This document shows positions 1 to 64,000 of a stretch of 64,000 bases of DNA, piece after piece; positions within the stretch are counted from its first letter, which is position 1; the number at the start of each line of letters is the position of its first letter. This DNA is from an uncultured delta proteobacterium. Lineage in GTDB: Bacteria > Desulfobacterota > Desulfobacteria > Desulfobacterales > B30-G6. The stretch spans positions 96,001 to 160,000 of the forward strand of contig CAWGLD010000001.1 of NCBI GenBank assembly GCA_963823335.1, written 5' to 3'. The notes under the pieces were generated by a model that was given only the letters and a program-made list of their open reading frames with translations, was not told the origin of the DNA and did not search any database. A program made the position numbers and the translations under genes.

Positions 1-184
1 TATAAACCAAAACGATACAATAGACTGCGAAAAAACTATAGGGTCTGGGGGAGATTTTTTTTCGCCTGGCCCCGGAGATGTTGTTGATATAGGAACTTGT
101 TTTTAACTAATGTGAAGTAATTTATAAAATTGGTTCATTATAATAAACAGGGTCACGATGGCTCTGCCTGTTCATTAAATTATT

Positions 185-362
185 GTGGATCTCTCCAGCA
201 AAAATAAGGTTATCAGACACCCTAAAAATTACCGGTGTGCGAAAATAATCACAACAGGCCAAAACTTGCATTGATAGACCCTGCCGTGATACCTTGGTGA
301 TGACCAGATGGTATCTGAAAAATCCCCAACTTGTCGGATAGTTGGACTTGTCTCCATGTATC
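185..362 (+). repeat. ~175-bp cassette-separating module, copy R1 (variant right half)
   Basis: gtggatctctccagcaaaaataaggttatcag...accggtgtgcgaaaataatcacaac...ggacttgtctccatgtatc; aligns by eye with R2-R11. Confidence 0.95.
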
Positions 363-366
363 GGTA

Positions 367-2415
367 TTGCGACACGAAGTCGCGTATTTTAACTGTTCAG
401 CGGAGGCATTTAGCCTTTGTCTGAACCCAGTGTCCCGTCGCTGCGATCCTATGGAAGCATGCGCTCAAGGTGCATCCTTGACGGGTATGAAGCCTTCCCG
501 ACAATGCGCCGAAGTTCGCCTGTGCGAGCGGTGTGGAAACCGTGAGGTGGAAACGCTCCTGGAAGCTCCATCCGGGTGAGGTGTTAGGATAGGATACTAT
601 GGTCAACGTAAGTAAACACTTGTAACTGCCGTGAATATGAACAAGCCAAAGGAGCTGTGAGGCTTGAACCAAAACGGTAAGTGGGTGGTTCGGATGGATT
701 GCTGAACGTCCGACACGGGCAGTATTCCCACCGGCAGAGCAGAGTGGACCTAAGGTATTCGCTGTTGGATACGTGGAACGTGGTAACCTCATGCCTTCGC
801 CTTCGGGCAGGCTAACCGTAAGGCATGCTGTGGGAGGTATGAGGAGAGAGGATGGAAGAAGCGAAGGCCATCCTGTAATGGGGTGGATACAGGTTGAGAG
901 CCTTAGGCTCGATATTACCTAACCCGCGAGGGGGCTGACGTCCATCGGGTGCTTCGTTGCGAGATAGTTTGTAGAACTTCTAAAGGAGGAAAAGCAAATG
1001 AGGGCTGCTAAAAAGCAGATCCATGCGTCCTCCCGCCGTACTCTTAAGTGGACTTCCATAAACTGGAAGAAAGTTAAGAAGAAGGTGAAGGAGCTGCAGA
1101 TGCGTATCGCAAAGGCCGTTCGAGAAGGAAAGCTACGGCTGGTTAAATCTTTGCAGTGGCTTTTGACTCATTCGTTTTATGGTAAACTTTTTGCCATAAG
1201 ACGGGTTGTTACCAACAAAGGAAAAGCAACACCGGGATCCGATGGTGTTGTGTGGAACTCATCTAAAAAGAAGATGCAAGCTGTAAACCTGCTAAGCCGA
1301 AGAGGATATCGTCCTTTCCCCCTTCGGCGGGTTTATATACGGAAGAAAAACGGCAAACTCCGACCTTTAAGTATTCCCACCATGAGGGATAGAGCAATGC
1401 AGGCTCTATATGCACTTGCTCTGGTACCAGTAGCAGAGACAATCGGTGACCTAAATTCGTACGGGTTCAGAGATGGTCGATGTTGCGCCGATGCCATTAA
1501 GCAGTGCTACAATTGTCTGGCAAAGCGTCGTTCCTCGCGGTGGATTCTTGAGGCCGACATTCAAGCCTGCTTCGATAGAATCGATCACGAATGGATGCTC
1601 AACAATATCCTGACTGATAAAAAGATACTTAGAAGCTGGCTAAACGCCGGATACATAGACGAGGGTAAACTTTATCCAACCAAAGCGGGTACTCCACAGG
1701 GATCAGTTATCTCTCCTGTACTTGCCAATATGACCCTGGATGGACTGGAAGCGGCTATTAGAAATGCAGTTCCCAAGAACGCCAAGGTCAACATGATCCG
1801 GTATGCAGATGACTTTATCGTAACTGGAAAATCAGAAGAGATTCTCCAGGAAAAAGTCAAGCCTGCAATCCGCGCATTTCTCAGCCAAAGAGGTTTAAAT
1901 CTCTCAGGCGAGAAAACAAGGATCACCAGGATAGAGAATGGATTTGATTTTCTGGGCCAACATCTGAGAAAATTTGGGGATAAGTTTATTGTTACCCCAT
2001 CAAAGAACTCGGTGAAAGGCATTGTTTCCAAAACAAAGGAAGTCATCAAATCCCATCTTGGCAACGCAACAGCGGAGATGCTACGAGAGCTCAACCCAGT
2101 AATCCGGGGATGGGCCAACTATCACCGCCATGCATGCTCCAAGAAAGCCTTCAACTATGTTGATTCCCGCATCTTCAATAATCTCTGGATATGGGCTAAA
2201 AGAAGGCATCAGGATAAAAAGGCCCAGTGGATACGAAATCGTTATTTTCGAACCATTGGTAACCGGCAATGGTGTTTTTTTGCAACCAAAAAGGCAGAGG
2301 GAGGTGGGGTTGGCGTCATCGATTTGGTCTATATGGCCACGGTAAAAATAGTTCGTCATACGAAAATCCGTGGCAAGGCAAATCCTTACGACAATAGATG
2401 GCAGGGATATTTTTC
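367..2415 (+). mobile_element. Group II intron (CL1-like), 3'-truncated; no domain V/VI seen
   Basis: TTGCGACACG 5' end at 367; ~630-nt structured leader; RT ORF; no GAGCCG...CGGTTC domain V recognisable after the ORF; 3' limit approximate. Confidence 0.8.
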
Positions 2416-2443
2416 CAAACCTTGTAGAATGAAGACTTATTAG
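998..2443 (+). CDS. ltrA: Group II intron reverse transcriptase/maturase
   Basis: INWKKV..LQMRIAKA N-terminus, RPLSIPTMRDRAMQ, GTPQGSVISP, YADD, maturase LNPVIRGWANYH; no endonuclease domain. Confidence 0.95.
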   Translation: MRAAKKQIHASSRRTLKWTSINWKKVKKKVKELQMRIAKAVREGKLRLVKSLQWLLTHSFYGKLFAIRRVVTNKGKATPGSDGVVWNSSKKKMQAVNLLSRRGYRPFPLRRVYIRKKNGKLRPLSIPTMRDRAMQALYALALVPVAETIGDLNSYGFRDGRCCADAIKQCYNCLAKRRSSRWILEADIQACFDRIDHEWMLNNILTDKKILRSWLNAGYIDEGKLYPTKAGTPQGSVISPVLANMTLDGLEAAIRNAVPKNAKVNMIRYADDFIVTGKSEEILQEKVKPAIRAFLSQRGLNLSGEKTRITRIENGFDFLGQHLRKFGDKFIVTPSKNSVKGIVSKTKEVIKSHLGNATAEMLRELNPVIRGWANYHRHACSKKAFNYVDSRIFNNLWIWAKRRHQDKKAQWIRNRYFRTIGNRQWCFFATKKAEGGGVGVIDLVYMATVKIVRHTKIRGKANPYDNRWQGYFSKPCRMKTY

Positions 2444-2480
2444 CGAAATCTTCAGTTCGATAAAATTTTACAAACACAAC

Positions 2481-2972
2481 ATGTTGGGTATAATTAATAT
2501 GCGAACCTTTGGATTAGCATCTATTTCCGATCTAAAAGGGTTGGTTAAAGTAGCAAAATCTGCATTCATAGATGATGAAAGATTCAAACCCCGTGAGGCA
2601 ACCGCAGGCGGTCCACCCGGACATGATCAAATAGAACGACATCGAGAATGGCTCGACTCATTGCTATACTATAAATGTGAAGAACACGGATCTATTGTAG
2701 GAACATGTACGGTAGAGATAAATGGTGATGAAGCAAAGATACATGGTATTCATGTGGTTTCTGAATCAATGGATCAAGGCATTGGCTCATATATGTTGCG
2801 TGAGATACAGACCGGGATGCCACATATAACTAAATGGACGTTAATTACGCCAGATTACGCTATACGCAACCAGCATTTTTATGAAATAAATGGGTTTACG
2901 TTGAAGCAAAGAGGTGATGTAGAACCAGATCTCGGGTTCGGCTTTTATACATATGAAAAAAATGTCCTATAA
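2481..2972 (+). CDS. GNAT family acetyltransferase
   Basis: QGIGSYML motif A, N..FYE.NGF. Confidence 0.85.
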   Translation: MLGIINMRTFGLASISDLKGLVKVAKSAFIDDERFKPREATAGGPPGHDQIERHREWLDSLLYYKCEEHGSIVGTCTVEINGDEAKIHGIHVVSESMDQGIGSYMLREIQTGMPHITKWTLITPDYAIRNQHFYEINGFTLKQRGDVEPDLGFGFYTYEKNVL

Positions 2973-3059
2973 CAGCATTCCCCTTGATCCTATAAGCTTG
3001 GAGTGTTTTATACAGAGAAATTGAAGATTACTGGCATAAGTCTCCAACTGGCCATTGCC

Positions 3060-3234
3060 GATTTCTCCAACAAAACGGTAGATATCAGGCACGCCAAAAA
3101 TTACCGGTGTGCGAAAATAATCACAACAGCTCAAATCTTGCATTCATAAACCCCCTCGTGGTACCGTGGGGATGACCGAATGGTATCGGTAATATTGCCG
3201 TTGAACTTGATAACTGGACTTATCTCCATCTATC
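3060..3234 (+). repeat. Module copy R2
   Basis: gatttctccaacaaaacgg...ggacttatctccatctatc. Confidence 0.95.
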
Positions 3235-3281
3235 TGTACTTGGATGATATTTGGATTTTCACAGGGGATAAAGGTGGAATA

Positions 3282-4130
3282 ATGGGTTTTCATAGAAAGA
3301 CATTGGTCGATGGACTTATATTTGGCGAAGGCCCGCGTTGGCATGATGATCGCCTATGGTTTTCTGATATGCAGGCAGGCTTAGTTATGGCCACAGATAT
3401 TGATGGAAATTGTGAAAAAATTGTTGATGTGCCAGGGAGCCCATCGGGTCTCGGATGGCTACCAGACGGCCGGCTATTGGTTGTGTCTATGATCGATCGG
3501 CGTTTGCTCAGGATGGAAGGCGAACGGCTCATTGAACATGCTGACCTGAGTAATATTGCCACCTGGCATTGCAACGATATGGTTGTAGATGGCAAGGGAA
3601 ACGCCTATATTGGTAATTTTGGTTTCGATTTAGAGGTTAATGATATCAAGCCTGTTGAAGCCACAATGGCCATGGTAACCCCTGAGGGTGAAGTTACGCC
3701 TGCTGCTGATGGGCTACTGTTTCCAAATGGAACAGTTATTACCTCAGATGCCAGAACTCTAATTGTTGCTGAAACATATGGAGCAAGGCTCACAGCTTTT
3801 GATATTCAATCAGATGGTACTCTGACGAATCGTCGTCTGTTCGCTGATGTCTCTCCACACTTCCCTGATGGGATATGCCTCGACACTGAAGGTGCAATAT
3901 GGGTTGCTGATCCAGTTGGTGGTGAATGCATTCGTGTACTCGAGGGGGGTGAAATTACCCATAGAATTGATACAGGGCGCGGATGCTTTGCCTGCATGCT
4001 TGGGGGGGCGAATCGGAATACACTTTTTATGATGACTGCCGGTGATTTTAGAACAGATACCGTTGTACGGGCCCAAAATGGTAAGGTTGAATATGTTGAA
4101 GTTGATGTACCAGGTGCTGGTTGGCCGTAA
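3282..4130 (+). CDS. SMP-30/gluconolactonase/LRE family protein
   Basis: GEGPRW, ND..VD..G, FPNG, PDGICLD; ATG at 3282 follows an RBS-like aaggtgg. Confidence 0.9.
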   Translation: MGFHRKTLVDGLIFGEGPRWHDDRLWFSDMQAGLVMATDIDGNCEKIVDVPGSPSGLGWLPDGRLLVVSMIDRRLLRMEGERLIEHADLSNIATWHCNDMVVDGKGNAYIGNFGFDLEVNDIKPVEATMAMVTPEGEVTPAADGLLFPNGTVITSDARTLIVAETYGARLTAFDIQSDGTLTNRRLFADVSPHFPDGICLDTEGAIWVADPVGGECIRVLEGGEITHRIDTGRGCFACMLGGANRNTLFMMTAGDFRTDTVVRAQNGKVEYVEVDVPGAGWP

Positions 4131-4218
4131 TATAACATAAACGGATTCCACGGATACTGAAAAAATGGAATTTGGTATACAGAACTATACATTGAAGTGA
4201 ATATTTTGGATTTTGGCC

Positions 4219-4398
4219 GTGGATGTCGCCAACAAAAACAAGGTTATCAGACCCCTTAAATATTACCGGTGTGCGAAAATAATCACAACCGACCGAATCT
4301 TGAATTAATAGTAGTTCTCATGGTACCGTGGAGATGACCGAATGGTATCGGTAATATTGCCGTTGAACTTGATAACTGGACTTATCTCCATCAATCAC
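4219..4398 (+). repeat. Module copy R3
   Basis: gtggatgtcgccaacaaaaac...ggacttatctccatcaatcac. Confidence 0.95.
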
Positions 4399-4553
4399 AA
4401 CTTTGATGAATGTTGTGATAGCCATCTCAGAATAATACTATTGGTTGATTCTTTCTTTTCGGTTTGAATCTCGTAAGGTATTTTTTTTGCAAAAGAACTT
4501 TTTCAGTGCGAAGGAAGCAGAACTTCATACTTTTAATAAAGAAAGGAGGAATC

Positions 4554-5009
4554 ATGAGAATATTTGTTAAGATTGGGATAGTGTTTCTGGTCTTGGCCTT
4601 AAGTTTCGGTATCGCCTTGGCCCAATTTGCCAAAACTGAAGATGCCATTGAATACCGGAAGTCCGTAATGCAGGTAATCAAGAAACATTTTGGTAGCATG
4701 GCCAGTGTTGTTAAAGGCGAAACACCTTATGATCAGGCTGCATTCCTTGAAGACGCAAAGGTCGTGGCAATGTTGTCGAAACTGCCATGGGAGGCTTCTA
4801 TGGTTCCCGGTTCAAATGAGGGTCAAACAACATTAAACGAAAAAGCGTTGAAGGATAAAGAGGGATTTATGGCTGTTGCAAAACGGTTCCAAAACCATAG
4901 CAGTGAACTAGCTGCGGCAGCAGAAAGTGGTGATATGGGAAAAATAAAGAAGCAGTTCGGAGCCACCGCTCAAACATGTGGCAGTTGCCATAAGCCCTAC
5001 CGAAAATAA
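4554..5009 (+). CDS. Class II cytochrome c (c'/c556)
   Basis: Signal peptide, C-terminal CGSCHKPYR heme motif, RBS aggagg. Confidence 0.9.
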   Translation: MRIFVKIGIVFLVLALSFGIALAQFAKTEDAIEYRKSVMQVIKKHFGSMASVVKGETPYDQAAFLEDAKVVAMLSKLPWEASMVPGSNEGQTTLNEKALKDKEGFMAVAKRFQNHSSELAAAAESGDMGKIKKQFGATAQTCGSCHKPYRK

Positions 5010-5019
5010 GTGCCCGGAT

Positions 5020-5623
5020 TCAGTTTATTATCAAATAGACAACTACAAGGGAAATTCCGAATATTATAGTGGCAGTCCAATGATTGCCGCCAGGTGGTGG
5101 TGCATCGCCAGGCCACATCTTGATACCCGTGAACATGGGTTTAATCAGGTTTTCATGTTTGACAACCAGGTAAAATATGATGGCTGTCAAATGAACAGCT
5201 ATAAGGCATCCGATCACAATAGCGTTGATGTTGTGGATGCGGGTAAGTGCGCTGCTGACGGAATTGCTCACCAAAGGGTAAAGCGGTCCTTCAGTGAATA
5301 TGTCATCGCTGGCAAATAGCCCAGTCATTGCTTGTAGCAACAGGGTGAGGAGCATAGCAACGACTGACCACCCCCCGAGGGGATTATGTCCTAGATAATG
5401 AGGCACATCCTTTTTAATAAGGCCGATTGCGTATTGTAATACAATTGATGGTCCACGAACAAAATTGACAAATCGAGAATGGTATCCACCCAAGACACCC
5501 CAAACAAAGCGAAAAAACAAAAAGATTAGCACTAAATATCCGCTATACATGTGGTAGGTCATTAAATTGCCACCGATTTTAGCGGTCACAACGCAGTTGA
5601 TTACCAAAACTGCTAGCACCCAA
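5020..5623 (-). pseudogene. Cytochrome b/b6-domain protein, N-terminus removed by IS256
   Basis: GHNPLGGW, H-bearing TM helices, HENLIKPMFTG; reading frame runs into the IS end at 5624. Confidence 0.8.
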
Positions 5624-6948
5624 GAGGGTGTTCAAAATTTTGTGTCAGTCTAACTGAAAGCTGATATATACAGCCCAAAGGAGACTGACATGCCAAAAGA
5701 TAATGCAGATTTTGATTTCCAGAAAGCCCTCAAAGCCATCCAATCAGGCAAGCCCCTTACTGGCAAAGACGGGGTGCTCACCCCATTAATCAAGAACCTA
5801 ACCGAAGCTGCACTCGAAGGGGAGTTAGACTCCCATCTTGGACAGGAGATAGCGGCCAATCGAAGAAACGGTAAGAGCAAAAAGACCATCAAGACCCTGA
5901 ACGGCTCCTTCGAACTGAACACTCCCCGTGAGCGCAACGGCACTTTTTCACCCCAGCTGATTAAAAAGCATCAGACGACCATCAGCGATGAGATCGAAGA
6001 AAAAATCATTGCCATGTACGGCCTGGGCATGAGCTATAAAGACATATCTTTTCATCTTGAGGATATCTATGGCATTTCTGTCTCTAAGGGCACTCTGACT
6101 GCGATTACAGATAAAATCATTCACACCGTGAAAGAGTGGCAAGCCCGGCCGCTTGAAACGATATATCCCATTGTCTGGCTTGATGCCATACACTACAAAA
6201 TCCGTGAAGATGGCAAGGTCCTCAGTAAGGCTGTTTACACGATCCTCGGGGTCAATATTGAAGGCCGCAAGGAGGTCCTTGGCCTGTATATCTCAGAGAA
6301 CGAAGGGGCCAACTTCTGGCTGCAGGTGCTGACCGATCTCTCTAACCGTGGCGTTGCCGATATCCTGATCGCCTGTATTGATGGGCTAAAAGGCTTTCCA
6401 GAAGCCATCGAGACAATCTTCCCCAAAACGGAAGTGCAACTTTGTGTGGTGCATCAAATTCGGAATTCCTTAAAATACGTTGGCTCCAAAAACCAGAAGG
6501 AATTCATGGTCGATCTCAAGCGCGTCTACAAAGCAGCCAACAAGGATTTAGCCGAATCCGAATTGGACAAGCTCGAAGCCAAGTGGAACGACAAGTATCC
6601 GATTGTCATTAAGTCCTGGCGCAACAACTGGGAGCGTCTGAGTCAATTCTTCAAATACCCGGAGGATATCCGCAGGATCATTTACACAACGAACACCATT
6701 GAGGCGGTTCACCGTCAATTCCGTAAGCTGACCAAGACTAAAGGCGCTTTTCCGAACCAGGACAGTTTGTTGAAATTACTGTATATGGGCATCCAGAATG
6801 CCAGTAAAAAATGGACCATGCCGGTTCAGAACTGGTCATTAACTATCTCTCAGTTGGCTATATTTTTTGAGGGCAGACTGGATAAAGAATTAAAGCTCTG
6901 ATATGATTAATTACAATTTAAAACTGACACAGAATTCTGAACATACCC
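5624..6948 (+). mobile_element. IS256-family insertion sequence
   Basis: Imperfect terminal IRs gagggtgttcaaaattttgtgtcagt / actgacacagaattctgaacataccc; no target duplication seen. Confidence 0.9.
5690..6901 (+). CDS. IS256-family (Mutator) transposase
   Basis: RNGK, WLDA, DGLKGF, QLCVVHQIRNS, IYTTNTIE. Confidence 0.95.
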   Translation: MPKDNADFDFQKALKAIQSGKPLTGKDGVLTPLIKNLTEAALEGELDSHLGQEIAANRRNGKSKKTIKTLNGSFELNTPRERNGTFSPQLIKKHQTTISDEIEEKIIAMYGLGMSYKDISFHLEDIYGISVSKGTLTAITDKIIHTVKEWQARPLETIYPIVWLDAIHYKIREDGKVLSKAVYTILGVNIEGRKEVLGLYISENEGANFWLQVLTDLSNRGVADILIACIDGLKGFPEAIETIFPKTEVQLCVVHQIRNSLKYVGSKNQKEFMVDLKRVYKAANKDLAESELDKLEAKWNDKYPIVIKSWRNNWERLSQFFKYPEDIRRIIYTTNTIEAVHRQFRKLTKTKGAFPNQDSLLKLLYMGIQNASKKWTMPVQNWSLTISQLAIFFEGRLDKELKL

Positions 6949-7123
6949 GATTTCTCCAACAAAAAGGTAAATATCAGCTCTCTGAAATTGTACCGGTGTG
7001 CGAAAATAATCACAACCGACCGAACCTTGCGTTGGCGTACCTTTCCGTGATACCTTGGCGATGACCATATGGTATCGGTGATATTCCCGTTGAACTTGAT
7101 AACTGGACTTATCTCCATGTATC
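6949..7123 (+). repeat. Module copy R4
   Basis: gatttctccaac...ggacttatctccatgtatc. Confidence 0.95.
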
Positions 7124-7189
7124 AAAGGCGTGAGCACTATTAGATTTCCCCCAGAATATCTTTTCCAAAAGGTTCAAAATGACCATTTC

Positions 7190-7356
7190 TTGACCCATCC
7201 TTTTAATTCATGTATATATCGCATATCGCATCTAAATCACACCTGATCTGAAGCCGAATTTAAACTTGAACCTGAGTTGAGCTCATTCTCGATCTGTTCT
7301 CACCTTTTCCAAGACATATCATCTTCTTCAAACCTCAAAACCAGAAGGTGATCCAC
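7190..7356 (+). promoter_or_regulatory. Conserved promoter and leader of adenylate cyclase genes (copies ~52166-52328 and ~55893-56047; partial ~18494-18570)
   Basis: TTGACC-17bp-TA(T/C)nnn, then aatcacacctgatctga and ttccaagac.tatcatcttcttcaaacc..aaccagaaggtgatc. Confidence 0.7.
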
Positions 7357-9123
7357 ATGCCCACAGAAAAAAGAGCCACACGCAAACTCAGAGCCATTCT
7401 TTCTGCTGATGTTAAAGGCTACAGCATCCTTATAGCGGATGATGAGACCTTCACAATCAAAACTATTAAAGAATATCGAAGCATAATATCCAACTGCATC
7501 GAGCAATATGCCGGTCGGGTTGTGGATAGTCCCGGTGATAACATACTGGCGGAGTTTGCAAGTGCGGTTGATGCTGTACAGTGTGCAGTGGAAATTCAAA
7601 AACAATTGAAGAAAGAAAATGACCGGCTTGTAGAGAACAAAAGGCTGGAGTTCAGAATTGGTGTGAACATCGGTGATGTTGTGCAGGATGAGAATCGTAT
7701 CTATGGTAATGGTGTTAACATTGCCTCAAGGATTGAGGGTTTGGCAGATCCTGCTGGCATCTGTGTATCTCGCAGTGCATACGATCAGATAAAAAATAAA
7801 ATGGGTTTCAGTTTTGAATATATGGGGGAACACTCTGTTAAAAATATATCTGAACCAGTAAGAGTTTATAAAGTTCTAATGCATTCTAATTCACCATCAC
7901 CTTTGGTTGAAGAGACGCTGAAGCTGCCGGACAAACCATCCATTGCAGTCTTGCCATTTGTAAACATGAGTGGAGATCCTGAGCAGGAGTATTTTTCTGA
8001 TGGAATAACAGAAGACCTCACAACTGTTCTGTCACGGAATTCGTTGATGTTTGTGATAGCACGGAACTCCAGCTTCGCCTACAAAGGAAAGGCAGTCGAT
8101 GTAAAAAAAATTAGCAAAGAACTTGGGGTTCATTATGTATTGGAAGGAAGCGTACGAAAGGCAGGAACAAGAATCCGTGTAACAGCACAGCTTATTAATG
8201 GGATTAATGGAAAGCATGTATGGGCAGAGAAATATGATGGTGAGCTTCAAGACATTTTCGATTTGCAGGATCAAATAACACAAAAGATTGTTGCTTCAAC
8301 CCAAACCCAAGTAGCATTAAGTCTTGGAGAAGTCAGAACAGCTGCAAGACATGAAAACTTAGATACTTGGGATATTACCGCAAAAGCTTTAAAATATAGT
8401 TATGATCTAACTGAAGACAGTCTTAGAAAGGCTGAAAAACTCTTACGATCAGCCATAAAGTCAAATCCAAAATCTGATTCTGCTTATGCTTTGCTTGCAA
8501 GTGTTTTATTTCATCTATTATTGATGGGGTATGAACAGGAGAACGTTAGTGAAATTTTAAATGAATCTTTTCAATACTCAGCAAAAGCAATATCAATTAA
8601 TGAATCTAATGAAATTGGGCATTGGATTAACGGAAACCTTCAGCTATTTTCCAGAAGAAATCATGATTATGCGCTTGCGGAGTATGATCGTCTGATAGAA
8701 ATAAATCCTAATAATTCGTTAGCATATGGCTCTCTCGGCGCTGCCCTAACATTTTCCCGAAAATATGATCAAGCAATAAAAAATATTGAATTAGCAATAA
8801 GAATTAATCCTATGGACCCAAGCATATTTTTTCGATTCTCTGAAATAGCATTGGCTTATCTTCTTAAAGGAAAATATAACGATGCAATTGATTGGTCAAC
8901 CAAGTGTATCCATAAAAGATCCAGTTGGATAGCTGGTCATTTTGTTTTAATAGCATCTCTTGTAAATCTTAATCGTCTCGATGAAGCAAAACAAGCAACC
9001 AAGGAGTTGTTGAATACCAACCCAACTGCAAGAGCATCTGATATTTCAATGTATCCGTTTAAATACGCTGAAGATGTGATAAAGTTACAAAAAGCTCTCT
9101 GTAAAGCAGGTCTACCTGAATAA
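7357..9123 (+). CDS. Class III adenylate/guanylate cyclase with TolB-N-like and TPR domains
   Basis: ILSADVKGYS, PGDN, FRIGVNIGD, GNGVNIASRIE; DKPSIAVLPF; TPRs. Confidence 0.9.
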   Translation: MPTEKRATRKLRAILSADVKGYSILIADDETFTIKTIKEYRSIISNCIEQYAGRVVDSPGDNILAEFASAVDAVQCAVEIQKQLKKENDRLVENKRLEFRIGVNIGDVVQDENRIYGNGVNIASRIEGLADPAGICVSRSAYDQIKNKMGFSFEYMGEHSVKNISEPVRVYKVLMHSNSPSPLVEETLKLPDKPSIAVLPFVNMSGDPEQEYFSDGITEDLTTVLSRNSLMFVIARNSSFAYKGKAVDVKKISKELGVHYVLEGSVRKAGTRIRVTAQLINGINGKHVWAEKYDGELQDIFDLQDQITQKIVASTQTQVALSLGEVRTAARHENLDTWDITAKALKYSYDLTEDSLRKAEKLLRSAIKSNPKSDSAYALLASVLFHLLLMGYEQENVSEILNESFQYSAKAISINESNEIGHWINGNLQLFSRRNHDYALAEYDRLIEINPNNSLAYGSLGAALTFSRKYDQAIKNIELAIRINPMDPSIFFRFSEIALAYLLKGKYNDAIDWSTKCIHKRSSWIAGHFVLIASLVNLNRLDEAKQATKELLNTNPTARASDISMYPFKYAEDVIKLQKALCKAGLPE

Positions 9124-9170
9124 AGGATATCTGTTGTATATCTCATATCTTTCAGATATTCAAAATAGTG

Positions 9171-9346
9171 TAGTATCTCCAACAAAAACAAGGTTATCAG
9201 ACCCCTGAAAATTTACCGGTGTGCGAAAACAATCACAACAGACGGAATCTTGCATTGGTAAGGTCTCCCATGGTACCGTGGGCATGACCGTATGGTATCG
9301 GCAATAATTTCGTTGAATTTGATAACTGGACTTGTCTCCATGTATC
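9171..9346 (+). repeat. Module copy R5
   Basis: tatctccaacaaaaac...ggacttgtctccatgtatc. Confidence 0.95.
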
Positions 9347-9559
9347 TGCAATTGAATGATAGTCGGTTTTATGCTTGACTGAACATAATTCCTCCTCTAT
9401 ATTCGATTAATCTATACTAAAACTTCACTTCCTCTGAATCTGAATATCCAATTCTAACTCTACACTTCATCTGAAGCTGCCCTGTCAAAGCTGTAAGCTT
9501 TTCTTTCTTCACTTCGATCATTGATAAAACCTAATATTAATCTGAAAGGAGGACATGAA

Positions 9560-9967
9560 ATGCGAAAACTCACAGCTATCATCCTTGTACTTGGAGTTAT
9601 TTTGTTTCTTCAAAGTTGTGCCATGTCTGAGAAAAAATTACCGGAACCAGAAGGTGTATTGCTTGGTCAGGGTGAATTGGAACAGCTCTTTAGCAAAAAT
9701 ATAGGTTTTGATGGCCGGTATAATAAAATGTCTTACGCCAATTTTAGAACGCAAATACAACCTGATGGAAAACAAATTACGACTTGGTTTAATAAAGATG
9801 GCGAACAAGGTGAATCAATGAATGGAATGTATACGATTAAAAATGGACAAAAATGTGATAATTATATTGGTGAAGAGAAATGCTGGAAATATTATAAAAT
9901 TGATCAAGAGAAATATTATATTGAAACCAATGACGGTTCTGAATTTCGTTATTTATCGCGTTTTTAA
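9560..9967 (+). CDS. Hypothetical lipoprotein
   Basis: RBS aggagg, lipobox LQSC. Confidence 0.75.
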   Translation: MRKLTAIILVLGVILFLQSCAMSEKKLPEPEGVLLGQGELEQLFSKNIGFDGRYNKMSYANFRTQIQPDGKQITTWFNKDGEQGESMNGMYTIKNGQKCDNYIGEEKCWKYYKIDQEKYYIETNDGSEFRYLSRF

Positions 9968-10283
9968 CCATGAATAAAAATATTCCCTATTCAATCATGA
10001 GGGTCTTTATGATTGCCGAATGCCGTATTTTACGAATTAGTGGGATCCATGGTCCTCGTTAACTGGATCACGCATACTTTTTGATGCCGATGAAGATGAC
10101 GCGATTATTGGAATGTCGGTTCCGTAATCAAAAGATACACCAATGCATTTTAAATCTCTGATAAAAGGCGGAATAAAGAATGGTTTCGCCTTTTGCTAAT
10201 TTTATATGCTTAACCATCCCTGAAACTTATATTGATTGACAGGTATTTCAAATTCTATGCTTTTCATAGCCCCGTAAAATATG

Positions 10284-10462
10284 GTGCTGTCTCCAACGAT
10301 TCGGTAGATATCAGAGTGCTGAAAATTTACCGGTGTGCGAAAATAATCACAACAGACCAATTCTTGCATTGGCAGGACCTCCCGTGATACCGTGGGCATG
10401 TCCATATGGTATCAGCAATATTGCCGTTGAACTTGGTAACTGGACTTATCTCCATAAATCAC
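10284..10462 (+). repeat. Module copy R6
   Basis: gtctccaacgattcgg...ggacttatctccataaatcac. Confidence 0.95.
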
Positions 10463-10564
10463 AGTTTCCAGTTTGAAGACTTATTAGCGTAGCCTTCAGT
10501 TTGGTATTATTTTCATCGACCACAAGATGTGGTATCGGAAATTTTAGATGAATGGTGTAGCTCC

Positions 10565-11032
10565 ATGAACCTACGACCCGCCACGAGCGAAGATTTGAAG
10601 ACCATCATCTCCTGGATCAAGGATGAAACAGCCTGCCGGACGTGGGCGGGACCGATGGTGAGATTTCCCCTCAACCCGGAGGGCCTTGCCCATGCCATTG
10701 AATTTGAGCCGGGCAATTCCTATTGCCTGATGGAAGATGAGAGCATTTTTGCCTTTGGCCAGTTGATAAGAAAGAGCCCAAAACGCCTTCATATGGCCAG
10801 GGTCATCGTAGCGCCGAGAAAAAGGGCATCCGGACTTGGTGGGCAATGGTGCCGTGAGCTGATGGCGCTGGCCCGGAAAAAGGGTTGTGAAACCATCACA
10901 CTGAATGTTTACAGAGACAATACTGCCGCCTGCAGGATATATATCAGCAACGGCTTCATGGAGGTTGCTGAAAAATCAACCCAGGAATTGTGCCATATGA
11001 TCCTCCGCTGCGGTAGTCCAAATAATAGTTAA
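10565..11032 (+). CDS. GNAT family acetyltransferase
   Basis: LRPAT..D, RASGLG, LNVYRDN.AA..Y...GF. Confidence 0.85.
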   Translation: MNLRPATSEDLKTIISWIKDETACRTWAGPMVRFPLNPEGLAHAIEFEPGNSYCLMEDESIFAFGQLIRKSPKRLHMARVIVAPRKRASGLGGQWCRELMALARKKGCETITLNVYRDNTAACRIYISNGFMEVAEKSTQELCHMILRCGSPNNS

Positions 11033-11052
11033 GTCAAGGATAGGGAACACCT

Positions 11053-11228
11053 AGCACTCTCCAACAAAAACAAGGATATCAGACCCTTAAAATATTACCG
11101 GTGTTTGAAAATAATCACAACAGGCAGAATCTTGCATTCATAAGCCCTAAAATGGTACCATGGCGATCACCAGATGGTATCGGTAATATTGGCATTGATC
11201 TTGATAACTGGACTTATCTCCATGTATC
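11053..11228 (+). repeat. Module copy R7
   Basis: ctctccaacaaaaac...ggacttatctccatgtatc. Confidence 0.95.
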
Positions 11229-11585
11229 AGTACCTGACTGGCACTATGTTTTAGTATAAGATGTGTAAATCTATTCATTACTTTTTGGATAATCTTTTCC
11301 ACAATCAGGCATAACTTCCAGCAGCAGAATCAGCGTGACCCCTACTAATGTTCTGTTTATCAAAACCTTCCAATCTTGCACAATAATTGCATTCACCAAT
11401 AAAGATAAAAAAGTTGTCATTTAGTTGGCTTGTTGCAATGATTGAAAAACGTTATCTATCTGCGGATAGTGGAAGTCTCAATACATCTATGCTTCATCTG
11501 ATAGTTGATTTTCAGAGTTCTTAGACTATGATAGTCTAAATTGACCAGACCTCAACCGGATTCTCGCGCTGGAAAGGAGTTGGAA

Positions 11586-14000
11586 ATGAGATCGAAACTT
11601 CAACATGGTTTTATCTTGCTGCTGTTTGTTGGTTTTGGAGTTTTGGCATTTGTGGGTTGTGGCAGTGGCGGTGGCGGTGGTGGTGACGGAGACAACGTCT
11701 CTTCCGGCAATGACTCTGTAGACCAAAATCCGATTATCACGGCTATGGTGTCTACAGACACTGACAAACTATCCCTTGCATGGCTCCCGGCGACAGATAA
11801 TGAGACACCTGCTGACCAGGTTGTTTATGAGGTCCACCTTTCGAAAAGTGAAACCTTTGAACCGAACAGCACTACCCTTAAGAAAACCATTTTGGGTGAT
11901 CGGCAGGTAAACGTGGCTGGTCTGGAGCCGGATACAACCTATTACGCTATCATCCTCGCTATTTTTCCAGGTGGTACAGATGCCCAAAGCAACCCTCTGG
12001 CTGCCACAACATTTGCAAATCCTGTCCTTAAAAACGCGGCAAATACCGTGAAGCAGGCAGACGAGCTTGGTCTTGGGCGATACGCTGCTTCAGACGCCAC
12101 CAGCTTAACCTTCCCCTATAATGACAATGCCGTGCTGCCGGAAGTCGGAACCATCTTGTTCGCTGAAAGCGTTGATGGTGAGATCGTATTGCGACGTGTT
12201 GTTTCCTGTGTATCGGCAAACCCGGTCATTACGATCAATACCACGGCAGCTTCACTCACAGATGTTTTCGAAGATGCAACCATCAGTTCGGCATTTCACC
12301 TGGTTGACATAGGTGGTGACACAACCTTTTCAAGAAATGTTTCTACCGCGAAAATGGGGACAGACCTATATTTTCAGAGCAATTGGGATGACGGATTTCT
12401 GACAATCGATCAAGTCGATTATGTCCATAATGAACAGAACTTGAAAGTGACACCAAGGAATATCAATTCGAATATCACCAGCGAATTTAATATCCAGGTC
12501 ACACCTTCTTTTGAACCGGTACTGGAAACATACGCCAATTGGAGCGGGTTCCAGCTTAATTCCGCGGTGGTCACCGCCAGAGGGACATTGAGCATTGAAG
12601 CCCTGGCCGAGTATAATTTTGAGGCTCAGGGAACATGGGAGGATGAGGTTGAAATAACCAACAGAACCTGGACCAGTATATACTACATCGGTACAGTCCC
12701 AGTATTTCAGCAGATCAGCCTGTCCATCAAAGTAGCTGCTTCAGCTGAAGCTCAAGCCAAGATAAAAGCCTCCACCAATGCAAGCATATCCCGCACGGTC
12801 GAGGTTGGCGCCACCTACACAAATGCAGGCGGGTGGGAGACATTCTTGAACGAGACCAATGATGAATCACTTACGGCAAACCTCGATATTGGTGCGGAAG
12901 CCAGCGCCGAGGTCAGAATCATACCCGAAGTCAGGGTCACATTCTACACGGTCTTAAGTAGCTACTTGAGCGTTGAACCATATTTACGGGGTGGATTGGC
13001 TGTAGGCGATACAACAAGTAATTGGGATTTTCTCGCAATTCATCCAGATCGTGCGCTTGAGTTGACCACTTTTGAATCAGCGCTTGGGCTTGAAAGCTTC
13101 ATCGGTGCAGATTTGACAGTCTTTGGCAACAGCTTTCCCATTCTGGAAAAGACCTGCGTGCTTGGCCCGGTTTCGAACGCTTCGTGTACAGCAAACATTG
13201 ACGAACTTACGCTATTTTCACTGCCGGAACTCACGCTTACGGTACCGCAAAACTCAAACAGTACACAGGAAGAGCTGAAACTGGAGGCAATTCACGGCGT
13301 GAACAACCCATTTGATCCAACCTCCGTTCAGTGGGAGGTTTTTCCTTCATCGGCCAGTATCGAACCACACGAGTGCTCAGATTCAACCGGAAATGGCCAG
13401 ACTAAGACAACCTGCACGGCCACGCTTTCGATGTCTGGAAGCGATGAATATACGGTGTTTGCGTCCGGCCAAGGTGTTTTGGGTGAATTGGCAAGACAGT
13501 TTGAGGAAGGTGATATATATCAATCTGATTGTATTTATGGTACCAGCACCAGGTTAAATAACGTAATCGTTTATTGGAAGAACTGTTCAACATCGCGTGA
13601 ACTGGCTTACATAAACCAACCAGGAGACGACTCTGGTTCTACGGATATTGTTCTTGCTGCAAAGGTAATATGTAATGAGGATTTTGTTGGTGAATGTCCA
13701 GACCCGAATAGGTGGGTAGAAGTAGTTTTTGAAGGATCAGAGATAAGATATATTTATTTATTCTTTTTAAATGGAGAAAGCGTTAATACGAATTATTATT
13801 GTGATGGCGATTCCTATTTTGGGAGATTAAATCGTACGACACTGGATAATCCTTCTCCTGTACAGATAGGTGACTATTTTATCTCCCTCTCAGCCTGCAG
13901 AAGCGCTCTATCAGAATATGTTCCAAACGACGACGATTTAATTTATCCAGGTAGTTGCCACAGTTGGTGGGATCATGATGGAGAAACTTGTATTTATTGA
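11586..14000 (+). CDS. Large lipoprotein with fibronectin type III domain
   Basis: Lipobox FVGC plus poly-G linker; W..ATDN, GLEPDTTYY. Confidence 0.75.
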   Translation: MRSKLQHGFILLLFVGFGVLAFVGCGSGGGGGGDGDNVSSGNDSVDQNPIITAMVSTDTDKLSLAWLPATDNETPADQVVYEVHLSKSETFEPNSTTLKKTILGDRQVNVAGLEPDTTYYAIILAIFPGGTDAQSNPLAATTFANPVLKNAANTVKQADELGLGRYAASDATSLTFPYNDNAVLPEVGTILFAESVDGEIVLRRVVSCVSANPVITINTTAASLTDVFEDATISSAFHLVDIGGDTTFSRNVSTAKMGTDLYFQSNWDDGFLTIDQVDYVHNEQNLKVTPRNINSNITSEFNIQVTPSFEPVLETYANWSGFQLNSAVVTARGTLSIEALAEYNFEAQGTWEDEVEITNRTWTSIYYIGTVPVFQQISLSIKVAASAEAQAKIKASTNASISRTVEVGATYTNAGGWETFLNETNDESLTANLDIGAEASAEVRIIPEVRVTFYTVLSSYLSVEPYLRGGLAVGDTTSNWDFLAIHPDRALELTTFESALGLESFIGADLTVFGNSFPILEKTCVLGPVSNASCTANIDELTLFSLPELTLTVPQNSNSTQEELKLEAIHGVNNPFDPTSVQWEVFPSSASIEPHECSDSTGNGQTKTTCTATLSMSGSDEYTVFASGQGVLGELARQFEEGDIYQSDCIYGTSTRLNNVIVYWKNCSTSRELAYINQPGDDSGSTDIVLAAKVICNEDFVGECPDPNRWVEVVFEGSEIRYIYLFFLNGESVNTNYYCDGDSYFGRLNRTTLDNPSPVQIGDYFISLSACRSALSEYVPNDDDLIYPGSCHSWWDHDGETCIY

Positions 14001-14098
14001 AACGTCAATTCGCAGGATTTCGAAATGTCGCCATACTGAGTGGATGTCTCGGACAGGGGGACCATCACGACGACTAAAAATTGAGGTTTCCTAAAACC

Positions 14099-14340
14099 GT
14101 GGATATCTCCAACAAAAACAAAGATATCATGCACGCCAAAAATTACCGGTGTGCGAAAATAATCACAAATTAAAAGGGTGAGTCCGAGCCATGGATTCGC
14201 CCCTTTTTTATTGGCACAAAGCAGCGTTATTAGGGTCTACAGTTTGACACCAGGTTTAATGATGCGATAGACTGCATATATCCAGATGGTATCGGTGATA
14301 ATTAGGCTGAGCTTGATAACTGGACATCTCTCCATGTATC
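14099..14340 (+). repeat. Module copy R8, centre replaced by unrelated DNA (14169-14281)
   Basis: Left part 14099-14168 and right part 14282-14340 match the consensus. Confidence 0.9.
14172..14209 (+). terminator. Intrinsic-terminator-like hairpin inside R8
   Basis: aaaagggtgagtcc...ggattcgcccc followed by a T-run. Confidence 0.55.
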
Positions 14341-14433
14341 CGTATATTTCGTTAATAATTTTTTATTTAAAATTCCTGGCCGGTTATAATGGTTGTTCTA
14401 CAGTTAAATTTGGTCTCTACAAAGGATGATTAA

Positions 14434-15741
14434 TTGAAGCAGAAGCACACATATCAAGAATTGAAAAAAGAGAATGAATTATTAAGGAAGCAACTGCAAA
14501 TCCTTCAAGAGAACGCGGATCGGTTCAATGACATCGCTGAGAATGCATTAGAATGGATCTGGGAAGTCGATAAGGAAGGAAGGTATACATATTCAAGCCC
14601 TGTCGTAAAGGTTATCTTAGGCTATGAACCCGAGGAGGTTTTAGGAAAACACTTCTCTGATTTTTTTCATCCCAAGGATAAGAAAAAAATGTTAGCTGAG
14701 GCCTCCAAGGCTTTCGATCAAAGATTTCCCTTCAGGAAATTTATTAACCAAAATGTACATAAAGATGGCAATAAAAAGGTGTTTCTTTTAACGAGTGGTA
14801 TCCCTGTGTTTGATTCTGAAGGGGCATTTTCGGGATATCGTGGGGCTGACATGGATGTAACAGAACAATATGTGGCTAAAAAAGCTCTAAAAGAAAGCGA
14901 AGAACACCTACGATCACTAATGCAGAGAGCCTCAGGGTTTGCCATTTACCGGTTGGCATATAATAAAGTTTCCCCATATTCCTTGCGGGTTGTTTTAGCC
15001 AGTCCATCCGTGAAAGACATCCTGGGCATACCTGATCAAACGAAATTCGAGATGTGGTTTGAAAATATCCATGCTGATGACAGGGAAAGAATCATAAAAG
15101 CTAATTTGAAAGCGTTTGAAACGAATGAATTTAATGAAGTCATGAAGATTAATCATCCTGACAAAAAGGAGCATCGCTGGATTCATTCAATTGCTAAAGG
15201 CATTTTCTCGCAATATGGCGAATTACAATATATCAATGGCATTATAATCGATATTACAGAACGTAAACTTGTTGAAGAGGCTTTGATTGAGAAAGAGAAA
15301 GAATTAGAATCCAAGACAAACAAGCTTGAAGAGATAAATGTCGCCCTGAACGTCCTGTTAGAAAAAAGAGAGGAAGATAAAATACTCTTGCAAGAGCAGG
15401 TACTGTCCAACGTAAAAAAATTGGCGATCCCCTATGTCGAAAAATTAAAAAAAGGCACCCTCACCGAAACACAAATTGCCTTGCTTGATGTTTTAGAATC
15501 AAGTTTGCACGAAATTATTTCACCGTTTTCCCTCAAGCTGGCCTCTAATTCTTTCGGATTAACGCCCGCCGAAATCAAAGTGGCTTCTCTTATAAAACAG
15601 GGCAAAGGGACAAAAGAAATAGCAAAGATGCGAAATCTTTCGCATAAAACAGTAGCACGCCATAGGGAGAATATAAGAAATAAGCTCGGTATAAAAAATA
15701 CAAAAGTCAATCTACAGTCCCACCTAATTTCCTTCGCATAA
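14434..15741 (+). CDS. PAS-PAS-LuxR HTH transcriptional regulator
   Basis: Two PAS/PAC folds; LTPAEIKVA..G.GTKEIA....LS.KTV..HR.NIR.KLG. Confidence 0.9.
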   Translation: MKQKHTYQELKKENELLRKQLQILQENADRFNDIAENALEWIWEVDKEGRYTYSSPVVKVILGYEPEEVLGKHFSDFFHPKDKKKMLAEASKAFDQRFPFRKFINQNVHKDGNKKVFLLTSGIPVFDSEGAFSGYRGADMDVTEQYVAKKALKESEEHLRSLMQRASGFAIYRLAYNKVSPYSLRVVLASPSVKDILGIPDQTKFEMWFENIHADDRERIIKANLKAFETNEFNEVMKINHPDKKEHRWIHSIAKGIFSQYGELQYINGIIIDITERKLVEEALIEKEKELESKTNKLEEINVALNVLLEKREEDKILLQEQVLSNVKKLAIPYVEKLKKGTLTETQIALLDVLESSLHEIISPFSLKLASNSFGLTPAEIKVASLIKQGKGTKEIAKMRNLSHKTVARHRENIRNKLGIKNTKVNLQSHLISFA

Positions 15742-16029
15742 CACCCATAATAAATAGGTACTATATGGGCTATAAAATGGCATTGATTGTCTTGTCAATT
15801 TGAATTAGAAAATAATTATAGGGATGCGCTCTGGGCTCATCGCCCATTGGCACCTCCAACCCTGTAAAAAGCCCCTGAGAAGATAATTCATTTGCCAGTA
15901 CCTTCTCCATCTTGGGGGCTTTTTCAATATGGATCTTCAGCCCGACCGATTCCTTACCTTGGAATATTGTATTATGTTAATTTGTTTTTGGACAGGTTAG
16001 GACTGTCTATATCTTTCAACCTAAATCTC

Positions 16030-18255
16030 ATGGCTATGAAACCGACATTACCCACAAAGCTTATCAGTACTACTAAAGAAGGGTTGTCTGGCATAATGAC
16101 AGGAACGGTTGCCATCACTGTTAGTTTGTCGATGGCTGCGCTGATATTTCATGGTAGTCTTGCTAATTTTATTGGTTACGGCATAGGAGCCGTTTTATGT
16201 ACTACCATATTTATCAATTTAATTTTACTCATAGGATCTTCTTATAAGGGGATAGTCGCCGCTCCTCAATCTGCAACCTCGATTGTTTTAGCGACTGGTA
16301 TTAGCCTATTATATGATAAATCTCTTCAAGGAGATAACCAACAAGACTCGCTTTTGCTTATTGCCGGCTTTGTTTTATCAACCTCTATCATTACAGGAAT
16401 ATTTCTATTTGTTGCCGGTAAATTCAATCTGGGGAAATTGGCTCGCTTTATCCCTTACCCTGTGATCGGGGGTTTTTTAGCTGGAACGGGCTATTTAATA
16501 ATCAAAGGCGCTGTTTCTTTCATGGTCGGTTTTACAATTTCCTTCGATACGCTCCCATTTCTAATTTCAAATCAATCGTTTCTAAAGCTATTGCCTGGAA
16601 TAATAATAGCATTTATCATGTTCTTTCTGTCAAAAACATCTCGCCATCTGATTCTTTTCCCGTTATTTATATTGTGTTCTATATGCCTGTTTTATAGCGG
16701 TTTATGGATCCTGGACCTGTCCCATGAAACTGCCTTGAAGTTGGGTCTTGTCATGCAATTAAACACAGGTGAATATTTTAATTTATTGAATATATCTAAT
16801 ACAATATCCAAAATTGACTACTCCATTATCTTAGAACACAAATGGACTATATTTTCGATTGTTTTCATTACGTCGATTGCACTATTGCTGAATTTGAGTA
16901 GTTTAGAACTTATCGTCAAAGATGACATAGATCTTGATAAAGAGTTAAAGTTGTGTGGTACCGGCAACATCGTTTCTGGCTTTTTTGGGGGCATCGTCGG
17001 ATACCAAATGCTCGGACCTTCAGCGTTAAATCATACCCTTGGATTAAAGTCCCGGGCCCCAATAATAGTATTAATAATAATGAGTTTTATTATTCTTTTT
17101 TGGGGTCATGATTTCTTAAAGTTTTTTCCTGTCCCACTTATCGGCGCTTATTTACTGTTTATCGGGTTGAATTTTCTACACGACTTTTTGTATGATAGTT
17201 GGCTGAAATTGCCGTTAAGTGAATACATAATAGTGCTTTGTATTTTAATGATAACTGTATTCAAAGGTCTTCTTTCTGCTATTGCATTTGGAACGATTGC
17301 AGCTATTTTCATATTTATCCTCAATTATGCAAAAGTAAAAAACATAAAAAGCATAACAACCGGTGAACATCATAGAAGCAATGTAGAAAGATCTCCCATT
17401 GAGGAGGAATTGTTCAAGCGTGAAGGTAGGAGAATACGTGTATACCGGTTGAATGGTTATCTGTTTTTCGGAAGCGTATACAATTTGTACTTGAATGTTA
17501 GGGAATATACACTTGAAACTGGAAACAATCATGCTGGATTCATTGTTTTGGACTTTAAAGATGTACAGGGCATGGACTCGTCAGCCATTCATAGTTTTTT
17601 AAAAATTAGGCAAATTGTACAGAATGGTCAAAAGGTCAAGCTGATATATACCCAATTGAACCCTAATCTCCACAATTTATTTATAAAAGGATCGGTGTTA
17701 ATTGGTAAAAATGACTCAAGTGTCTACGATGATTTGGATCGAGGTCTCGAATGGTGTGAAGAACAAATACTTAATGAGAATGGTTTTAAAGCTGACAGAT
17801 TAAATCAATTCACCGCCGTGCTTGAAAAAATATTCGAGAATGAAAATGAAACTATTCGGTTTAAGAGCTACCTGACCAGAAAATTTTTCAAAAAAGACAC
17901 TGTCCTTATGAAAAAAGGTGAGTTCTCAGAAACTCTTTATTTCATCGAAACCGGACAATTTTCAGTATTAAGAAATGACCATGAGAAATCTTCAATAAGG
18001 TATCGAAAAATTGGGAGTGGAGCTATAATTGGCGAGATGGGTTTTTTTTCTAACAACAATAGAACAGCTTCAGTTATTTCAGATAAAGATAGCTTTGTTT
18101 ATGAATTAAACCTTACGAATATGAAAAAAATGGAAAAAGACTGTTCTAAAATAGCGTTCAAGTTTCAAAATTACGTAATAAAATTATTGTCAATGAGATT
18201 AAGCCGATCAACTCAGGAAATAAATTCACTATTAATTGATTATAAAAACCGTTGA
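16030..18255 (+). CDS. SulP-family anion transporter with STAS and cNMP-binding domains
   Basis: FIPYPVIGGFLAGTG; GYLFFG..LDF..V.GMDSSA; GEMGFF...RTASV. Confidence 0.9.
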   Translation: MAMKPTLPTKLISTTKEGLSGIMTGTVAITVSLSMAALIFHGSLANFIGYGIGAVLCTTIFINLILLIGSSYKGIVAAPQSATSIVLATGISLLYDKSLQGDNQQDSLLLIAGFVLSTSIITGIFLFVAGKFNLGKLARFIPYPVIGGFLAGTGYLIIKGAVSFMVGFTISFDTLPFLISNQSFLKLLPGIIIAFIMFFLSKTSRHLILFPLFILCSICLFYSGLWILDLSHETALKLGLVMQLNTGEYFNLLNISNTISKIDYSIILEHKWTIFSIVFITSIALLLNLSSLELIVKDDIDLDKELKLCGTGNIVSGFFGGIVGYQMLGPSALNHTLGLKSRAPIIVLIIMSFIILFWGHDFLKFFPVPLIGAYLLFIGLNFLHDFLYDSWLKLPLSEYIIVLCILMITVFKGLLSAIAFGTIAAIFIFILNYAKVKNIKSITTGEHHRSNVERSPIEEELFKREGRRIRVYRLNGYLFFGSVYNLYLNVREYTLETGNNHAGFIVLDFKDVQGMDSSAIHSFLKIRQIVQNGQKVKLIYTQLNPNLHNLFIKGSVLIGKNDSSVYDDLDRGLEWCEEQILNENGFKADRLNQFTAVLEKIFENENETIRFKSYLTRKFFKKDTVLMKKGEFSETLYFIETGQFSVLRNDHEKSSIRYRKIGSGAIIGEMGFFSNNNRTASVISDKDSFVYELNLTNMKKMEKDCSKIAFKFQNYVIKLLSMRLSRSTQEINSLLIDYKNR

Positions 18256-18428
18256 TTTCTCCAACGAAAACAAGGTTATCAGCCCCCTAAAATATTACCG
18301 GTGTGCGAAAATAATCACAACCGACCGAATCTTGCATTAATAATAGTTCCCATGGTACCGTGGGGATGACCGAATGATATCTGACAATTTTTCAGATTGT
18401 CGGATAGTTGGACTTGTCTCCATAAATC
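18251..18428 (+). repeat. Module copy R9 (same variant right half as R1)
   Basis: gttgatttctccaacg...ggacttgtctccataaatc; overlaps the SulP stop codon. Confidence 0.95.
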
Positions 18429-18661
18429 TGTATTGCGAGAATAGTAGTTTTTCATCAAAATATTAAAGTCACCCAGTGGCAATTCACCCATACCTTGACC
18501 CATCATGACGAATCGTGTATATACCTTATAACATACTTGAATCACACCTGATCTAAAGCTGTTTCTCATTGTTTACACGTAGCCTAAGCCCTTTCTCGAC
18601 TTGTCAGTACCTTCCCAAAAGGTATTATAATTATACAAATCAACAACTTTGGAGGTGACTA

Positions 18662-19171
18662 ATGCCGGCCTATCTGAAAGAAGTGGATGTAGTCCCAGAA
18701 GTTTTAAAATTTAAATCTGCCCTCACCGTCAGCTGTCGATTCTGTCCTGCAGCCAGTTTAGCCATACGAAACAATAAACCTTATATAGAATTCTTTCGCA
18801 GGTTGCTTAAGACTGAACCGTATGAAGAGCTTATTGACAAAATGCAATCACGTCTGAAAAATGAGGGTCTTAAAACAGGCGTGTTTAAAGGTAATCTCCT
18901 TAATTATCTCATGTGCATGTGGACTTCAGGACGCCGAAAGAAATTATTAAAGCGTGCAAGTCAATTTGAAGCCGTTGTTGTTATGGGTTGTGAAAATGCA
19001 TATGAAAGCGTGCAAGATATTCTTAAATCGACCGATTGCCAAGTATTTCATGGCATGGAATCTGAAGGTCTTATGAACGTTATTCCAAAAGTTCATCTAC
19101 CGTTCAATATTTCGCTCGAAAAATTCAAAATAACTCCGATAACACTAAAAGCGAAACAAACGGAGGAATGA
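18662..19171 (+). CDS. Hypothetical Cys-containing protein
   Basis: RBS ggagg; CRFC, MGCE motifs. Confidence 0.7.
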   Translation: MPAYLKEVDVVPEVLKFKSALTVSCRFCPAASLAIRNNKPYIEFFRRLLKTEPYEELIDKMQSRLKNEGLKTGVFKGNLLNYLMCMWTSGRRKKLLKRASQFEAVVVMGCENAYESVQDILKSTDCQVFHGMESEGLMNVIPKVHLPFNISLEKFKITPITLKAKQTEE

Positions 19172-19189
19172 TAAACGACAAATTCAACC

Positions 19190-19352
19190 GTCTTTTCAAC
19201 AACTATGCAGATATCAGGTGCTCCCGAAATTAAAATTATCACAACAGACCAAATCTTGCATCCATAGACACCTACGTGGTACGCTGATGATCACCAGATG
19301 GTATCGGTAAATTTATCAGGGAAATTGATAACTGGACTTTTCTCCATGTATC
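19190..19352 (+). repeat. Module copy R10 (degenerate; lacks accggtgtgcg)
   Basis: atcacaacagaccaaatcttgca...ggacttttctccatgtatc. Confidence 0.9.
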
Positions 19353-19642
19353 AAAGATTGATGTAGAACATAAAAAGGCATCTATAGAATATTAGTGTTA
19401 TGCATTTTTAAAACCTATACTAATATTTTTTTAGAAAACGAATAATAATGAAAAATCATATTCTAGTTCTTGTCGTAGGAAAGTTGAGGTGGAAATCAAT
19501 TGGCAGCTTCAACCCGAATACGTTTCCACCGGAATTACGAAGCACGGCAATGAATTGTGGTGATCAGCTTGCTTTAAAAAATAAATCGAACTTTGTTTAA
19601 AAAGAAAATAGAATATCATAAATTATCGAGAAGGCGCAGCCT

Positions 19643-20899
19643 ATGAAAAAATACTTCATTCTGACGTTAGCTGTTTGCTTGGGTTTAATTAGCAACCCGG
19701 TTTCGGCTTGCACCGGCCTGGTGGCAAATGACCATGAGCGCGTGTTGGTGGGCAACAATGAAGACTGGTTCAACCCGCGCACTAAAATCTGGTTCATACA
19801 GCCGTTGAACGACCGGTATGGCAGCGTGTTTTTTGGCTTTGATAATTACTGGCCTCAAGGCGGTATGAATCAGAAAGGGCTATTTTTTGATGCATTCGCT
19901 TTAGAACCAAAGGAGGTAGATGGGCAGGAGGGTAAACCCCGTTTTAAAGGCAACCTGATAAAAGAGGTAATGGCGACCTGTGCGACGGTAAAAGAGGCTT
20001 TGGCCTTGTTAGATAAATACAGTCTACATTTCATGACTCGTTTTCAGATGTTCGTGGCCGATGCCTCTGGCGACTCTGCCATTATCGAAGGCAACGCCAT
20101 AATTCGTAAAGAAGTGAATTATCAAGTGGTGACCAATTTTCGCCAATCAGAAACCGACCCCAGTGAGACTTCTTGTTGGCGCTACCGGGTCGCCAATGAC
20201 ATGCTGATGAATTGCCGTGAAGATAAGCTTCACTGTATACGCAGTATTCTGGACGCTACTCACCAGAAGGGGGACTACCCGACGCTTTATTCAAACATAT
20301 ATGATCTGAAAGCTAAGCGGGTTTATGTATACTATTTTCACAATTTTCAAGAAGGAGTTGTGATTGATCTCGAAAACGAACTCATAAAAAAGCCTGGAAT
20401 TCTTGATCTACCCGATTTATTTTCACCAAATCTTGAGGCACAGGCATATCTTGCTCAGTTCACCAACCTCAAGAAGGAATATACACACAACGTACCTAAA
20501 TTTGTAGTGCGCTATCCTGAAGAGTATGAGGAGGACAAAACACTGGATCCCACCCAGGTCTTTCTGGCCAAAAGTCGTTACGGGCAGCCGGTACTAACAG
20601 TCTCAGTAACTCCTGCTGAGGCTAAGATGACGCTTTCCAGGGTCGGCAGTGAATATTATGCACATGGGTTACGCCAGTTCGGAAAACAAGTTCAGATTAT
20701 CTCCAATCGTCCGGCCAAGTTGGCCGACGGTTCAGAGGCCTATGAGACTAAAATTGTTTGGCAGTATCAGGGAAAAACCAAATTAAATAGTCTGGTGCTT
20801 TCCGCCTTTAGAGAGGATAAGCTTATCAATGTGGCCCTACATCACACTGGTGAGCTGAATTATTTGAAACACATACCTTACAGTCTGAGCTTTGAATAG
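19643..20899 (+). CDS. Secreted Ntn-hydrolase (C45/choloylglycine hydrolase-like) with extra C-terminal domain
   Basis: Signal peptide then CT nucleophile, GNNED, GGMNQKGL, VTNF, TLYS.IYD. Confidence 0.8.
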   Translation: MKKYFILTLAVCLGLISNPVSACTGLVANDHERVLVGNNEDWFNPRTKIWFIQPLNDRYGSVFFGFDNYWPQGGMNQKGLFFDAFALEPKEVDGQEGKPRFKGNLIKEVMATCATVKEALALLDKYSLHFMTRFQMFVADASGDSAIIEGNAIIRKEVNYQVVTNFRQSETDPSETSCWRYRVANDMLMNCREDKLHCIRSILDATHQKGDYPTLYSNIYDLKAKRVYVYYFHNFQEGVVIDLENELIKKPGILDLPDLFSPNLEAQAYLAQFTNLKKEYTHNVPKFVVRYPEEYEEDKTLDPTQVFLAKSRYGQPVLTVSVTPAEAKMTLSRVGSEYYAHGLRQFGKQVQIISNRPAKLADGSEAYETKIVWQYQGKTKLNSLVLSAFREDKLINVALHHTGELNYLKHIPYSLSFE

Positions 20900-21127
20900 C
20901 GCCGCTAAACAGATAACTGAAAGCACTCGGCCTTGAAGAACCTACAAGTACCCTGTCAGTATCGCGAGGAAGTGCCGGATTGTGGTCACAAACGGGTACC
21001 TAAAAATCATATGGGATTGAAAACCCGTGATAGCTGGTACCTTTCCTATAGGTAGATGTTGTGGAGGCGAGCGAGCCCGTAGGGTGTAGCTCGCGGAGTC
21101 TCCACAACTCTATCGATAGGGGTTTTC

Positions 21128-21301
21128 AAGCCTCCAACAAAAACAAGGTTATCAGATACCTAAAATTTCACCGGTGTGCGATTATAATCACAACAGGCTG
21201 AATCTTGCATTGATAAGAATTTCCGTGGTGCTTTGGTGATGCCCAGATGGTATCGCTGATATTTACATCAAACTTGATAACTGGACTTATCTCCATAAAT
21301 C
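21128..21301 (+). repeat. Module copy R11
   Basis: cctccaacaaaaacaagg...ggacttatctccataaatc. Confidence 0.95.
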
Positions 21302-21411
21302 TGTATGTTGAGCGAGTTTCCCCAAAAGTAACGCAATTATCATATTTCAAGGCCTATTTGACCAAGAATTAATGCTTAGCTATACCTTTAAATCAAAAAG
21401 GAGGTCGTAGG

Positions 21412-22527
21412 ATGAAATTTAGAATACTATTGAGTGCATTGTTGGTATCTCTGCTGTTGTTTAGCACCCATATTGCGAAAGTCCATGCCTGTACTGGTAT
21501 AAGATTGTCAGCGAAGGACGGATCGACAGTCTATGGAAGAACTATGGAATGGGGGACTTTTGACCTAAATTCCAGAGTTGCAATTTTTCCACGTGGATAT
21601 GAATTTACCGGTCTCACTCCTGATGGTCATAACGGTAAAAAGTGGAAATCGAAATACGGCATTGTCGGCCTTGATCTGCTGGGAAAAGACCTGCTCGCTG
21701 ATGGTATGAATGAAAAAGGGCTGGCAACGGGCCTTTTTTATCACCCCGGTTTTGCCAGCTATATGAAGTACGATAAGAGTCAGGCAAATAATTCGATCAC
21801 AGCCGTTGATATTGTCTCGTTTATTCTTTCTCAGTTTGCCACGATAGATGAGGTCAGAAGCGGTATGGAAAGTGTGAGGGTTGTTCCGGTTGTGGAAGAG
21901 GCAATAGGGATTCCAGTACAGGGGCATTGGATGGTGACAGAACCCTCTGGAAAGTCGATTGTCATTGAGTATCTGGACAACAAGCTGCGAATTTTCGACA
22001 ATCCGTTGGGCGTTATCACAAATTCTCCCAGCTACGATTGGCATATGACCAATCTGCGTAATTATATAAATCTCTCGGCAGTTGCACTTCCTACAAAAAA
22101 GATCAAAGATCTCGATTTTTCTCCTTTGGGAGGTGGAAGCGGTATGATCGGTCTTCCGGGTGATTTCACGCCCCCGTCCCGTTTTGTTCGTGCGGTAGCG
22201 TGGTCCCAGACTGCCCGACCACTGGAGAAATCGGACGAAGCGATGTATGAACTTTTCCGTATTCTTGACAACTTCAATGTACCCCTTGGGGCTGCTGAAG
22301 GCTCGGATAGTGAGCAGACAAATCTGAAAGGGATGCGAAGCTCAACAATCTGGACTACCGGATGGGATCTTACAAAGAGGGTGCTTTATTTCCATACTCA
22401 GCATAACCGTCGTGTGCGTCAAGTTACGCTAAATAAAATTGACTTTTCAGGAAAAGAAATTGCTCACATTCCACTCGACGATAAAAAAGATCAAGACATT
22501 AAAGACATTTCACTAAACGCAAAATAG
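21412..22527 (+). CDS. Choloylglycine hydrolase/penicillin V acylase family
   Basis: ACT nucleophile, GRTME, DGMNEKGL, TNSP, GLPGDFTPPSRFVRA. Confidence 0.92.
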   Translation: MKFRILLSALLVSLLLFSTHIAKVHACTGIRLSAKDGSTVYGRTMEWGTFDLNSRVAIFPRGYEFTGLTPDGHNGKKWKSKYGIVGLDLLGKDLLADGMNEKGLATGLFYHPGFASYMKYDKSQANNSITAVDIVSFILSQFATIDEVRSGMESVRVVPVVEEAIGIPVQGHWMVTEPSGKSIVIEYLDNKLRIFDNPLGVITNSPSYDWHMTNLRNYINLSAVALPTKKIKDLDFSPLGGGSGMIGLPGDFTPPSRFVRAVAWSQTARPLEKSDEAMYELFRILDNFNVPLGAAEGSDSEQTNLKGMRSSTIWTTGWDLTKRVLYFHTQHNRRVRQVTLNKIDFSGKEIAHIPLDDKKDQDIKDISLNAK

Positions 22528-22745
22528 AAAGTGGCTGACTTGTGATTTCTCCAACTCATCAACGGTGTAGAGGCCTTCTGAAAAGTGGTGATACCACATT
22601 GTCAATTCATGCCCTGACTCGGTTTTCAATTCTGTCAATTCAAGTAAGTATAGATCAGGACATATCATGATATGCATTTTTTTTGGAGCTTGCAGGTTTT
22701 TGACTGAATTTGGATCCACAATTATGGCGAGGTCCCCTTTTCAAT

Positions 22746-22917
22746 TAGAAGCCATCTCAAAAAAAGGGTTTTGGCTCAAGTTCAAGGCGGGCCCGAACTT
22801 CAACCCGCAGGTGCCCGCAGGAAATGCCCTTGGGGTGCATACTCAAGTATTCCGAGGAGTTGAAGCAAGGGACCAACACAGAAATTGGGCTAAAAAACTT
22901 TTTTGAGATAGCTTCTA
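22746..22917. mobile_element. MITE-like element (inverted copy at 47032-47174; end fragments ~29566 and ~50934)
   Basis: Terminal IRs tagaagccatctcaaaaaa / ttttttgagatagcttcta. Confidence 0.8.
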
Positions 22918-22987
22918 ATAAGGGGCCGCTAAAGATAGAGGGAGGGGGGGGTAAGCAGTCTCGCTTAATTAGCACGTGCCAAAATAT

Positions 22988-23161
22988 TTACCTTTCACCA
23001 TCCTTGCTGCGTATGTCACCCAGCCACTGGTCAAAAATATTTTGGTATTCATCTAACTCGGTTTCACGTTTACACTTTGGGCAGGCTACAATTTTCTGAT
23101 CACCTTGCTTCTCTATCTTTGCAATTCTGCCACAGAAGATGCAGATGATATTTTCAGGTTC
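22988..23161 (-). CDS. Small zinc-ribbon protein
   Basis: CIFCG...CPKC; overlaps the IHF stop. Confidence 0.55.
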   Translation of the reverse strand, partial: EPENIICIFCGRIAKIEKQGDQKIVACPKCKRETELDEYQNIFDQWLGDIRSKDGER

Positions 23162-23438
23162 CATTGATTCGATCTCGAAGTTTACCACTGCATTTAAATG
23201 TCACTACCTTCCTTGCTGGCAGCATCAGAGCTTCACTCGTCGCAGGGTTCCTGCCTTTGCGTTCAGCTTTCTGCTTTACACAGAGTTTGCCGAAACCACT
23301 GATCAGGACATCTTCACCGGTGGCAAGGTTGTCTTTTATGGTGTGAATAATAGTCTCTACAATGTCAGTGCTCTGCTTCTTAGTGAATCCGCTTTCGGAT
23401 GATACTGAATCAATGAGATCAGATTTCGTTAGTGCCAT
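23154..23438 (-). CDS. ihfA: Integration host factor alpha-like/HU family DNA-binding protein
   Basis: MALTK, ISGFGK, RKGRNPAT, VVTFK.S.KL. Confidence 0.85.
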   Translation of the reverse strand: MALTKSDLIDSVSSESGFTKKQSTDIVETIIHTIKDNLATGEDVLISGFGKLCVKQKAERKGRNPATSEALMLPARKVVTFKCSGKLRDRINGT

Positions 23439-23527
23439 GCTTGCTCCTGTTTAGAGGTAGCGCCAGATTAAGAAAAGACAGCCATAACAGTTGCCCAATC
23501 AGGAAAAGTTCAAAAGATGAGAGGCGG

Positions 23528-23755
23528 TTACCTTTTGAACATGTTTCTTGAGACACTAAAAAGACCGATAACACCCGTTGCCAAAAGGATCATTATGGTT
23601 GGTTCAGTAGCTTGAGCGAAATTATCAATAACATTCGTTCCTGCAACTATTCCATCGGTACTTTCATCAAAACCTGCATTAATGATTCCTGAGTTAGATG
23701 CGATTCCAAATAATACTAAGAAAAAGCTAAAACACATTAATAGGTATTTTGTCAT
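23528..23755 (-). CDS. Small PEP-CTERM-like membrane protein
   Basis: EPTIMILLATGVIGL plus basic tail. Confidence 0.55.
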   Translation of the reverse strand: MTKYLLMCFSFFLVLFGIASNSGIINAGFDESTDGIVAGTNVIDNFAQATEPTIMILLATGVIGLFSVSRNMFKR

Positions 23756-24551
23756 GCTAAATTCTCTTTAAGATAGGTGCGCTTTTAGTTTGTTCATGTT
23801 TTGTTTATGCAAAATTCATGCAAGAAATCGTCTTAATTATAATATCTAATATTTATAGTCGGTTATCCATGTGTTAAATCAAACAAATAACAAGAACTAT
23901 GAATTAGAAATCAGAGTCCTAAATGCTGATATGTAAAACAGGTAACATAAAGGAGGATAACAGGATAAAAACGATGTTCTTAAAGACCACCCAAGGGTGG
24001 GCGCCCGCTGAATGGCTAGTGAGTGAGCAAGGCAATGAAATTCTTTTGAAAGTAAAAATGGAGAGTATCGGCCTTACCATCGATGTGAAGTTAACAAAAA
24101 AATAGCAGGAGATATTGATCCGTGACAAAATATCTGACTGTATATCTGAAATAAAGTACACTTCCAAAAATCCACAGTTCTCCAGCACATCCAAGAAAAT
24201 TTGCGGCTTTTAACAATTGTGATACCATGACCATCGTGGATTCCATCATCCTTTGACATAACACGCATAACCTGATAACGGTAAAATTACATCTTACACC
24301 AGAGCCTCACCTGCCTTTAGCCAGACGGCAGGACCATTCTGATCCGGAGTCTTCTGTATAATTCTGACCAAACCAATACTCACAACTCAATAATCGATAA
24401 TAAGGCCGATATGAAATTCTATCTATTGATAGGATGTCTGAAGTTCCCATGATTTCCCTCATAAGGAGTTAGCGCTCCTTATGAGGGACTACAAATTTGG
24501 TCCCGATACTCGCCAGTTCAAAACCCAGAATCCAAAATAAGGAGGTTTTCG

Positions 24552-24851
24552 ATGGTAATAGTATTGAATGTATCGTTTCCAGCTGAAAGCGCAAAGAAGA
24601 TGGGAGAAAGCTTTATAAAAGCCCCACCTATACCAGATTATTTAACACGCAGGGGTCCTTACATTAGCTCTAACAACATGGATGGTATAAGAAGCTTGTC
24701 AATATTCGAAGTGGATTCTGATAAGCTTGCTGACGGATTATTAGCGGTAGGAGATTATGTTGCAGGCTTTTTTGACGTTCCTGGATTCGCATATGAGGCT
24801 AAAGTTAACAATGAAGTTCAGGAGGCTTTAAAAATGATCGGATTAGGTTAA
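24552..24851 (+). CDS. Hypothetical protein
   Basis: RBS aaggagg, 99-aa ORF. Confidence 0.7.
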   Translation: MVIVLNVSFPAESAKKMGESFIKAPPIPDYLTRRGPYISSNNMDGIRSLSIFEVDSDKLADGLLAVGDYVAGFFDVPGFAYEAKVNNEVQEALKMIGLG

Positions 24852-25010
24852 GATATGGTTCGGGATTCATTGAATGACTCCCGGATCAACTATTCCTGAA
24901 TAGGATTTCGCTTGGCCCACCCTTTCCGTCCTATATATTCCCGGGAGCTAAGTTATTTCTTGTCTTTACAGGATCATCATCTGTAACCAACAACCGACAA
25001 GGAGGATGAA

Positions 25011-25436
25011 ATGCTTACAAAAGAATCTGCTGAACTACTAAAGGGAGCGGTAGGAGTAACAGATGAACAATTAGCCAAATTGAGTGGTGGGGAAGAAAAA
25101 CTTTGGAACAATGTTATGAAAATGATGCAAGTTCAAACGGTTGCAGAGGTGGTAAAATCTGAACGCTGTTTTGCCCAAGTCAAGGTAGGGGACAAACTTG
25201 TTTTCGATCCATTTCTTAACCCTGAAAAGTCTACAGGAGTAATGTGCCCGAAAGCCCTTTTACCAATTATGTCTCAAATCGGCGCAATTTGGGAAATGGC
25301 AGGAGAATGGGCAGAATCGGGGAAAGAGGAGCCTCCAGAAATAATTTGGCGTCATATTCGCTGTCTTGATCCAGGCCTTGAGGACGGAGGATTGGGAGGT
25401 GTCGTTTACAGTCTTCGCCTTGAACCAGTATCTTAA
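25011..25436 (+). CDS. Hypothetical protein with spaced Cys residues
   Basis: RBS aggagg; C....KVGDK, MCP.AL, CLDPG. Confidence 0.7.
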   Translation: MLTKESAELLKGAVGVTDEQLAKLSGGEEKLWNNVMKMMQVQTVAEVVKSERCFAQVKVGDKLVFDPFLNPEKSTGVMCPKALLPIMSQIGAIWEMAGEWAESGKEEPPEIIWRHIRCLDPGLEDGGLGGVVYSLRLEPVS

Positions 25437-25584
25437 AACGAATATGAGAAATTGGCATTTTTAGCAGGGTCAGAAATGGCCCTGCTTTTTTCGTGATACC
25501 TCCATCAACGGTGTAGAGGACTTCTGAAAAGTTGTGATACTACATTGTAAATGCTTGTTCTAACTTGCTTTTCAAATTAGTCAA

Positions 25585-25636
25585 TTGAAGAACCTCGCAG
25601 CAAGCTACGGGGAATGCGCTCGCTGCTGCGGTTCAA
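25585..25636. repeat. REP-like palindromic repeat (also 30330-30472 as a doublet, and 44056-44107)
   Basis: ttgaagaacctcgcagcaagctacggggaatgcgctcgct...cggttcaa. Confidence 0.85.
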
Positions 25637-25863
25637 GTATCGGCCAAAATAAATAATAATGACAACGAGTTGTCCTGATACTGCATCCGATGCAAGCATC
25701 AAGGGTGATACTTGCGGTCTTGCCAATTGAGCCAACACGATAGGCCCAACCGTAAAATATTCCTAATCCAACAAGACCAGCCGGTTAGATTAAACAGGCC
25801 TAAACTGCCATGGAACACGATAAAGAAATAATCGAACAACCGTATAGACTTTAGGTTGACACA

Positions 25864-26361
25864 TCATTTCTTCCATTTCGTTAATGCATCTTTCCCTTTG
25901 ATAGCTATTAACTCTTTTGTCAATGATCGTAATCGGTCAGCAAGAATCTCTGAAAATACCCGATACATGATATAACCGAATGCAACTTTATCATTTCCGG
26001 TAAGTTTATCGACATACTCAGTGTCGACTGCTATACATGCGACATCCCCATCTGCGTATGCAGAGGCCGATCGAGGTGAACTGTCTATAAACCTCATTTC
26101 TCCAAAAATATCACCCTTACGTTTTAGAATTGTCACCTCTTTATCTTTCTTAACGATTTTGACCTTGCCATAGACAAGAAAATATACCCAAGGATCAATG
26201 TTGTTTTCTTGTATAATAGCTTCTCCTGATTTGTACGCTCTCAGCTTGCTCATATTAAGCAGTGTTTGGAGATCGTTCTGGGTAAAAGGCCGAAAAATAG
26301 GCATCTTTTTTAGATCATCGATTATTTTCTCGTTCCCTAATAAATAGTCAGTTTCTTTCAT
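25864..26361 (-). CDS. Cyclic-nucleotide-binding domain protein
   Basis: GDIFGEM...PRSASA. Confidence 0.88.
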   Translation of the reverse strand: MKETDYLLGNEKIIDDLKKMPIFRPFTQNDLQTLLNMSKLRAYKSGEAIIQENNIDPWVYFLVYGKVKIVKKDKEVTILKRKGDIFGEMRFIDSSPRSASAYADGDVACIAVDTEYVDKLTGNDKVAFGYIMYRVFSEILADRLRSLTKELIAIKGKDALTKWKK

Positions 26362-26529
26362 TTTTATAATCTCCCACTTTATATGCATCTAACTTAGAAA
26401 TCTATCGGGGATTTTTAACATTGGAGAAAGGGTCTTATGGTTTGAAATTATAAATGAAATAAATTTAACAAACTTTTAGAAAATAAGCAAATATCGTTAT
26501 AAGAACAGGGAAATAAGACGATATCGGCC

Positions 26530-26710
26530 CTGGGCCCCATTGTATGGACAGCCTGAGCGTAGAGTTAAGCTCTGAGAACCCGCTAATTGAAGAGGAGGCA
26601 TCAGGCAGACTCCGCAAAAGGATGAGGAAGGTTGTATATAAACCTCATCCGGTGTCAGATTGTCAAGGGCCTGGTGAGAGCGTTCTTGGTTGTAATGGTT
26701 GAATCACTCG
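26530..26710 (-). pseudogene. IS3-family remnant (transposase C-terminus and right end)
   Basis: Minus strand reads HYNQERSHQALDNLTPDEVY; tgtccatacaatgggg IR-like end. Confidence 0.7.
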
Positions 26711-27137
26711 TTGGAATATAGATGCAGGGATAAAATGTCGATTACGGGTAGATAGACGGAAATACGGTCAGTTGGCGGGAATCGCAAGGTTGGAAATTAT
26801 CGGTATCTTGAGACACTTTTGGCGGGATAAGATGGCTGGATTTCGAGGATACTCTTTAAGATTCGGGTGTCTCTGACTTGAGACACGCCCCATAAGAATG
26901 AAATATATAAAATTTCACAGGTGTTATTGAGATCTATATTTGACGGTTATGGTCGGTTACAGGAAAATGACAACAGGCTCGCCCACCGCCACATTTCATG
27001 TCCTCTCCGCTATCATGACCAAGAGCCTTCTCATATTTTAAGCGCCGCTCCAAAATAAAAACGGCACGCCCGGTTTAGAACCTGTGGGTGCCGTATTAAA
27101 CATTGAAATATTGAACTGCAAAGAACGCAAAGATCTT

Positions 27138-27554
27138 CTATGCAGAATGCCAGTTTTGCACCTTAAGTCTTAAAAACTGATTAAAATCGTTCACATTCCG
27201 TGTTACCAGTATCAGGCCATTCACCGCAGATATTGCCGCAATCTGCCCATCAACAAATGACGGAGTTAATCCTTTCGACGACAGCCTAACATGTTCTTTT
27301 GCATGCCACTCCGCTGCCCTATCATCGTAGGGAAGAATAAGCATGGTCTGTCTGACGGTGTCGTTAAGAAATGAAGCAATGACTTCACGTTTGCGGGACC
27401 GCGGAAGGCGTCTGCAACCAAATTGAAGCTCATGCCAAACCGGAGCAGCCGTTACGATTTCGTTCTCCCATTTTTCAAACATCTTCATGACTGATTTATC
27501 AGGAACGGTTTTCAATGCCTCTGAAAGTACATTTGTATCAATGAGGTATTTCAT
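27138..27554 (-). CDS. vapC: VapC/PIN toxin
   Basis: YLIDTNVLSE, D.QIAA, LVTRN..DF. Confidence 0.92.
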   Translation of the reverse strand: MKYLIDTNVLSEALKTVPDKSVMKMFEKWENEIVTAAPVWHELQFGCRRLPRSRKREVIASFLNDTVRQTMLILPYDDRAAEWHAKEHVRLSSKGLTPSFVDGQIAAISAVNGLILVTRNVNDFNQFLRLKVQNWHSA

Positions 27555-27844
27555 CCCTCCAACCCCACTTCTCTCCCTGAAGACCGGTCTCGTAGCCCTT
27601 TGAAATCCCCGTCTGAGATTTCAATCCCTTCAGCCTCAACCTTGCGCCTGTATTGCGAAACAGCACTCCAAAACCCTGTATATTTGCGACTGAGTCGTTC
27701 ATATTCTTGGATCGACAGCAATACTGCAACCGGTTTTCCCCGTCTTGTCAGTTCAACAGATGGGCCATTTTCAACAGAATGGACGATAGTGGGAAGTCTG
27801 TTTTTTGCTTCGGCTATGGAAAATTGCTTTTGCATGATGACCAC
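27551..27844 (-). CDS. Phd/YefM antitoxin
   Basis: SIAEAKNRL, TRRGKPVAVL; 4-nt overlap with the toxin. Confidence 0.9.
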   Translation of the reverse strand: MVIMQKQFSIAEAKNRLPTIVHSVENGPSVELTRRGKPVAVLLSIQEYERLSRKYTGFWSAVSQYRRKVEAEGIEISDGDFKGLRDRSSGREVGLEG

Positions 27845-28049
27845 CTCCTTAGCCCGAACATTTCATGAAACTTGACGAAGAATTCTTTAGCCGATCAGGT
27901 TCGTGAAATTTCTGGGTTAGCAAATCATATGTTTGCTATTATAGCCATCTTTATAGCCATAATCAAGTTATTCTTTATACAGCATGATGAATTTGGGGGT
28001 TTGGGGGTCGGGATAGAAATGCGGCAATCGGATGATACAAGATCGTGCC

Positions 28050-28160
28050 AGAGATCAGAGATCAGAGATCAGGGCTTTGAATAAGATCACAAATGAACCT
28101 CGAAGGCGCGAAGAACATTTCAGAGATCGGAAGTCAGAGATCAGAGGTCTGAGGTCGGTA
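28050..28160 (+). repeat. Heptamer (TCAGARR) repeat tract; related copy at 42942-43055
   Basis: cagagatcagagatcagagatc...aaggcgcgaag.acatttcagagatcgga.gtcaga. Confidence 0.8.
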
Positions 28161-28241
28161 AGAAATAAGATTGAACCACGAAGTTAATCCGGTAAAAGTC
28201 AAATAGTTTTTTTAACTTGCTCTTTGAAAATTCGGTAAAAC

Positions 28242-28545
28242 CTACACTTGTGGGAACATATCTGCTATAATGTCGGCCAATGGAGCGGGGGCAGTGATCC
28301 CGGACATAGTGTCACTGACATTATGGGACCTTTCTCGCTCCAGTCTTTTTTTCCGCTGACGTTTGCTAACAGGGGCTGTTTGATCGTAACCCTGAAGACG
28401 ACGACTGGTACTATCTATAGGTTCATTGCCCTGCATTGGCACACTTCGCAATCTATTCGCCAAATCGATATGTGGGTTGAATGGCCGGTTGTGTTTAAGC
28501 ATACCGTAAAGGATCCGCACGATCTTGTGCATGCATGCACCCATA
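28242..28545 (-). pseudogene. IS110-family transposase C-terminal fragment
   Basis: MGACMHKIVRILYGMLKHNRPFNP. Confidence 0.65.
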
Positions 28546-29301
28546 AGCTCCGTCGTATCCAACTTGTTTGGCAATACCGGACGCAATCTAATGAATAAGC
28601 TAATCGATACGGATATTGAAATAACAATTGGACATGTCGAAGAATGTGCCGAGGGAAGTCTCAAACAAAAAGTTCCAGAGCTCTTTCGGTCCATTCAAGG
28701 TTTTTTTGAAACCCATCATCGTTTTCAGCTGAAAATGATGATGCAGACTATCAATCACCTTGAGAGTGAAATTGAAGCTATTACCAGACGCCTGGATGAT
28801 ATTATGCTTCCCCATCAGGAGATGATCGACCAACTAGATCAGGTTCCCGGTATTGATAAAAAAACAGCCCAATCGATCATCGGTCATATTGGTGATACAT
28901 TAACAGCCTTTAGATCAGAGAAAGCTTTAGCTTCATGGGGAGGGCTTTGTCCCGGCAACAATGAGAGTGCCGGGAAACGAAAAAGTGGAAGAAGTCCGGT
29001 GCGCAAACACCCTTTTAAGGAACTGATGATCGAAATTGCCTGGGCTGCTGTGAGGACAAAAGGCTCCTACTATAAAGACAAGTATCATCGTCTTAAATCC
29101 AGGCGGGGGGCCAAAAGAGCCATTGTCGCCATAGCCCATCGAATCACCAAAGCAGTTTATCATATCATTAAATATGGAAAATCGTTTGTCGATCTTGGCG
29201 AAGCGTATCTTATGTCAAAGAGCAAAGAAAAACGAATAAAAGCGCTAAAATCAAGAGCCAAGTATCTTGGCTTTAACCTGGTGCCGTTAGAGGCGAAGTG
29301 A
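28545..29301 (+). pseudogene. IS110-family transposase lacking its N-terminal RuvC-like domain
   Basis: VPGID, GLCPGNNESAGK, AIVAIAHR. Confidence 0.85.
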
Positions 29302-29644
29302 AACCGTATTTTGAGGTCGATACATAAGTGAAGCCCGTGAGCGCGACATAAATATGATCGGTCAGCCAGGTGAACAACAAATTGTCGGCGAAGACCACGT
29401 AAATGAAACTACGAAGACACAAGGCTGACACTACGGTTTCATTATGGTTTATTTATTCACATTAGAAACTCCGCAAAGCCAATGATGCTGATTGGATCAA
29501 AAGAACCTCGACCTGGTACAAATGCGTTGCCAGTTGAGGCCTGTTTCTAATGAATATGTTCCGTTTGGGCTAAAAATCTTTTTTGAGATAGCTTCCAGAC
29601 GTTTACGGAACCATGTGCCCTATTGAAAGATATGGCACAGCCTT

Positions 29645-30181
29645 TACCCATACCGTACCCGGAAAAACCTCTATTAGATCTGAGAAATATGATGAAAAAC
29701 ATCATAATCACAGCAATTGTTATTTTTATAGTCGTCGAACTTATCGAACATATTATTTTCCCGATAGTTTGGTACATCTTGAAAGGGAGGAAAAAATCTA
29801 CGTATGGTGTGACCAGCATGATAGGGAAAGTTGTTGAGATTCGTACATGGCATAATACTAAAGGACAAGTATTAATCAACGGCGAGTTATGGAAAGCTGA
29901 ATGCGAGGCTTCCTTACCCGTTGGTGGCAAAGCGGTGGTTTATGATATTGATGGACTTACATTGAAGTTAAAGCCTTACGAAAATTCATAGAGGAGATTT
30001 TACTGCCTTAATCCATAAATATTTATCATAATGGAAGGTGCTTCATGAAAACAGACTTATACGCAAAGACCATCTTGACCATTATCGCTATCTGCCTGCT
30101 GTATATGACTTGCAGGGATATGGTAGTACCAGCTTATGCAGATCGTAACGATATCGTTGACGTCAATATCGTAGCAGTGAG
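29645..30181 (+). repeat. 537-bp near-identical direct repeat, copy 1 (copy 2 at 43175-43711)
   Basis: Identical by eye except ~3 substitutions. Confidence 0.95.
29689..29991 (+). CDS. NfeD-like C-terminal (OB-fold) membrane protein, copy 1
   Basis: TM helix, GQVLINGELWKA. Confidence 0.8.
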   Translation: MMKNIIITAIVIFIVVELIEHIIFPIVWYILKGRKKSTYGVTSMIGKVVEIRTWHNTKGQVLINGELWKAECEASLPVGGKAVVYDIDGLTLKLKPYENS

Positions 30182-30529
30182 GAACTAATACGGGACATTC
30201 GTGCAGAGCGTGCGTAGCGAACCCTTTAGAAAACTTCTCAAGACCGATCCCTACCTAAATCGAAACCTTTGCAAAACACTCCTTTTTGCCCAATTTCCGT
30301 GTCAGGCTCAAATTCTAATCCTAAATATATTGAAGAACCTCGCAGCAAGCTACGAGGAATGTTCTGCCGTTCGGCAGTGCTGCGCATCGACCGTAAGGAA
30401 TTCTGTCTAATTTAGATTCGCTCGCTAACCCCGCGGCAAGCCACGGGGAATGCGCTCGCTTTTGCGGTTCAATGTATTCATATGGTTAAAAAATTATTTT
30501 CCTCAATCTGAACCAAAATTGAGCCTTTT

Positions 30530-31687
30530 TCAAAGGCCCCGGTCCAATAAAGACACACCTTTTGCCAGTGTTTGTAGTGGAACGGCTTCCACTTGACTTG
30601 CCAATGGGAATCGTTGGGTTCCCGGATAAATTACAAACACATGCTTTAAATTCAAATCATCAAGAGCGATCCGGATGGAAGGCGTTATGCGTGGCGTGTC
30701 CGTACGTTTACACTCTATACCGTACAACACGTCACCTCGGCGTAGAATCAAATCGATTTCCGCACCTTGGTGGGTAGCCCAAAAGAAAACCTCATCATGT
30801 GGCTCTGTTTTTAGCAATTGTTCGATAACAAACCCTTCCCATGAGGCACCCATCTTGGGATGAGAGAACAGGTTCTTCATAGAATCGATGCCCAGCAATT
30901 GATGCAGCATTCCGCTGTCACGCACATAGATCTTGGGCGATTTCACCTGGCGCTTTTTCAGGTTTGCATGGTAAGGCTGCAATTGACGAATCATAAAGGC
31001 ATCTGTCAGCAAATCCAAATAGCGTCGTGTGGTCGATTCACTAACGCCAAGGGTACGGGCTGGCTCGGCTGCGTTCCAAACCTGCCCATGATAATGCGCC
31101 ACCATGGTCCAAAAACGCCAAAGGGCGGTTGCCGCGACACGTACGCCCCACTGGGGAAAGTCACGCTCAAGAAGGGTTTGGATGAAGTTCTTGCGCCATG
31201 CAATGCTATTGGCATTACTTCCGGCCAGGTAGGAAAGGGGAAGACCGCCCCTCAACCACAAGTGCTGCTCCGCTTCGAAACCTAACTCCGACAACGAGAA
31301 ACCGCCGATGACTATACGCTCCATTCTACCGGCAAGGCTTTCCGAAGTCTGGCGCATGAGAGTGCCGGAAGCGCTGCCAAGAATGAGAAAACGTGCCGGT
31401 GTGCGCTTTCGGTCGGCAAGTACCCGCAGTACAGGAAAAAGATCTGGGCGCCGCTGAATTTCATCAATTACTACCAATCCATTCAGTGGTTTTAAAGCGG
31501 TCATGGGCTCATCCAGTCGGCCCAAGCTTGTCGGGTCCTCCAGGTCAAAATAGTTGACTGAATCTTCTTCAAGCAACTTGCGAGCGAGCGTGGTTTTACC
31601 ACTTTGGCGAGGCCCCACCAATACGACAACGCGGCTGCGGGAAAGGGCATTTTTTAGCGCAGAAAGTATGGATGCACGCTTGATCAT
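30530..31687 (-). CDS. AAA ATPase with DUF4143 domain
   Basis: GPRQSGKTT, IDEIQ, LAGR, KSPKIY..DSG, EID...IECK. Confidence 0.9.
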   Translation of the reverse strand: MIKRASILSALKNALSRSRVVVLVGPRQSGKTTLARKLLEEDSVNYFDLEDPTSLGRLDEPMTALKPLNGLVVIDEIQRRPDLFPVLRVLADRKRTPARFLILGSASGTLMRQTSESLAGRMERIVIGGFSLSELGFEAEQHLWLRGGLPLSYLAGSNANSIAWRKNFIQTLLERDFPQWGVRVAATALWRFWTMVAHYHGQVWNAAEPARTLGVSESTTRRYLDLLTDAFMIRQLQPYHANLKKRQVKSPKIYVRDSGMLHQLLGIDSMKNLFSHPKMGASWEGFVIEQLLKTEPHDEVFFWATHQGAEIDLILRRGDVLYGIECKRTDTPRITPSIRIALDDLNLKHVFVIYPGTQRFPLASQVEAVPLQTLAKGVSLLDRGL

Positions 31688-32118
31688 GAACCTACAATAC
31701 CATGAATATCCGTCATGTCAAGGCGGTTATTCGTGGTATTTCTCCACACTCAAGTTTTTCCATTGAAATTCTTCACATTTATTATTCGGTTCTGTTAATT
31801 TTTCAACTTCGCTTACTTTACGTCCAGTGGAATCCTCCATACCAGACGCAAAGGACTCAAACATAATTTTGAATGTTTAAATTTGAATTTTAAATTACAG
31901 GATCAGGAAAACCATCATGCCCTGCGGGCAATACGCTTTCCTGGGAAACTGAAATGCTGCAGAAGCTATAAAGAACATGGGCGGTGACAGGCATTAATCA
32001 GCTCAGACTTCACGGGGCAGGAATTTATGGACTGAACAATATGCGAAAACAGATCTGGCTTTTGGTGAGTTGCGCCAATCTCCTGTGGATCAACGCTTTT
32101 ATAGGTGGTCCCACTTTT

Positions 32119-33525
32119 TCAACTTAAAGGGATGGCGTATTTTTTCATTTTTTTGTACAGCAGCGTGCGGTGAATTCCCAACATCCTGGCAGCCCTGCTC
32201 TTGTTGTTGCCGCTTTCCTCGAGGGCATAGCGGATGGTTTCCTGCTCCGTCTTGGCCTGCAATACCCTTAGGGAAGACCGGGTTTGGCCGCCAGTTTTTC
32301 CTTTGTTTCGGTGCAGATAAAACGGGAGATCCGGGAGGCGGATCGTCCGGCCATCCAGGGCCGACAGCGTCCTTTCGAGCACGTTGGAGAGTTCGCGGAC
32401 ATTACCCGGCCACTCGTAATTTCTTAAAACCGCTTCCGCCTGCTTGTCCATCTCGATTTCAGAAAGGTTCGCTTCCGCAGCCATTTGTTTTAGGAGGTGC
32501 CGGGCGCTTTGCAGAATATCGGTTTTGCGCTCCCGAAGAGGGGGAATATTGAGGGGTACCACGTTGAGTCTGTAAAAAAGGTCCTTGCGGAAGCGGCCGA
32601 CCGAAATCATTTCCTCGAGATTCTGATTGGTAGCGGCAATAATTCTCAAATCGGTCTGAATGATCTTGTTGCCGCCCACGCGCTCGAATTCATGATCCTC
32701 GATGGCGCGCAGCAGTTTGGGCTGCATTTCAAGAGGCAGGTCCCCCACCTCGTCTAGAAACAGAGTGCCCTGGTGCGCCAGCTCGAACTTGCCGGGTTTT
32801 CCATCCGATCCGGCACCGGTGAAAGCACCTTTTTCATACCCGAAGAGCTCTGACTCCAAAAGGTCTTTTGGAATCGCCGCGCAGTTTATGCGCACAAAAG
32901 GATACAGCTTGCGCTTGCTGGCATGATGGATGGCCTGGGCAAACAGTTCCTTTCCGGTACCGCTCTCGCCGCAAATGAGCACCGGGAACTGGTTCGACGC
33001 GGCCCTGATCGCCTCCAGCTTCAAGGCCTTGATCGCCTTGCTGTTCCCGACGATACTGTCCAGGGTGTAGCGGGTGGAACGGAGGTTGAGGAGCTCCGCT
33101 TCGTAATGTTTGACTTTTGATTCCAGAAGCGTGAGTTCGGATGCAAGCTTCGACACATCTTTTACGTCCTTAAACATGACCTGTCCGAACACCGCCACCA
33201 CCCGACCGTCCCGTCGGATAGGTATTCGCTGAACAACCATTTTCTTGCCGATGATCCGGTGCGACTGATTGATCTCGGGTTTGCCCGTGCGGGCCACGAT
33301 GTGCATGCGGCTGTTCTCGACCGCCTCTTTACAGTGTTTGCCGATCTGCGCTTCAGGGTCCACACCCAGAAACTCACCGTAAGGTTTGTTAAAATGGGTG
33401 ATATACCCTTTTTCATCGGTCACCACGGCACCGTTATAGATACTGTCGAAAATGGAACGGTACATCTCCAGATCTTTTTCCAGCGCCTTTATTCTGAGAT
33501 TCTGGCTCTGATGTCCCATGACCAC
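32119..33525 (-). CDS. PAS-domain sigma54-dependent Fis-family activator
   Basis: GESGTGKE, GAFTGA, WPGNVREL, HTH. Confidence 0.95.
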   Translation of the reverse strand: MVMGHQSQNLRIKALEKDLEMYRSIFDSIYNGAVVTDEKGYITHFNKPYGEFLGVDPEAQIGKHCKEAVENSRMHIVARTGKPEINQSHRIIGKKMVVQRIPIRRDGRVVAVFGQVMFKDVKDVSKLASELTLLESKVKHYEAELLNLRSTRYTLDSIVGNSKAIKALKLEAIRAASNQFPVLICGESGTGKELFAQAIHHASKRKLYPFVRINCAAIPKDLLESELFGYEKGAFTGAGSDGKPGKFELAHQGTLFLDEVGDLPLEMQPKLLRAIEDHEFERVGGNKIIQTDLRIIAATNQNLEEMISVGRFRKDLFYRLNVVPLNIPPLRERKTDILQSARHLLKQMAAEANLSEIEMDKQAEAVLRNYEWPGNVRELSNVLERTLSALDGRTIRLPDLPFYLHRNKGKTGGQTRSSLRVLQAKTEQETIRYALEESGNNKSRAARMLGIHRTLLYKKMKKYAIPLS

Positions 33526-33781
33526 CTCCTGATTGCTCGGGTCCTTGGTTAATACCTTTTAAAGCGTGTCCGCAGCCCCTGTCGACCGGGTTGGGGCGTT
33601 ACCCAAAATGTATCAATTCATCGACATGTAGTTCAATTGATACGTTTTTTCATACACCTTCCGAAAACGCATGTCGAGCGAATTTTCGTCAATCAATATT
33701 CGTCTAACAAATTATGAACGTTATTCACCCGTTAGCATCTTTGCCCGCGTTTCTTTTCAATCCGTTGCAGCCAGATAAAAA

Positions 33782-33797
33782 CGGCCCAATATTTGCA
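33782..33797 (+). promoter_or_regulatory. Putative sigma54 (-24/-12) promoter
   Basis: cGGcccaatatttGCa (GG-N10-GC), 45 bp upstream of the SDR and divergent from the activator. Confidence 0.65.
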
Positions 33798-33841
33798 ATC
33801 CTTGTCGTAAAGCTTTTCATCCACGCTGCAGGAGGACGCCC

Positions 33842-34702
33842 ATGAAAGAAACCCGAAACCCGGACGATACCAGGGAGCCGGACATCACACACGACGAAAT
33901 ACTGACACTTCGGGATCCACATTTCGACAGCAGCAATGTCTGCATCGTCACGGGGGCAGGTACCGGCATCGGCAGGGCCACCTCCGTCGCGGCTGCGGCA
34001 AACGGGCTGATGACCGTCGGGCTCGATATCAATGAAGAAGAGGGCCACAAGACGCAGAAACTGGCCCGTGATATGGGTGGACAAATGATTTTTCTGCGCT
34101 GCGATCTGACACGGGATACGGATATCGAAAAGGCTGTTTCTGAGGCCGCCAAAATCGGGACCGTCAAATATCTCGCCAACATCGCCGGGATTCAACATAT
34201 CGACCCGATCGACAATTTTCCCATGGAAAAATACGACCAGATGCAGGCGTTGATGCTCCGGGCCCCGTTTTATCTGTCCAAGCTCGTCATCCCCCACATG
34301 AAAAACAGTTCCGACCACAGCGGTGTCATCGGCAACATGGCCTCCGTCCACGCCCATGTCTGCACCAAGAACAAACCGGTCTACAACATTACCAAATTTG
34401 GATTACGGGCATTGAGCCAATCCATTTCGGCAGAAGGAAAGGGCAAGGTCCGCTCCTTCACCCTGAGCACGGGTTTTGTAAAAACCCCGCTGGCTTTGAA
34501 TCAGATCAGCGCCCAGGCCAAGCAGCGCGGGATAACCCCGGAAAAAGTCGTCAGCGAAGTCATGATGGGTGCCTCCCGGATCAAGGAGATGATGACGCCC
34601 ATCGAGGTAGCCAACCTGCTTCTCTTCGGATTTTCAAAGTTCGCCAAGTATCTTGTGGGGGGAGACCTGCTTTTTGACGGCGGGATGGTGCTGACGTATT
34701 AA
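33842..34702 (+). CDS. SDR oxidoreductase, 3-hydroxybutyrate dehydrogenase-like
   Basis: TGAGTGIG, AGIQH, ASVH, YNITK, GFVKTPL. Confidence 0.85.
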   Translation: MKETRNPDDTREPDITHDEILTLRDPHFDSSNVCIVTGAGTGIGRATSVAAAANGLMTVGLDINEEEGHKTQKLARDMGGQMIFLRCDLTRDTDIEKAVSEAAKIGTVKYLANIAGIQHIDPIDNFPMEKYDQMQALMLRAPFYLSKLVIPHMKNSSDHSGVIGNMASVHAHVCTKNKPVYNITKFGLRALSQSISAEGKGKVRSFTLSTGFVKTPLALNQISAQAKQRGITPEKVVSEVMMGASRIKEMMTPIEVANLLLFGFSKFAKYLVGGDLLFDGGMVLTY

Positions 34703-34865
34703 CCATCACGTGCACAAGCCCACCAACCTACAGGGAGAGGAGGTGATGAGCGGGCCTCATACGCTTCAATCTGCTTCGACATAGAGATTTAACTCGAAAA
34801 TGGCATGCAACATCCTTTGTGTGAACCAATCTAAACGATTTTTTAACCAAAAGAGGAGAAGACCC

Positions 34866-36104
34866 ATGAAAATTAAGACGATTTGTATTGCATGTGCACT
34901 TGTCCTGACGGCGGGTTTTTTTCTTGCAACCCAAAGCCCGGCTGCAGAACCCTATCATCTGGGAGTCAATCTTGCCATCACTGGAACCGGAGCTCTGTAT
35001 TGCAAGGATGGTATCGACGCCATCAAAATGGCTGTGGACGAGATCAATGCCGATGGCGGTTTCCTTGGAAGCCATCCCATCAAGCTTTTCATTCGGGACA
35101 CCCAGACCAAGCCCGACATCGCCGTGCGCGAGGCAAAGGATTTGATCCTTAGGGATAAGGTGAGAACCATTCTGGGAACCTATTCCAGCGCCTGTGCTGT
35201 CGCAATAAAACCCATCGCGCAGGAATACAAGGTGCTCCATATTCCGGCCATCAGCAACTCCGAAAGCATTACCCTCACAAATTTCAGCCCCTACACCTAT
35301 CAGGTGGTGCCCAACAGTTACATGCAGGCAAAGGCCGTGGTCCTGGGCGTCGCGGAGCTGGCCAAGAAAAAAGGGTGGAAAGAATATGTGACCATCGCAT
35401 CCGATTATGAGTGGGGTCGATCCACGCAGAAAAACACCGTTGAGCTGTTGAAACAAATGGCGCCCGAACTGAAACTGAAAAAAGAGTTTTGGCCGCAGTT
35501 AGGCGAGACGCAGTTTACTTCGTACATTACGGCGATCATGGCACAGAAACCCGATTTCGTTATCGGTTCGGTGGCATCCAAGGACAACGTAGCCTGGATG
35601 AAACAGGCCAAAGCCTATGGATTCTTCGACAAGATTCCTTATCCCGGATCCCTGATCAGTGTATCCGAGTTGATCCTTCAGGCCAAGACCCTGGACCGGG
35701 GATTGATCGGTCTCTGCCGTGCGCCTTTTTTCGCCCACCTGGATATCCCCATGATGGCCAATTTTGTTAAAAACTTCCAGGCTAAATACGATCGATATCC
35801 CAGTGACTGGGCTGTAATGGAATATGATGCGGTCTATGTGCTGAAACAGGGCATCGAAATGTCCGGAAGCATTGACACCGAAAAAGTCAAGGATTCCCTG
35901 AAAGGCGCCACCGTCGACACGACGAGAGGCCAGCTCTTTTTCCGGACCATCGACAATCAGTTGAGCTGTTCATCCTATATCGGCGTGGTAAGCGACGACC
36001 CGGCCTACCCATTTCCTATTTATCATGACCTGGTGGAGGTAAAGGGCCCCGATTCATGGCGCCCGGAAGAGGAAATCTTAGAAGCCAGAATGAAAAAGGA
36101 ATAA
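34866..36104 (+). CDS. Liv-type ABC transporter substrate-binding protein
   Basis: Signal peptide, INADGG, DYEWG. Confidence 0.9.
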   Translation: MKIKTICIACALVLTAGFFLATQSPAAEPYHLGVNLAITGTGALYCKDGIDAIKMAVDEINADGGFLGSHPIKLFIRDTQTKPDIAVREAKDLILRDKVRTILGTYSSACAVAIKPIAQEYKVLHIPAISNSESITLTNFSPYTYQVVPNSYMQAKAVVLGVAELAKKKGWKEYVTIASDYEWGRSTQKNTVELLKQMAPELKLKKEFWPQLGETQFTSYITAIMAQKPDFVIGSVASKDNVAWMKQAKAYGFFDKIPYPGSLISVSELILQAKTLDRGLIGLCRAPFFAHLDIPMMANFVKNFQAKYDRYPSDWAVMEYDAVYVLKQGIEMSGSIDTEKVKDSLKGATVDTTRGQLFFRTIDNQLSCSSYIGVVSDDPAYPFPIYHDLVEVKGPDSWRPEEEILEARMKKE

Positions 36105-36117
36105 CCGAGGAACGCAT

Positions 36118-37002
36118 ATGGATGCTTCTTTGATCTTTGCGCAGTTCATGAGTGGACTCTCCCGGGGCATGATGCTGTTTCTCATCTCCTCGGGACTGTC
36201 CCTTATTTTCGGGGTGATGAACATTTTAAATTTTGCCCATGCCACCCTGTGGCTGGTTGGCGCATACTTCTGCTATACCTTTTGGTACCTGTTGCAGGGC
36301 TTTGAGATGGGATTGTGGCTCAGCATTCCCCTGGCGGCCGTGACCCTTGGGGCCCTTGGATGGTTGATCGAGGTGGTCCTGATCCGTCGGGTTTACAAAC
36401 GCGAGCTGCCGGAACAGCTTCTCCTGACCTATGCCATGGTCCTGGTTTTGGGGGATTTGATCAAAATCATCTGGGGCGTGGACGACAAATTGATCGAACG
36501 GCCGTCTCTGGTGGCCGATCCTGTTTTCATCTTCGGCATGCCCTTCGATTCTTACTTTATTTTCGTTATCTGTATCGGATTTACCGTAGCCGCCGGTCTG
36601 TGGTGGTTTTTGCAGAAAACCCGATACGGTCAAATTATCAGGGCCGCTGTGTTCAGCCGGGAAATGGTCAGTGCCCTGGGAATTCCGATCCCCAGAATCT
36701 ATTCCGGCGTTTTTGCCCTTGGCATCTTCATTGCCGGTCTGGCCGGGGCTGTGCAGGCCCCGGTTGGATCGATTACGCTGGGCATGGATATGGCTGTGGT
36801 CATTCAGGCTTTTTGCGTTGTCGTTATTGGCGGATTCGGAAGCCTTTTGGGTACGTTTGTGGCTGCCATCATCGTGGGAGAAGTATACGCGTTTTCAATT
36901 CTTTTCTGGCCACAGGGTGCCCTGGTTCTCATTTTTGTCATCACGGCTTTTATTTTGATCGTTCGGCCGTGGGGGCTGTTTGGAAAACCCACCAGGGCAT
37001 AA
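36118..37002 (+). CDS. Liv-type ABC permease (LivH-like)
   Basis: GLSLIFGVMNILNFAH, VVIGGFGS. Confidence 0.9.
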   Translation: MDASLIFAQFMSGLSRGMMLFLISSGLSLIFGVMNILNFAHATLWLVGAYFCYTFWYLLQGFEMGLWLSIPLAAVTLGALGWLIEVVLIRRVYKRELPEQLLLTYAMVLVLGDLIKIIWGVDDKLIERPSLVADPVFIFGMPFDSYFIFVICIGFTVAAGLWWFLQKTRYGQIIRAAVFSREMVSALGIPIPRIYSGVFALGIFIAGLAGAVQAPVGSITLGMDMAVVIQAFCVVVIGGFGSLLGTFVAAIIVGEVYAFSILFWPQGALVLIFVITAFILIVRPWGLFGKPTRA

Positions 37003-37035
37003 TGCAAACCGTCAAATAAAAAAGGGTGTGGTCTT

Positions 37036-37998
37036 ATGTATCGATATGGATGGCTTGGGGTGATTTTTGCCGCAACGCTTGTTTTGCCCCAGATCATCGG
37101 GGAGTATTGGATTCATATTGCCGTTGAAATCTTGATCATGGGGCTTTTTGCCGTCAGTTTTAACATGATTTTCGGCTACATGGGCCAACTCAGCTTCGGG
37201 CATGCAGCCTATTTCGGTGTGGGTGCCTATGCCACCGGTCTGCTGCTGGTCAAGACATCTGTTCCGCTACCTTTCTGCCTGCTCATTTCCATGGTGACGG
37301 CCGGGGTGTTTGCACTGATCATCGGCTATTTTTGCGTCCGTTTGACCGGAATTTATTTTGCCATACTCACCATGGCCTTCGGGCAGCTTATTTATTATAT
37401 CATCTTTCAGTGGTATTCTTTTACGGGCGGAGATGATGGTCTGCAGGGAATCGTTCCGCCGGATTGGCTCATAAATGTCAAAGTATATTATTACTTTACC
37501 CTGCTTATCGTTATCGTGGCTCTGGCCATCATGTGGCGGATCAGTGAATCACCGTTCGGCTACACCATGCGTTCCATTCGGGAAAATGCCGAAAGAACCC
37601 GTTTTATCGGCATCCATGTCCGCAAGTATATGCTCATCAACTTTGTCATTGCAGGCATGTTCGCCGGTCTGGCCGGCGGTCTTTTGGGACCATTCAACCG
37701 GAGCATCGCACCGGATCTCTGCAACTGGCATCAATCCGGCATACCTGTATTCATGACTGTTATCGGCGGTCCTTTGGGCTTTTTCGGCCCCGTCATCGGG
37801 TCCGTCATTTATACGTTTCTGTTTGCATTCGTCACGGGGTTTACCGAATACTGGCCTTTGACCATCGGATTGGTCATCATTGCCGTGGTTCTGTTTGTTC
37901 CGGGCGGGGTCCTCGGGCTGGTGCAGACAAAATTCAAAGCGTTTGGAGCCGCAAAAATAGTCCAATCGGAAAGGGGCTCCACTGAAACGGAGATATAA
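37036..37998 (+). CDS. Liv-type ABC permease (LivM-like)
   Basis: GQLSFGHAAYFGVGAY, TGGDDG. Confidence 0.9.
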   Translation: MYRYGWLGVIFAATLVLPQIIGEYWIHIAVEILIMGLFAVSFNMIFGYMGQLSFGHAAYFGVGAYATGLLLVKTSVPLPFCLLISMVTAGVFALIIGYFCVRLTGIYFAILTMAFGQLIYYIIFQWYSFTGGDDGLQGIVPPDWLINVKVYYYFTLLIVIVALAIMWRISESPFGYTMRSIRENAERTRFIGIHVRKYMLINFVIAGMFAGLAGGLLGPFNRSIAPDLCNWHQSGIPVFMTVIGGPLGFFGPVIGSVIYTFLFAFVTGFTEYWPLTIGLVIIAVVLFVPGGVLGLVQTKFKAFGAAKIVQSERGSTETEI

Positions 37999-38002
37999 CG
38001 GC

Positions 38003-38746
38003 ATGGTAATTCTAAAAGTTGAACACCTTTTCAAGGCTTTCGGTGGGCTGCAAGCCACGTCCGATGTCAATTTCGAGATGGAGAGTGGTGATATTTCAGC
38101 CATTATCGGCCCCAACGGCGCCGGGAAAAGCACATTGTTCAACCTTCTGACCGGTTATCACCGGGTCGACTCCGGCAGCGTCTTTTTTCACCAAAAAGAT
38201 ATTACCAACTGGCCGCCGTATAAAATTGCACGTTTGGGTATTGCAAGGGCGTTTCAAATCAGCAACATCTATCTTGCCCTGACCCCTTATGAAAATATCC
38301 GTCAGGCGATCCTGGCTCAGCAGCGAAAAACGCTCAATTTATTCAAACCGGCCGGACAGATGGCCAAGGAAGAGACACGCAACCTGCTCGAGGTGGCAGG
38401 GCTTTCAACACATGCGAACACCGTCGCCGGGAACCTCTCCCAGGGCGACAAAAAACGGTTGGAATTGGCCATTGCCCTGGGATGCAAGCCCGAATTGCTG
38501 TTTCTGGACGAACCCACGGCCGGCATGTCCAAAGATGAAACGCACGAAACCATGAGTCTCGTCCAACGGCTGAATCGGGAAATGGGTCTGACCATTCTTT
38601 TTACAGAGCACGATATGTCGGTAGTGTTCGGATACGCAAAACACCTGACCGTTCTGCATCAAGGCGCCATTATCGCCCAAGGGAGTCCGGAATCCGTGCG
38701 ATCCAATGAAGCGGCACAGAAAATTTATCTCGGGGAGGAAGCATGA
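38003..38746 (+). CDS. Liv-type ABC ATPase (LivG-like)
   Basis: GPNGAGKST, LDEPTAG. Confidence 0.92.
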   Translation: MVILKVEHLFKAFGGLQATSDVNFEMESGDISAIIGPNGAGKSTLFNLLTGYHRVDSGSVFFHQKDITNWPPYKIARLGIARAFQISNIYLALTPYENIRQAILAQQRKTLNLFKPAGQMAKEETRNLLEVAGLSTHANTVAGNLSQGDKKRLELAIALGCKPELLFLDEPTAGMSKDETHETMSLVQRLNREMGLTILFTEHDMSVVFGYAKHLTVLHQGAIIAQGSPESVRSNEAAQKIYLGEEA

Positions 38747-39450
38747 TACTGGATGTCAAACAGATCAACACGTTTTACGAGACCAGTCACATCCTTTTTG
38801 ATGTCTCCCTAACAGTGGGCCATGGCGAAATAGTTTGTCTCCTGGGCCGGAACGGGGCGGGCAAGACCACGACCATGCGCAGTATCATGGGGTTAACCCC
38901 GCCAAAATCCGGAAATATCCTTTTCCATGGGGTTGAGCTTTCGGGCCGGCCGCCGCATTATATCGCTCAAAAAGGCATGGGGTATGTACCGGACAACCGG
39001 TTAATCTTTCCTGACCTCACCGTGCTCGAGAACCTTCAAATCGGACAGAAACTTCCCAAGAGCCCACAGACCGAACCGTGGACGGTAGAAAGGATATACG
39101 AACTCTTCCCCATTCTGGCCGAAAGACACAGTCAACATGGCGGCACCTTGAGCGGTGGTGAACAGCAGATGCTCACGGTGGCCAGAACCCTCATGGGCAA
39201 TCCCGAACTTCTGCTCCTGGATGAACCCGTCGAGGGATTGGCACCCCTTGTGGTAAAAGATCTGGGAGCACAGATCCTGAAACTCAAGGAAATGGGGCAG
39301 ACCATTCTCTTTTCCGAACAGAACATCCATTTTGCCACCATGACATCCGACCGCGCCTATGTGATCGACAACGGCAGGATTCGATATCAGGGAACCATCG
39401 AGGAACTGAGCGCCAACCAGGAAGTCAAAGAAAAATATCTGATGATATAG
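38743..39450 (+). CDS. Liv-type ABC ATPase (LivF-like)
   Basis: GRNGAGKTT, LSGGEQQML. Confidence 0.92.
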   Translation: MILDVKQINTFYETSHILFDVSLTVGHGEIVCLLGRNGAGKTTTMRSIMGLTPPKSGNILFHGVELSGRPPHYIAQKGMGYVPDNRLIFPDLTVLENLQIGQKLPKSPQTEPWTVERIYELFPILAERHSQHGGTLSGGEQQMLTVARTLMGNPELLLLDEPVEGLAPLVVKDLGAQILKLKEMGQTILFSEQNIHFATMTSDRAYVIDNGRIRYQGTIEELSANQEVKEKYLMI

Positions 39451-39520
39451 CAGTAAGCCGTCCCTGGCGGCCCTCGCAAAACCGGAACCTCAATTTCTGA
39501 AAACAGAAAACGGAGCGTTC

Positions 39521-41077
39521 ATGAAGACATTCGACAACCCGGACGTCATCATCACCGATGTCATGGACAGCCACGGGAAATGGCGTGCCAAAAAGCCGGC
39601 CTTGATCTGTGGGGACCGCCGTGTCAACTGGGCGGCATTCAACCAGCGAATCAACCGCGTCGCCAACGCTTTAAAAAAACGCGGTTTAAAAAAGGGCGAC
39701 AAGGCCAGCCTGCTCACGACCAACTGCATCGAAGCCCTTGAAGTCATCTTCGGTGTCATAAAAGCCGGCGGCGTTATCGTTCCCCTGTCTGCCATGGTTC
39801 AGGGAGAAGCGCTGGCCAGAATGGTCATCGACTCGGATTCCCGGTTTTTGTTCGCGGGGCCGGGTCAAATCGGAATCATCGCGCCACACTGCTCCTTGTT
39901 CACCCGTATGGCCGGGAACGGATTCATTGTTCTGGGGGATGCCGTCGATGGATGGGAAACGTACGAATCGCTCGTTGACGACGGCTCGGACCAGAAACCC
40001 GGTGTTCGTCTAATCTACGAAGACCCCTTCAATATTATGTACACTTCCGGCACCACCGGTGTGCCCAAAGGTATTTTGCACACGCATCACAACCGTACCC
40101 AGTTTGCCAGCATGTTCGCCATCGACTATCGGATCGATTCGAGCGCCGTAAATATCGTAACCACGGCACTCTACGCCAACGGCACATGGCTGACCATGCT
40201 TCCGACCCTCTTTGCCGGGGGCACCCTGGTGATCATGCAAAACTTTGACGCCCTAGAATTTCTGGAACTTGTTCAAAAAGAGAAGTGTACCCACACGTTT
40301 ATGGTTCCCACCCAGTTCACGATGCTGCTGGAACATCCCGGGTTCGACAACTACGACATCAGCTCCATGCGAATATGGAACTCCGCGGGGTCACCGCTTC
40401 GCGCCGCCACCAAAGCGCAAGTGATTAAGCGCTTCAGCGGCGAGCTCGTGGAACTCTGGGGCCTGACCGAGGGCGTCGCGACCACGCTCAAACCCGAGGA
40501 CATGCAGGAGAAAATGACCTCGGTGGGCATACCACTGGTCGGCTGGGATGTCCGGATTATCGATGCGTCCGGGAACGAGTGCCCCCGGGAGCAAGCCGGT
40601 GAAATCGTGGCATTCAGTTCGTTTCTGATGCCCGAGTACTACAAGCTTCCCGACAAAACAGCCGAAGCGATCTGGCTGGACGAATCCGGCAAAACGTACC
40701 TGAAAACCGGCGATATGGGCAAATTGGATCAGGACGGGTTTCTTTACATTCTGGATCGAAAGAAAGACATGATCATTTCAGGTGGGATCAATATCTTTGC
40801 CAGCGACATCGAAGACGTTCTGACCCGTCATCCGGATGTTCAGGACGCCATCGTCATCGGCATCCCGCATGAAAAATGGGGGGAAACACCCCTGGCTTTC
40901 GTGGTCCCCCGGCCGGAAGCGTCGCTTGCAGAAGCGGATCTGTTGACATGGCTCAATCCGAAACTGGCCAAGTTTCAACGTGTATCCCAAATCGTATTCC
41001 GGGAGGACTTCCCCAGAAATGCGCTGGGCAAAGTCCTCAAACGGGAGTTGCGGGAACCTTACTGGAAATCATCGTAA
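39521..41077 (+). CDS. Acyl-CoA synthetase (class I adenylate-forming)
   Basis: YTSGTTGVPKG, WGLTE, TGD, DRKKDMIISGG. Confidence 0.92.
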   Translation: MKTFDNPDVIITDVMDSHGKWRAKKPALICGDRRVNWAAFNQRINRVANALKKRGLKKGDKASLLTTNCIEALEVIFGVIKAGGVIVPLSAMVQGEALARMVIDSDSRFLFAGPGQIGIIAPHCSLFTRMAGNGFIVLGDAVDGWETYESLVDDGSDQKPGVRLIYEDPFNIMYTSGTTGVPKGILHTHHNRTQFASMFAIDYRIDSSAVNIVTTALYANGTWLTMLPTLFAGGTLVIMQNFDALEFLELVQKEKCTHTFMVPTQFTMLLEHPGFDNYDISSMRIWNSAGSPLRAATKAQVIKRFSGELVELWGLTEGVATTLKPEDMQEKMTSVGIPLVGWDVRIIDASGNECPREQAGEIVAFSSFLMPEYYKLPDKTAEAIWLDESGKTYLKTGDMGKLDQDGFLYILDRKKDMIISGGINIFASDIEDVLTRHPDVQDAIVIGIPHEKWGETPLAFVVPRPEASLAEADLLTWLNPKLAKFQRVSQIVFREDFPRNALGKVLKRELREPYWKSS

Positions 41078-41091
41078 AGGGGAAAAATACC

Positions 41092-42756
41092 ATGCTGCCG
41101 CCCGGACAAACATACCAGCAGGTTTACGATACATTTCAATGGGACATCCCCGAAACCTACAACATCGGTGTCGACATCTGCGACAAGTGGGCGAAAAAGG
41201 GGCGACGTCTGGCGCTGATATATGAAAACGAGGACGGAAAGGTCGAACGCTATACCTTTCAGGACTTGAAAGGCCTCTCCAATCGATTGGCCAACGGGTT
41301 CCAGGCCAACGGCATCAGCCGGGGAGACCGGGTCGGAATATTGCTGCCCCAATGCCCCGAGACGGCTATTTCGCACATTGCAGTCTACAAGATCGGTGCC
41401 GTCGCCGTTCCGCTTTTCACACTTTTCGGGACGGATGCCCTGGCGTATAGACTGTCGAACAGCCAAGCCCGGGGCTTGGTCACGGATGCAGCCAACCTCC
41501 CAAAAATAATGGAAATCTGGAATGACCTGCCGCACCTTGAAACCGTCCTGGTGACAGACGGGAAAAAACCCGATCGTGTCTTCGATTTTCAGGAAACCAT
41601 CGCCAAGGGGGTTCCGGAATTTACACCGCTAATTACCCGGTCCGACGATCCTGCGCTGATCATCTACACATCCGGCACCACAGGCCCCCCCAAAGGGGCC
41701 CTGCACGCCCACCGCACGCTTCTGGGACATTTACCGGGGGTCGAATTCCCACACGACTTTTTCCCCAAAAAGGACGATCTGTTCTGGACACCGGCAGACT
41801 GGGCCTGGATCGGCGGTCTCATCGACGTACTGCTGCCCAGCTGGCACCACGGCGTCCCGGTTCTGGCACACCGGGCCAAGAAGTTCGACCCCGAAGACGC
41901 CTTTCGGCTCATGGCCCGCTACCGGGTCCGCAATGCCTTTATGCCCCCTACCGCGCTCAAGCTCATGCGCCAGGTCAAGAATCCCAAAAACCGTCACGAC
42001 TACCGGATGCGCAGTATCGGGAGCGGGGGCGAGACCCTGGGCCGGGAGCTCCTGGACTGGGGCAGGAACGTCATGGATGTCACCATCAACGAGTTTTACG
42101 GTCAGACCGAATGCAACCTCATCGTGGGCTGTTGCGCCGAGATCATGGAAATCCGGCCCGGGTCCATGGGCAGGGCCATACCCGGTCACCGGGTCGAGGT
42201 GGTCGACGAGCAGGGCTACCCGGTCCAAACCGGAACGGTGGGAGAGATTGCGGTACGGCGACCCGACCCGGTCATGTTTTTGGAATACTGGCGCAACCCG
42301 GATGCCACACGTGACAAATATACCGGGGAGTGGCTGCTCACCGGCGATCTGGCCAAAAAGGACACGGAGGGCTATTTCTGGTTTAACGGCCGCAAAGACG
42401 ACATCATCACCAGCGGCGGGTACCGTATGGGTCCGGCCGAGATCGAAGATTGCCTGATGAAACACCCGGCGGTCTCCATGGTAGCCGTCGTGGGAAGCCC
42501 GGACGACATCCGAACCGAAATCGTAAAGGCTTTTATCGTGCCCGCCCCCGATGTCAGCACAGGACCGGAAACCGAAGCGGCTATCAAGAAGTTTGTGCGG
42601 ATCCATCTGGCCGCCCACGAATACCCGCGGGAAATCGAATTCGTCAAAGAACTCCCCATGACCGCCACAGGCAAGATCATGCGTAAAGATCTCAAGAAAC
42701 GCGAAATCGTGCGAAAATCAAAGACCTCGCGCACCCAGGCACACCCTGAAACCTGA
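41092..42756 (+). CDS. Short/medium-chain acyl-CoA synthetase
   Basis: YTSGTTGPPKG, YGQTE, GRKDD; ATG at 41092. Confidence 0.92.
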   Translation: MLPPGQTYQQVYDTFQWDIPETYNIGVDICDKWAKKGRRLALIYENEDGKVERYTFQDLKGLSNRLANGFQANGISRGDRVGILLPQCPETAISHIAVYKIGAVAVPLFTLFGTDALAYRLSNSQARGLVTDAANLPKIMEIWNDLPHLETVLVTDGKKPDRVFDFQETIAKGVPEFTPLITRSDDPALIIYTSGTTGPPKGALHAHRTLLGHLPGVEFPHDFFPKKDDLFWTPADWAWIGGLIDVLLPSWHHGVPVLAHRAKKFDPEDAFRLMARYRVRNAFMPPTALKLMRQVKNPKNRHDYRMRSIGSGGETLGRELLDWGRNVMDVTINEFYGQTECNLIVGCCAEIMEIRPGSMGRAIPGHRVEVVDEQGYPVQTGTVGEIAVRRPDPVMFLEYWRNPDATRDKYTGEWLLTGDLAKKDTEGYFWFNGRKDDIITSGGYRMGPAEIEDCLMKHPAVSMVAVVGSPDDIRTEIVKAFIVPAPDVSTGPETEAAIKKFVRIHLAAHEYPREIEFVKELPMTATGKIMRKDLKKREIVRKSKTSRTQAHPET

Positions 42757-43218
42757 AGGGTTCAGACGCACCCCCCACCACAGACATTGTAACGTCAAGC
42801 CGTAAGATGGTAAGTGGGGACGTTCGTGCTGAACGTGCATGGCTCCGGTTCTTCGGATAAGGTATTTTTGCAAATAGGTGCATGTCCGATAGTTCTTTGC
42901 GGCTTTGGTTTCCGGTTGTAAAAAGAAAAAATAACCACTAAGGCGCGAAGGACATTTCAGAGATCGGAGGTCAGAAGTCAGAAGTCAGAAATCAGAGGTC
43001 AGGGTTTAAAATAAGATCAGAAACGAACCTCAAAGGCGCGAAGGACGCTAAGATTTTGTTTTTTACCTGATCGGGGTAACCGATCAGGTAAATCATCATG
43101 CCCTGCTGACAACATTCACGAATTCGATATCTAACCAAACTGTGCGCCCTTTATTAATGTTGGAATTAATCTCCTACCCATACCGTACCCGGAAAAACCT
43201 CTATTAGATCTGAGAAAT

Positions 43219-43521
43219 ATGATGAAAAACATCATAATCACAGCAATTGTTATTTTTATAGTCGTCGAACTTATCGAACATATTATTTTCCCGATAGTTT
43301 GGTACATCTTGAAAGGGAGGAAAAAATCTACGTATGGTGTGACCAGCATGATAGGGAAAGTTGTTGAGATTCGTACATGGCATAATACTAAAGGACAAGT
43401 ATTAATCAACGGCGAGTTATGGAAAGCTGAATGCGAGGCTTCCTTACCCGTTGGTGGCAAAGCGGTGGTTTATGATATTGATGGACTTACATTGAAGTTA
43501 AAGCCTTACGAAAATTCATAG
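43219..43521 (+). CDS. NfeD-like membrane protein, copy 2
   Basis: Identical to copy 1. Confidence 0.8.
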   Translation: MMKNIIITAIVIFIVVELIEHIIFPIVWYILKGRKKSTYGVTSMIGKVVEIRTWHNTKGQVLINGELWKAECEASLPVGGKAVVYDIDGLTLKLKPYENS

Positions 43522-43574
43522 AGGAGGTTTTACTACCTTAATCCATAAATATTTATCATAATGGAAGGTGCTTC

Positions 43575-43769
43575 ATGAAAACAGACTTATACGCAAAGAC
43601 CATCTTGACCATTATGGCTATCTGCCTGCTGTATATGACTTGCAGGGATATGGTAGTACCAGCTTATGCAGATCGTAACGATATCGTTGACGTCAATATC
43701 GTAGCAGTGAGTGGAAACAGGATCGGTTTGTATGATAAGGCGTTGCCGGTTAAGGTAGTGCCGGAATAA
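43575..43769 (+). CDS. Small secreted/membrane hypothetical protein (truncated copy at 30045-30188)
   Basis: RBS-like ggaagg, hydrophobic N-terminus. Confidence 0.6.
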   Translation: MKTDLYAKTILTIMAICLLYMTCRDMVVPAYADRNDIVDVNIVAVSGNRIGLYDKALPVKVVPE

Positions 43770-44705
43770 AATGGGAGGTTGGGGAGAAAGAAACAATTAA
43801 GGCTTCCCTCAATGCCGTATAAACGTACACCAGAGAAGCCTATTAAATGCCACATCCAGCAACCCGTTTTTAAAGTATAACCTCTGGAGGCTAAAAAAGC
43901 CATCACATGGTTTAATAGTTGGTGTTGAAGCTGAGTGACATTTAGTGCTTTTTAAATTACCATAGACATAAAATAATGTCAATAATCAGCATGTCAATCC
44001 GGCGCAGCCTATTATTTCTTTAGCTTGATATTACAAAGTTGACAATCCCAGCAAATTGAAGAACCTCGCAGCAAGCTACGGGGAATGCGCTCGCTTTTTC
44101 GGTTCAATATGATTACCTGAAAACTAAATCGTGGGTGATTTAATTTGCAACTTGCAGCCCACTTTAAACTAAACTGCTAAGGCGCTGCATTGATGCCCTG
44201 TGCTATTAGCACTGGGCATTTTTTATTGTGTGCGCCCGACAGGGGCAAGGGTTAGGTTTTAAAAGTTGGAAACGCTGCTAAACAGTTCCATCCTTGCAAA
44301 AAGTTACAAGTTTGCTGGGATGGTACATGCGTATACCAACTATTATCGAAGTACTGATATATGCAATATATTTTGCCGAAATGATTTTAAACAGCCAGTT
44401 GCTAACCCAATTTCAGATATGTGAAATCATCAAACTATGGAGGACGCGAAGACCTGGGATACTGATGGCATTGGCAGGTGAATTGGCTTATCAGGACAGG
44501 AGGGGGATTTTAACTTTAGGCTCTTTTACTTCCGCTTGCATTGCAGCCTCCAGTTGTTCATCGAACCAAGCGGTATAAAGTTCCATTGCCTTCTTCAAAT
44601 CTTCGTTGTCCGGCTTGATGTGATACCACTTTTTCTGAGGACCGTTGTGTGGTACGGTGCAGTGAGTTTCATCACCTCTAAATATAATCATAAGGAGGAG
44701 TGGGT

Positions 44706-45596
44706 ATGGCAACAGCACATGCGAACGGCATAAAGATTGAATATGAAACCTTTGGAGATCCTTCCTTACCTGCACTGCTTTTGATTATTGGACTTGGGAG
44801 TCAGCTGATTCATTGGCAAGATCAGTTTTGTCAACAGATTGCTGCAAATGGATATCACGTAATAAGATACGATAACAGAGATGTTGGCCTGTCGACCAAG
44901 TTTGATGAGGTAAGGATGCCACAAATCATGGAGAAAGTCATGGCGATATTCTCTGGGCAGGAAGTTACGACACCTTATACAATTGATGATATGGCCAATG
45001 ACGCAGTAGGATTGCTTGATGCACTAAATATAGACAAGGCTCACATTTGTGGGATGTCCATGGGTGGTATGATTGCCCAAACCTTCGCCATAAACAATCC
45101 CTCTCGCACCTTGAGTCTGATATCTATTTACAGCCATAGTGGTCGGAAGGAGTTCGTTCCTACACAAGAAGTTATGGAAGCAATGATGGAGCCAGTTCCA
45201 GAAGAACGTAGGCAGTATATTGATTATCAATTGAAATTTTTTAAGTTGGTTTATGGTACAGGACTGCCTTTTGATGTTGAATTTCATAGAACAGTGTTTG
45301 CTCGTACTTACGATCGTTCTTTTTGCCCTGAAGGAACAGGCCGTCAATATCTTGCTATAATGGTCCAAAAGGATAGGACACAAGAACTTAAGAAACTCAA
45401 GGTTCCATCCTTGATAGTTCATGGCGATGAGGATCCACTTGTGCAATTGGCTGGAGGAAAAGCGACTGCTGATGCTATTCCGGGCGCAAAGCTAATGATC
45501 GTAAAGGGGATGGGGCATGTGCTTCCTAACTTAAATTCATATTGGAACGACATCAAAAATGCCATAATAAATCATATGGGAAAAGCAGAAACATGA
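44706..45596 (+). CDS. Alpha/beta hydrolase
   Basis: DNRDVGLS, GMSMGG, HGDEDP, GMGH. Confidence 0.92.
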   Translation: MATAHANGIKIEYETFGDPSLPALLLIIGLGSQLIHWQDQFCQQIAANGYHVIRYDNRDVGLSTKFDEVRMPQIMEKVMAIFSGQEVTTPYTIDDMANDAVGLLDALNIDKAHICGMSMGGMIAQTFAINNPSRTLSLISIYSHSGRKEFVPTQEVMEAMMEPVPEERRQYIDYQLKFFKLVYGTGLPFDVEFHRTVFARTYDRSFCPEGTGRQYLAIMVQKDRTQELKKLKVPSLIVHGDEDPLVQLAGGKATADAIPGAKLMIVKGMGHVLPNLNSYWNDIKNAIINHMGKAET

Positions 45597-45616
45597 AACA
45601 GAAAGCCAGGGGAAAG

Positions 45617-45692
45617 GTGGTACGCTGGGCATGACCAGATGGTATCGGTAATAATTTGGTCGAGTTTGATAACTGGACTTGTCTCCATGTAT
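45617..45692 (+). repeat. Right half of the module
   Basis: gtggtacgctgggcatgaccagatggtatcggt...ggacttgtctccatgtat. Confidence 0.9.
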
Positions 45693-45738
45693 AGCAACCG
45701 TACATTTTATTAATTTCAGTCGATAGGACATCTGATCA

Positions 45739-46701
45739 TTGTTCAACTACAGAATACTCATATTTACATTCTTTATGTCGTCTTTTATGTCCCTTTCTTC
45801 AGTTGCTCATGCACATTTCTCTTTTACGGTCACTTCTGATCAAAGAAATTATGCTGGACCTGGAGCTTACGAAAACCCCAGCTATTTTAAGGGGATTGTT
45901 GAGGCTATCCAGAATAAAGGAGGCGGTGCCTTTATGATTAGTCCAGGCGACATTGACCCTCCTGCGGCATCAAAGTGGACGATTGAACAGGTTCTGGGAA
46001 TGAATTACATATGGTATCCGGTCGTAGGAAACCACGAACTCCCTGGAAAAGGCAAAGAAGATTATTATGGCTCAAACATGGAATGGCTGCGAGGGTACAA
46101 TTACGATGCCAACGGTTATGGAATACAGCCTGATATTGTGAACACTGGTCCTTCTGGATGTCCAGGAACTACTTACTCCTTCGATTATGATAATGCGCAT
46201 TTTGTTGTAGTAAACAATTATTGCGACAACGATGGGGACAATGTTACGAACGGTGATATCACTGAACATTTATACAACTGGTTGGCAAGCGATTTGACTG
46301 CTACCAACAAGGAACACATTTTCGTTATCGGCCATGAACCCGCTTATCCTCAACCCGACGCCGACAATGGTCGGGCTCGCCATATGGAAGACAGTCTAAA
46401 TTCAAACCCAGCAAATCGCGATCGTTTTTGGAAGCTCTTAAATAAGGCGGGTGTGTTAGCCTACATTTGCGGTCATACGCACAATTACAGCGTGGTAAAA
46501 ATTGAAGGGGTCTGGCAGATAGAAAGTGGCCATGCGCGTGGACAAGGAGATTTAGGTGCCCCAAGTACGTTTCTAATAATTCATGTAAACGGTGACACGG
46601 TGGAGTTTAACACCTACCGCGATGTTCATAATGAAGTGTATGATTACATTGATATCATACACAGAGGGACACTGAAATCTAAAGTTAAAGCAATGGACTG
46701 A
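45739..46701 (+). CDS. Calcineurin-like metallophosphoesterase, probably secreted
   Basis: SD, PGD, GNHE, GHEP, GHTH. Confidence 0.88.
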   Translation: MFNYRILIFTFFMSSFMSLSSVAHAHFSFTVTSDQRNYAGPGAYENPSYFKGIVEAIQNKGGGAFMISPGDIDPPAASKWTIEQVLGMNYIWYPVVGNHELPGKGKEDYYGSNMEWLRGYNYDANGYGIQPDIVNTGPSGCPGTTYSFDYDNAHFVVVNNYCDNDGDNVTNGDITEHLYNWLASDLTATNKEHIFVIGHEPAYPQPDADNGRARHMEDSLNSNPANRDRFWKLLNKAGVLAYICGHTHNYSVVKIEGVWQIESGHARGQGDLGAPSTFLIIHVNGDTVEFNTYRDVHNEVYDYIDIIHRGTLKSKVKAMD

Positions 46702-47276
46702 ATATGCGAGAAGCCATTGTAAAGGAAGCCGATATTGTAATGCCTGAAGTGGAAATAGCCAAGGTTTCCATGAGAATTATGTTGTCGTTAATCAATACAG
46801 GCAAAAAAATATTTGGGAAAGAGCCTATTGATGTTGGGGCTGTCCAATTGGAAGGTTTTATCAATTGGCTAATAAAGGGGTATAGGGGAGCAACATAATA
46901 ATTTGCGGTGTAAAATATGCCTACTCCTAACCGGTGTTTGCAACGCAAGAATACGGCTATAATCGTTCAGTCTGAGCAATTGTCCGAAGACTGAAGACGC
47001 CCATAAAACCACAATTATTTCTCAGAAGGACTAGAGCTATCTCAAAAAAGTTTTTTGACCCAATTTCTGTGTTGGTCCTTGCTTCAACTCCTCGGAATAC
47101 TTCAGTATGCCTGCGGGTTGAAGTTCGGGCCCGCCTTGAACTTGAGCCAAAACCCTTTTTTTGAGATGGCTCTATACCATTTTTTACGGCAAATGGTTTC
47201 ATTCCATCTCAGTGCCGCTGTATCGATGATCTTTTTGCGTACAGGCCACAATTATGGTGAAATCATTTACAAATGA

Positions 47277-48167
47277 TTAAGCGGCAGCGGGATTGGCTTC
47301 TCGTCTAACAAGATAAAGACCGCTCGACACAATGATAGCCGCCCCAAAGATGGTCCAGCCATCCGGTAGATCTCCAAACAGGAAAAACCCAAGAATCGTA
47401 GCCCAGATGAGTGACGTATAATTAAATGGTGCCAACAAAGATGCCGGCGCTTTTTCAAATGCCTTAATCATGAAAAAGTGGCCTACCGCTCCGAGAAATC
47501 CAAGCCACATCAGGTGTAACCATTGTATAGGAGATGGAGCTTTCCAGAAGAATAGAATCATAACGCTCGAAAGGATCAAACCACCAGTGCTTGTATAGAA
47601 TAGTGTCGTTAATGCGTTATCTCTTTGTCCAAGAATACGAGTTGTTATCAGAATAGTAGCGTAAAAAAAGGCCGATAATAGTGGAAATATCACCGCCCAA
47701 TGAACAATTCCCATTCCGGGTCGTATAACAAATATCACACCAAGAAGCCCTATGATTACACTGCCCCAACGATGAGAACCGAACTTTTCACCTAATAGAA
47801 ACACTGCGAGTATGGTAACCAATAATGGTGAAATGAAAGATATCACCGTGCAATCAGCAAGGGGCAAATACATCAACCCTGACCAAAACGTCACGCCCGC
47901 GCCAAATATTAGAACAGAACGAAGGATCTGCAATTTTAGGTTCTTCGTGAATATAATATCTCTTGGTGCCCCTCGCAAAAAGAATATCGTGAAAAAAATA
48001 AAATGAAAAAAATAACGCCCCCACATCACCATCCATAAAGGGAGCTCTCTACAAACATACTTTGCTGATGCATCCAATATAGAGAAACAAGCGGTCATGA
48101 TAATCATTAAACCGATGCCATATAGTGGACTATTCAAAGGTGAAGATAGTGTGAGATTGTTTGACAT
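47277..48167 (-). CDS. DMT/EamA transporter
   Basis: 10-TM pattern, LLGEK, APF.Y. Confidence 0.9.
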   Translation of the reverse strand: MSNNLTLSSPLNSPLYGIGLMIIMTACFSILDASAKYVCRELPLWMVMWGRYFFHFIFFTIFFLRGAPRDIIFTKNLKLQILRSVLIFGAGVTFWSGLMYLPLADCTVISFISPLLVTILAVFLLGEKFGSHRWGSVIIGLLGVIFVIRPGMGIVHWAVIFPLLSAFFYATILITTRILGQRDNALTTLFYTSTGGLILSSVMILFFWKAPSPIQWLHLMWLGFLGAVGHFFMIKAFEKAPASLLAPFNYTSLIWATILGFFLFGDLPDGWTIFGAAIIVSSGLYLVRREANPAAA

Positions 48168-48294
48168 TTGTTGTTGGTCTGCCTATTCAGGTCAGCATCA
48201 AATTTATGAAAAGCGTGTCTGTCTATCAGCATCTGGTAGCGTGTGTCAATTCATTTAAAACATCCGATCAATTCCAATACTCGCCAAACAGCCC

Positions 48295-48421
48295 TGTGTT
48301 CGATTATATTCACAACTACCCAAACCTTGCCAAAACAGTTCTCCCCGTGATACCTTGGAAAAAGCCAAAGCGTATCGGCGATATTGCTATAAATTCCAAT
48401 ATGTAAAATTCTCCATGTCTC
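48295..48421 (+). repeat. Diverged module copy
   Basis: gtgttcgattatattcacaac...ttgccaaaac...gtgataccttgg...tatcgg...ttctccatgt. Confidence 0.75.
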
Positions 48422-48500
48422 TGTGGCCACTGATATCTGGTTTTCAGGTTATGGGTACTAAGCGTAGAATTTGGATTTCGCACAAATCGGAGGCTTCCAT

Positions 48501-49082
48501 ATGTCAACCTGTTGGATTACAGTAATTTCACCGGATTCAGCCTCAGGCATGCTAAAAGATGTCTACGAACGAGTGAAATCACCCAGTGGTCAGGTTGACC
48601 GTGTCTACCAGGCTCAAAGTCTGAGGCCGGATATCATTCTGGGACACGACCGGCTGTATCGTAGCACGCTTCATTTTGAAGACCCAGCATGCCCATCATG
48701 GTTTCTTGAGGCTGTCGCAGTTTATACCAGCGTATTGAACCGATGCCCCTATGCAGTGGAACATCATTATGCCAACATGAAACATCTGTTGGGAGAACCC
48801 AATCGTTCAGCGGATATTCTGGATGCATTTCAAAACGACAGCCTGGACGTAGTTTTTGAAGGCAAGGAGCTGCATTTGTTGATGTATGCAAGGAAGCTGA
48901 CCAAAACGCCAGACAAATTATATCGCATCGACATCGATCAATTGAGGGAACAGGGTGCCAAAGATGAAGAGATACTGGAGGTCAACCAGGTGGCAGCCAG
49001 CTTTAATTACTCCAATCGTGTTATTAACGGACTCGGTGTCAAGCTTGGCAATGAACAGGTTGGATACTATGAAACAAAGTGA
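48501..49082 (+). CDS. Peroxidase-related AhpD/CMD family protein
   Basis: E.VAV.TS.LN.C.Y...HH, FNYSNR..NGLGV. Confidence 0.85.
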   Translation: MSTCWITVISPDSASGMLKDVYERVKSPSGQVDRVYQAQSLRPDIILGHDRLYRSTLHFEDPACPSWFLEAVAVYTSVLNRCPYAVEHHYANMKHLLGEPNRSADILDAFQNDSLDVVFEGKELHLLMYARKLTKTPDKLYRIDIDQLREQGAKDEEILEVNQVAASFNYSNRVINGLGVKLGNEQVGYYETK

Positions 49083-49273
49083 GCTGGCTTTGAAATAAAA
49101 TAGTCAAACAACCCTGGCGATCGTATGATCAACATGTCAATCCAGTTTAATCTCTTATTCTCAGGGCGAGAAATTAGTTGACATACCATATTGTGATATA
49201 CGTTGAGGATGGAACCTCCGACCAATGAAACGTTCGTGTTCCCTCCATTCACGCCATGGCCCTGCTCTTACCT

Positions 49274-49397
49274 GTGGTATCTAACAACAAAACGGTAGAT
49301 ATCAGACCCCTGAAAATTGCCGGTTTGCGAAAATAATCACAACAGGCGAAATCTTGCACTCATAGGCTCTTCCGTGGTACCGTGGGCATAACCAGAT
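49274..49397 (+). repeat. Left two-thirds of the module (includes the promoter motif)
   Basis: caacaaaacggtagatatcag...aataatcacaac...gtggtaccgtgg. Confidence 0.9.
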
Positions 49398-49431
49398 AGA
49401 GACTTTCAATTGTCGATAAGGAGGGAATATT

Positions 49432-50511
49432 ATGAAAGTATTAGCCCTTAATTCCAGTGCACGGACCGGGGGCCAGAGTAAAACCGAACTGATGCTAAGC
49501 CACTTGGTAGAAGGAATGCACGAGGCAGGAGCCGATGTTGATGTGGTCAATCTACTGGAAAAGAATATAAAAAACTGTGTCGGGTGCTTTTCCTGTATGA
49601 CCAAAACCCCGGGGAAATGTGTGCTCAAGGACGACATGACAGGAGAGCTCTTCCCAAAATGGCTGGAATCCGACCTGATTATATACGCCACACCTCTATT
49701 CCATCATACTGTCAATGCAACCATGAAGACCTTTATAGAGAGAACCTTTCCGATTTGCGAACCCTTCCTCCTGGAAAGGGAGGGGCGCTGGGTTCACCCC
49801 CTTCGAAGGAATCACCCTGGGGCAGTGGTTCTTTCCGTATGCGGGTTTCCCGCAATGTCCGCCTTTAGCGCCCTGACTCACTACGCGAAATTTCTTTTTG
49901 AAGAGCAGGAAAAAGGGAGGCTATGGGCCGAAATCTATCGCCCAGCTGCCGAATTTATGTACCGAAACGTCGATAAGCAGAAAGATATACTCGACGCCAC
50001 CAGGCAGGCGGGGAGGGAACTCGTGGAGGCTCACAAGGTTTCTCCGGGAACACTAGCGCGCATAGAACAGCCACTTGCTGATAATCTTTCTGATTTTGCA
50101 AAGATTACAAACTGTATGTGGGGGACCTGCATTGCCGAAGGGATTACCAAGAAAAAATTTGAGAAACAAGATATGATACCCAGACCCGATTCAATCGAGA
50201 CTTTTATGCTCCTGATGCCCATGGGATTTAATCCTGAACGTGCCGGTGATACAAAAGCGACCTTACAGTTCGAATTTACAGGCAGCGTGGAAGGCTCATG
50301 CCACCTTATAATTTCAGATGGAACTATCAAGGCCAGGGAAGGAAAATCAGAAAAACCGGATCTTGTAATAAAGACACCCTTCGATGTCTGGATGGATATT
50401 CAAACCGGCAAAGCGGATGGAGGTCAGATGTTTATGGAGGAAAAGTATAAGGCAGAGGGTGACATGGAGCTGTTATTGAATATGAGTAAGTTCTTCGGCC
50501 AGAACCATTAG
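49432..50511 (+). CDS. Iron-sulfur flavoprotein/NADPH-FMN reductase with SCP2 domain
   Basis: CVGCFSC...PGKC, YATP; C-terminal SCP2-like fold. Confidence 0.85.
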   Translation: MKVLALNSSARTGGQSKTELMLSHLVEGMHEAGADVDVVNLLEKNIKNCVGCFSCMTKTPGKCVLKDDMTGELFPKWLESDLIIYATPLFHHTVNATMKTFIERTFPICEPFLLEREGRWVHPLRRNHPGAVVLSVCGFPAMSAFSALTHYAKFLFEEQEKGRLWAEIYRPAAEFMYRNVDKQKDILDATRQAGRELVEAHKVSPGTLARIEQPLADNLSDFAKITNCMWGTCIAEGITKKKFEKQDMIPRPDSIETFMLLMPMGFNPERAGDTKATLQFEFTGSVEGSCHLIISDGTIKAREGKSEKPDLVIKTPFDVWMDIQTGKADGGQMFMEEKYKAEGDMELLLNMSKFFGQNH

Positions 50512-51050
50512 AAAAAGAGCGTTGAAGATTTCGGCTATCATTGTTCACTCAGACCTATGACTTTAAAAGCGTGGATTGATAATAAAATTCCACGCTTTTG
50601 TTGTTTCTATGGCTATACAATATAATGTGGTGATGGCGTCTGGCATGAAACCTGTGATTTCTCCATCTATCGTTACTTGCCCAATATTTGGTTTTAGAGA
50701 AACATTTCAGAACATATCACAACCCATTCAAAGCACCTGAAAAATCCATATCTTGTGGACTTCATAATTTTTTGATATTGTGCCGATTAATCTGAAGCAG
50801 GCGAGAATTTGACCTGATCTTCCAACACACCGCACCACAATACACCTGGTTCAGTCTTTCGTTCACACGTTTCACAATAGCTCAACGATACTTGAGTTTG
50901 GTGTAACTTAACAATAATGCAAGTATCTTTGACTAGAAGCTATCTCAAGCAGTGTTAATATATGGCAACCTTCGGCTTCATGTACGAAGTACTTATACGC
51001 TGCATAGAGTACCCGGTTAACCGCACTTCCTGTCTGGGGCTTTTTTGCGT

Positions 51051-51488
51051 TTATAAGGACTGCTTTACAAGCTGTGCTTTGAGTGCTGCATTCTCTGCTT
51101 TGAGTTTTTTAACATATGCCAGGATCCCCTCACCCAGAACCTGTGCTGAGAGTTTTTGAGTGTCCACTGGTTTGACTTTCTTTTTTTTCGAAGGGGTTGA
51201 GATGTGCTTAGGTGTCCTGCGTCTATCACCGGATTGCCCCACCGCTTTGAGGTTGACTCCCGACACCCTCTCATAGATCTTCTGATTTTTTCCTTTCTTT
51301 CCAATTATTCTGTAGGCACCTGGAAAGAATGCTAACCTACGAAAGCAGGTGGAGACCAGAGACAGTGGGATCTCATCCCCATGCTCCTTTGCAAGTTCCT
51401 TATGCACACCTGCAACAGTGACGTTCTCCTGGTTGTTTTGCAACCAATCTCTGACCACTTTAGTCTTCCAACCTCTGATCTTTTCCAT
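51051..51488 (-). CDS. Hypothetical basic protein
   Basis: RBS ggaggg, 145 aa, coiled-coil tail. Confidence 0.55.
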   Translation of the reverse strand: MEKIRGWKTKVVRDWLQNNQENVTVAGVHKELAKEHGDEIPLSLVSTCFRRLAFFPGAYRIIGKKGKNQKIYERVSGVNLKAVGQSGDRRRTPKHISTPSKKKKVKPVDTQKLSAQVLGEGILAYVKKLKAENAALKAQLVKQSL

Positions 51489-51644
51489 GTTAATTCCCTC
51501 CTACTACTCTAAGTTTAGGTGCAGTCCCCATTCCGGTATCGACATCATTCAGGCTATTGCCAAGTCATAGCTTCTTTGGCACCACCTTGGTAGTGGTCAT
51601 AGATCATGGTTGCTTCCAAGGTATAATGCCCATAAGCTTCTGGA

Positions 51645-51765
51645 CGGTCAGGGTGTTCGTCCCTTGAGCGCTTGCTTCCATAGGATCGCAGCGACGGGAC
51701 GCTGGGTTCAGAAAAGAATTTAACACCCCCGCTGAACAGTCAAAATACGCGACTTCGTGTCGCAA
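51645..51765 (-). mobile_element. 5' fragment of a related group II intron
   Basis: Reverse complement matches 367-~480 (ttgcgacacgaagtcgcgtattt...gtcccgtcgctgcgatcctatggaagc). Confidence 0.85.
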
Positions 51766-51769
51766 TACC

Positions 51770-51878
51770 GATACATGGGAGATATCCAGTTATCAAACGC
51801 AACCAAATTATTACCGATACCATTAGGTTATGCCCAAGGTATCATGGGGAGGACTGTTTTGGCAAGGTTTGGGTATTC
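51770..51878 (-). repeat. Inverted, diverged module copy
   Basis: Reverse complement: acccaaaccttgccaaaac...tgataccttgg...tggtatcggtaat...gataactggatatctcccatgtatc. Confidence 0.85.
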
Positions 51879-52328
51879 GTTAATCTGATACCGTTTCCCC
51901 GCTCGGTAAAACCCGTTTTTCCGTTCTGATCAGGCAACCTCAAGGAGGTGAATATTGGCCACCCGCTTGCACAGGCTGTACATTCTTTGCAGTTTATCCA
52001 AAGCGGACACCTCTATACATTAGCCCAACCATTATTTCAAATCAGTTTAAACATACAAGACAGGAAATATTATGATATCATCACCTCGGCTGGACTCGCC
52101 TGAGCCGGTGATATCAGATAAAACTTAACAGCACATGGTTCGATGAAGAGCTCGAAAATACAATTCTTGACCCATCCTTCCAAATCAGGTACTAATTTTA
52201 TAGTCGCTTAAATCACACCTGCTCTGATGCTGGATCTCATTTCCAACGGACCTAACCTCTTTCTGTAACAGATATTGCATTTCCAAGACGTATCATCTTC
52301 TTCAAACCCCAACCAGAAGGTGATCCAC

Positions 52329-54086
52329 ATGCCCACAGAACCAAAGTTAACACGCAAACTCAGAGCCATCCTGTCTGCGGATGTTAAGGGCTACAGCATC
52401 CTTATGGCTGATGATGAAGTTCATACTATCCAGACGCTGAAAGCGTACAGGCAAATTATGTCTGATCTCATCCAACAGCATTCTGGTCGAGTAATCGATA
52501 AACCGGGTGACAATCTACTTGCCGAGTTTGGGAGTGCTGTTGATGCTGTTGAGTGTGCTGTACAGGTCCAAAACAGACTGAAGAAAGAAAATGCAAAGTT
52601 CGTTGGGGAAAAAAGAGTTCAGTTCCGCATTGGCGTAAATATAGGTGACATTGTTCAAGATGAAGATCGTATATACGGAAGTGGTGTAAATGTTGCTGCT
52701 CGAATTGAAGGGCTGGCTGATCCGGGTGGTATATGCGTATCCCGAAGTGTATATGACCAAGTGAAAGATAAAATCGAGTTGAGGTTTGAATACATAGGTG
52801 CGCATGAGGTCAAGAACATAAAAGGACCGGTGCGTGTGTACAGGGTCCTGATGGATTCTGACAAACCGAAACTTCTGGTTGAAAAAAGACTTGAGTTGCC
52901 AGATAAACCGTCCATTGCAGTCCTGCCATTCACTAACATGAGCGGTGATCCAAGTCAGGAGTACTTCAGTGACGGGCTTACTGAGCAGATCATCAACGGT
53001 CTTTGTAAGGTTTCAAATCTGTTCGTGATAGCACGTAACTCAAGCTTCGCCTATAAGGGAAAATCGATCAGTGCCAAGCATATCGCCAAGGAACTTGGAG
53101 TTAAATACATCCTTGAAGGAAGTGTACAGAGGGCTGGCGATCGTGTGAGGATTACAGCACAACTGATCGATGCTACAACGGACTACCATATGTGGGCAGA
53201 TAGCTATGATCGTGATCTATCAGACATATTTGCTTTGCAAGATGAAATTGCATTAAAACTCATGGGGGCCATGTCAGTAAATCTGACCTTTGGGGAGCAG
53301 GCGCGATTATGGGACGGAGGAACAACAAATATCCAGGCTTATGATATGCATATGCGAGGAAATGATTGCTTCTTTCGTAACAACAGAAAAGATAATAAAC
53401 AGGCACAGCAATTTTATCAGAAAGCTATCCACATCGATAAGGAATATGTCTCTCCATATACCATGCTGGGCTTCACACATATTCTTGATCTCCTCTATAG
53501 ATGGAGTGAGTCACCAATAAAATCCTTTGAGCAAGCTGAAACATATGCTGACAGGGCCCTTACATTGAATGATTCTTATGATATAGCCCATATGCTATTG
53601 GGTTGGATTTACCTGTTTAAAAGACAACATGATGAGGCAATTAAAAAAGGAGAGCGAGCTGTTGAACTTAATCCTAACGGAGCTGAAGCCTACGCCAATC
53701 TGGCATTCATCCTTATCTATTCAGATAGAACAGAATTAGGTATCAAATTCCTTAAATGGGCATTTCGGCTTAATCCATTACCACCCTTTCACTTTTATAT
53801 ATTTCTGGCAATAGCTCACCGAAATAATGGAGAATATGAGAAAGCAATAGCGTTAGCTGAACAGAGTATTCGTGGTAACCCAGACCAGCTTACACCGTAT
53901 CTTACATTGGCCTCTTCTTATAGTTCTTTGAACCGTGCTGAAGAAGCTCGCAAGGTTGTTGAGGTAGCCCTACGAATAGATCCGAATTTCTCTCTCGAAC
54001 ATTATGCGAAGACACTTCCATATAAGAATCAAGAAAGTTTGGATAACGATATCAATTCTCTTCGCAAAGCAGGACTACCCGAATAG
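52329..54086 (+). CDS. Adenylate/guanylate cyclase-TolB-N-TPR protein
   Basis: Paralogue of 7357-9123. Confidence 0.9.
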   Translation: MPTEPKLTRKLRAILSADVKGYSILMADDEVHTIQTLKAYRQIMSDLIQQHSGRVIDKPGDNLLAEFGSAVDAVECAVQVQNRLKKENAKFVGEKRVQFRIGVNIGDIVQDEDRIYGSGVNVAARIEGLADPGGICVSRSVYDQVKDKIELRFEYIGAHEVKNIKGPVRVYRVLMDSDKPKLLVEKRLELPDKPSIAVLPFTNMSGDPSQEYFSDGLTEQIINGLCKVSNLFVIARNSSFAYKGKSISAKHIAKELGVKYILEGSVQRAGDRVRITAQLIDATTDYHMWADSYDRDLSDIFALQDEIALKLMGAMSVNLTFGEQARLWDGGTTNIQAYDMHMRGNDCFFRNNRKDNKQAQQFYQKAIHIDKEYVSPYTMLGFTHILDLLYRWSESPIKSFEQAETYADRALTLNDSYDIAHMLLGWIYLFKRQHDEAIKKGERAVELNPNGAEAYANLAFILIYSDRTELGIKFLKWAFRLNPLPPFHFYIFLAIAHRNNGEYEKAIALAEQSIRGNPDQLTPYLTLASSYSSLNRAEEARKVVEVALRIDPNFSLEHYAKTLPYKNQESLDNDINSLRKAGLPE

Positions 54087-54152
54087 ATACCATACTCACT
54101 GTAACCCCATATGTTGCCCAACCCCGAAGGTATTGAAAGAGAGGGCCCACCG

Positions 54153-55532
54153 ATGAAACTCAATTTTGTCAACATTATGCACGATCTGTACAATCTTGAT
54201 TCGACGGCGAACATCTCCCAACCGCCAGTGCCGCTTGGGGTCTTGAATTCCGTAACGCCCAAAGCCATCGAGACTGCCCTGATTGACGAGCAGACAGACA
54301 AGGTCCGATACGACGGCGATGTGTTTGCATTTACCCTGGCGACCCAGTTCACCGGCAAAGCCTACCGTTATGCTGACGAGTTGCGCGCGGCCGGCAAGAA
54401 AGTCATCATGGGCGGTATTCATGTCACCGTCCGCCCGGAGGAGGCCATGCGCCACGCGGATGCAATAGTAACCGGTGAGGCCGAAACCATCTGGCCGACG
54501 GTTTGCGAAGACCTTCTGGCGGGAACACTCAAGGAGCGGTACACCGGCTCGCCCACGCCTCCCTCGCGGATGGTGCCAACCGACTACCATTTCTTCGGGG
54601 ACCGGCCCTACCTAACGCCGGCCTCTCTCTTTGCCACCCGGGGTTGCAATCACCGGTGCTCTTTCTGCGTGAGTTCACGCTTCATGGGGCCGTTTCGGAT
54701 CAAGCCGCTGGCGGTGCTCGAAAGGGAGATCGATCAACTGCAGGAACTCTATCCGGCCGCATACCTGCAGTTCACGGATGACAACCTTCTGGCCGATCGG
54801 GGCTACGCTTCTGAGGTGCTCGCCTTGTTGCGCCGGAAGAAGCGACGTTTTGTCACGATGGTGACGCTCGACCAGTTCTGCGATAGTGCTCTCATGCAGA
54901 AAATGGCCAGTTCCGGTTGCCTGGGTGTCGCGGTGGGGGTCGAATCCGTGGACGACGATAACTGTCTCTCCGTGTGCAAGCGCCAAAACGTAGGCCAACC
55001 ATTCCCGGAGGCCGTCCGCCGTGCGAACGAACTGGGGATCCAGGTAGCCGCCCTCCTCATGGTGGGCCTCCCTCACGACACACCGGAAAGGCTTGTGCGC
55101 ACCCAACGCTACCTTGAAGAGGTTCCGTGTGCACTGTACGACCTGCGCGTTCTGCGCATCTATCCAGGTTCCCCGCTCTACGACAGCATGCTCTCCAGCG
55201 GTAACGTGACGGACGCCTGGTGGCTGGGAAAAGAACCCGTAGCGACCAACTATTTTCTTCCCGGTCATCTGCGCGTGCACTTCAAGCACCCCCATTTCAG
55301 CCCGATGCAGCTTCAGCAGTCGACGCTCAAGCTCACGAGCGAACTAGACAGGATGAACGCAGGCACCGTTGCAAACGTAATGCGCGTCGGCCGCCGGGGA
55401 GGTGCGAAGAAGTTCGCGGCCTTGATCTTGGCTGCCCGAAGCCGGGTGGCGAAGCAGGCGCGGGGGTTTCTGGCGCAGGTGGAACAATCCATGGAAATGG
55501 AAACGCCGCTGGCCCGAGACACATCTGAGTAG
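54153..55532 (+). CDS. B12-binding-domain radical SAM protein
   Basis: MGGIH, RGCNHRCSFC, DDN, GVES. Confidence 0.9.
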   Translation: MKLNFVNIMHDLYNLDSTANISQPPVPLGVLNSVTPKAIETALIDEQTDKVRYDGDVFAFTLATQFTGKAYRYADELRAAGKKVIMGGIHVTVRPEEAMRHADAIVTGEAETIWPTVCEDLLAGTLKERYTGSPTPPSRMVPTDYHFFGDRPYLTPASLFATRGCNHRCSFCVSSRFMGPFRIKPLAVLEREIDQLQELYPAAYLQFTDDNLLADRGYASEVLALLRRKKRRFVTMVTLDQFCDSALMQKMASSGCLGVAVGVESVDDDNCLSVCKRQNVGQPFPEAVRRANELGIQVAALLMVGLPHDTPERLVRTQRYLEEVPCALYDLRVLRIYPGSPLYDSMLSSGNVTDAWWLGKEPVATNYFLPGHLRVHFKHPHFSPMQLQQSTLKLTSELDRMNAGTVANVMRVGRRGGAKKFAALILAARSRVAKQARGFLAQVEQSMEMETPLARDTSE

Positions 55533-55539
55533 CACGTTA

Positions 55540-55715
55540 CCGAATCATTAGCATCGTTCCTACCGTTGCTGCATTTTGAGCACTTCACGGGTGTCCGCCT
55601 TGTTGCAGCACCTCTTATGCTCTATCTATCTTGGATGGGTTGTCGAATTACTTTTCTTGCTTTTCTTGTACTTGCTTTACTATCGGATGCAATTGATGGT
55701 TTTATTGCGAGAAAA
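55540..55715 (+). pseudogene. CDP-alcohol phosphatidyltransferase N-terminal remnant
   Basis: T..RL..AP and SDAIDGFIARK motif, then loss of similarity. Confidence 0.55.
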
Positions 55716-56047
55716 CGGATGCGCGCCGCGCGGAGTCTTATTTCTTCGATGTGTTTCCCCGGTTTGGGAACCTGGAGTTGATGATGCTTTCGCTTATCGA
55801 GGGCGTAAGGGAAAATTGTTATATCGTCACCTCGGCTGGACTCGCCTGAGCCTGTGATATCCCGAGACAACATCCATGTAAAAAGCTATTCCCTTGACCC
55901 ATTCTGCCAAATCAGGTATTGATTTTATAGTCGCTTAAATCACATCTGATCTGATGCTGGATCTCATTTCCAACGGACCTGAATCTCGACCTGTCCGTAC
56001 TTCCAAGACGTATCATCTTCTTCAAACCCTAACCAGAAGGTGATCTA

Positions 56048-59000
56048 ATGCCCACAGACCAAGATAAAACCATTCGTAAACTCAGAGCCATCCTCAGTGC
56101 TGATGTTAAAGGTTATTCCCTCCTGATGGCAAACGATGAAGCTTTCACGATAAAGACACTCAAAGCTTATCGAAACATCATGTCCGACTTGATTAAACAG
56201 CATAACGGTCGTGTTGTGGACTCTCCTGGCGATAATGTTCTGGCTGAATTTTCCAGTGTTGTTGATGCGGTGACATGTGCAACGGAAGTTCAGAATGTTC
56301 TCAAAGCGAAGAATGATGACCTTCCTGATGATAAAAAGTTGGAATTTCGTATCGGAGTCAACATAGGTGATGTTGTTCAGGATGGAGATCGTATTTATGG
56401 CAATGGCGTAAATGTAGCTGCCCGTATCGAAGGTCTTGCTGAACCAGGCGGAGTATCTATTTCCCGCAATGCATATGGTCAAATAAAAGATAAGCTGACA
56501 TTTGGGTACGAATACATTGGCGAACATGAAGTTAAAAACATCAAGGATCCGATCAGGGTTTACAAGGTTCTAATGGATCCTGCGGACTCTGGTAAATTGA
56601 TCGGTGAAGAACCGAGGCGTCCGAGAAAGAAATGGTTTTTACCTGTAGCTGTCGTTGCCGCAATCATTGTGACATCTACCGTTTGGTATATTTACCAAAG
56701 CGTTTCAAAACCAGACATTGAGCCCGCGGTTATCGAAAAGATGGCATATCAGTTGCCAGACAAACCATCTATAGCCGTCTTAGCCTTTACCAATATGAGT
56801 GGTGAAAAAGAACAGGAGTATTTCTGTGATGGCCTGTCTGAGGGGATCATCAACGGTCTCGCCAAATCCGATCGCCTTTTTGTGATCGCCCGAAACTCCA
56901 CCTTTACTTATAAGGGTAAACCCGTAATGGTTAAGCAGGTGGCCGAAGATCTGGGAGTTCGTTATGTGCTGGAGGGGAGCATTCAAAAAGTTGGCGGCAG
57001 GGTGCGCATCACAGCTCAGCTCATCGATGCCCTGAGCGGACATCACCTTTTCTCTGAACGGTATGACCGGGAGTTGAAGGATGTCCTGAACCTGCAAGAT
57101 GAAATCACGATGAAAGTGCTAACGGTAGTGCAGGTAAAATTAACCGTGGGAGAGGGTGCGCTTGTCAGTGCAAAGGGGACCAAAAACCTTGATGCATATT
57201 TGAAAGTCTTGCAGGCTCGTGAGCATAAGGGCGGTATAATGAATAAAGAGCGGGTTGAAAAAGCCATTCAGTTGCTTGAGGAGGCCATTGCCTTGGACCC
57301 TGAATATTCATATGCTTACTCTATCCTGTCTACCGCCCATATGGACCTGGTTGCTCTTGGCGCAAGCGACTCGCCCAGAGAATCCCTGCGGCGATCCATT
57401 GAGCTGGGAAATAAGGCTGTCGCCCTGGATGAATCCAATCCATCCGCTCACGCAAATTTGGCATTTCCTTATATGCTCCTCGGTGAGTACGATAAGGGCA
57501 TTTTGGAGGCTGAAAAGGGCGTGTCCCTCGCCCCCAATTATGCCGGGGGATACTTTGCGTTGGGAGCCGTACTCGCCACGGCCGGTCGGCATCAAGAAGC
57601 TATCCCTGTTTTCAAAAAGTGCCTTCGTCTAAGCCCCGTACCCGTACACAGCCAAGTCCTGGGTATGCTGGCCACTTCATATTTAGCGGTGGGCCAATTT
57701 GAGGAAGGGATAGCCACATACAAAAAGGTACTGCATATCTATGGCCCAGATCAGTTGCCAGCACACCTGGGACTGGCTGGTACCTATGCATTTATGGGTC
57801 GCGAAAAAGAAGCACGTGCTGAAGGCGCAGAAGTCATGAGGATCGATCCTGAGTTCTCCGTGGAACGCTACTTAAAGTCACGCCCTTATAATCAGTCCAG
57901 AAAAGATCGCATCGAAGCCGCCTTACGCAAGGCGGGGCTTCCTGATAAACCACCACAGTCACTTCCTGACAAACCATCTATCGCGGTCCTTCCATTCACA
58001 AACATGAGCAATGATCCAGAACAGGAATATTTCAGTGATGGTATGACCGATGAATTAATCGGTGACTTGGCAAAGATAAAGGATCTTTTGGTCATATCCC
58101 GCAACTCAGCGTTTACCTATAAAGGGAAGTCCACAAAAGTTCAGCAAATCGCAGAAGAGCTCAACGTTCGATATATTCTTGAAGGTAGCGTACAAAAGTC
58201 AGGGAACAAGGTGCGTATAAGAGCTCAGTTGATTGATGGGAAAACCGATTATCACCTTTGGTCTGAAAGCTACGATGGTAAAATGGATGACATCTTTGAA
58301 CTGCAGGATAAAATTACAGGTAAAATTGTATCTGCTCTCGCACTAAAGCTATCACCATCTGAAACTGATAAAGTTGCATCTAAAGGGACAGATAGTATTT
58401 TAGCCCATGATCTATATTTGAAAGGAAATGCATATTTAAGACGATGGTCACCGGATGATTTAGTAAAGGCGATTGATTCGTATGAAAAAGCAGTCGAGCT
58501 GGATCCAAACTATAGTCATGCATATGTTGGATTAGCACAAGCCTACCGTAAAAACGTACTCGGTGGTAAGTCCTTTCAAGATAAAACAGGCCAAGATTTT
58601 GGTGGATCTCACATTTTAATGCGCCATTACCTTGAATTGGCGATGAAAAATCCAACGCCAGACGCCTATAGTCTTCTCGCCATGTTTGAGATAAGAAGGC
58701 GGCATTACAAAGAAGCATTAACACTTGCAGAAAAAGCTGTGACCTTCGCCCCCAATAGTGCCGATGCTTTAAGAATCTTAGGAATAATATTAACCTATAT
58801 CGATAAGCCGAAGGCGGCAATCCCAATTATTAAACAGGCAATAAGGCTGAACCCTTTAGAAGGGAATTTTGAATTAGGGTTTGCCTATATGGCAATGGGA
58901 AATTATGAAAAAGCTATAGAATCAGTTCAGAAAAGCTTGGCGGATAATCCACAGTTTCTACAACCGCATATGGTTGCTGCTGCATCCTATGCCCATCTTG

Positions 59001-59509
59001 GCCATGAAGATGAAGCTAAAAAGGCATTCAATGAGTATTTAAAGTTATGGTTTGATGGGTATTACCCCGACATGCAATTTCTCTATTTTATGTACTGTTT
59101 TAACAACCCGGACGTGTTTGCTCGGTTCATCGAAGGTCTAGTCAAAGCCGGTTATAAGAAAGATTCCAGAGGTTACTATCCGGTTGATGAAGCAAACAAG
59201 CTCACTGGACCTGAGATAAGAAAACTGCTTTTCGGAAAGACTGCGAATTTATCCATTAGCGGAGTGGATTATATTTTGGTTAGGAGTAAAGAAGGGGAAT
59301 TGAAACTTAGTATACCAAGCTATAAGCTATCATTTAAGGGGAAGAGCTGGATAAAAGGTGATATGGTTTGTAATCAATATGAGAATTTATGGGAAGGTAT
59401 TCAATCTTGTAACGATATTTATTACAACCCCGGGGGAAATGCTATTGAAAATAGCCAGTACTTATCTCTTACAGATGCCTTGCTTCTACCATTTTCGGTT
59501 GAGGACTAA
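56048..59509 (+). CDS. Adenylate cyclase with TM segment and two tandem TolB-N/TPR modules
   Basis: Cyclase motifs; hydrophobic WFLPVAVVAAIIV; DKPSIAVL appears twice. Confidence 0.9.
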   Translation: MPTDQDKTIRKLRAILSADVKGYSLLMANDEAFTIKTLKAYRNIMSDLIKQHNGRVVDSPGDNVLAEFSSVVDAVTCATEVQNVLKAKNDDLPDDKKLEFRIGVNIGDVVQDGDRIYGNGVNVAARIEGLAEPGGVSISRNAYGQIKDKLTFGYEYIGEHEVKNIKDPIRVYKVLMDPADSGKLIGEEPRRPRKKWFLPVAVVAAIIVTSTVWYIYQSVSKPDIEPAVIEKMAYQLPDKPSIAVLAFTNMSGEKEQEYFCDGLSEGIINGLAKSDRLFVIARNSTFTYKGKPVMVKQVAEDLGVRYVLEGSIQKVGGRVRITAQLIDALSGHHLFSERYDRELKDVLNLQDEITMKVLTVVQVKLTVGEGALVSAKGTKNLDAYLKVLQAREHKGGIMNKERVEKAIQLLEEAIALDPEYSYAYSILSTAHMDLVALGASDSPRESLRRSIELGNKAVALDESNPSAHANLAFPYMLLGEYDKGILEAEKGVSLAPNYAGGYFALGAVLATAGRHQEAIPVFKKCLRLSPVPVHSQVLGMLATSYLAVGQFEEGIATYKKVLHIYGPDQLPAHLGLAGTYAFMGREKEARAEGAEVMRIDPEFSVERYLKSRPYNQSRKDRIEAALRKAGLPDKPPQSLPDKPSIAVLPFTNMSNDPEQEYFSDGMTDELIGDLAKIKDLLVISRNSAFTYKGKSTKVQQIAEELNVRYILEGSVQKSGNKVRIRAQLIDGKTDYHLWSESYDGKMDDIFELQDKITGKIVSALALKLSPSETDKVASKGTDSILAHDLYLKGNAYLRRWSPDDLVKAIDSYEKAVELDPNYSHAYVGLAQAYRKNVLGGKSFQDKTGQDFGGSHILMRHYLELAMKNPTPDAYSLLAMFEIRRRHYKEALTLAEKAVTFAPNSADALRILGIILTYIDKPKAAIPIIKQAIRLNPLEGNFELGFAYMAMGNYEKAIESVQKSLADNPQFLQPHMVAAASYAHLGHEDEAKKAFNEYLKLWFDGYYPDMQFLYFMYCFNNPDVFARFIEGLVKAGYKKDSRGYYPVDEANKLTGPEIRKLLFGKTANLSISGVDYILVRSKEGELKLSIPSYKLSFKGKSWIKGDMVCNQYENLWEGIQSCNDIYYNPGGNAIENSQYLSLTDALLLPFSVED

Positions 59510-59746
59510 AAGTACTTATTAATACAAGATACCTGTCATAGATCACGCTTTTAGAGGCTTAAGAAACCTTCACTATCTGGTACTCTCCAACATATGCTGA
59601 TCCCCCCTCTATTTCAGATCAAAACCTACCAAATGGGAAACATTGTGATATCGTCACCTCAGTGGAGTCACCTGAATCTTGGATATCATATCAAACCTAA
59701 CATCGCCCGGCTGTATGATGAACTCGAAAATGCAATTGTTGACCTA

Positions 59747-60014
59747 TTACCTTTGCACCGGTGATCATGTACAGCGCCATAGAGTGGGCAAGCTTAACAT
59801 CAAATCCGGCCTCTTGTAGCCCATCAACAAGCCAATACCAGTTGATGGTCGCTTCTACGACTACAGGTGGCCTTGGAGAAAATGATTCAAGCGCATATAA
59901 AATGGTCCCAAGATCATTTTTTAATTTCTCTTTTAGTAAAATCTTGTCCTTGTCATCAATGACACACAGAAAAGAATTCGTTGCGTGAAGATCAATTCCA
60001 CAGTAAAATTTCAT
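59747..60014 (-). pseudogene. IS110-family transposase N-terminal fragment
   Basis: YCGIDLH, VVEAT.NWYWL.D.L; frame breaks after GAKV. Confidence 0.85.
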
Positions 60015-60176
60015 GATAGGCCTCCTCAGTTGGGGTTGAATGATAGTTGCCAGACTATACATTCTACCCTAAAAGGAGGCCGCCTTTAATAATTATCAAC
60101 TTTTCGGAGAGTGTTCGCAGGTGTTGATGAGTTGGAGTAATCGGCAATTTTAATCGGCCTGATCAACTGAGCATTA

Positions 60177-60710
60177 CTAATGCTCGATACCAACTTGTGC
60201 CTTGACACCCATTTTGTACGGGTGCTTTGTATCTTTCATCTCAGTCACGAGATCGGCCATGTCCAGGATAAGGTCTGATGCATTTCGTCCCGTGAGGATA
60301 ATATGGATATGAGGTGGCCTCATTTCTAAAATTTCACACAACGCTTTTTCTTTTAAAAGTCCAAAATCGATCGCCACCAGGATTTCATCTAAAATAATCA
60401 TACCACAGTCGGAATGGAGCAAAACATCTCGAAAATATTTCAATCCTCTGTCTGCAAGGTATATGTCCAGCGGTTCACAGACTCTTGATTGGACAAATCC
60501 CGGACGCCCGAATCTTTTTACATCGATGGGAAGACTGCATTTCGTCAAGGCATCTATTTCGCCGATATTCCCCTGCCCCTTCATAAATTGAATAATGAGG
60601 ACTTTGACTCCATGCCCGGCTGCCCTCAGTGAAAGTCCAAATGCAGCAGTCGTTTTCCCTTTCCCGTCTCCCGTGTAGACAATAATCAATCCTGAGGTGG
60701 TTTTTTGCAA
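60177..60710 (-). CDS. cobO: Cob(I)yrinic acid a,c-diamide adenosyltransferase (CobO/BtuR)
   Basis: YTGDGKGKTTAAFG, QFMK, ILDE, LTGR, ADLVTEM. Confidence 0.93.
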   Translation of the reverse strand: MQKTTSGLIIVYTGDGKGKTTAAFGLSLRAAGHGVKVLIIQFMKGQGNIGEIDALTKCSLPIDVKRFGRPGFVQSRVCEPLDIYLADRGLKYFRDVLLHSDCGMIILDEILVAIDFGLLKEKALCEILEMRPPHIHIILTGRNASDLILDMADLVTEMKDTKHPYKMGVKAQVGIEH

Positions 60711-60841
60711 ATTAGTACTCCTGTGTTTAATCGTTGTTTATACAATCGCTATTTCATCAGAAATGACTTTCCCCTGAAATGTTTGTTTCCAAGTACCGAA
60801 ACGTCTCGAAGCCACGACAAGTGTGATCGTGTGCCCTTCTC

Positions 60842-61987
60842 TTATCTATTAGGGATTTTGATTGTAAACCGGCTCCCCTCTCCCACAACCGAATCCACAC
60901 CAATGGATCCACCATGCTGAGCGATAATCTTATTGGATAGAAAAAGCCCCAACCCGGTTCCCTCACGGCCTTTTGAAGAGAAAAAAAGTGAAAACAGATT
61001 GTCCCGGGTTTCGATGTCCATCCCGATACCGTTGTCACTGATGATAAAGAAAAGATGCTTTTCGTCATTCTTGACCGAAAATACTATTTTGTGCTTTTTA
61101 TCCTCATGATTCCTCATACAGGCATCGATGGCATTCTCGAGGATGTTGATGAGGGCGGAGTGCACAAATCCAGCATCGATATGAATTTTGTCCACAGAGA
61201 AATCGAAATCTTCTACCAGGGTGATATTCAGTGTTTTGCTCTTGGGTTTAACCACCCGGATGACATCTTTGGCAAAGGTGAGAATATCAATCTCCTCACG
61301 TCTCAGATTTCTCTCTTTTGCGTAAAACAGGATGTCGCTCACCATCCGTCGAATCCGCTCCACCATCATTTTGAGGATATCACCACCTTCCTCGATCTTC
61401 ATGAGGTCTTTGGCCTTCAATCCTGATCCGAGAAGATAGAGACCGCCATCCAGACCGGTCAGCAGCCCCTTGATCCCGTGTGAAATAGATCCTACCATGA
61501 GACCCAGGTTTGAGAGGTTGTCCTGAAGTTCGGTTTTTTCACGGATGAGTCGTTCAAGGTTCTCGGTGTATTTCTGGAGTTGCTTCCGAGTGATAATCTT
61601 TTCTTCGACCCTTTTCAGGGAGATTTCGAGCGCATCGACGTTAATGGGTTTGGTAATAAAATCGGTGGCGCGATGCTTCAGACTTTTGATGGCCAGGTCT
61701 ATGTCACCGTGGCCAGTGATCATGATGACTTCCGCTTCGGGATTTTCACGTTTGATGCGCTGCAGGAGTTCGATGCCATCCATGACGGGCATCTTGATGT
61801 CGCTCAGAACAATGGGGGGCCTTTCCGACAGGAAGGTTTCCCATGCTGTTTTGCCATTTGCTGCAGTCAACACCTGGTATCCCATGTCCGACAACGTCAT
61901 ACCGAGGACATCACGGATATCTTCTTCGTCGTCCACCAGAAGAATTTTTTTCTTGTCTTGGGATGTGTTCATTATGTGTTCACCCAA
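60842..61987 (-). CDS. Receiver-histidine kinase hybrid
   Basis: LVDDE, DIKMP, ITGHG; H-box SH, NAIDA, GTGLGL. Confidence 0.92.
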   Translation of the reverse strand: MGEHIMNTSQDKKKILLVDDEEDIRDVLGMTLSDMGYQVLTAANGKTAWETFLSERPPIVLSDIKMPVMDGIELLQRIKRENPEAEVIMITGHGDIDLAIKSLKHRATDFITKPINVDALEISLKRVEEKIITRKQLQKYTENLERLIREKTELQDNLSNLGLMVGSISHGIKGLLTGLDGGLYLLGSGLKAKDLMKIEEGGDILKMMVERIRRMVSDILFYAKERNLRREEIDILTFAKDVIRVVKPKSKTLNITLVEDFDFSVDKIHIDAGFVHSALINILENAIDACMRNHEDKKHKIVFSVKNDEKHLFFIISDNGIGMDIETRDNLFSLFFSSKGREGTGLGLFLSNKIIAQHGGSIGVDSVVGEGSRFTIKIPNR

Positions 61988-62073
61988 ATTTCAATGTTAA
62001 ATTCTAACTATGTGATCGAAGAACCTCGCCATAATAGCGACAACGTCATGTTTAATAAATTCATTTCACGACG

Positions 62074-64000
62074 TTATTGGGATACCGGAAACGACACAAT
62101 AAAGCAGGCGCCCTGGTCCTTGTTCGGCAAGGCCTTGATCATACCCCCGCAGTCTTTGACAATGCCGTAGCTGATCGAGAGACCTAAGCCGGTACCCGCA
62201 CCCACTTCCTTGGTGGTGAAAAAAGGTTCGAAAATCTTGTCCGCAACATGTTTTGGAATGCCGACACCGGTATCGCAGACCTCAACGATGACCCGGTCTT
62301 CGTCTTTGTAGGTTCGGAGTGTAATCCGTTCTTCATGACCGGCCCGGCTTGTAGTAGACATTTTCTCCTCGATGGCGTCCCTGGCATTGAGTAGAAGATT
62401 GATGAATACCTGTTCAAGACGACTCGGATCGGCATAGATTTTGGGCAATTCCGGGTGCAGATCCTTGATGACGGCGATGCCCCTAACTTTCAGCTGCTGG
62501 CTGAAAATTTCGAATGCATTCACGAGGACGTCGTTGATGGATATTTTCTCCATTGCCATGTCCGTTTTTCTGGCAAACTGCCGCATGTGATTGATAATCC
62601 GGGCAGCCCGGTCGACATTGCTGTCCACTTTTGTCAGCATGGTATCCAGGATCTCTTTTTTAATGGTTTCGCCGTGGTTGATCTTCCTGATGAAAAAACT
62701 ACTGGCGGTCTTGATAACGGACAGCGGTTGATTCAGTTCATGGGCAACGCCCGTTGCCATCTCGCCCAGTGTGGCCATTTTGCTGGCCTGGATTAGCTGC
62801 TGTTCCGCTTCCAGGCGTTTGGTGATGTCGCTGGTGGTGACCAGGAGGACCTCTTGTCCGGAATATTCGGAGAGGGATACGCGAATATTGACATAAAGCT
62901 CCTTGCCGGTTTTTGTCAGATGTTTAGCCTGGTTAATGATGGTATCTGTCTTTAGCCTGGCGGCGTAGGTGTCCTTTTCTTCTTTACGGAACAGGTTCAG
63001 AAAGGAACTATTGATAAGGTCACCGGTTGTAAATCCATATACCGACTCTGCACTCATGTTACAGTCCAGGATCGTGAGGGTCTGGATGTCGAGTACAAAC
63101 ACCGGATTGGGTATGTTGCTGAAGATAGCATGATATTTCTTTTCCGACCTTTCCAGATCGACTTCGAGTTGCCGCCGTTCTGAAATATCGTGAGAGATTT
63201 CCATGGCGGCAACAACATCGCCCTTATCGTTGACGATGGGTGATGTTCGTACGATCCAGTGTTTGGTGGTACCGTCTTTGTCAATGCCGGTTTCTTCCGT
63301 GGAGTAAGATTTACCATCCGCAAATGTCCATTCAACCGGACAGCGCTCACACTTTTCCGAGCGGCCTTTGTAGGCGTGGTAGCAGAAATCCCCGGGAACG
63401 GGGTCGAAACGATTCGAAAACTCTTTATTATAACGTAGCAGCTTGAAATTTCGATTCTGTACGGTAATGAGGCAGGGTACCTGTTCAAACAGCTGCATAT
63501 ATTCATCCCGCTGCTTGTTGAGGGCTGTTTCATGTTCGGCGATTTCGGATCCCATTTTATCGATGGCATCCCCTAACTGACCCATTTCATCCTTCTGTGA
63601 AAGCTCGGATTTGCTGTCATAGTCGCCTTTTGCAATGTCCTGGGTTCGGGCGATGAGTTTTTTAACGGGACGGTTGATAAACCTTAGCACGAAAAAAAAG
63701 ATGATCGTGGAAGTGAGCAGAAAAACAGATATCGACATAAAGATGATGCCGCGCTGAAGGTGGTACAAGGACGCATCTGTTTCTTCCAGAGAGACCACCA
63801 GATCCAGGGCTCCGAGAATTTTCTTGTCCCGGGGGTGGACGTGACAATCATCCGTGGAACAGCCTGGTTCGTTGCGGATAGGGCTAATGATGCCGAGGAG
63901 TCGATATCCCTTGGTATCGTTGAAGATACGCGTTCTTTCATGAAGAGCGATTTCGGAAAGGGGTGGCTCTGATCGATGGCAGATGTCGCAGGCTTCGGCC
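62074..64000 (-). CDS. Membrane sensor histidine kinase (HAMP-PAS-PAS-HisKA-HATPase); 5' end beyond the window
   Basis: AHELNQP, NARDA, GTGLGLS; frame appears open to the window edge with C..CH motifs in the sensor part. Confidence 0.88.
   Translation of the reverse strand, partial: AEACDICHRSEPPLSEIALHERTRIFNDTKGYRLLGIISPIRNEPGCSTDDCHVHPRDKKILGALDLVVSLEETDASLYHLQRGIIFMSISVFLLTSTIIFFFVLRFINRPVKKLIARTQDIAKGDYDSKSELSQKDEMGQLGDAIDKMGSEIAEHETALNKQRDEYMQLFEQVPCLITVQNRNFKLLRYNKEFSNRFDPVPGDFCYHAYKGRSEKCERCPVEWTFADGKSYSTEETGIDKDGTTKHWIVRTSPIVNDKGDVVAAMEISHDISERRQLEVDLERSEKKYHAIFSNIPNPVFVLDIQTLTILDCNMSAESVYGFTTGDLINSSFLNLFRKEEKDTYAARLKTDTIINQAKHLTKTGKELYVNIRVSLSEYSGQEVLLVTTSDITKRLEAEQQLIQASKMATLGEMATGVAHELNQPLSVIKTASSFFIRKINHGETIKKEILDTMLTKVDSNVDRAARIINHMRQFARKTDMAMEKISINDVLVNAFEIFSQQLKVRGIAVIKDLHPELPKIYADPSRLEQVFINLLLNARDAIEEKMSTTSRAGHEERITLRTYKDEDRVIVEVCDTGVGIPKHVADKIFEPFFTTKEVGAGTGLGLSISYGIVKDCGGMIKALPNKDQGACFIVSFPVSQ

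Follow-up and report, generated by a model that had tools for sequence, protein, structure and literature searches.

In integrons and CALINs (IntI, attI, attC), unrelated co-oriented genes are arrayed between repeated recombination sites. The pdif modules of Acinetobacter plasmids are bounded by sites of 28 bp, which alternate in orientation and are used by the host XerCD. In work on CIMEs and tandem accretion (ICE/IME) and on the tandem ssrA islands of Dehalococcoides, recombinase-less att-bounded elements are reported to persist and form tandem cargo arrays by site-specific recombination (PMC5704250, PMC3146451). Here, we analysed a 64,000-nt stretch (the window) of the genome of a sediment sulfate reducer (G000), in which a module of ~185 nt separates unrelated genes. 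We found no description of this module or array system in the literature searched.

Module copies and cargo genes in the window

An earlier, sequence-only reading had proposed 11 direct copies of the module. All 11 were recovered, 0-3 nt from the starts it gave, by a repeat search and an nhmmer profile built from nine copies (E-values of 1e-12 to 1e-57). Pfam searches bore out the following of the genes that it had listed: two GNATs, an SGL lactonase, a cytochrome c', a cyclase with TPR, a PAS-LuxR regulator with a SulP protein, and two Ntn-type hydrolases. Outside the range first proposed for the array, the window holds four more partial copies detected by nhmmer, at 45617, 48293, 49285 and 51760 (inverted). 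The features are listed below, with E-values from nhmmer and cargo genes named from Pfam.

188..372, +, module copy 1, followed directly by a group II intron (profile positions 2-186, E=6e-53; alignment)
368..2420, +, group II intron, ends approximate (Rfam RF02012, 79.5 bits)
998-2443, +, RT/maturase ORF within the intron (RVT_N, RVT_1, GIIM)
2481..2972, +, cargo GNAT acetyltransferase
3060..3244, +, module copy 2 (E=5e-56)
3282..4130, +, cargo SMP-30/gluconolactonase-like protein (SGL, 3.9e-46)
4222..4406, +, module copy 3 (E=8.5e-57)
4464-5009, +, cytochrome c', in cargo 4464..6901
5020-5619, -, cytochrome b561, in the same cargo
5690-6901, +, IS256-type transposase, in the same cargo
6949..7132, +, module copy 4 (E=6e-54)
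7348..9123, +, cargo nucleotide cyclase with TPR
9174..9354, +, module copy 5 (E=7.5e-57)
9521..9967, +, cargo 148-aa ORF, no Pfam family
10286..10468, +, module copy 6 (E=3e-53)
10529..11032, +, cargo GNAT acetyltransferase
11055..11236, +, module copy 7 (E=4e-53)
11541..14000, +, cargo 819-aa protein with fn3 domain
14102..14345, +, module copy 8, split (two nhmmer pieces, profile 2-104 and 109-181, the second from 14273)
14434-15741, +, PAS-PAS-LuxR regulator, in cargo 14434..18255
15892-18255, +, SulP-STAS-cNMP transporter, in the same cargo
18254..18438, +, module copy 9 (E=4e-53)
18662..19171, +, cargo 169-aa ORF, no Pfam family
19193..19358, +, module copy 10, left part diverged (E=8e-30; alignment)
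19643..20899, +, cargo AAT-family (Ntn) hydrolase
21129..21311, +, module copy 11 (E=8e-53)
21412..22527, +, cargo choloylglycine-hydrolase-family (Ntn) protein (CBAH, 5e-72)
22540..22600, +, array terminus ('T site'), a left-core motif and, after it, ~45 nt of conserved sequence (sequence comparison)
25490..25590, +, second copy of the T-site sequence (repeat search)
45617..45697, +, partial module (profile 100-180), between alpha/beta hydrolase and metallophosphoesterase genes
48293..48425, +, partial module (profile 46-180)
49285..49398, +, partial module (profile 10-124)
50655..50672, +, candidate module-less junction (fuzzy motif scan)
51662..51872, -, inverted partial module (profile 73-186) with an intron piece (nhmmer; repeat search)

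The intron is inserted ~12-17 nt past the right core of copy 1, and its matches in relatives stop at 2419-2420; a 98-nt 5' fragment of this intron also abuts the right end of the inverted partial module. A repeat search showed the leader at 2430-2469 to be identical to that of the other GNAT cassette. Based on comparison with homologues, the lactonase probably starts at 3282, in a frame open from 3180. The cyclase gene belongs to a paralogue family whose members are found repeatedly ~55 nt after modules in several genomes (blastn). The centre of copy 8 contains extra DNA, including a hairpin similar to the terminator that follows the recombinase gene described below, and this copy looks like a different deletion derivative (alignment).

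Stop codons were thought to lie close to the following module. The distances at 11032, 18255, 19171 and 22527 are correct, and the SulP stop codon (18255) shares bases with the GAT that flanks the next left core. Genome-wide, however, these distances span -3 to 572 nt (median near 70), and tight packing is not general.

Over the whole genome, the profile detected 88 module matches, which form about ten co-oriented, same-strand arrays; solitary and partial copies also exist outside the arrays. The 64 inter-module intervals harbour 114 ORFs (101 kb) along the module direction and 24 (12 kb) opposed to it. The cargo is thus 89% co-oriented by coding length. As the early reading held, the cargo genes are unrelated. 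Genome-wide scatter in random orientation had been considered the mark of an ordinary MITE; the copies do occur genome-wide, but they are clustered and share the orientation of their array.

Anatomy of the sites

A TCTCCA core is repeated directly at the two ends of the module, both with the same asymmetric T-CTCCA. The left junction reads GAT-n-T-CTCCAAC-AAAA and the right junction TTGATAACTGGACTT-n-T-CTCCAT-n-TATC. Every junction therefore consists of one half that is a module arm and another, on the cargo side, that is a short GAT/ATC inverted-repeat arm. The cargo-side ATC past the right core is 92-97% conserved, and a 27-nt block inside the module is nearly invariant.

The closing left-end site predicted at 22542 is present as a GAT-T-TCTCCAAC motif followed by non-module DNA. 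Similarity to a congener's flank begins at this motif, and the DNA upstream of it is unrelated. The T site has five copies in the genome, three of which close arrays (contigs C1, C5 and C7).

At 50655..50672, left-flank GAT, core and right-flank TATC are joined directly and followed by a typical cassette leader. This junction is a single case that could be due to chance; the fuzzy motif scan gave only two such candidates, one of them interrupted by an IS. Cargo excision predicts a tandem module-module junction, for which a motif scan at <=3 mismatches gave 0 real hits. Solitary modules gave no clean empty site, and neither excised circles nor a promoter were found in these data, all of which are metagenome-assembled genomes.

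Origin of the module

The module derives, by internal deletion, from a mobile element of ~1.1 kb that codes for a small, Xer-like tyrosine recombinase; this derivation is new here. A full element is located 3.8 kb beyond the window (G000:C1:163770-164847), where an insert of 940 bp lies between profile positions 113-186 and 4-67 and holds a PF00589 gene that has its own RBS and terminator hairpin. The recombinase gene is the only one of the element and is read antisense to the cargo. The same layout is found in G001, and among 63 recombinase loci of other Desulfobacterales genomes, seven have module halves on both sides and nine on one side. The module centre is homologous to the 5' leader of the recombinase gene, and one deletion junction is common to all module copies. 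G000 carries one full and one truncated copy of the element, and a distant genome has it twice, without amplified ends.

The recombinase had been expected to be encoded elsewhere, beside the array start; it is indeed elsewhere, but inside a module copy. Because of this location, the module is a miniature mobile-element derivative, as a MITE would be, although its copies are not randomly placed.

The recombinase residues R, K, HxxR, H and Y align with those of XerA/XerD. The start ORF and the body are out of frame at an A8-A10 run in 27 of the 41 evaluable loci and in frame in the other 14, and the out-of-frame pattern persists down to ~55-60% protein identity. Since a one-base slip is needed in those 27 relatives, it looks programmed. 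Frame-change control at A-runs resembles the control of transposases in some IS families. Judging from the residue alignment and the frame pattern, the recombinase looks functional.

Distribution and cargo exchange

The array architecture was found in 14 of the 41 genomes searched, G000 included, and the recombinase or a module 24-mer is carried by genome records with many different isolate names. The presence of the module does not coincide cleanly with that of its cognate recombinase. In G005, G012, G013 and G014, each with 5 to 20 or more matches to the module, there is no recombinase match at E<=1e-20, and the recombinases of G004 and G007 are only 55-63% identical, with flanks that are not this module. 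In G001, G002 and G006 the recombinase copies begin at contig ends, and assembly breaks may hide some copies.

Congeners retain the sequences that flank the arrays, at ~83-85% identity, but not the cargo. C1:80001-84115 has 83% identity to G001, and the alignment of the right flank begins at the T site. Window positions 1-26000 compared with five relatives, and a 36-kb array of contig C7 compared with 14, gave only module-, intron-, IS- or single-cassette-sized matches. Conserved cargo synteny, which would have spoken against cassette capture, is therefore not what congeners show.

Between species, three segments of cargo reach 98-99% identity. Five of their ends could be judged, and each lies within a few bases of a core, where the sequence-only reading had proposed to look for breakpoints. 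The first, with an O-methyltransferase gene (C4:540979-541762), is 99.2% identical to G001:C18:1057-1840, from the right core to ~6 nt past the next left core, and the interiors of the modules on either side have only ~80% identity. The second, with a DnaJ-domain ORF (C7:208278-209242), is 98% identical to G007:C20:117005-117971 and has cores at both ends; the profile detected no module beside the G007 copy. The third, with pst genes (from C4:168420 downward), matches G005:C11 at 98.5% over 3757 bp and starts at a right core. In three other cross-species matches (85-95%) the similarity continues from the cargo into the following module, and the unit of exchange therefore varies. A detectable core is present at one end only in other matches (90-94%).

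Proposed core-directed recombination and its alternatives

We favour, with a probability of roughly 0.55, the explanation that site-specific recombination directed by the cores builds and shuffles the arrays. The recombinase from the rare full-length copies would act in trans on the cores and exchange strands, and the required slip at the A-run would keep it scarce. If the right core of a module recombined with the left core of the module after it, a cargo segment would be excised or inserted; if a module's own two cores recombined, the module itself would be. Over many such events, unrelated genes would be strung into co-oriented arrays closed by a conserved terminal site, and cargo would pass between arrays and species. 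That the recombinase catalyses the exchanges, where it would exchange strands and how the cargo would be expressed, we infer from the sequences.

The best of the alternatives, which we nevertheless consider doubtful, is that the module is a selfish, MITE-like element which derives from the recombinase element and inserted itself in short GAT-n-T-CTCCAT-n-TATC-like targets between genes of already variable genomic islands, with cargo differences and near-identical segments arising by ordinary horizontal transfer and homologous recombination rather than by cassette capture. The common deletion junction indicates amplification as modules, and conserved half-sites on both flanks are expected with target specificity. 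Solitary and partial copies, modules kept in several genomes without a detectable cognate recombinase, and the abundance of introns, other repeats and IS elements in the regions also fit. Nevertheless, independent insertion does not account for 98-99% identical cargo that ends a few bases from the cores on both sides next to module interiors of ~80% identity, and homologous recombination would favour the 27-nt block, not the core edge. Random insertion would not give 89% co-orientation with genes, and the terminal site shared by three arrays is left unexplained.

It is improbable that the module is a cis-acting expression unit (upstream terminator, downstream promoter or leader) spread by duplication, with a secondary association to the recombinase. 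Strict co-orientation, the closeness of the following start codon in some units (e.g. 35 nt at the lactonase) and weak sigma-70-like matches inside some copies would suit such a unit. However, promoter-like sites in the region are not in excess (30 versus 26.7 +/- 4.9 in shuffles), the 92 module copies have no conserved RNA fold on either strand, and the module has no Rfam match even at E<=1. Unrelated cargo functions do not fit either, and recombinase-bearing copies and core-bounded exchange are both unaccounted for.

A classical integron or CALIN with unusually long, divergent attC sites is very improbable. A repeated site does separate co-oriented one- or two-gene units, and a group II intron targets it, as IIC-attC introns are reported to do in integrons (PMC3001079). 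Nevertheless, the genome has no IntI: none of ten tyrosine-recombinase matches reaches the TIGR02249 cut-off, and the embedded recombinase scores 32.9 bits against 265. The module ends are direct rather than inverted repeats, with no RYYYAAC...GTTRRRY pair and no consensus hairpin, and the module, unlike attC, is conserved over its full length; the earlier rejection of an attC/IntI integron thus holds. Just as remote is an assembly artefact in which metagenome assemblers wrongly joined contigs at the 185-nt repeat: misjoins could mimic shuffling in the very fragmented relatives (300-620 contigs), and recombinase copies are often at contig ends, but G000 has 11 contigs with arrays deep inside those of 0.4-2 Mb, core-bounded identity lies inside long contigs on both sides, and the architecture recurs in 14 genomes and its components under many isolate names.

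Comparison with known systems

Like MITEs, non-autonomous IS derivatives and REPIN-RAYT systems, the module is present in many short copies that arose by internal deletion of a rare protein-coding element and kept both ends, and a low-copy enzyme gene is flanked by the repeat. In contrast with them, it has no terminal inverted repeats, its enzyme is a tyrosine recombinase and not a DDE or HUH transposase, and its copies occur in clusters, run in the same direction as the genes and delimit cargo that is exchanged. Modules bounded by Xer-type recombinase sites in varied contexts recall pdif modules, but the sites here are direct and ~185 nt long, and the recombinase is element-encoded. CIMEs and ssrA islands also have recombinase-less units in tandem arrays with cargo; those units are kilobases long, target tRNA, tmRNA or conserved genes and have a single att site as repeat, whereas here no tRNA is near the array, each repeat has two cores and the cargo is outside the element.

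Compared with integrons and CALINs, the recombinase is Xer-like, without the IntI signature, and its gene is inside a copy of the site. In place of inverted R boxes, the site has a pair of cores in direct repeat, and it has no conserved hairpin; a conserved terminal site marks the distal array end, and no attI/Pc was found. In common with them, cargo differs between relatives with breakpoints at the site, the tyrosine recombinase gene is opposite to the cargo, and a group II intron homes to the site. The system looks like an undescribed counterpart of the integron, because its repeat is the remnant of a recombinase element and genes swap between species at its edges.

A module array in the window and across the genome

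A repeat search found 10–12 copies of a ~185-nt direct repeat, the module, between positions 185 and 22555. With a profile built from nine copies, we recovered all 11 module positions of the sequence-only reading at offsets of 0–3 nt and E values of 1e-12 to 1e-57, and at the closing site that it placed at 22542, a left-end motif gives way to unrelated DNA. Named by their window starts, copy 14102 is interrupted by additional central DNA, and the left side of copy 19193 has diverged. Pfam searches bore out the description of the cargo, i.e. the genes between modules. They comprise two GNATs, an SGL lactonase, a cytochrome c' plus b561 gene (opposite strand), an IS256-type transposase, a cyclase-TPR protein, an fn3 protein, a PAS-LuxR regulator with a SulP-STAS-cNMP transporter and two Ntn-type hydrolases; two further cargo ORFs of the window array have no Pfam family match. 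The observation of a repeat array in the window is thus confirmed.

The source assembly, G000, amounts to 4.37 Mb in 11 contigs, and the window covers C1:96001–160000. A profile search of these contigs yielded 88 module matches, 52 of them near full length, which form ~10 clusters with a single strand within each.

Module clusters in G000
C1, 86–117 kb
C1, 160–165 kb
C1, 1.51 Mb
C4, two clusters
C5
C7, 19 copies in 36 kb
C9
others

Cargo is mostly co-oriented with the modules: the 64 inter-module intervals hold 114 ORFs (101 kb) along the module and 24 (12 kb) against it. The tight packing of stop codons against the next module holds where it had first been seen but is not general, as distances range from -3 to 572 nt in the genome.

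Other repeated sequences are present in the window.

Additional repeats in the window
22743–22920, with an inverted copy at 47110–47171: separate ~175-nt repeat
29645–29944 and 43175–43474: exact 300-nt direct repeat, 13.5 kb apart
7183–7254, 18488–18559, 52166–52253 and 55893–55980: conserved leader (CTTGACCCAT...AAATCACACCTGATCTGA) 5' of a cyclase/TPR-type gene family

The ~175-nt repeat has many copies (80–97% identity) in all five congeners searched; it is not a tRNA, and the copy at 22743–22920 has no Rfam match at E ≤ 1. Within the block that the 300-nt repeats bracket are, among others, a fragment of an IS110-family transposase and genes in colinear order with a different contig of the related genome G001; this may represent a recent duplication or a composite element. 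Paralogues of the cyclase are found ~55 nt downstream of modules in at least five genomes, at 68–77% DNA identity.

Module sequence and junctions

Modules start with T-CTCCAAC and end with T-CTCCAT. These are direct repeats of a T-CTCCA core, with two cores per module, and sequence conservation extends over the full length of the module, including a nearly invariant block of 27 nt. The absence of an attC consensus, already remarked upon in the sequence-only reading, is real: direct-repeat ends take the place of inverted RYYYAAC/GTTRRRY boxes, and RNAalifold analysis of 92 copies (52 from G000 and 40 from four relatives) gave no consensus structure on either strand. The module has no Rfam match at E ≤ 1. 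A small minus-strand ORF of 42 codons was rejected as a gene, being intact in only 32 of the 88 copies.

From 70 left and 84 right junctions (module end plus cargo flank), we derived the consensus g-A-T-n-t-CTCCAAC-AAAA ... GATATC on the left and TTGATAACTGGACTT-n-T-CTCCAT-n-t-A-T-C on the right. On the cargo side, ATC is conserved in 92–97% and GAT in 57–77% of cases. Each junction thus has a module arm as one half and, as the other, a short arm that makes up a GAT ... ATC inverted repeat flanking the core. In this, the junctions look like the attL and attR sites that bound a small integrated element.

At C4:168420–168530, a degenerate variant of the module, shorter at ~110 nt, escaped the profile, and a similar one may lie upstream of a DnaJ cargo in the related genome G007 (contig C20). 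Since the profile misses such variants, the true number of junctions is probably underestimated.

Origin of the module

Located 3.8 kb beyond the window, C1:163770–164847 carries a split module copy on the minus strand, with profile positions 113–186 and 4–67 on either side of 940 bp. This insert contains a gene, antisense to the module, for a protein with a phage-integrase-family domain (PF00589); a Shine-Dalgarno site and a terminator hairpin accompany it. A second, truncated recombinase copy on C9 adjoins a module left half, and G001 shows the same layout of module halves and recombinase. Among 63 loci coding for recombinase relatives in other Desulfobacterales genomes, module halves were found on both sides in seven and on one side in nine, nearly all with recombinases at least ~78% identical; the profile detected none at the other 47.

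The centre of the module shows homology to the leader that precedes the recombinase gene, a single deletion junction is common to all module copies, and copy 14102 keeps a hairpin resembling the recombinase terminator. The modules therefore descend, by amplification, from a single internal-deletion derivative of a ~1.1-kb element that carries the recombinase. At two of the loci, L044 and L045, unrelated, structured-looking DNA lies directly 3' of the recombinase stop codon, replacing the terminator and the left end; at L045, the module left half is found 2 kb further on, which may reflect a nested insertion.

Besides G000, 12 of 14 members of its family searched contain the module, as does one genome belonging to a second family; 25 genomes representing as many further families of the order have none. 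In a species-level genome collection, an exact 24-mer of the module occurred in 23 stretches, all but one under titles that indicate Desulfobacterales or Thermodesulfobacteriota. Four relatives (G005, G012, G013 and G014) have many modules and no detected recombinase, while G004 and G007 have only distant recombinases with other flanks. A more distant genome, whose recombinase is 61% identical, carries the element twice, its ends not amplified. The module represents a real repeat family that extends across the clade and stems from a minimal element with a tyrosine recombinase.

The embedded recombinase and its reading frame

The recombinase matches PF00589 at 1e-17. Among the models, the archaeal XerA type scores best, at 100 bits for a cut-off of 220; the protein falls below the XerC, XerD and XerA cut-offs and scores 32.9 bits with the IntI profile TIGR02249 (cut-off 265). 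The closest solved structures are XerA (4a8e) and XerD (1a0p), with which the catalytic R, K, HxxR, H and Y align and the RIGE, HDLRR, RHS and QIY motifs are in register. The protein thus has the R, K, HxxR, H/W and Y set of simple Xer-like tyrosine recombinases in a two-domain chain of ~280 residues. Plasmid and phage collections contained no relative above ~30% identity, and matches in a protein atlas were all to generic 'site-specific integrase' clusters.

The ORF that contains the start codon is out of frame with the body of the gene at an A-run. We examined 46 recombinase loci, 41 of which could be judged. A frame change is required in 27, with A9 in 22, A10 in one and A8 in another register in four. 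The 14 in-frame genes include 12 without the A-run, one with A8 and one with an internal change. Two distant G007 copies (55–58% identity) have A9 as well. That the out-of-frame state is kept over such divergence points to a programmed slip rather than decay; a transcript shorter by one A would be back in frame. The system offers a clear example of a frame change at an A-run, by which a tyrosine recombinase may be controlled.

Array ends and group II introns

At the distal array end, the closing motif is followed by a conserved sequence of ~45 nt, which we call the T site (22540–22600 in the window). Of its five copies in G000, three follow closely on the final module of an array (C1, C5 and C7), another is inside the C7 array and the fifth is 3 kb farther within the window. 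Neither the window nor the end of the C7 array contains a tRNA or tmRNA gene. A phage-type integrase (375 residues, PF00589) is encoded downstream of the T site on C7 and is absent on C1, and we found no consistent link between the two. At the array start, no attI or Pc adjoining the recombinase was recognized, and a promoter scan did not exceed shuffled sequences.

Group II intron sequences in G000
Window 368–2420: intron (Rfam RF02012), ~12–17 nt past a module right core
Window 51662–51759 (-): intron piece
C9:19332–19586: third intron 5' end

The reverse transcriptase/maturase has no endonuclease domain by Pfam, and no D5–D6 match (RF00029) was obtained, so that the intron may be incomplete. 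In all three G000 cases the intron 5' end abuts a module right end, and G007 contig C20 contains three more module-plus-intron joins. IIC-attC introns home to attC. The intron described here seems likewise to home to the module right junction, which would make it a second example of a group II intron homing to a cassette recombination site.

Exchange of cargo between species

The surroundings of the array are conserved: the left flank of the island (C1:80001–84115) is colinear with four congeners at 83–87% identity, and a mid-window block with G001 at 79–85%. The cargo differs without synteny in relatives, as the sequence-only reading had envisaged. Positions 1–26000 match five congeners only in modules, intron, IS pieces and the cyclase paralogue family, and the 36-kb C7 array matches 14 genomes of the family only in cassette-sized pieces. 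At the right boundary, similarity to G001 contig C18 begins at the closing motif; the DNA upstream of it is unrelated.

Three cargo segments show interspecies similarity far above that of the core genome.

Near-identical cargo segments
C4:540979–541762 (O-methyltransferase): 99.2% identical to G001:C18:1057–1840
C7:208278–209242 (DnaJ-domain ORF): 98% identical to G007:C20:117005–117971
C4, pst gene block: 98.5% identical over 3757 bp to G005:C11

For the O-methyltransferase, near-identity runs from the right core to ~6 nt past the next left core, an unusual variant of which is shared, and the flanking module interiors are ~80% identical. The DnaJ segment extends from after the right core to inside the left core; its G007 copy has no flanking modules visible to the profile. 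In G000 as in G005, the pst block opens at a right core, and the match continues as far as the contig end; its upstream junction on C4 is a ~110-nt stretch missed by the profile, which we read as a degenerate module. All five judgeable ends of these segments thus fall within a few bases of the core, in agreement with the breakpoints anticipated at CTCCA. From homologous recombination, one would expect resolution within the long invariant stretch of the module interior instead of at the module edge.

Three other interspecies matches (85–95% identity) extend from the cargo into the following module, and several at 90–94% have a detectable core at one end only. No tandem module-module junctions were found, and there are only two candidate module-less junctions. 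A solitary module at C1:1737058 has a left flank syntenic in five congeners and a right side variable in all, with no clean empty site. A metagenome scan with the lactonase cargo returned 80 loci of 53–75% identity, none with a module.

Two 1.8-kb segments, C7:231150–232953 and C4:535465–537268, were rejected as a moved cassette, as they are ISs with inverted termini inside the core. The element codes for a DDE_Tnp_1_6 transposase of 501 residues and has 16-nt inverted termini and a 3-bp duplication (TCC). Its two copies are 97% identical and sit in the TCTCC core of two different junctions, which suggests that this IS also targets the core.

Formation of the arrays

In the co-oriented arrays, exchangeable cargo is delimited by the module. 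The reading that we favour, with a probability of roughly 55%, is that the arrays were built by core-directed site-specific recombination through the embedded recombinase. It is rather unlikely that the module is a selfish miniature element, with cargo turnover unrelated to it. Like MITEs and other IS derivatives, it exists as short copies that arose by internal deletion from an autonomous element and kept both ends; nevertheless, its termini are not inverted, no DDE or HUH enzyme goes with it, and its partner gene belongs to PF00589. Minor alternatives share the remaining probability.

Core-directed recombination might be part of a larger picture, which we propose tentatively and at slightly less than even odds. 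The Desulfobacterales of this family would possess a second, independently evolved cassette platform, in which a 1.1-kb element made up solely of a slippage-controlled Xer-like recombinase was the source of a 185-nt site with two cores. Through this site, single genes or small operons would be captured, strung into arrays and exchanged between arrays and species. If so, accessory-gene flow in abundant sediment sulfate reducers would have a dedicated vehicle that IntegronFinder and IS or MITE finders do not see. The parts of the system are compact: one small recombinase, two junction types and one terminal site.

Comparison with known systems

The arrays recall CIMEs and tandem accretion; however, those elements integrate at the 3' end of a tRNA, tmRNA or other conserved gene and have one att repeat between units. 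Here each repeat has two cores, the cargo is situated outside the element and there is no tRNA target. Nor is the system a pdif module: pdif sites are 28-bp XerC-spacer-XerD sequences in alternating orientation served by the host XerCD, whereas the modules are ~185 nt long, all direct within an array, and their recombinase is borne by the element. Full-text literature searches brought up no description of the module or the recombinase.

Integrons are the textbook system of gene capture as cassettes. The module arrays resemble integrons and CALINs in their co-oriented cassettes, in content that varies between relatives and in breakpoints at the site. They nevertheless have neither defining feature, i.e. 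IntI or attC sites with inverted R''/R' boxes and a foldable imperfect palindrome. A whole-genome search of G000 with TIGR02249 gave 10 tyrosine-recombinase matches, the best at 88.5 bits and none over the 265-bit cut-off. The module system is integron-like in outcome. If the larger picture proposed above is correct, it would represent an integron analogue that uses conventional double-stranded core sites, not folded attC DNA. Should a different recombinase clade and a differently built site have led to the same genome architecture, cassette platforms would count as a solution reached repeatedly and not as a one-time invention.

Follow-up and report, generated by a model that had tools for sequence, protein, structure and literature searches.

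A decayed intron at the end of an intergenic repeat

The window (the whole stretch of DNA that we analysed, 64,000 nt) contains a group II intron, copy A, placed directly 3′ of ...TCCATGTaTCGGTA, which is the right end of an intergenic module of about 190 nt. Positions 351–366 read tctccatgtatcggta and are followed by TTGCGACACG, with the 5′ end of the intron, TTGCGAC, at 367. A second junction, on the minus strand, reads ctcccatgtatcggta and then TTGCGACACG starting at 51765 (copy B). The initial annotation had reported both of these intron starts, and both are present. The features are:

179–366, + strand: module copy m188, a ~190-nt intergenic repeat and the source of the 5′ exon of copy A (nhmmer C1:96179-96380, E = 4.9e-57; repeat families D1-D4)
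353–359, + strand: IBS2, TCCATGT (exon -14 to -8), pairs with EBS2
361–366, + strand: IBS1, TCGGTA (exon -6 to -1), pairs with EBS1 with two G-U wobbles
367–2420, + strand: intron copy A, with domains I-IV and the RT ORF; the final 174 nt (ORF end, domains V and VI) are gone
426–583, + strand: domain I core (Rfam group-II-D1D4-7, RF02012)
635–641, + strand: EBS2, ATATGAA (columns 309-315 of alignment A3), covaries with exon -14 to -8
690–713, + strand: domain I hairpin with EBS1, TGCTGA (700–705), in its loop (from the fold and covariation)
739–740, + strand: tentative EBS3 (intron position ~374); of the strongly variable columns in domain I, the only one to pair with the first base of the 3′ exon (7 of 10 copies)
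998–2443, + strand: RT/maturase ORF of 481 aa, whose final 7 codons and stop lie in the 3′ exon
2421–2469, + strand: 3′ exon of copy A, 9 nt (CTTGTAGAA) and then a cassette leader homologous to 10474–10513 (repeat D15)
10450–10464, + strand: a target site without an intron (CTCCATAAATCACAG), given as an example, at the unoccupied end of module m10286, with the insertion point right after it
51557–51661, - strand: fragment adjoining the copy B stump, which we take, from its motif (frame-2 translation ...GHYTLEATMIYDHYQGG... and a stop), to be the C-terminus of a tyrosine recombinase
51662–51765, - strand: intron copy B, a 104-nt 5′ stump (over 117 nt, 13 of them exon bases, identity is 90%)
51766–51872, - strand: right-hand portion of the module from which copy B takes its 5′ exon, ctcccatgtatcggta (nhmmer C1:147872-147752, profile positions 87-208)
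G000:C9:19326-19592: intron copy C, an internally deleted copy on another contig (C9) of the same genome (G000), at the same position in another module copy

The domain I core of copy A matches RF02012 with 79.5 bits (gathering score 34, E = 1.1e-14), and this family was also matched in two other loci, L019 and L002. RF00029, which describes domains V and VI, has no match anywhere in the 64-kb window. Homology of copy A to its relatives L020 and L158 stops at 2420. Relatives keep domains V and VI (RF00029 matches L020 at 3847–3923 with 52 bits), and ORF-less copies keep the 3′ segment of the intron. The full-length intron is 2228 nt in L112, and the relatives place its 3′ end after ...GGCTACCCGGT. 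The deletion in copy A stops at, or 1 nt from, the 3′ splice site: TGAAGACTTATTAGCG follows the insertion point by 9 nt both in the empty site (10464) and in L052. So the intron sequence at 367 is real, but what had been read as a whole intron is a remnant and not a working intron, because domains V and VI are missing. All of the close copies have the boundaries 5′-UUGCG ... GGU-3′, which depart from the consensus 5′-GUGYG ... AY-3′; a distant relative, L071, has GUGCG...GAU.

The ORF contains the Pfam domains RVT_N (1.3e-29), RVT_1 (1.4e-44) and GIIM (5.2e-22), and Pfam found no nuclease domain in its 481 amino acids. Its best match in the PDB is 6me0_C (E = 6.5e-167; query residues 13–479 align to chain residues 18–482), and all others are at 9.3e-38 or weaker. 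The reverse transcriptases of class C (IIC) introns score from 1e-34 to 1e-37. The intron of 6me0_C, T.el4h/Th.e.I3, is described in the portions of PMC8643678 that we used as a IIB1 intron with a CL1 RT. By likeness to this one solved structure, our RT appears to belong to CL1, the chloroplast-like 1 class, and the RNA to IIB1. Copy A's RT has lost about 12–17 amino acids at its C-terminus (the true C-terminus, seen in L112, lies about 12 amino acids beyond), and it is the one near-complete RT of this type in the genome.

Covariation between the intron and its target

The hairpin at 690–713 folds as the initial annotation had it, with a 7-bp stem and a 10-nt loop that contains TGCTGA (700–705). 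Its energy is unremarkable (z = -1.32; 16 of 200 shuffled sequences fold as well), and the support for it comes from covariation rather than from fold energy. A strict regular expression for the hairpin matched just 1 of 80 metagenome loci, and we replaced it with alignment to close copies. The annotation had proposed aligning the 5′ exons of homologous introns. Across 17 copies, this alignment bears out EBS1 at 700–705: 88.2% of cells are paired with the last six exon bases, and 4 of the 6 pairs have changed on both sides. It also supports a second site, EBS2 (635–641), where pairing holds in 77.3% of cells and 4 of 7 pairs have changed on both sides. For both helices together, 82.4% of 221 cells are paired versus 64.8% after shuffling (none of 500 shuffles reach it), although the 17 copies are kin, so shuffling overstates the significance and a control with slid partners, in which 29–44% are paired, is fairer. 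In all, 8 of the 13 pairs show changes on both sides.

The variants at each site track the exon. EBS2 is ATATTGA, ATATGGA or NTCTTAA where the exon has TCAATAT, TCCATAT or GCAAGAA, respectively. Similarly, the EBS1 variants CTGTGA, CTTTGA, TGCAGA, TTGTGA and TGGTGA go with TCACAG, TCAAAG, TCTGTA, TCACAA and TCACCA. Matches to EBS1 are perfect in L053 and L054 (CTGTGA with TCACAG), L073 (CTTTGA with TCAAAG), L126 (TTGTGA with TCACAA) and L152 (TGGTGA with TCACCA), and matches to EBS2 are perfect in L057, L126, L139 and L152 (ATATTGA with TCAATAT) and in L148 (ATATGGA with TCCATAT). Several copies have one or two mismatches to their own exon (in L055, CTGTGA faces TCACCA), L138 pairs poorly at both sites, and a C.A mismatch is present at exon -13 in copy A.

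Because EBS1 and EBS2 covary with the 5′ exon across the 17 copies, we propose that the intron homes by base pairing to TCMATNN-A-TCNNNN, that is, a 7-nt IBS2, a single spacer base and a 6-nt IBS1. The target is this 14-nt motif and not the whole module: across genomes, TCMAT is present at 20 of 27 junctions and a recognisable module of the G000 type lies upstream of 13 of the 27. In G000 itself, which has 89 module hits in about ten arrays, there are 204 instances of the pattern CTC[CA]ATNNAT[CA]NNNN in 4.37 Mb, where about 33 are expected, and 59 of these are at module hits. With 3 of 3 intron copies at module ends, chance does not account for their placement. Few hexamers are used at the module ends (TCACCA, 8; TCTGTA, 8; TCGGTA, 7; TCAAAG, 5; TCACAG, 5).

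We also considered that every locus sharing the 18-nt 5′ end of the intron might be junction-homing, and rejected this. Among 80 such metagenome loci, the exons were TCMAT in 12, similar to GCAAG in 7, GTTRR (like the attC R′ core, and called by eye and regular expression only) in 11, and something else in 50. Genome G353 has three mini copies of about 513 nt (96–99% identity) at three different module ends. Base-pairing homing cannot explain these minis, as both EBS sites are missing from them.

Independent insertions and alternative explanations

The genome, that of a sediment bacterium, has three copies of the intron (A, B and C). All three are at module ends and all three are decayed. The intron parts are 84–90% identical, while the 190 nt upstream are only 45–62% identical, so the three copies are independent insertions, all now dead. 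The initial annotation was right that the two copies in the window arose separately, and gave the genome one too few; the minus-strand 5′ fragment that it described at 51765 is there, and its length is now fixed at 104 nt (51765–51662). The annotation itself had named a single duplication as one result that would count against its reading. Segments bearing modules do duplicate and recombine in these arrays, all three copies are degenerate, and the junction is common to all. If one ancestral insertion had been copied along with its module, then the shared junction would be uninformative about targeting. However, this does not fit the much lower identity of the upstream sequence, or copy C, whose IBS1 (TCTGTA) is not that of copy A and whose module belongs to another subtype. 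Among copies A, B and C, the variable hairpin of domain I has undergone changes that preserve its pairing, and the EBS1 variants of copies from other genomes fit the exons of those copies, which duplication cannot produce. We consider a segmental duplication to be highly improbable.

Another alternative is a class C intron of the IIC-attC type that recognises a hairpin, as in classical integrons. The established attC-homing introns are class C, and some of the modules have a short hairpin (CCAACT..AGTTGG) about 20 nt upstream of the site. But the intron is inserted in sense, not antisense; its RT is far closer to the CL1 RT (6.5e-167) than to the IIC RTs (1e-34 to 1e-37); and RNAalifold predicted 16 pairs in the module, of which none has a compensatory change. 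Covariation supports an EBS2-IBS2 pairing, while class C introns lack EBS2 (PMC8643678, in the portions used). This makes a class C intron exceedingly improbable. The module does not look like a canonical attC site either: GTTRRRY was absent from the junction in the module-end sequences that we inspected, the module shows no long covarying hairpin, and no integron integrase in the genome is above the cut-off of TIGR02249 (the best protein scores 88.5 bits versus 265). A search of Rfam over 9100–11300 for the module as a structured RNA gave no match at E ≤ 1.

The initial annotation offered two readings: that a CL1-like lineage targets this cassette site, or that the RT has a functional link with the array. 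The targeting is supported and the link is not. A host-kept RT might serve the array by, for instance, making or moving cassettes via an RNA intermediate, with the ribozyme part dispensable. The 481-aa ORF has stayed open despite the loss of domains V and VI, the deletion ends within 1 nt of the 3′ splice site, and the genome has its 89 module hits and no integrase over the cut-off. However, there is a single RT of this type for about ten arrays, and it lacks its C-terminal end. Most relatives are ORF-less (7 copies of about 837 nt and 2 minis among 20 loci), and L158 is the same intron with the ORF deleted. Two genomes of the same genus, G159 and G393, have modules and gave no intron match. 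For L020, identity in the RT region is 96.6% in DNA and, over the matched part, 94% in protein; with protein identity below DNA identity, strong purifying selection is not suggested. The annotation had suggested testing whether the RT clade co-occurs with module arrays; strict co-occurrence of the intron with modules of the G000 type was rejected: with two candidates scored per genome, a module hit was found in only 5 of 15 intron-bearing genomes of the order sample. We think it very unlikely that the RT is kept for the array.

Our preferred reading, of which we are confident, is that the locus holds a decayed mobile intron of the IIB1/CL1 type, similar to UHB.I2 (see below), that homed to the right end of the module by EBS1/EBS2 pairing and is now represented by three independent dead insertions. 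It draws directly on the boundaries, the class similarity, the EBS/IBS covariation, the independence of the insertions and their decay. Mobility we infer from the relatives; every copy in this genome is broken. In particular, L158 matches copy A at 100% identity along 975+34 nt, sits at another module, has an intact 3′ end and has had its ORF deleted, which suggests recent activity of the lineage. A search of G000 for the orthologous empty site of L158 matched modules, not the L158 cassettes.

An active intron would retrohome in sense into TC(C/A)AT-NN-A-TC-NNNN where a module ends on its right. Recognition would be by RNA-DNA base pairing, with EBS2 (635–641) on exon -14 to -8 and EBS1 (700–705) on exon -6 to -1. 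Sub-lineages bear different EBS1 hexamers, which correspond to the few hexamers seen at module ends. As the RT has no nuclease domain, cDNA synthesis would presumably be primed from nascent strands at replication forks. The three insertions have since decayed: A by losing 174 nt, B to a 104-nt stump, and C by an internal deletion.

Fragments of the 5′ part seemed to end preferentially at intron nucleotides 113–126, but this was largely an artefact. Of the seven fragments, L067 runs into masked N and L065 and L070 stop at contig ends; copy B, L063 and L068 are the real truncations among those inspected. L062, a fragment of 146 nt, falls outside this range and is a separate case.

Known introns and the cassette junction

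Group IIC-attC introns (S.ma.I2 and relatives) are class C introns without EBS2 that use the folded bottom strand of attC and lie antisense to the cassettes. Like them, our lineage is specialised on repeated sites between gene cassettes, but it lies in sense, has a supported EBS2 and has an RT that is distant from theirs. Th.e.I3/T.el4h and EcI5 start with the consensus GUGYG and, unlike our lineage, are not known to be associated with cassette arrays. Th.e.I3/T.el4h (Thermosynechococcus elongatus; PDB 6ME0, 6MEC) provides the closest solved RT, which has 562 amino acids, whereas RTs of the present lineage end at about 485–498. It and EcI5 from Escherichia coli are model IIB1/CL1 introns, and in both of them EBS1 and EBS2 of domain I base-pair with the final ~13 nt of the 5′ exon, as we propose here (PMC8643678, in the portions used).

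The most similar intron is UHB.I2, from a soda-lake metagenome contig. As described in the portions of the paper that we used (PMC7923331; Sonbol & Siam 2021, Mob DNA 12:8), UHB.I2 is a IIB1/CL1 intron with boundaries 5′-UUGCG...GU-3′ that lies in sense directly after a canonical attC, and its authors found the flanking exons to be poorly conserved. By that account, UHB.I2 and our intron share the non-consensus boundaries 5′-UUGCG...GU-3′, the orientation of the cassettes and a position at the downstream edge of an inter-cassette site, and our intron too appears to have a IIB1 RNA with a CL1-type RT. In both, EBS3 is at best tentative. In contrast to UHB.I2 as so described, our intron follows a non-canonical module of about 190 nt in Desulfobacterales, its exon motif (TCMATNN-A-TCNNNN) is conserved and changes in step with EBS1 and EBS2, and ORF-less derivatives predominate in the lineage. 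Within the searchable literature, only PMC7923331 describes a IIB intron at a cassette junction, and in the searchable text its authors did not find a conserved target. The habit is already known from one published intron; what is new here is the target, a cassette junction of another kind.

The right end of the module behaves as a junction between independently assorting segments, and it is probably a recombination site. The tyrosine recombinases near the arrays are not one family (25–34% identity), and the fragment at 51557–51661 has weak BLAST matches to other recombinases in the genome. Separately, we noticed one family of tyrosine recombinases that is embedded in split modules; a module-embedded tyrosine recombinase lies at G000 C1:164061-164738.

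We speculate, though we find it doubtful, that the UUGCG...GU branch of IIB1/CL1 introns might be a dedicated parasite of cassette junctions, which in Desulfobacterales might have adapted to an undescribed array system that lacks an integron integrase. Its EBS1 repertoire would then mirror the junction hexamers, and the UUG start may imitate the NTTG with which the downstream segment usually begins, which would let a filled junction still pass for one.

The lineage is a naturally occurring collection of retargeted IIB1 introns, with EBS1 variants that match and with compact ORF-less forms, and its target rule can be read directly from covariation. Introns outside class C can also home to cassette junctions, and the site need not be a canonical attC. 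The insertions also mark the right end of the module as a real boundary in an array without a recognisable integron integrase, and that array system is itself a more unusual object than the intron.

Structure and class of the intron

Copy A (window 367-2420, plus strand) belongs to a group II intron lineage that pairs with its target through two exon-binding sequences, inserted independently more than once, and left copies that subsequently decayed. The initial annotation placed such an intron twice at the right end of the module, the ~190-nt intergenic repeat between array genes. That description is real, as the junctions, the Rfam core, and an ORF for a reverse transcriptase (RT) were all found. 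At the 5' junction of copy A, window 351-366 is tctccatgtatcggta, followed by TTGCGACACGAAGTCGCG from 367. The minus strand has ctcccatgtatcggta with the same intron start after it at 51765; this copy B is a 104-nt 5' stump (51765-51662). The sole Rfam match in the window above the gathering score is to the group II domain I-IV core (RF02012; window 426-583, 79.5 bits, E = 1.1e-14). The ORF (998-2443) encodes 481 amino acids with the domains RVT_N, RVT_1, and GIIM (maturase).

Copy A has lost its last 174 nt, as shown by two relatives that run further. L020, which is 96.6% identical to copy A, extends beyond window 2420: ~17 further codons and a stop precede domains V-VI (RF00029, 52 bits), and the intron's last bases are ...GGCTACCCGGT, with CCTGCC as the 3' exon. 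In the full-length relative L112 (2228 nt), the RT has ~485 amino acids (counted from the first Met), with its C-terminus 12 amino acids beyond the motif YFSKR. The ORF of copy A continues for 7 codons into the flank, which has 9 nt (CTTGTAGAA) and then the 16-mer TGAAGACTTATTAGCG. This 16-mer is also found exactly 9 nt past the insertion point at an empty site (window 10464) and in another relative (L052). Because this spacing is kept at window 2412-2445, the deletion ends within about one base of the 3' splice site.

Among solved RTs, the closest to copy A's is the T.el4h RT (6me0_C; E = 6.5e-167 over query residues 13-479); the others have E = 9.3e-38 or weaker. According to PMC8643678, Th.e.I3/T.el4h is a IIB1 intron whose RT is of the chloroplast-like 1 (CL1) class, and by similarity the copy A RT would be CL1 as well. 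A domain search of the ORF found no nuclease domain, and there is no space for one either. The intron's boundaries, 5'-UUGCG...GU-3', are off the GUGYG...AY consensus. They match those reported for UHB.I2, the one published IIB1/CL1 intron that sits immediately behind an attC site in sense orientation (PMC7923331). The lineage of copy A is a further member of the UHB.I2 kind. From what is known of IIB1 introns, it would reverse splice into the top strand of DNA, directed by pairings at its exon-binding sites, EBS1 and EBS2, and cDNA synthesis would be primed without a nuclease.

Target recognition and independent insertions

For 17 copies in which the 5' exon and domain I are both preserved, we built an alignment and scored two proposed helices on it. 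The hairpin at 690-713 folds as initially proposed, although its folding energy is ordinary (z = -1.32). Its loop (window 700-705) had been put forward as EBS1, and indeed 88.2% of cells are paired with exon positions -6 to -1 (IBS1), with both-sided changes in 4 of the 6 pairs. EBS2 (ATATGAA, window 635-641) is 77.3% paired with exon positions -14 to -8 and has both-sided changes in 4/7 pairs. Together, the helices are 82.4% paired, versus 64.8% in shuffles (0/500 reach 82.4%). Since the 17 sequences are related, sliding the partner by 1-3 columns is a fairer control, and it gives 29-44% paired. Perfect EBS1/IBS1 pairs include CTGTGA/TCACAG (L053, L054), CTTTGA/TCAAAG (L073), TTGTGA/TCACAA (L126), and TGGTGA/TCACCA (L152); perfect EBS2/IBS2 pairs include ATATTGA/TCAATAT (L057, L126, L139, L152) and ATATGGA/TCCATAT (L148). 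The exceptions are L055 and L138 (poor at EBS1), L052 (one mismatch), and copy A itself (a C.A mismatch at -13). Near window 739-740 is a candidate EBS3, for which just 7/10 copies show pairing to the first base of the 3' exon.

The motif CTC[CA]ATNNAT[CA]NNNN occurs 204 times in this genome, versus ~33 expected, and 59 of these sites are at module hits. The hexamers at the 59 sites are few (TCACCA 8, TCTGTA 8, TCGGTA 7, TCAAAG 5, TCACAG 5, TCACAA 3), and the EBS1 variants complement the same hexamers as are found at module ends. We collected 27 junctions from genomes. A module of this genome's type lies upstream of 13 of them; by motif, 20 have TCMAT..A.., 4 are GCAAG-like, and 3 are neither. 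Past the insertion point, GATATTTGG recurs after 7-8 nt in many modules (for instance, window 3248-3263 and C7:213590-213605), so the intron lies within a conserved region, not at its outer edge. GATATTTGG resembles GATAACTGG, which is inside the module. Segments downstream of the insertion point often begin with NTTG, like the intron start TTGCG.

The initial annotation also raised the possibility that the two copies derive from one duplication. This genome (4.37 Mb, 11 contigs) contains one further copy, copy C (C9:19326-19592), with tccatatatctgta as its 5' exon; intron nt 1 to ~258 are fused to the last ~7 nt (CCCGGT) and then the 3' exon. The intron parts of copies A, B, and C are 84-90% identical in slices of 112 and 258 nt (the 112-nt slice runs 8 nt past copy B, whose BLAST identity is 90%). 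The upstream 190 nt are only 45-62% identical, and copy C has a different module subtype and a different IBS1, so a single duplication is ruled out.

In a sample of 401 genomes from the order, 55 match the first 634 nt of the intron, and 15 genomes besides this one have copies that start at intron nt 1-7. Among 20 fetched loci, 7 are ORF-less derivatives of ~837 nt that fuse intron 1-637 with the final ~115 nt; the other 13 are two minis (~513 nt), one that leaves its contig inside the RT, one distant full-length intron, and otherwise 5' fragments. L158, a locus from a metagenome, matches copy A at 100% identity across nt 1-975 and 2021-2054, with the ORF deleted and the 3' end intact. It lies in a different module, and the sub-lineage of copy A was therefore active recently. 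L158's flanking cassettes were not found in this genome.

As for the suggestion that the RT is functionally linked to the array, we found no sign of this: there is one truncated RT for ~ten arrays (no second near-complete RT of this type was found in the genome), and the relatives are mostly ORF-less. Nor do intron and module co-occur consistently. With two candidates scored per genome, just 5 of 15 intron-bearing genomes match this genome's module type, and G159 and G393 have modules and no intron match.

The module arrays

A profile built from ten of the window's modules has 89 matches in the genome, in ~ten array clusters. The genes between modules are mutually unrelated.

Module repeats and the genes between them
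179-21314, module repeats (also found across the genome)
45618-49480, module repeats
51752-51960, minus strand, module repeat
Between modules: two GNAT acetyltransferases, a gluconolactonase-like protein, cytochrome c', an IS256-type transposase
Between modules: cyclase-TPR proteins, a PAS-LuxR regulator, a SulP transporter

Genomes of the same genus have the modules in common and share almost no array genes; two array genes are present in sister genomes without any module. The module at window 11054 is 69% identical to its counterpart in another genome (G353), which is of a different subtype, and the next 234 columns, from TCTCCAT, are 91.5% identical. Past a short second site (window 11450-11491, a hairpin and TCTCAATACATCTATG), identity falls to 34%. 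This pattern implies that the module's right end is a boundary between independently assorting segments. The conserved segment (within window 11247-11491) is ~205 nt of non-coding DNA. Its left limit is the module at 11054 and its right limit is a mini-site of ~42 nt (GTTATC, a short hairpin, and TCTCAATACATCTATG), so the essential junction may be far shorter than the module.

The module arrays look like an undescribed cassette-array system. That the module is an attC site is not supported by the integrase search (the best hit in the genome has 88.5 bits, versus a cut-off of 265), by Rfam (no match for the module), or by the consensus fold (zero compensatory pairs). Some split modules contain an antisense tyrosine recombinase gene (225-277 amino acids).

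Tyrosine recombinases embedded in modules, all antisense to the module
C1:163761-164858 of this genome (L203)
C9:36153-36758 of this genome (L204)
C18:1-1059 of genome G198 (L205)

They enter the module centre at the same base (AATAATCACAG|TTTGAAGG); identity is 96% between this genome's two copies and 98% for the one in G198. The best NCBIfam match is to XerA/integron-integrase NF040815 (88 bits, under the cut-off). This could be the arrays' recombinase or a module-targeting element.

Other elements lie in or near the arrays. An IS256/Mutator-family transposase gene is at window 5690-6901, and at C10:25926-28142 an ORF that is IS110-like by eye separates the halves of a split module. Direct repeats of 300 nt (window 29645-29944 and 43175-43474; 100% identical, 13,530 nt apart) flank an operon-like block at ~30.5-42.8 kb, with 54-nt repeats (family D8) nearby at 25583, 30328, 30419, and 44054.

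The wider group and other targets

At least 120 metagenome stretches contain the intron's first 18 nt; we examined 80 loci, with introns from 100% down to ~45% identical to copy A. The 5' exons vary among these loci (12 with TCMAT, 7 GCAAG-like, 11 with GTTRR at the end, an attC core-like pattern judged by sequence alone, and 50 of other kinds), so the 18-mer marks a broad IIB group. The TCMAT target is common to close relatives only. At L058 (G326 C29, from another family of the order), a perfect palindrome, AAAACACAG|TTGTGTTTT, has a member of the same intron lineage at its midpoint, near position 401 of the locus and after TGGCAAG; this is a second type of target. A TCTCAAT site lies ~45 nt further on.

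Contig C20 of G353 has three mini-introns of 511-515 nt (L060, L061, L074) that lack both the EBS1 region and the EBS2 region, each at a different module end. Their mutual identity is 96-99%, with 72-75% identity in the upstream 200 nt and unrelated downstream flanks; our guess is that they spread by gene conversion among resident copies.

This genome also has a second group II intron, apparently complete.

Second group II intron
C7:233000-234910 (L072 ~2200-4110), minus strand, RF02005 70 bits, RF00029 38 bits, RT ORF of 440 amino acids

It runs antisense relative to the cassettes of a further module array and lies outside modules, right after a long hairpin (GATCTGTGGCTTGCAA...TTGCAACCACAAGATC), which is class-C-like behaviour.

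In the searchable literature on IIB introns at attC sites or integrons, UHB.I2 is the only such intron described (PMC7923331). What is new here is a target that is defined and covaries, an apparently non-attC type of junction in Desulfobacterales, and an ORF-less family.

Follow-up and report, generated by a model that had tools for sequence, protein, structure and literature searches.

The window analysed here, a stretch of 64,000 nucleotides of Desulfobacterales DNA, raises the question whether the conserved motif at 266-295 is a promoter for the gene behind it, and whether the genes of the surrounding array each carry such a promoter or depend on one that they share. An earlier note had described the motif as TTG(C/A)nn-N18-TACnnT with TG just upstream of the second hexamer, had read it as a sigma70 promoter under selection, and had suggested that each cassette comes with its own promoter and recombination site rather than using one common Pc. 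The motif itself was found as described. On the + strand, positions 266-295 hold TTGCAT, 18 bases and TACCTT, with TGA directly 5' of the second hexamer, and the examples quoted from other copies, including TTGCCA..tgaTACCTT at 48.3 and 51.8 kb, all read as written. The pattern TTGM-N20-TACNNT had 14 matches in the window against 3.95 +/- 2.19 expected from 100 dinucleotide shuffles, none of which reached 14. Twelve of the 14 lay within copies of a repeated module, and the remaining two, at 33607 and 40693, both on the - strand, were unrelated to it.

The module is about 170 bases long and is present in the window in approx. 15 copies or partial copies, 11 of which stand between 0.2 and 21.3 kb, all on the + strand. 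Its layout is a TCTCCA core, part A, part B, part C with about 60 conserved bases, a second TCTCCA core and then the cargo; in copy R1 the boundaries are a left core TCTCCA(G) and a right core TCTCCAT followed by GTATC. The module is a mosaic: all versions have part A (columns 1-68) and part C (from column ~114) in common, and part B between them occurs in three unrelated versions. The features of the window to which the text refers are the following.

192..362, + strand: module copy R1 (repeat families D1-D4; 15-copy alignment; nhmmer match C1:96188-96371)
~192-255, ~256-299 and ~300-362, + strand: part A, part B with the promoter motif, and part C of R1
244..249, + strand: second promoter-like hexamer of R1, AATAAT in part A, with a weak -35 partner; TATAAT in other copies
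266..271, + strand: proposed -35 hexamer of R1, TTGCAT (pattern match and column counts)
287..295, + strand: TG-n and proposed -10 hexamer TACCTT of R1 (extended -10), predicted start at ~302
367..2470 (approximate ends), + strand, the same direction as the proposed transcript: group II intron just behind the right core of R1
3138..3167, + strand: R2 motif, TTGCAT-N18-TACCGT (pattern match)
4300..4329, + strand: R3 motif, TTGAAT-N18-TACCGT (pattern match)
7027..7056, + strand: R4 motif, TTGCGT-N18-TACCTT (pattern match)
9250..9279, + strand: R5 motif (pattern match)
10364..10393, + strand: R6 motif (pattern match)
11132..11161, + strand: R7 motif, second hexamer TACCAT (pattern match)
14176..14273, + strand: R8, type-2 part B, with a terminator hairpin at 14176-14202 followed by a T run, TTGACA at 14244-14249, N18 and TAGACT at 14268-14273
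18332..18361, + strand: R9 motif (pattern match)
19256..19285, + strand: R10 motif, second hexamer TACGCT, 11 bases of part A missing (pattern match, alignment)
21205..21234, + strand: R11, TTGCAT-N18-TGCTTT, second hexamer without its A at position 2 (repeat families, alignment)
45618..45692 (C1:141617), + strand: part-C-only copy with TGG-TACGCT and AACAGA in place of the -35-like hexamer
48327..48356, + strand: diverged module copy, TTGCCA-N18-TACCTT (pattern match, alignment)
49354..49383, + strand: truncated copy ending after the motif, TTGCAC-N18-TACCGT (pattern match, alignment)
50654..50671, + strand: bare core site TCTCCATCTATC with no module
51836..51865, - strand: diverged module copy, TTGCCA-N18-TACCTT, followed by a 5'-end fragment of the group II intron

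Column statistics were derived from 90 distinct copies aligned to the module profile, 61 from the organism's own genome and 29 from relatives, a copy being admitted only if it covered profile columns 60-140. The hexamers were 18 bases apart in 87 of the 90 copies (17, 19 and 56 bases in one each) and 82 different spacer sequences were counted, hence the observation of a constant 18-bp spacing over a variable spacer was borne out. In the first hexamer the counts were T 88, T 90, G 87, C 69, A 84 and T 82; the TG before the second hexamer was kept as T in 84 and G in 83 copies; and the second hexamer had T 84, A 84, C 87, two variable positions and T 90. The combination TTGnnn-N18-TAnnnT was satisfied in 77/90 copies, with TG 2-3 bases before the second hexamer also in 73/90, and 25 of the 29 copies from relatives kept TTG-N18-TAnnnT. 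The entropy was 0.14 bits for the TTG and 0.25 bits for positions 1, 2 and 6 of the second hexamer, the module mean being 0.73 bits, while positions 4-5 of that hexamer (1.51 bits) and the spacer columns 91-100 (1.22 bits) were among the most variable of the module. The GG after the second hexamer was kept in 80/81 of the 90 copies, and the position of the predicted start, about 7 bases after that hexamer, was a purine in 83.

Enrichment, spacing and conservation counts are insufficient alone to call the motif a promoter. Indels are rare over the whole module in the 90-copy alignment, and since the module as a whole is almost indel-free, the fixed spacing is not diagnostic; the argument from fixed spacing and variable spacer to a sigma70 promoter thus did not suffice. 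The type-1 hexamers TTGCAT and TACCGT match the consensus at 6 of 12 positions (3/6 each), and a standard promoter scan omits the site. The -35 hexamer lies within the usual 16-19-base spacing; in the -10, A2 and T6 are retained, its TATAAT match is only 3/6 and its interior is C/G-rich. Conservation extends to ATT-n-ATA after the first hexamer, to the GG after the second, and to a near-invariant block 5-20 bases past the second hexamer (A in 90/90 at column 114, GGTATC in 82-90/90), and among the hexamer windows of the module conservation is highest in the right core (columns 165-170), ATGGTATC (122-129) and ACCGGTGT (45-52). A promoter does not need conservation 20 bases past its -10, therefore another constraint has to overlap.

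The decisive support comes from the alleles of part B. Type 1 is the TTGCAT-N18-TACCnT motif, with its weak -35 and its TG. In type 2 (window 14169-14279) its place is taken by an intrinsic terminator of 10-11 pairs and a T run, approx. 30 bases, TTGACA, 18 bases and TAGACT. Thirteen copies of type 2 were found in four genomes (seven in the organism's own genome, the others in three relatives with 4, 1 and 1 copies). TTGACA was complete, 6/6, in all 13, compared with 3/6 in type 1; the 18-base spacer was constant in length and varied in sequence among the copies; and the second hexamer was TAGACT in 6, TAGATT in 5, TAGACC in 1 and TAGTAA in 1 (TAGAYT in 11/13). This hexamer precedes the shared CCAGATGG of part C by 8 bases, which is the register that TACCGT occupies in type 1. 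In R8 the scan reported a terminator with 11 pairs and a promoter matching the consensus at 10/12, in the same register before part C. The spacers of types 1 and 2, read by eye, agree at only 6/18 positions. Type 2, with its consensus -35, lacks the TG extension, and type 1, where the -35 is weak, has it; judged from the sequences, this complementarity is the trade-off expected of sigma70 promoters. Two part-C-only copies that have no -35 region (C1:141617, window 45618; and C1:86674) keep TG-n-TAnnnT.

Type 3 stands beside the recombinase gene described below and consists of TTGACA-N18-TATTCT, in the organism's own genome and in G001, or of TTGACA-N18-AATTCT in G002 and in G015, which belongs to another family; part C follows. 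Its hexamers are one base out of register relative to part C. An invariant TAGAAT on the opposite strand shares bases with the second hexamer and has TTGCCG/TTGCAG 17 bases upstream of it, and this pair looks like the recombinase gene's own promoter; the overlap could explain why the second hexamer of type 3 is conserved. Type 2 was counted as one lineage and one independent event, and type 3 likewise, which makes two independent replacements in total. The chance of TTGACA and TAnnnT at the required positions of a replacement segment was estimated from base frequencies to be of the order of 1e-5 per event. Non-homologous alleles with TTGACA-N18-TAnnnT at the same place before the same downstream block thus argue for a promoter in this slot, and it is on them that the sigma70 assignment of the earlier note now rests as the best-supported one.

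The constraint over and behind the -10 has a reading of its own, namely that the conserved bases, with their repeated GGTAYC/TATC, would be binding sites for proteins of the recombination machinery and their likeness to a promoter would be incidental. Each module has six to seven nTATC-like motifs, with GGTACC and GGTATC 22 bases apart; the third-position C of the -10 is kept in 87/90 copies; the right core, ATGGTATC and ACCGGTGT, not the promoter hexamers, are the windows conserved best; and the cores bound the module, with the recombinase gene inside one module. All of this is in agreement with protein sites, which however leave unexplained the TTGACA-18-TAnnnT of two unrelated replacements and the presence of TG only where the -35 is weak. 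Since such sites are compatible with a promoter, e.g. one controlled by the recombinase, they need not replace it, and we regard their doing so as rather unlikely. Three other readings appear considerably less probable still. The working promoter could be the AATAAT/TATAAT of part A (244-249 in R1), in which case the 266-295 motif would lie within its transcript. That hexamer has A at position 2 in 89/90 and T at position 6 in 87/90 copies (AATAAT 45, TATAAT 17, AATTAT 9, TATTAT 7), and the scan flags CTGAAA-17-AATAAT, with 9/12, in three window copies; its -35 partner is poor and variable, however (CTGAAA 22 and CTAAAA 20 of 90), it has no TG extension, and in type 2 the terminator follows within about 10 bases, hence transcripts from there would end at once. 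We consider a start in part A improbable.

Hardly more credit can be given to TACCnT as the 5' arm of a functional hairpin (GGTACC:GGTATC), in RNA or in single-stranded DNA, resembling the fold of an attC or a leader structure. The stem was predicted by Alifold on the + strand, and one position alternates between A and G, giving A-U or G-U, which fits the + strand only. Compensatory changes were found in 0/23 predicted pairs of the + strand and 0/18 of the minus strand, however, one stem pair is G-G in 24/90 copies, and mutual information detected only allele effects between neighbouring columns and no long-range Watson-Crick pairs. Folding of the 61 bases behind the motif was no better than that of shuffled sequences in 11 of 12 window copies (z from -1.29 to +1.58; the other had -2.51). 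Of the covariance models of Rfam 15, only that of the group II intron matched at gathering score, and in the modules of 2950-4450 no Rfam family matched even at E up to 1. This hairpin is thus very improbable, slightly more so than the start in part A. Finally, the constant length could reflect a reading frame, if the module encoded a small protein of 42 codons on the minus strand, from ATGGAG to TAA. The frame is open over at least 42 codons in 35 of the 68 copies having the ATGGAG start, but premature stops interrupt it in the other 33, and the codon-position entropies (0.73/0.71/0.79) give no third-position excess, so that a coding function is hardly credible.

Three minor observations belong to the same columns. 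An AA/TT alternation just 5' of the part A hexamer is among the strongest column couplings of the module. A plus-strand mini-ORF from the ATG of part C was considered and dropped, the G of this ATG being present in only 60/90 copies. A sigma54 reading of the TTGCA was likewise rejected; no GG/TGGCAC was seen by eye at the right distance.

Reading the motif as a sigma70-type promoter within a separable junction module is the best-supported interpretation and, in our judgement, a probable one, transcription being its prediction. Extended -10 sigma70 promoters have TG one base before the hexamer, A at position 2 and T at position 6, and tolerate a weak -35; a GGGA-like discriminator after the -10 and the TG extension compensate for weak hexamers. 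The module shares the TG, the A2/T6 and the weak -35 with them, and differs in that its hexamer interior is C/G-rich with one inner position conserved; its activity is a prediction only. The promoter would thus be of the extended -10 kind, with a weak -35 TTGCAT, an 18-base spacer and TG-n-TACCnT followed by GG, and it would face the next gene. RNA polymerase with the housekeeping sigma factor would bind part B and start about 7 bases after the second hexamer, so that part C would form the beginning of the transcript, which would continue across the core and the leader of the cargo as far as the next gene. The stop codon of the upstream gene and the module are separated by gaps of 3-100 bases. 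With type 1, read-through from the upstream gene would be unblocked and the promoter would add to it, while the terminator of type 2 would insulate the unit. The surplus of conserved bases over and behind the -10 suggests that GGTACC/GGTATC forms an overlapping protein site, possibly of the recombinase, which may couple expression to recombination.

The orientation of the genes agrees with this working. The longest downstream ORF lies on the module strand in 60 of 69 modules, on the opposite strand in 6, and is lacking in 3, and all genes of the 0-22 kb array are on the + strand. Upstream of four tRNA genes TTGACA/TTGACG and TATAAT-like hexamers were found with spacers of 16-18 bases, 13-19 bases before the gene, the spacer being 18 bases in two of the four best cases; promoters of the sigma70-consensus type are therefore in use in this genome. 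Against the promoter reading there are also these findings: the AATAAT/TATAAT of part A makes a better -10, the first possible start codon is a median of 223 bases from the module, and the cargo leaders have promoter-like sites of their own in the standard scan. Six RNA libraries contained 6-10% of the sampled sequence words. In four RNA libraries short contigs of 99-100% identity cover cargo genes (e.g. 2203-2420, 3286-3570 and 4539-5068), hence the organism or a near relative was present in the RNA samples. Other contigs, at 13851-14117 and 14142-14335, extend over part A and the region of the R8 terminator, and some include parts A and B upstream of the predicted start. Since these contigs carry no information on start, end or strand, they speak neither for nor against the start site.

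The earlier note had assigned a promoter and a recombination site to each cassette. The proposed promoter does recur with the modules, but it belongs to the module, which is bounded by TCTCCA, and not to the cargo gene. Both module ends carry the core (left ...TCTCCAAC; right ...TCTCCATnTATC), and the 12-position right-core pattern TCTCCATnnATC occurs 86 times in the genome versus approx. 9 expected from composition, 58 times at module ends and 28 times elsewhere, mostly inside array regions. Several of the sites outside modules come in pairs about 35-40 bases apart or follow other short elements that recur. Two modules are 98% identical up to the two cores, and the flanks beyond these are unrelated on either side; another duplication spans module, gene and module and ends exactly behind the right core. 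The segment of approx. 270 bases that follows the bare core (50660) is found again, with 87% identity, directly after full modules at C1:1514399-1514679 and in the relative G007. Thus the 98% pair with its unrelated flanks and the cargo segment that occurs with and without a module identify the module as a separable unit and not a part of the cargo. The segment 50660-50928 is non-coding, with no ORF of at least 60 codons on the + strand, and recurs at 67-89% identity across the genome and in relatives, always behind a core.

A candidate for the enzyme lies just past the end of the window. It is an Xer-like recombinase of about 277 codons at C1:163908-164738, with the Pfam domain PF00589; its best NCBIfam model was of the XerA type, at 102 bits and below the cut-off. 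The gene is located, reversed, inside a module, between part A (columns 4-67) and the type-3 promoter with part C, an arrangement also present in G001 and in G015 of the other family. Beside it, an outward Pc-like promoter faces the array and overlaps the divergent promoter-like site for the recombinase. Homologues at E <= 1e-20 were found in 15/41 genomes, the organism's own included. The recombinase would act at the cores, and part A is probably the part that it binds. More speculatively, one may regard the module as an independently mobile 'expression cassette' made up of a recombination site, an optional terminator, a promoter and a fixed leader, which the small Xer-like recombinase, encoded in the promoter slot of one module, would insert or remove at TCTCCA cores between any cargo genes; with approx. 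90 sites per genome across a Desulfobacterales family, gene order and transcription units would then be shuffled by the same machinery. We hold this wider model to be possible and put it forward tentatively.

In the recombinase gene, the ATG that has a good ribosome-binding site does not share the frame of the 277-codon ORF, and the two frames meet at a run of nine A (L044:3955-3963, where L044:3908-4738 corresponds to C1:163908-164738). Eight or nine A stand at the same place in eight loci of different genomes. The run may point to slippage or control by frameshifting; the alternative is a homopolymer error common to these loci. Two further tyrosine recombinases were noted: one of 226 amino acids, unrelated to that carried by the module, near the array at 1.51 Mb of C1, and one of 375 amino acids (PF00589) at C7:240497-241624, beyond the end of the C7 array.

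Integrons are the textbook case of gene capture, and most of their cassettes are promoterless and fall silent with distance from Pc. The array resembles an integron in being a one-directional series of unrelated cassettes, and it shares with the integron platform (intI, PintI, Pc, attI) and with sedentary chromosomal arrays a tyrosine recombinase, unrelated genes in one direction and an outward promoter by the recombinase. It differs from the platform in having the recombinase gene inside a module, between parts A and C, and in having promoters repeated along the array. In the whole genome no gene reached the cut-off of 265 bits for the integron integrase TIGR02249; the best score, 88.5 bits, was that of an Xer-like gene elsewhere, and the recombinase described above had 34.6 bits against the integron-integrase model. 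A hairpin of the attC type was not found in the modules, for which the stems given by Alifold were all short and local, with 0 pairs showing compensation on either strand. The system is therefore organised like an integron without integron parts, and is not an integron. In the layout of its promoter motifs the array does not follow the single-Pc plan, the motif being present in 77/90 module copies. The claim that the genes have their own promoters rather than one shared Pc was thus correct as to the motif repeated along the array, but incomplete, since a Pc-like promoter stands beside the recombinase too.

Two described systems come near to this arrangement. Integron cassettes can bear promoters, and in the excerpted text of PMC8876359 the qacE 5'UTR segment is a promoter pseudo-cassette for downstream cassettes. 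As far as that excerpt describes it, the likeness lies in a promoter within the array that serves downstream, otherwise position-dependent genes, and that is fused before different cargo. In contrast, we find here a conserved module of ~170 bases before nearly every gene, bounded by its own cores, with IntI and attC absent. The rAID-1 arrays of gut Bacteroidales have, in the part of the report available (Ross et al., 10.1101/471110), a tyrosine recombinase of the XerD family and intergenic sequences that are repetitive and 'reminiscent of integrons'. Going by that description, the likeness consists of an Xer-family recombinase and a repetitive intergenic sequence between the array genes, while the phylum, the repeat and the cargo are different (metabolic, signalling and uncharacterised genes in the present case), and that part of the report mentions no promoter for rAID-1. 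A full-text search of the literature gave integron papers only, and in none of its results was there a standard junction module whose promoter slot has three versions, the recombinase gene being located in one.

An Xer-like system thus appears to solve the expression limit of integrons by means of a swappable promoter module before nearly every gene, in some cases insulated by a terminator. Expression signals seem to move together with genes in this integron-like shuffling system. If confirmed, the modules would be natural modular 'promoter parts' moved by site-specific recombination, and would offer a route to studying how large accessory-gene arrays stay expressed in environmental bacteria.

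As to distribution, nhmmer gave 89 module matches in the genome of 4.37 Mb, of which 53 were near full length, with arrays on C1, C4, C5, C7 and C9. The module was found in 12 of the 40 relatives searched: in 11/14 genomes of the same family, in the single genome of a second family, and in 0/25 genomes from 25 further families of the order. A 27-base word of part A was present in 18 public records, all of them metagenome bins, of the Desulfobacterales/'delta proteobacterium' type with the exception of one small Zixiibacteriota contig. Close to module arrays, at a distance of a few kb at most, are tRNA genes (Glu, Met, Lys) at C1:1516648, C1:1761167 and C4:534143.

Each array module is followed by a different + strand gene, and the cargo belongs to diverse Pfam families, including GNAT acetyltransferases, a gluconolactonase-like protein, cytochrome c', an IS256-type transposase and a cyclase-TPR protein, as well as a PAS-LuxR regulator, a SulP transporter and a choloylglycine hydrolase. 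The transposase gene, of the IS256/Mutator family, is complete (5690-6901) and forms the cargo between R3 and R4. Three paralogous adenylate/guanylate cyclase-TPR genes were found at 7348-9123, 52275-54086 and 56048-59509; a module precedes the first only, and the upstream regions of the paralogues are conserved (repeat families D5, D7, D10 and D11).

The group II intron behind R1 was identified by Rfam RF02012 at 426-583 (79.5 bits) and has a reverse transcriptase/maturase ORF at 998-2443. A fragment of its 5' end, at about 51700-51500 on the - strand, is located at the same junction behind the 51.8-kb copy. The orientation and position of the intron are weakly suggestive of a transcribed leader. 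No spliced junction over the intron was listed in the RNA-library contigs; one such contig joins the end of an R3-like module (4399) to the start of the intron (367).

Further repeats and mobile elements were noted in the rest of the window. A 300-base repeat with an NfeD-like ORF is present at 29645-29944 and 43175-43474 with 100% identity, and heptamer-type tandem repeats at 28082-28152 and 42919-42989 flank the transport/CoA-ligase block of 30-43 kb. Fragments of IS110-type transposases are located at 28525-29301 and 59697-60062.

Follow-up and report, generated by a model that had tools for sequence, protein, structure and literature searches.

We consider it fairly probable that the sequence GTGATTTCTCCATCTATC, an 18-mer read directly at positions 50654-50671 of the 64,000-nt stretch of genomic DNA analysed here (the window), is a real junction core site of a cassette system other than an integron, a reading drawn from sequence comparison. 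The anatomy of the junctions, the counts of their motifs, the breakpoints of near-identical units and the recombinase gene described below are observed features. The sequence-only reading had placed a stand-alone join of module ends at 50654, about 140 bp after the flavoprotein gene, and we found it there, 143 nt past the stop codon of the FMN_red/SCP2 gene; the right ends of modules that it had quoted were likewise located, at 4386 and 10450. The site is best explained as a rare gene-to-unit junction that lacks a module and carries a complete copy of the junction site, consisting of a left arm, a core and a right arm (Table 1). No module body was detectable at 50654 with nhmmer, the profiles of the two module families, A and C, reaching 3.7 and 4.4 bits, respectively, over the site itself only, and the 58 nt between the hairpin downstream of the flavoprotein gene and the core were without module similarity. 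The terminator scan called no terminator near the site, this hairpin being left uncalled because its loop is 13 nt. The site is the final '+' junction ahead of a flip in array orientation, the module at 51745-51872 being '-', and the array around it has decayed, the modules at 45617 and 48293 being partial and that at 49277 lacking its right part. The earlier description of an empty site is apt in that no module body is present and the same downstream sequence follows a module elsewhere, but the site belongs to a decayed array and is not a virgin target.

Table 1. Junction site, modules and associated features in the window
Feature	Position	Strand	Basis
A module, followed by group II intron (Rfam RF02012 at 426-583)	175..388	+	nhmmer 2e-59
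A module	3050..3267	+	nhmmer 7.9e-65
A module	4214..4423	+	nhmmer 2.1e-63
A module	6934..7154	+	nhmmer 1.5e-60
A module	9162..9379	+	nhmmer 1.4e-63
A module	10272..10487	+	nhmmer 1.6e-59
A module	11044..11260	+	nhmmer 2e-60
Split A module, parts 14088-14168 and 14273-14347	14088..14347	+	nhmmer, alignment
A module	18240..18458	+	nhmmer 1.4e-59
A module	19179..19368	+	nhmmer 2.5e-44
A module, left end joined to truncated copy of another repeat	21116..21328	+	nhmmer
Left-type junction GTGATT|TCTCCA|AC opening a different 88-nt repeat (family D11)	22542..22644	+	second copy at 25493-25590
A module right part with core	45617..45706	+	nhmmer 1.3e-19
Partial A module	48293..48427	+	nhmmer 9.8e-12
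A module without right part, abutting start of flavoprotein gene	49277..49397	+	nhmmer (profile 22-142), alignment
FMN_red/SCP2 flavoprotein gene, upstream of the site	49432..50511	+	Pfam
Hairpin AAAAGCGTGGA..TCCACGCTTTT, 3' of flavoprotein gene	50567..50601	+	read by eye
Left arm of junction site, TGAAACCTGTGATT	50646..50659	+	sequence read; aligns with final bases of A and C modules
Core TCTCCAT, putative crossover region	50660..50666	+	homology of near-identical units begins or ends here; motif count 86 vs 16 expected
Right arm CTATC (nnATC)	50667..50671	+	T..ATC after core in 45/46 located A-module right ends
Unit B, non-coding, opening at the core	50660..50928	+	87% identity over 286 nt to C1:1514664-1514399(-); ten contexts
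A module, opposite orientation; group II intron fragment (51662-51778) at right end	51745..51872	-	nhmmer, alignment

Using a profile built from ten copies in the window, we found 89 matches to the A module (nhmmer, E<=1e-3) in the 4.37-Mb, 11-contig genome, 48 of which were full length (profile positions <=30 to >=198); because the assembly is 93.9% complete, these copy numbers are lower bounds. The modules are non-coding, with lengths of 190-245 nt (about 190 nt for the A form), and contain an internal box, ATGGTATCGGTAAT. Their matches run in blocks of a single orientation, all 19 on contig C7, for example, being '+'. Between neighbouring module matches on the same strand there were 63 intervals, 61 with an ORF of at least 100 aa; in 55 of these the longest ORF ran along the module strand, in the other 6 along the opposite one. 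The genes between modules are unrelated to one another and include GNAT acetyltransferases, adenylate cyclases, a PAS-LuxR regulator, a sulfate permease, a choloylglycine hydrolase, cytochrome c' and gluconolactonase-like genes. The A module was also present, again in arrays, in other related genomes, 12 of the 41 searched (the source genome counted) and 9 of the 14 other genomes of the source's family.

We located cores at the left end of 42 and at the right end of 46 of the 48 full A copies; in the other 6 and 2 the core-finding pattern failed, and these were dropped. The A module opens with nCTCCA|AC and closes with ..TCTCCA|TnnATC, so that CTCCA stands in direct repeat at both ends of the located copies, as it also does in the C modules. 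At the right junction, TCTCCA was found in 45 of the 46 copies and T..ATC directly after it in 45 of 46, with ATCAC in 10 of 46, and in most copies the core is preceded by an inner module arm, GATAACTGGACTTn. At the left junction, the shared core is CTCCA, preceded by a variable base and followed by ACAAAA, and the arm is weak, with G, A and T at -4, -3 and -2 in 24, 29 and 31 of 42 copies. GAT was complete at these positions in 16 of 42 copies (38%), compared with 166 of the 7683 CTCCA in the genome (2.2%); the binomial p of 2e-16 overstates this difference, as do statistics on the modules in general, since the copies are mutually related and not independent. The longer GTGAT was found at the left arm in 2 of 42 copies. 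The CC of the core is the centre of symmetry of the pattern GAT-n-TCTCCAT-nn-ATC, in which 3 bp are conserved per arm. Thus, of the 7-bp inverted arms proposed earlier, the symmetry about the core stands, reduced to triplets, and the conservation of flanks expected across genomic copies is evident on the right and partial on the left.

A second module family, C (the labels B, C and D were assigned in this analysis, in which several arm comparisons were made by eye), is about 245 nt long, is represented by seven full copies and some weaker ones, contains a hairpin followed by a T run, and is bounded by nCTCCA|AC on the left and ..GGATC|TCTCCAT on the right. The claim that the module ends define a discrete unit is therefore upheld by two families with the same bounds. 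A and C modules were each found joined to one and the same point of another repeat, CTCCACAAC|, and one A module to a different point of it, suggesting that the left core may also be a breakpoint.

Genome-wide, we found TCTCCATNNATC 86 times, compared with 16.1 expected from a third-order Markov model, and 58 of the 86 were at the right ends of A modules. Twenty of the remaining 28 were aligned, of which seven belonged to C modules, three shared another repeat and three lay at an IS end; eight copies were outside arrays, in keeping with chance. The full join, GATNTCTCCATNNATC, occurred three times in the source genome and 19 times in 15 genomes of the family, whereas the reversed control gave none. 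These 19 comprised 15 C-module ends, the 50654 site, one locus (L290) with no A or C module before the join and a B-like start after it, and two without array features. A looser 13-mer with up to two mismatches was found five times, a number reached by 9 of 100 shuffles and so within chance; the argument is thus carried by the repeat family and the comparisons that follow.

Self-comparison of the array regions yielded three informative pairs. For example, C5:288-1285 and C10:29068-28070 matched at 98.7% over 999 nt, the similarity setting in exactly at the initial T of TCTCCAT, with two different repeat families upstream of the breakpoint. Similarly, C7:213.6-214.7 kb and C7:227.0-228.1 kb, each preceded by a different A module, were identical from TCTCCAT onwards, across the gene and the module that follows it, as far as the end of TCTCCATGTATC. 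The third pair, of 1.8 kb (C7:231150-232950 and C4:535468-537268), turned out to be copies of an IS that has inverted ends of 16 bp, encodes a DDE transposase (DUF772, DDE_Tnp_1_6) and lies inside the core, with TCC on both sides, at two junctions; because this unit is an IS, the pair marks the core as a target and has no bearing on the recombinase. One pair of units remained identical for about 60 nt into the downstream module, which fits movement of gene and module together rather than of modules alone. From these breakpoints we infer an exchange point within or beside TCTCCAT.

Unit B, of about 270 nt, offered a comparison at the 50654 site itself. At the counterpart of this unit on contig C1, a full A module directly precedes the core, and similarity between the two loci, which extends for 270 nt on the right, ends about 16 nt to the left of the core. 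We found unit B beginning at TCTCCAT in ten contexts in five genomes, the window copy included, preceded by A modules or their variants in six, by a C module in one (by eye), by an IS end in one, by a short unclassified stretch in one and by nothing in the window copy. The two bases following TCTCCAT were CT in 6 of the 10 unit B starts, whatever preceded them, compared with 7 of 46 overall; these bases thus appear to go with the downstream unit, which would place the exchange within or just 5' of TCTCCAT, although a crude general test for a link between these two bases and the dinucleotide that follows them gave no significant result (p 0.20). No DNA-level orthologue of the flavoprotein locus was found in nine genomes of the genus, and the comparison of filled and empty junctions is therefore confined to unit B and the duplicated units. 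Another candidate for comparison, a cytochrome c' region with 92% identity in G008, was set aside, since it had no core sites nearby and its homology stopped at an IS256 insertion. Within this scope, the expectation that filled and empty junctions differ at the core was borne out, unit B and the duplicated units breaking at TCTCCAT; these breaks also favour the proposed crossover at CTCCA, the exact position of cleavage being one that we infer. Further junctions without a long module were found at C4:537268, L290 and L131. Joints between two modules, or of the kind that an excised circle would carry, were absent from the genome and the loci, and none of the 80 metagenome loci with the 18-mer carried any module sequence among the matches listed.

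The 14-nt left arm TGAAACCTGTGATT matches the inner right arm of the A modules, TGATAACTGTACTT, at 10 of 14 bases and, by eye, the flank to the left of the long form with the recombinase gene, AAAACCTGTGGAA|TCTCCA, at 10 of 13; alignment with the C profile showed that it also resembles the inner right arm of the C modules. We read these likenesses as a sign that all left arms may share one loose consensus, and the same likenesses are compatible with the stump of a lost module. A C-module remnant to the left of the site was considered and dropped, since just the last 30 profile positions aligned, at 4.4 bits.

A long form of the module, 1.1 kb in length, is located at C1:163754-164862, 3.7 kb past the right end of the window. 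Its left part (profile 8-86, E 2.7e-13) lies 940 nt from its right part (131-221, E 1.2e-15), and the interval contains, on the opposite strand, a PF00589 gene encoding a 278-aa Xer-like protein, which supports the suspected link between the modules and a tyrosine recombinase. In the direction of the gene, the long form consists of GATTGATGGAGA, the reversed right part of the module, a Shine-Dalgarno-like GGAGG with an ATG, the gene, a GGGTGG..CCACCC hairpin and the reversed left part of the module, ending with GTTGGAGA. Because the A module and the 1.1-kb unit share both ends, the modules are best regarded as partners of the recombinase unit that lack the gene, and the short modules may be miniature derivatives of the long form; a blastn comparison found no counterpart in the long form for the central 45 nt or so of the short module. 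In the window, the split module at 14088-14347 encloses a remnant of the terminator hairpin of the recombinase gene (14176-14202). At the head of one array (C1:162-164.7 kb), the recombinase gene (+) and an MttB gene (-) lie on either side of the right junction and point away from each other.

The catalytic domain of the recombinase (C1:164277-164684) scored 65.7 bits against a PF00589 cut-off of 27.1. Residues R142, K165, H224, R227, H251 and Y260 were invariant in an alignment of 12 homologues, with the same motifs legible in the G000 copy, and in our reading they probably form the R-K-H-R-H-Y catalytic set. The best NCBIfam model was recomb_XerA_Arch, at 101.8 bits (cut-off 220), and the closest solved structure, by profile match, was XerA of Pyrococcus abyssi (PDB 4a8e; E 6.9e-18, residues 19-266). 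Against the IntI model TIGR02249, with a cut-off of 265 bits, the module-borne protein scored 33.7 bits and the best match in the whole genome 88.5 bits; by these scores, the recombinase is not IntI. Similarity searches assigned 4303 database proteins, out of 5029 candidates, to the recombinase family at E<=0.001; they bear generic names, and the listed homologues all have PF00589. Among 597 pattern-matching stretches from species-representative genomes, a relative is encoded by 487, mostly in Desulfobacterales and including the cultured Desulfosarcina widdelii and D. variabilis.

Of 80 loci scanned, those of five close relatives had the gene between or beside module parts, with both parts in L045, L048, L063 and L043 (in the last the left part was 2 kb further off) and the right part only in L044. 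In L051, the left part only was found beside the recombinase gene, and the GTTGGAGnnATC end recurs behind the gene in the distant relatives L045, L051, L064, L074, L103 and L057. By eye, the cores flanking the recombinase unit were non-identical in L044 and L074. Of the two copies of the gene in the source genome, one is truncated; the other is whole, but its reading calls for a change of frame at nine consecutive A's. Among 46 loci, 24 combined a broken frame with nine A's at nt 55-63, a further three were broken (runs of 10, 7 and 6) and 19 were intact in one frame; since the break recurs across loci as well as in the source copy, it is a conserved feature of a clade rather than an assembly error. 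Around 27 other recombinase loci, further copies of the flank repeats were found in six. Desulfosarcina widdelii had two whole genes and four flank copies only, so that the family as a whole is not characterised by arrays.

These data are probably best explained by a model in which unrelated, co-oriented genes are strung together, each boundary carrying the same core and most carrying a module of 190-245 nt. The site would consist of a left arm, ..AAACCTGTGATT, the crossover TCTCCAT and the right arm CTATC. The recombinase would pair two direct cores on double-stranded DNA and exchange strands within TCTCCAT; the segment between the cores, whether gene, module or gene plus module, would then leave as a circle, which could re-enter at any other core, with the right-hand junction serving as the main site. 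The junction at 50654 could have arisen either by loss of a module through recombination between a left and a right core or by entry of a unit at a boundary that had no module. Free exchange at any core leaves the strict alternation of genes and modules unaccounted for. A wider reading, possible but put forward as tentative, is that we are dealing with a second, independently built gene-capture platform of Desulfobacterota, in which a small, nested Xer-like enzyme, dependent in many lineages on a nine-A slip for its reading, would exchange double-stranded units at TCTCCAT, gene-less miniatures of its own unit would have reached almost all cassette boundaries and serve there as docking sites, and the 50654 site would represent the minimal substrate.

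The likeness of TGAAACCTGTGATT to the inner right arms of A and C modules, the decay of the surrounding array and the predominance of C-module ends among the full-join matches in the family would all be in keeping with a simpler origin, in which ordinary deletion or decay removed the body of a module and left the site as its right-hand stump, uninformative on excision or on an unoccupied site. We regard this as unlikely, since the similarity to the counterpart of unit B ends so near the core on the left, compared with 270 nt at 87% on the right, the module profiles gain a few bits only, arms of the GTGATT or AAACC.. type also occur on the outer left of modules, the recombinase unit included, and other junctions free of a long module exist. 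It is also conceivable, but improbable, that only a gene with its downstream module moves, by recombination between right junctions as in integrons, the left core being an internal binding site or a relic. In its favour, duplication extends over the downstream module, in whole or for roughly its first 60 nt, the alternation of genes and modules is strict and their orientation shared, and the right junction hardly varies while the left is weak; however, in two module families the left junction repeats the arm and core of minimal sites, members of each family are joined to another repeat at a common point, and junctions without a module exist.

Two further alternatives concern the nature of the modules. 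If they and the TCTCCATnnATC motif were regulatory DNA or RNA, acting as terminator, promoter or leader, the arrays could have grown by duplication with no site-specific recombination, and the position of the modules between genes, on the coding-strand side, the hairpin and T run of the C family and a few weak promoter-like matches in the left part of modules agree with such a role. We nevertheless consider it very improbable: none of the 23 pairs predicted by alifold was compensated by covariation, folding of one module was no better than that of shuffled sequences on either strand (z +1.07 and +1.12, with 172 and 173 of 200 shuffles folding at least as well), no Rfam family matched the module, the sole match in the window being a group II intron, and promoter-like sites were not enriched (57 vs 49.1). 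Moreover, the flanking genes are unrelated, the breakpoints are sharp and a recombinase gene is nested in a module. An ordinary integron, whose IntI is missing from the incomplete assembly and whose modules are long attC sites, has the array layout and the 93.9% completeness in its favour, and by eye the CTCCAAC left end and the GTTGGAC of some copies resemble the R'' and R' boxes of attC. This explanation is scarcely credible in view of the IntI model scores, the folding of the module, which gave no hairpin on the measure above, the breakpoints, which lie at TCTCCAT and not at the G|TT of the R'-like box, and the different recombinase that the modules themselves carry.

Compared with integrons (IntI, attI and attC, especially sedentary chromosomal ones), the arrays described here are alike in being long and co-oriented, with mostly single-gene, unrelated units and a repeated element between them, in that one of them is headed by an outward-pointing tyrosine recombinase gene, and in the settling of group II introns and IS in the recombination element. 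They are unlike integrons in the Xer-like enzyme, which falls far below the IntI cut-off, in a repeat of 190-245 nt that is not a hairpin and has direct rather than inverted cores, in the exchange point at TCTCCAT and in the location of the recombinase gene inside a repeat. Besides integrons, the nearest published analogue is the plasmid dif (pdif) modules of Acinetobacter, which are served by XerC and XerD and in which gene modules are likewise bounded by short Xer-type sites of arm and spacer, the enzyme is Xer-like and an IS family targets the sites. The pdif sites are 28 bp long (11-6-11), alternate in orientation and use the host XerCD, whereas here all cores are direct, orientation does not alternate (as on C7), 3 bp are conserved per arm and the enzyme is carried by the element. 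XerA (4a8e) resolves chromosome dimers at dif; it is a simple tyrosine recombinase of similar length, but the enzyme found here is below the equivalog cut-off, multi-copy and tied to repeats. Integrative elements with attL and attR, following lambda-type logic, share with the modules the same short direct core at both unit ends, the site with inverted arms that results when the outer flanks are joined, and the coexistence of an enzyme-bearing long form with many short forms. Unlike such elements, the units here are of 0.19-1.1 kb, are arranged in arrays between cassettes rather than at one chromosomal attB and have an enzyme without an arm-binding domain, and no attP-type joint was found in the genome, the loci and the listed metagenome loci. 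The IntDes subgroup is described, in the part of the source consulted, as an arm-domain family in Desulfovibrio (Smyshlyaev et al. 2021, PMC8138268), and on that description we rejected membership of the recombinase in this different family. In searches of full-text literature, supplements apart, we found no description of such a system.

Integrons are the textbook route by which bacteria collect and shuffle single genes, and where their cassettes come from is an open question. In the present case, long arrays of unrelated genes in a common orientation are obtained as well, but by way of another recombinase and another site and without a hairpin, and the system seems to be an integron-like gene-shuffling system, in a bacterium of the sulfate-reducer type, made from parts other than those of integrons. 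The inter-gene repeat, being derived from the recombinase unit or sharing its ends, offers a concrete route by which a gene could gain a recombination site. With 4303 proteins and at least 487 loci in species representatives, the recombinase family is large, and cultured Desulfosarcina carry such genes. The 28-nt site (50646-50671) and the two junction types, with a left-arm consensus of ..AAAyyTGnnGATn and a right one of TnnATC.., are ready substrates for a direct test.

A coding reading of the module was considered and rejected. In a few copies, the opposite strand reads ..CDYFRTPVIF..FVGDIHG, which recalls the start of a metallophosphatase, but no copy enters a long ORF, and by eye the conserved runs lack a three-base rhythm. 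The modules also differ from MITEs and DDE transposons, in that their ends are not inverted repeats and the flanking repeat is a fixed core rather than a variable duplication. Other, shorter stretches were found to end in the same core, and a group II intron has settled at a fixed point after it.

The TCTCCAT core, inferred to be the crossover point of the cassette system, appears to attract mobile elements of other kinds. In four contexts, comprising two A modules in the window, one A variant on another contig of this genome (C9) and one C module of a relative, a group II intron starting with TTGCGACACGAAGTCGCG lies exactly 9 nt 3' of TCTCCAT; in relatives, the alignment of the copies to the window sets in at position 342-351. 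The junction site seems to be a homing target of the intron, much as attC is for IIC introns. In addition, a 1.8-kb insertion sequence (IS) with 16-bp inverted ends (GAGACTGTCGAAAAAG), encoding a 501-aa DDE transposase (DUF772 + DDE_Tnp_1_6), interrupts the core as TCTCC|AT at two different junctions, with TCC on either side, and the recombination core therefore looks like a target of this IS as well.

Feature coordinates (positions are in the window unless a contig, C, or an extracted locus, L, of this genome, G000, or of relatives is named)
Feature	Location	Strand	Remarks
Group II intron	376-2450	+	Rfam RF02012 at 426-583; RT/maturase ORF 998-2443
Group II intron fragment	51662-51778	-	
Further group II intron occurrences	C9:19146; L284		
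IS	G000:C7:231150-232950 (L292); C4:535468-537268		1.8 kb
Right end of IS	C1:1767114		
Another repeat family	21079-21130, 25583-25636, 30328-30472, 44054-44107		CCTCGCAGCAAGCTACGGGGAATGCGCTCGC / GAGTCTCCACAACTCTATCGATAGGGG
Adenylate/guanylate-cyclase-TPR paralogues	7348-9123, 52275-54086, 56048-59509; C1:165464-166030		
Truncated A module and the stretch up to the flavoprotein gene start	49277-49431		right part and core of the module missing
Inverted repeats	22750-22913 and 47035-47171		62 nt and 44 nt, 95-100% complementary
Direct repeat	29645-29944 and 43175-43474		300 nt, 100% identical; within the 24-kb block
MttB-family methyltransferase	L293:2034-3521 = G000:C1:162034-163521	-	first gene after recombinase-bearing module
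Recombinase gene	G000:C1:163902-164738 = L293:3902-4738; relatives, L043-L120		

Another repeat family has copies whose truncation points are fixed and coincide with the start of A or C modules. Several adenylate/guanylate-cyclase-TPR paralogues, which have similar leaders, lie immediately 3' of modules and look like a multiplied cassette family. Upstream of the flavoprotein gene, an A module leads directly into that gene's start, including its ribosome-binding site; the right part and the core of this module are missing, and the flavoprotein unit has therefore lost its junction on the upstream side. Between the intact and the decayed array stands a 24-kb block of ordinary-looking genes (a toxin-antitoxin pair, IS110 pieces, a sigma-54 activator, a branched-chain ABC transporter and two AMP-binding enzymes), which is flanked by inverted repeats and may have entered as one large insertion or may be invertible.

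The frame of the recombinase gene is broken by a run of nine A at nt 55-63. Of 46 related loci, 24 show the same break, among them loci in closed genomes of cultured Desulfosarcina, and 19 carry a gene that is intact in one frame, which suggests that the run is a conserved slippage site. The neighbouring MttB gene reads as two adjacent ORFs, covering profile positions 30-337 and 345-499, a layout that would be expected of a putative in-frame stop with readthrough.
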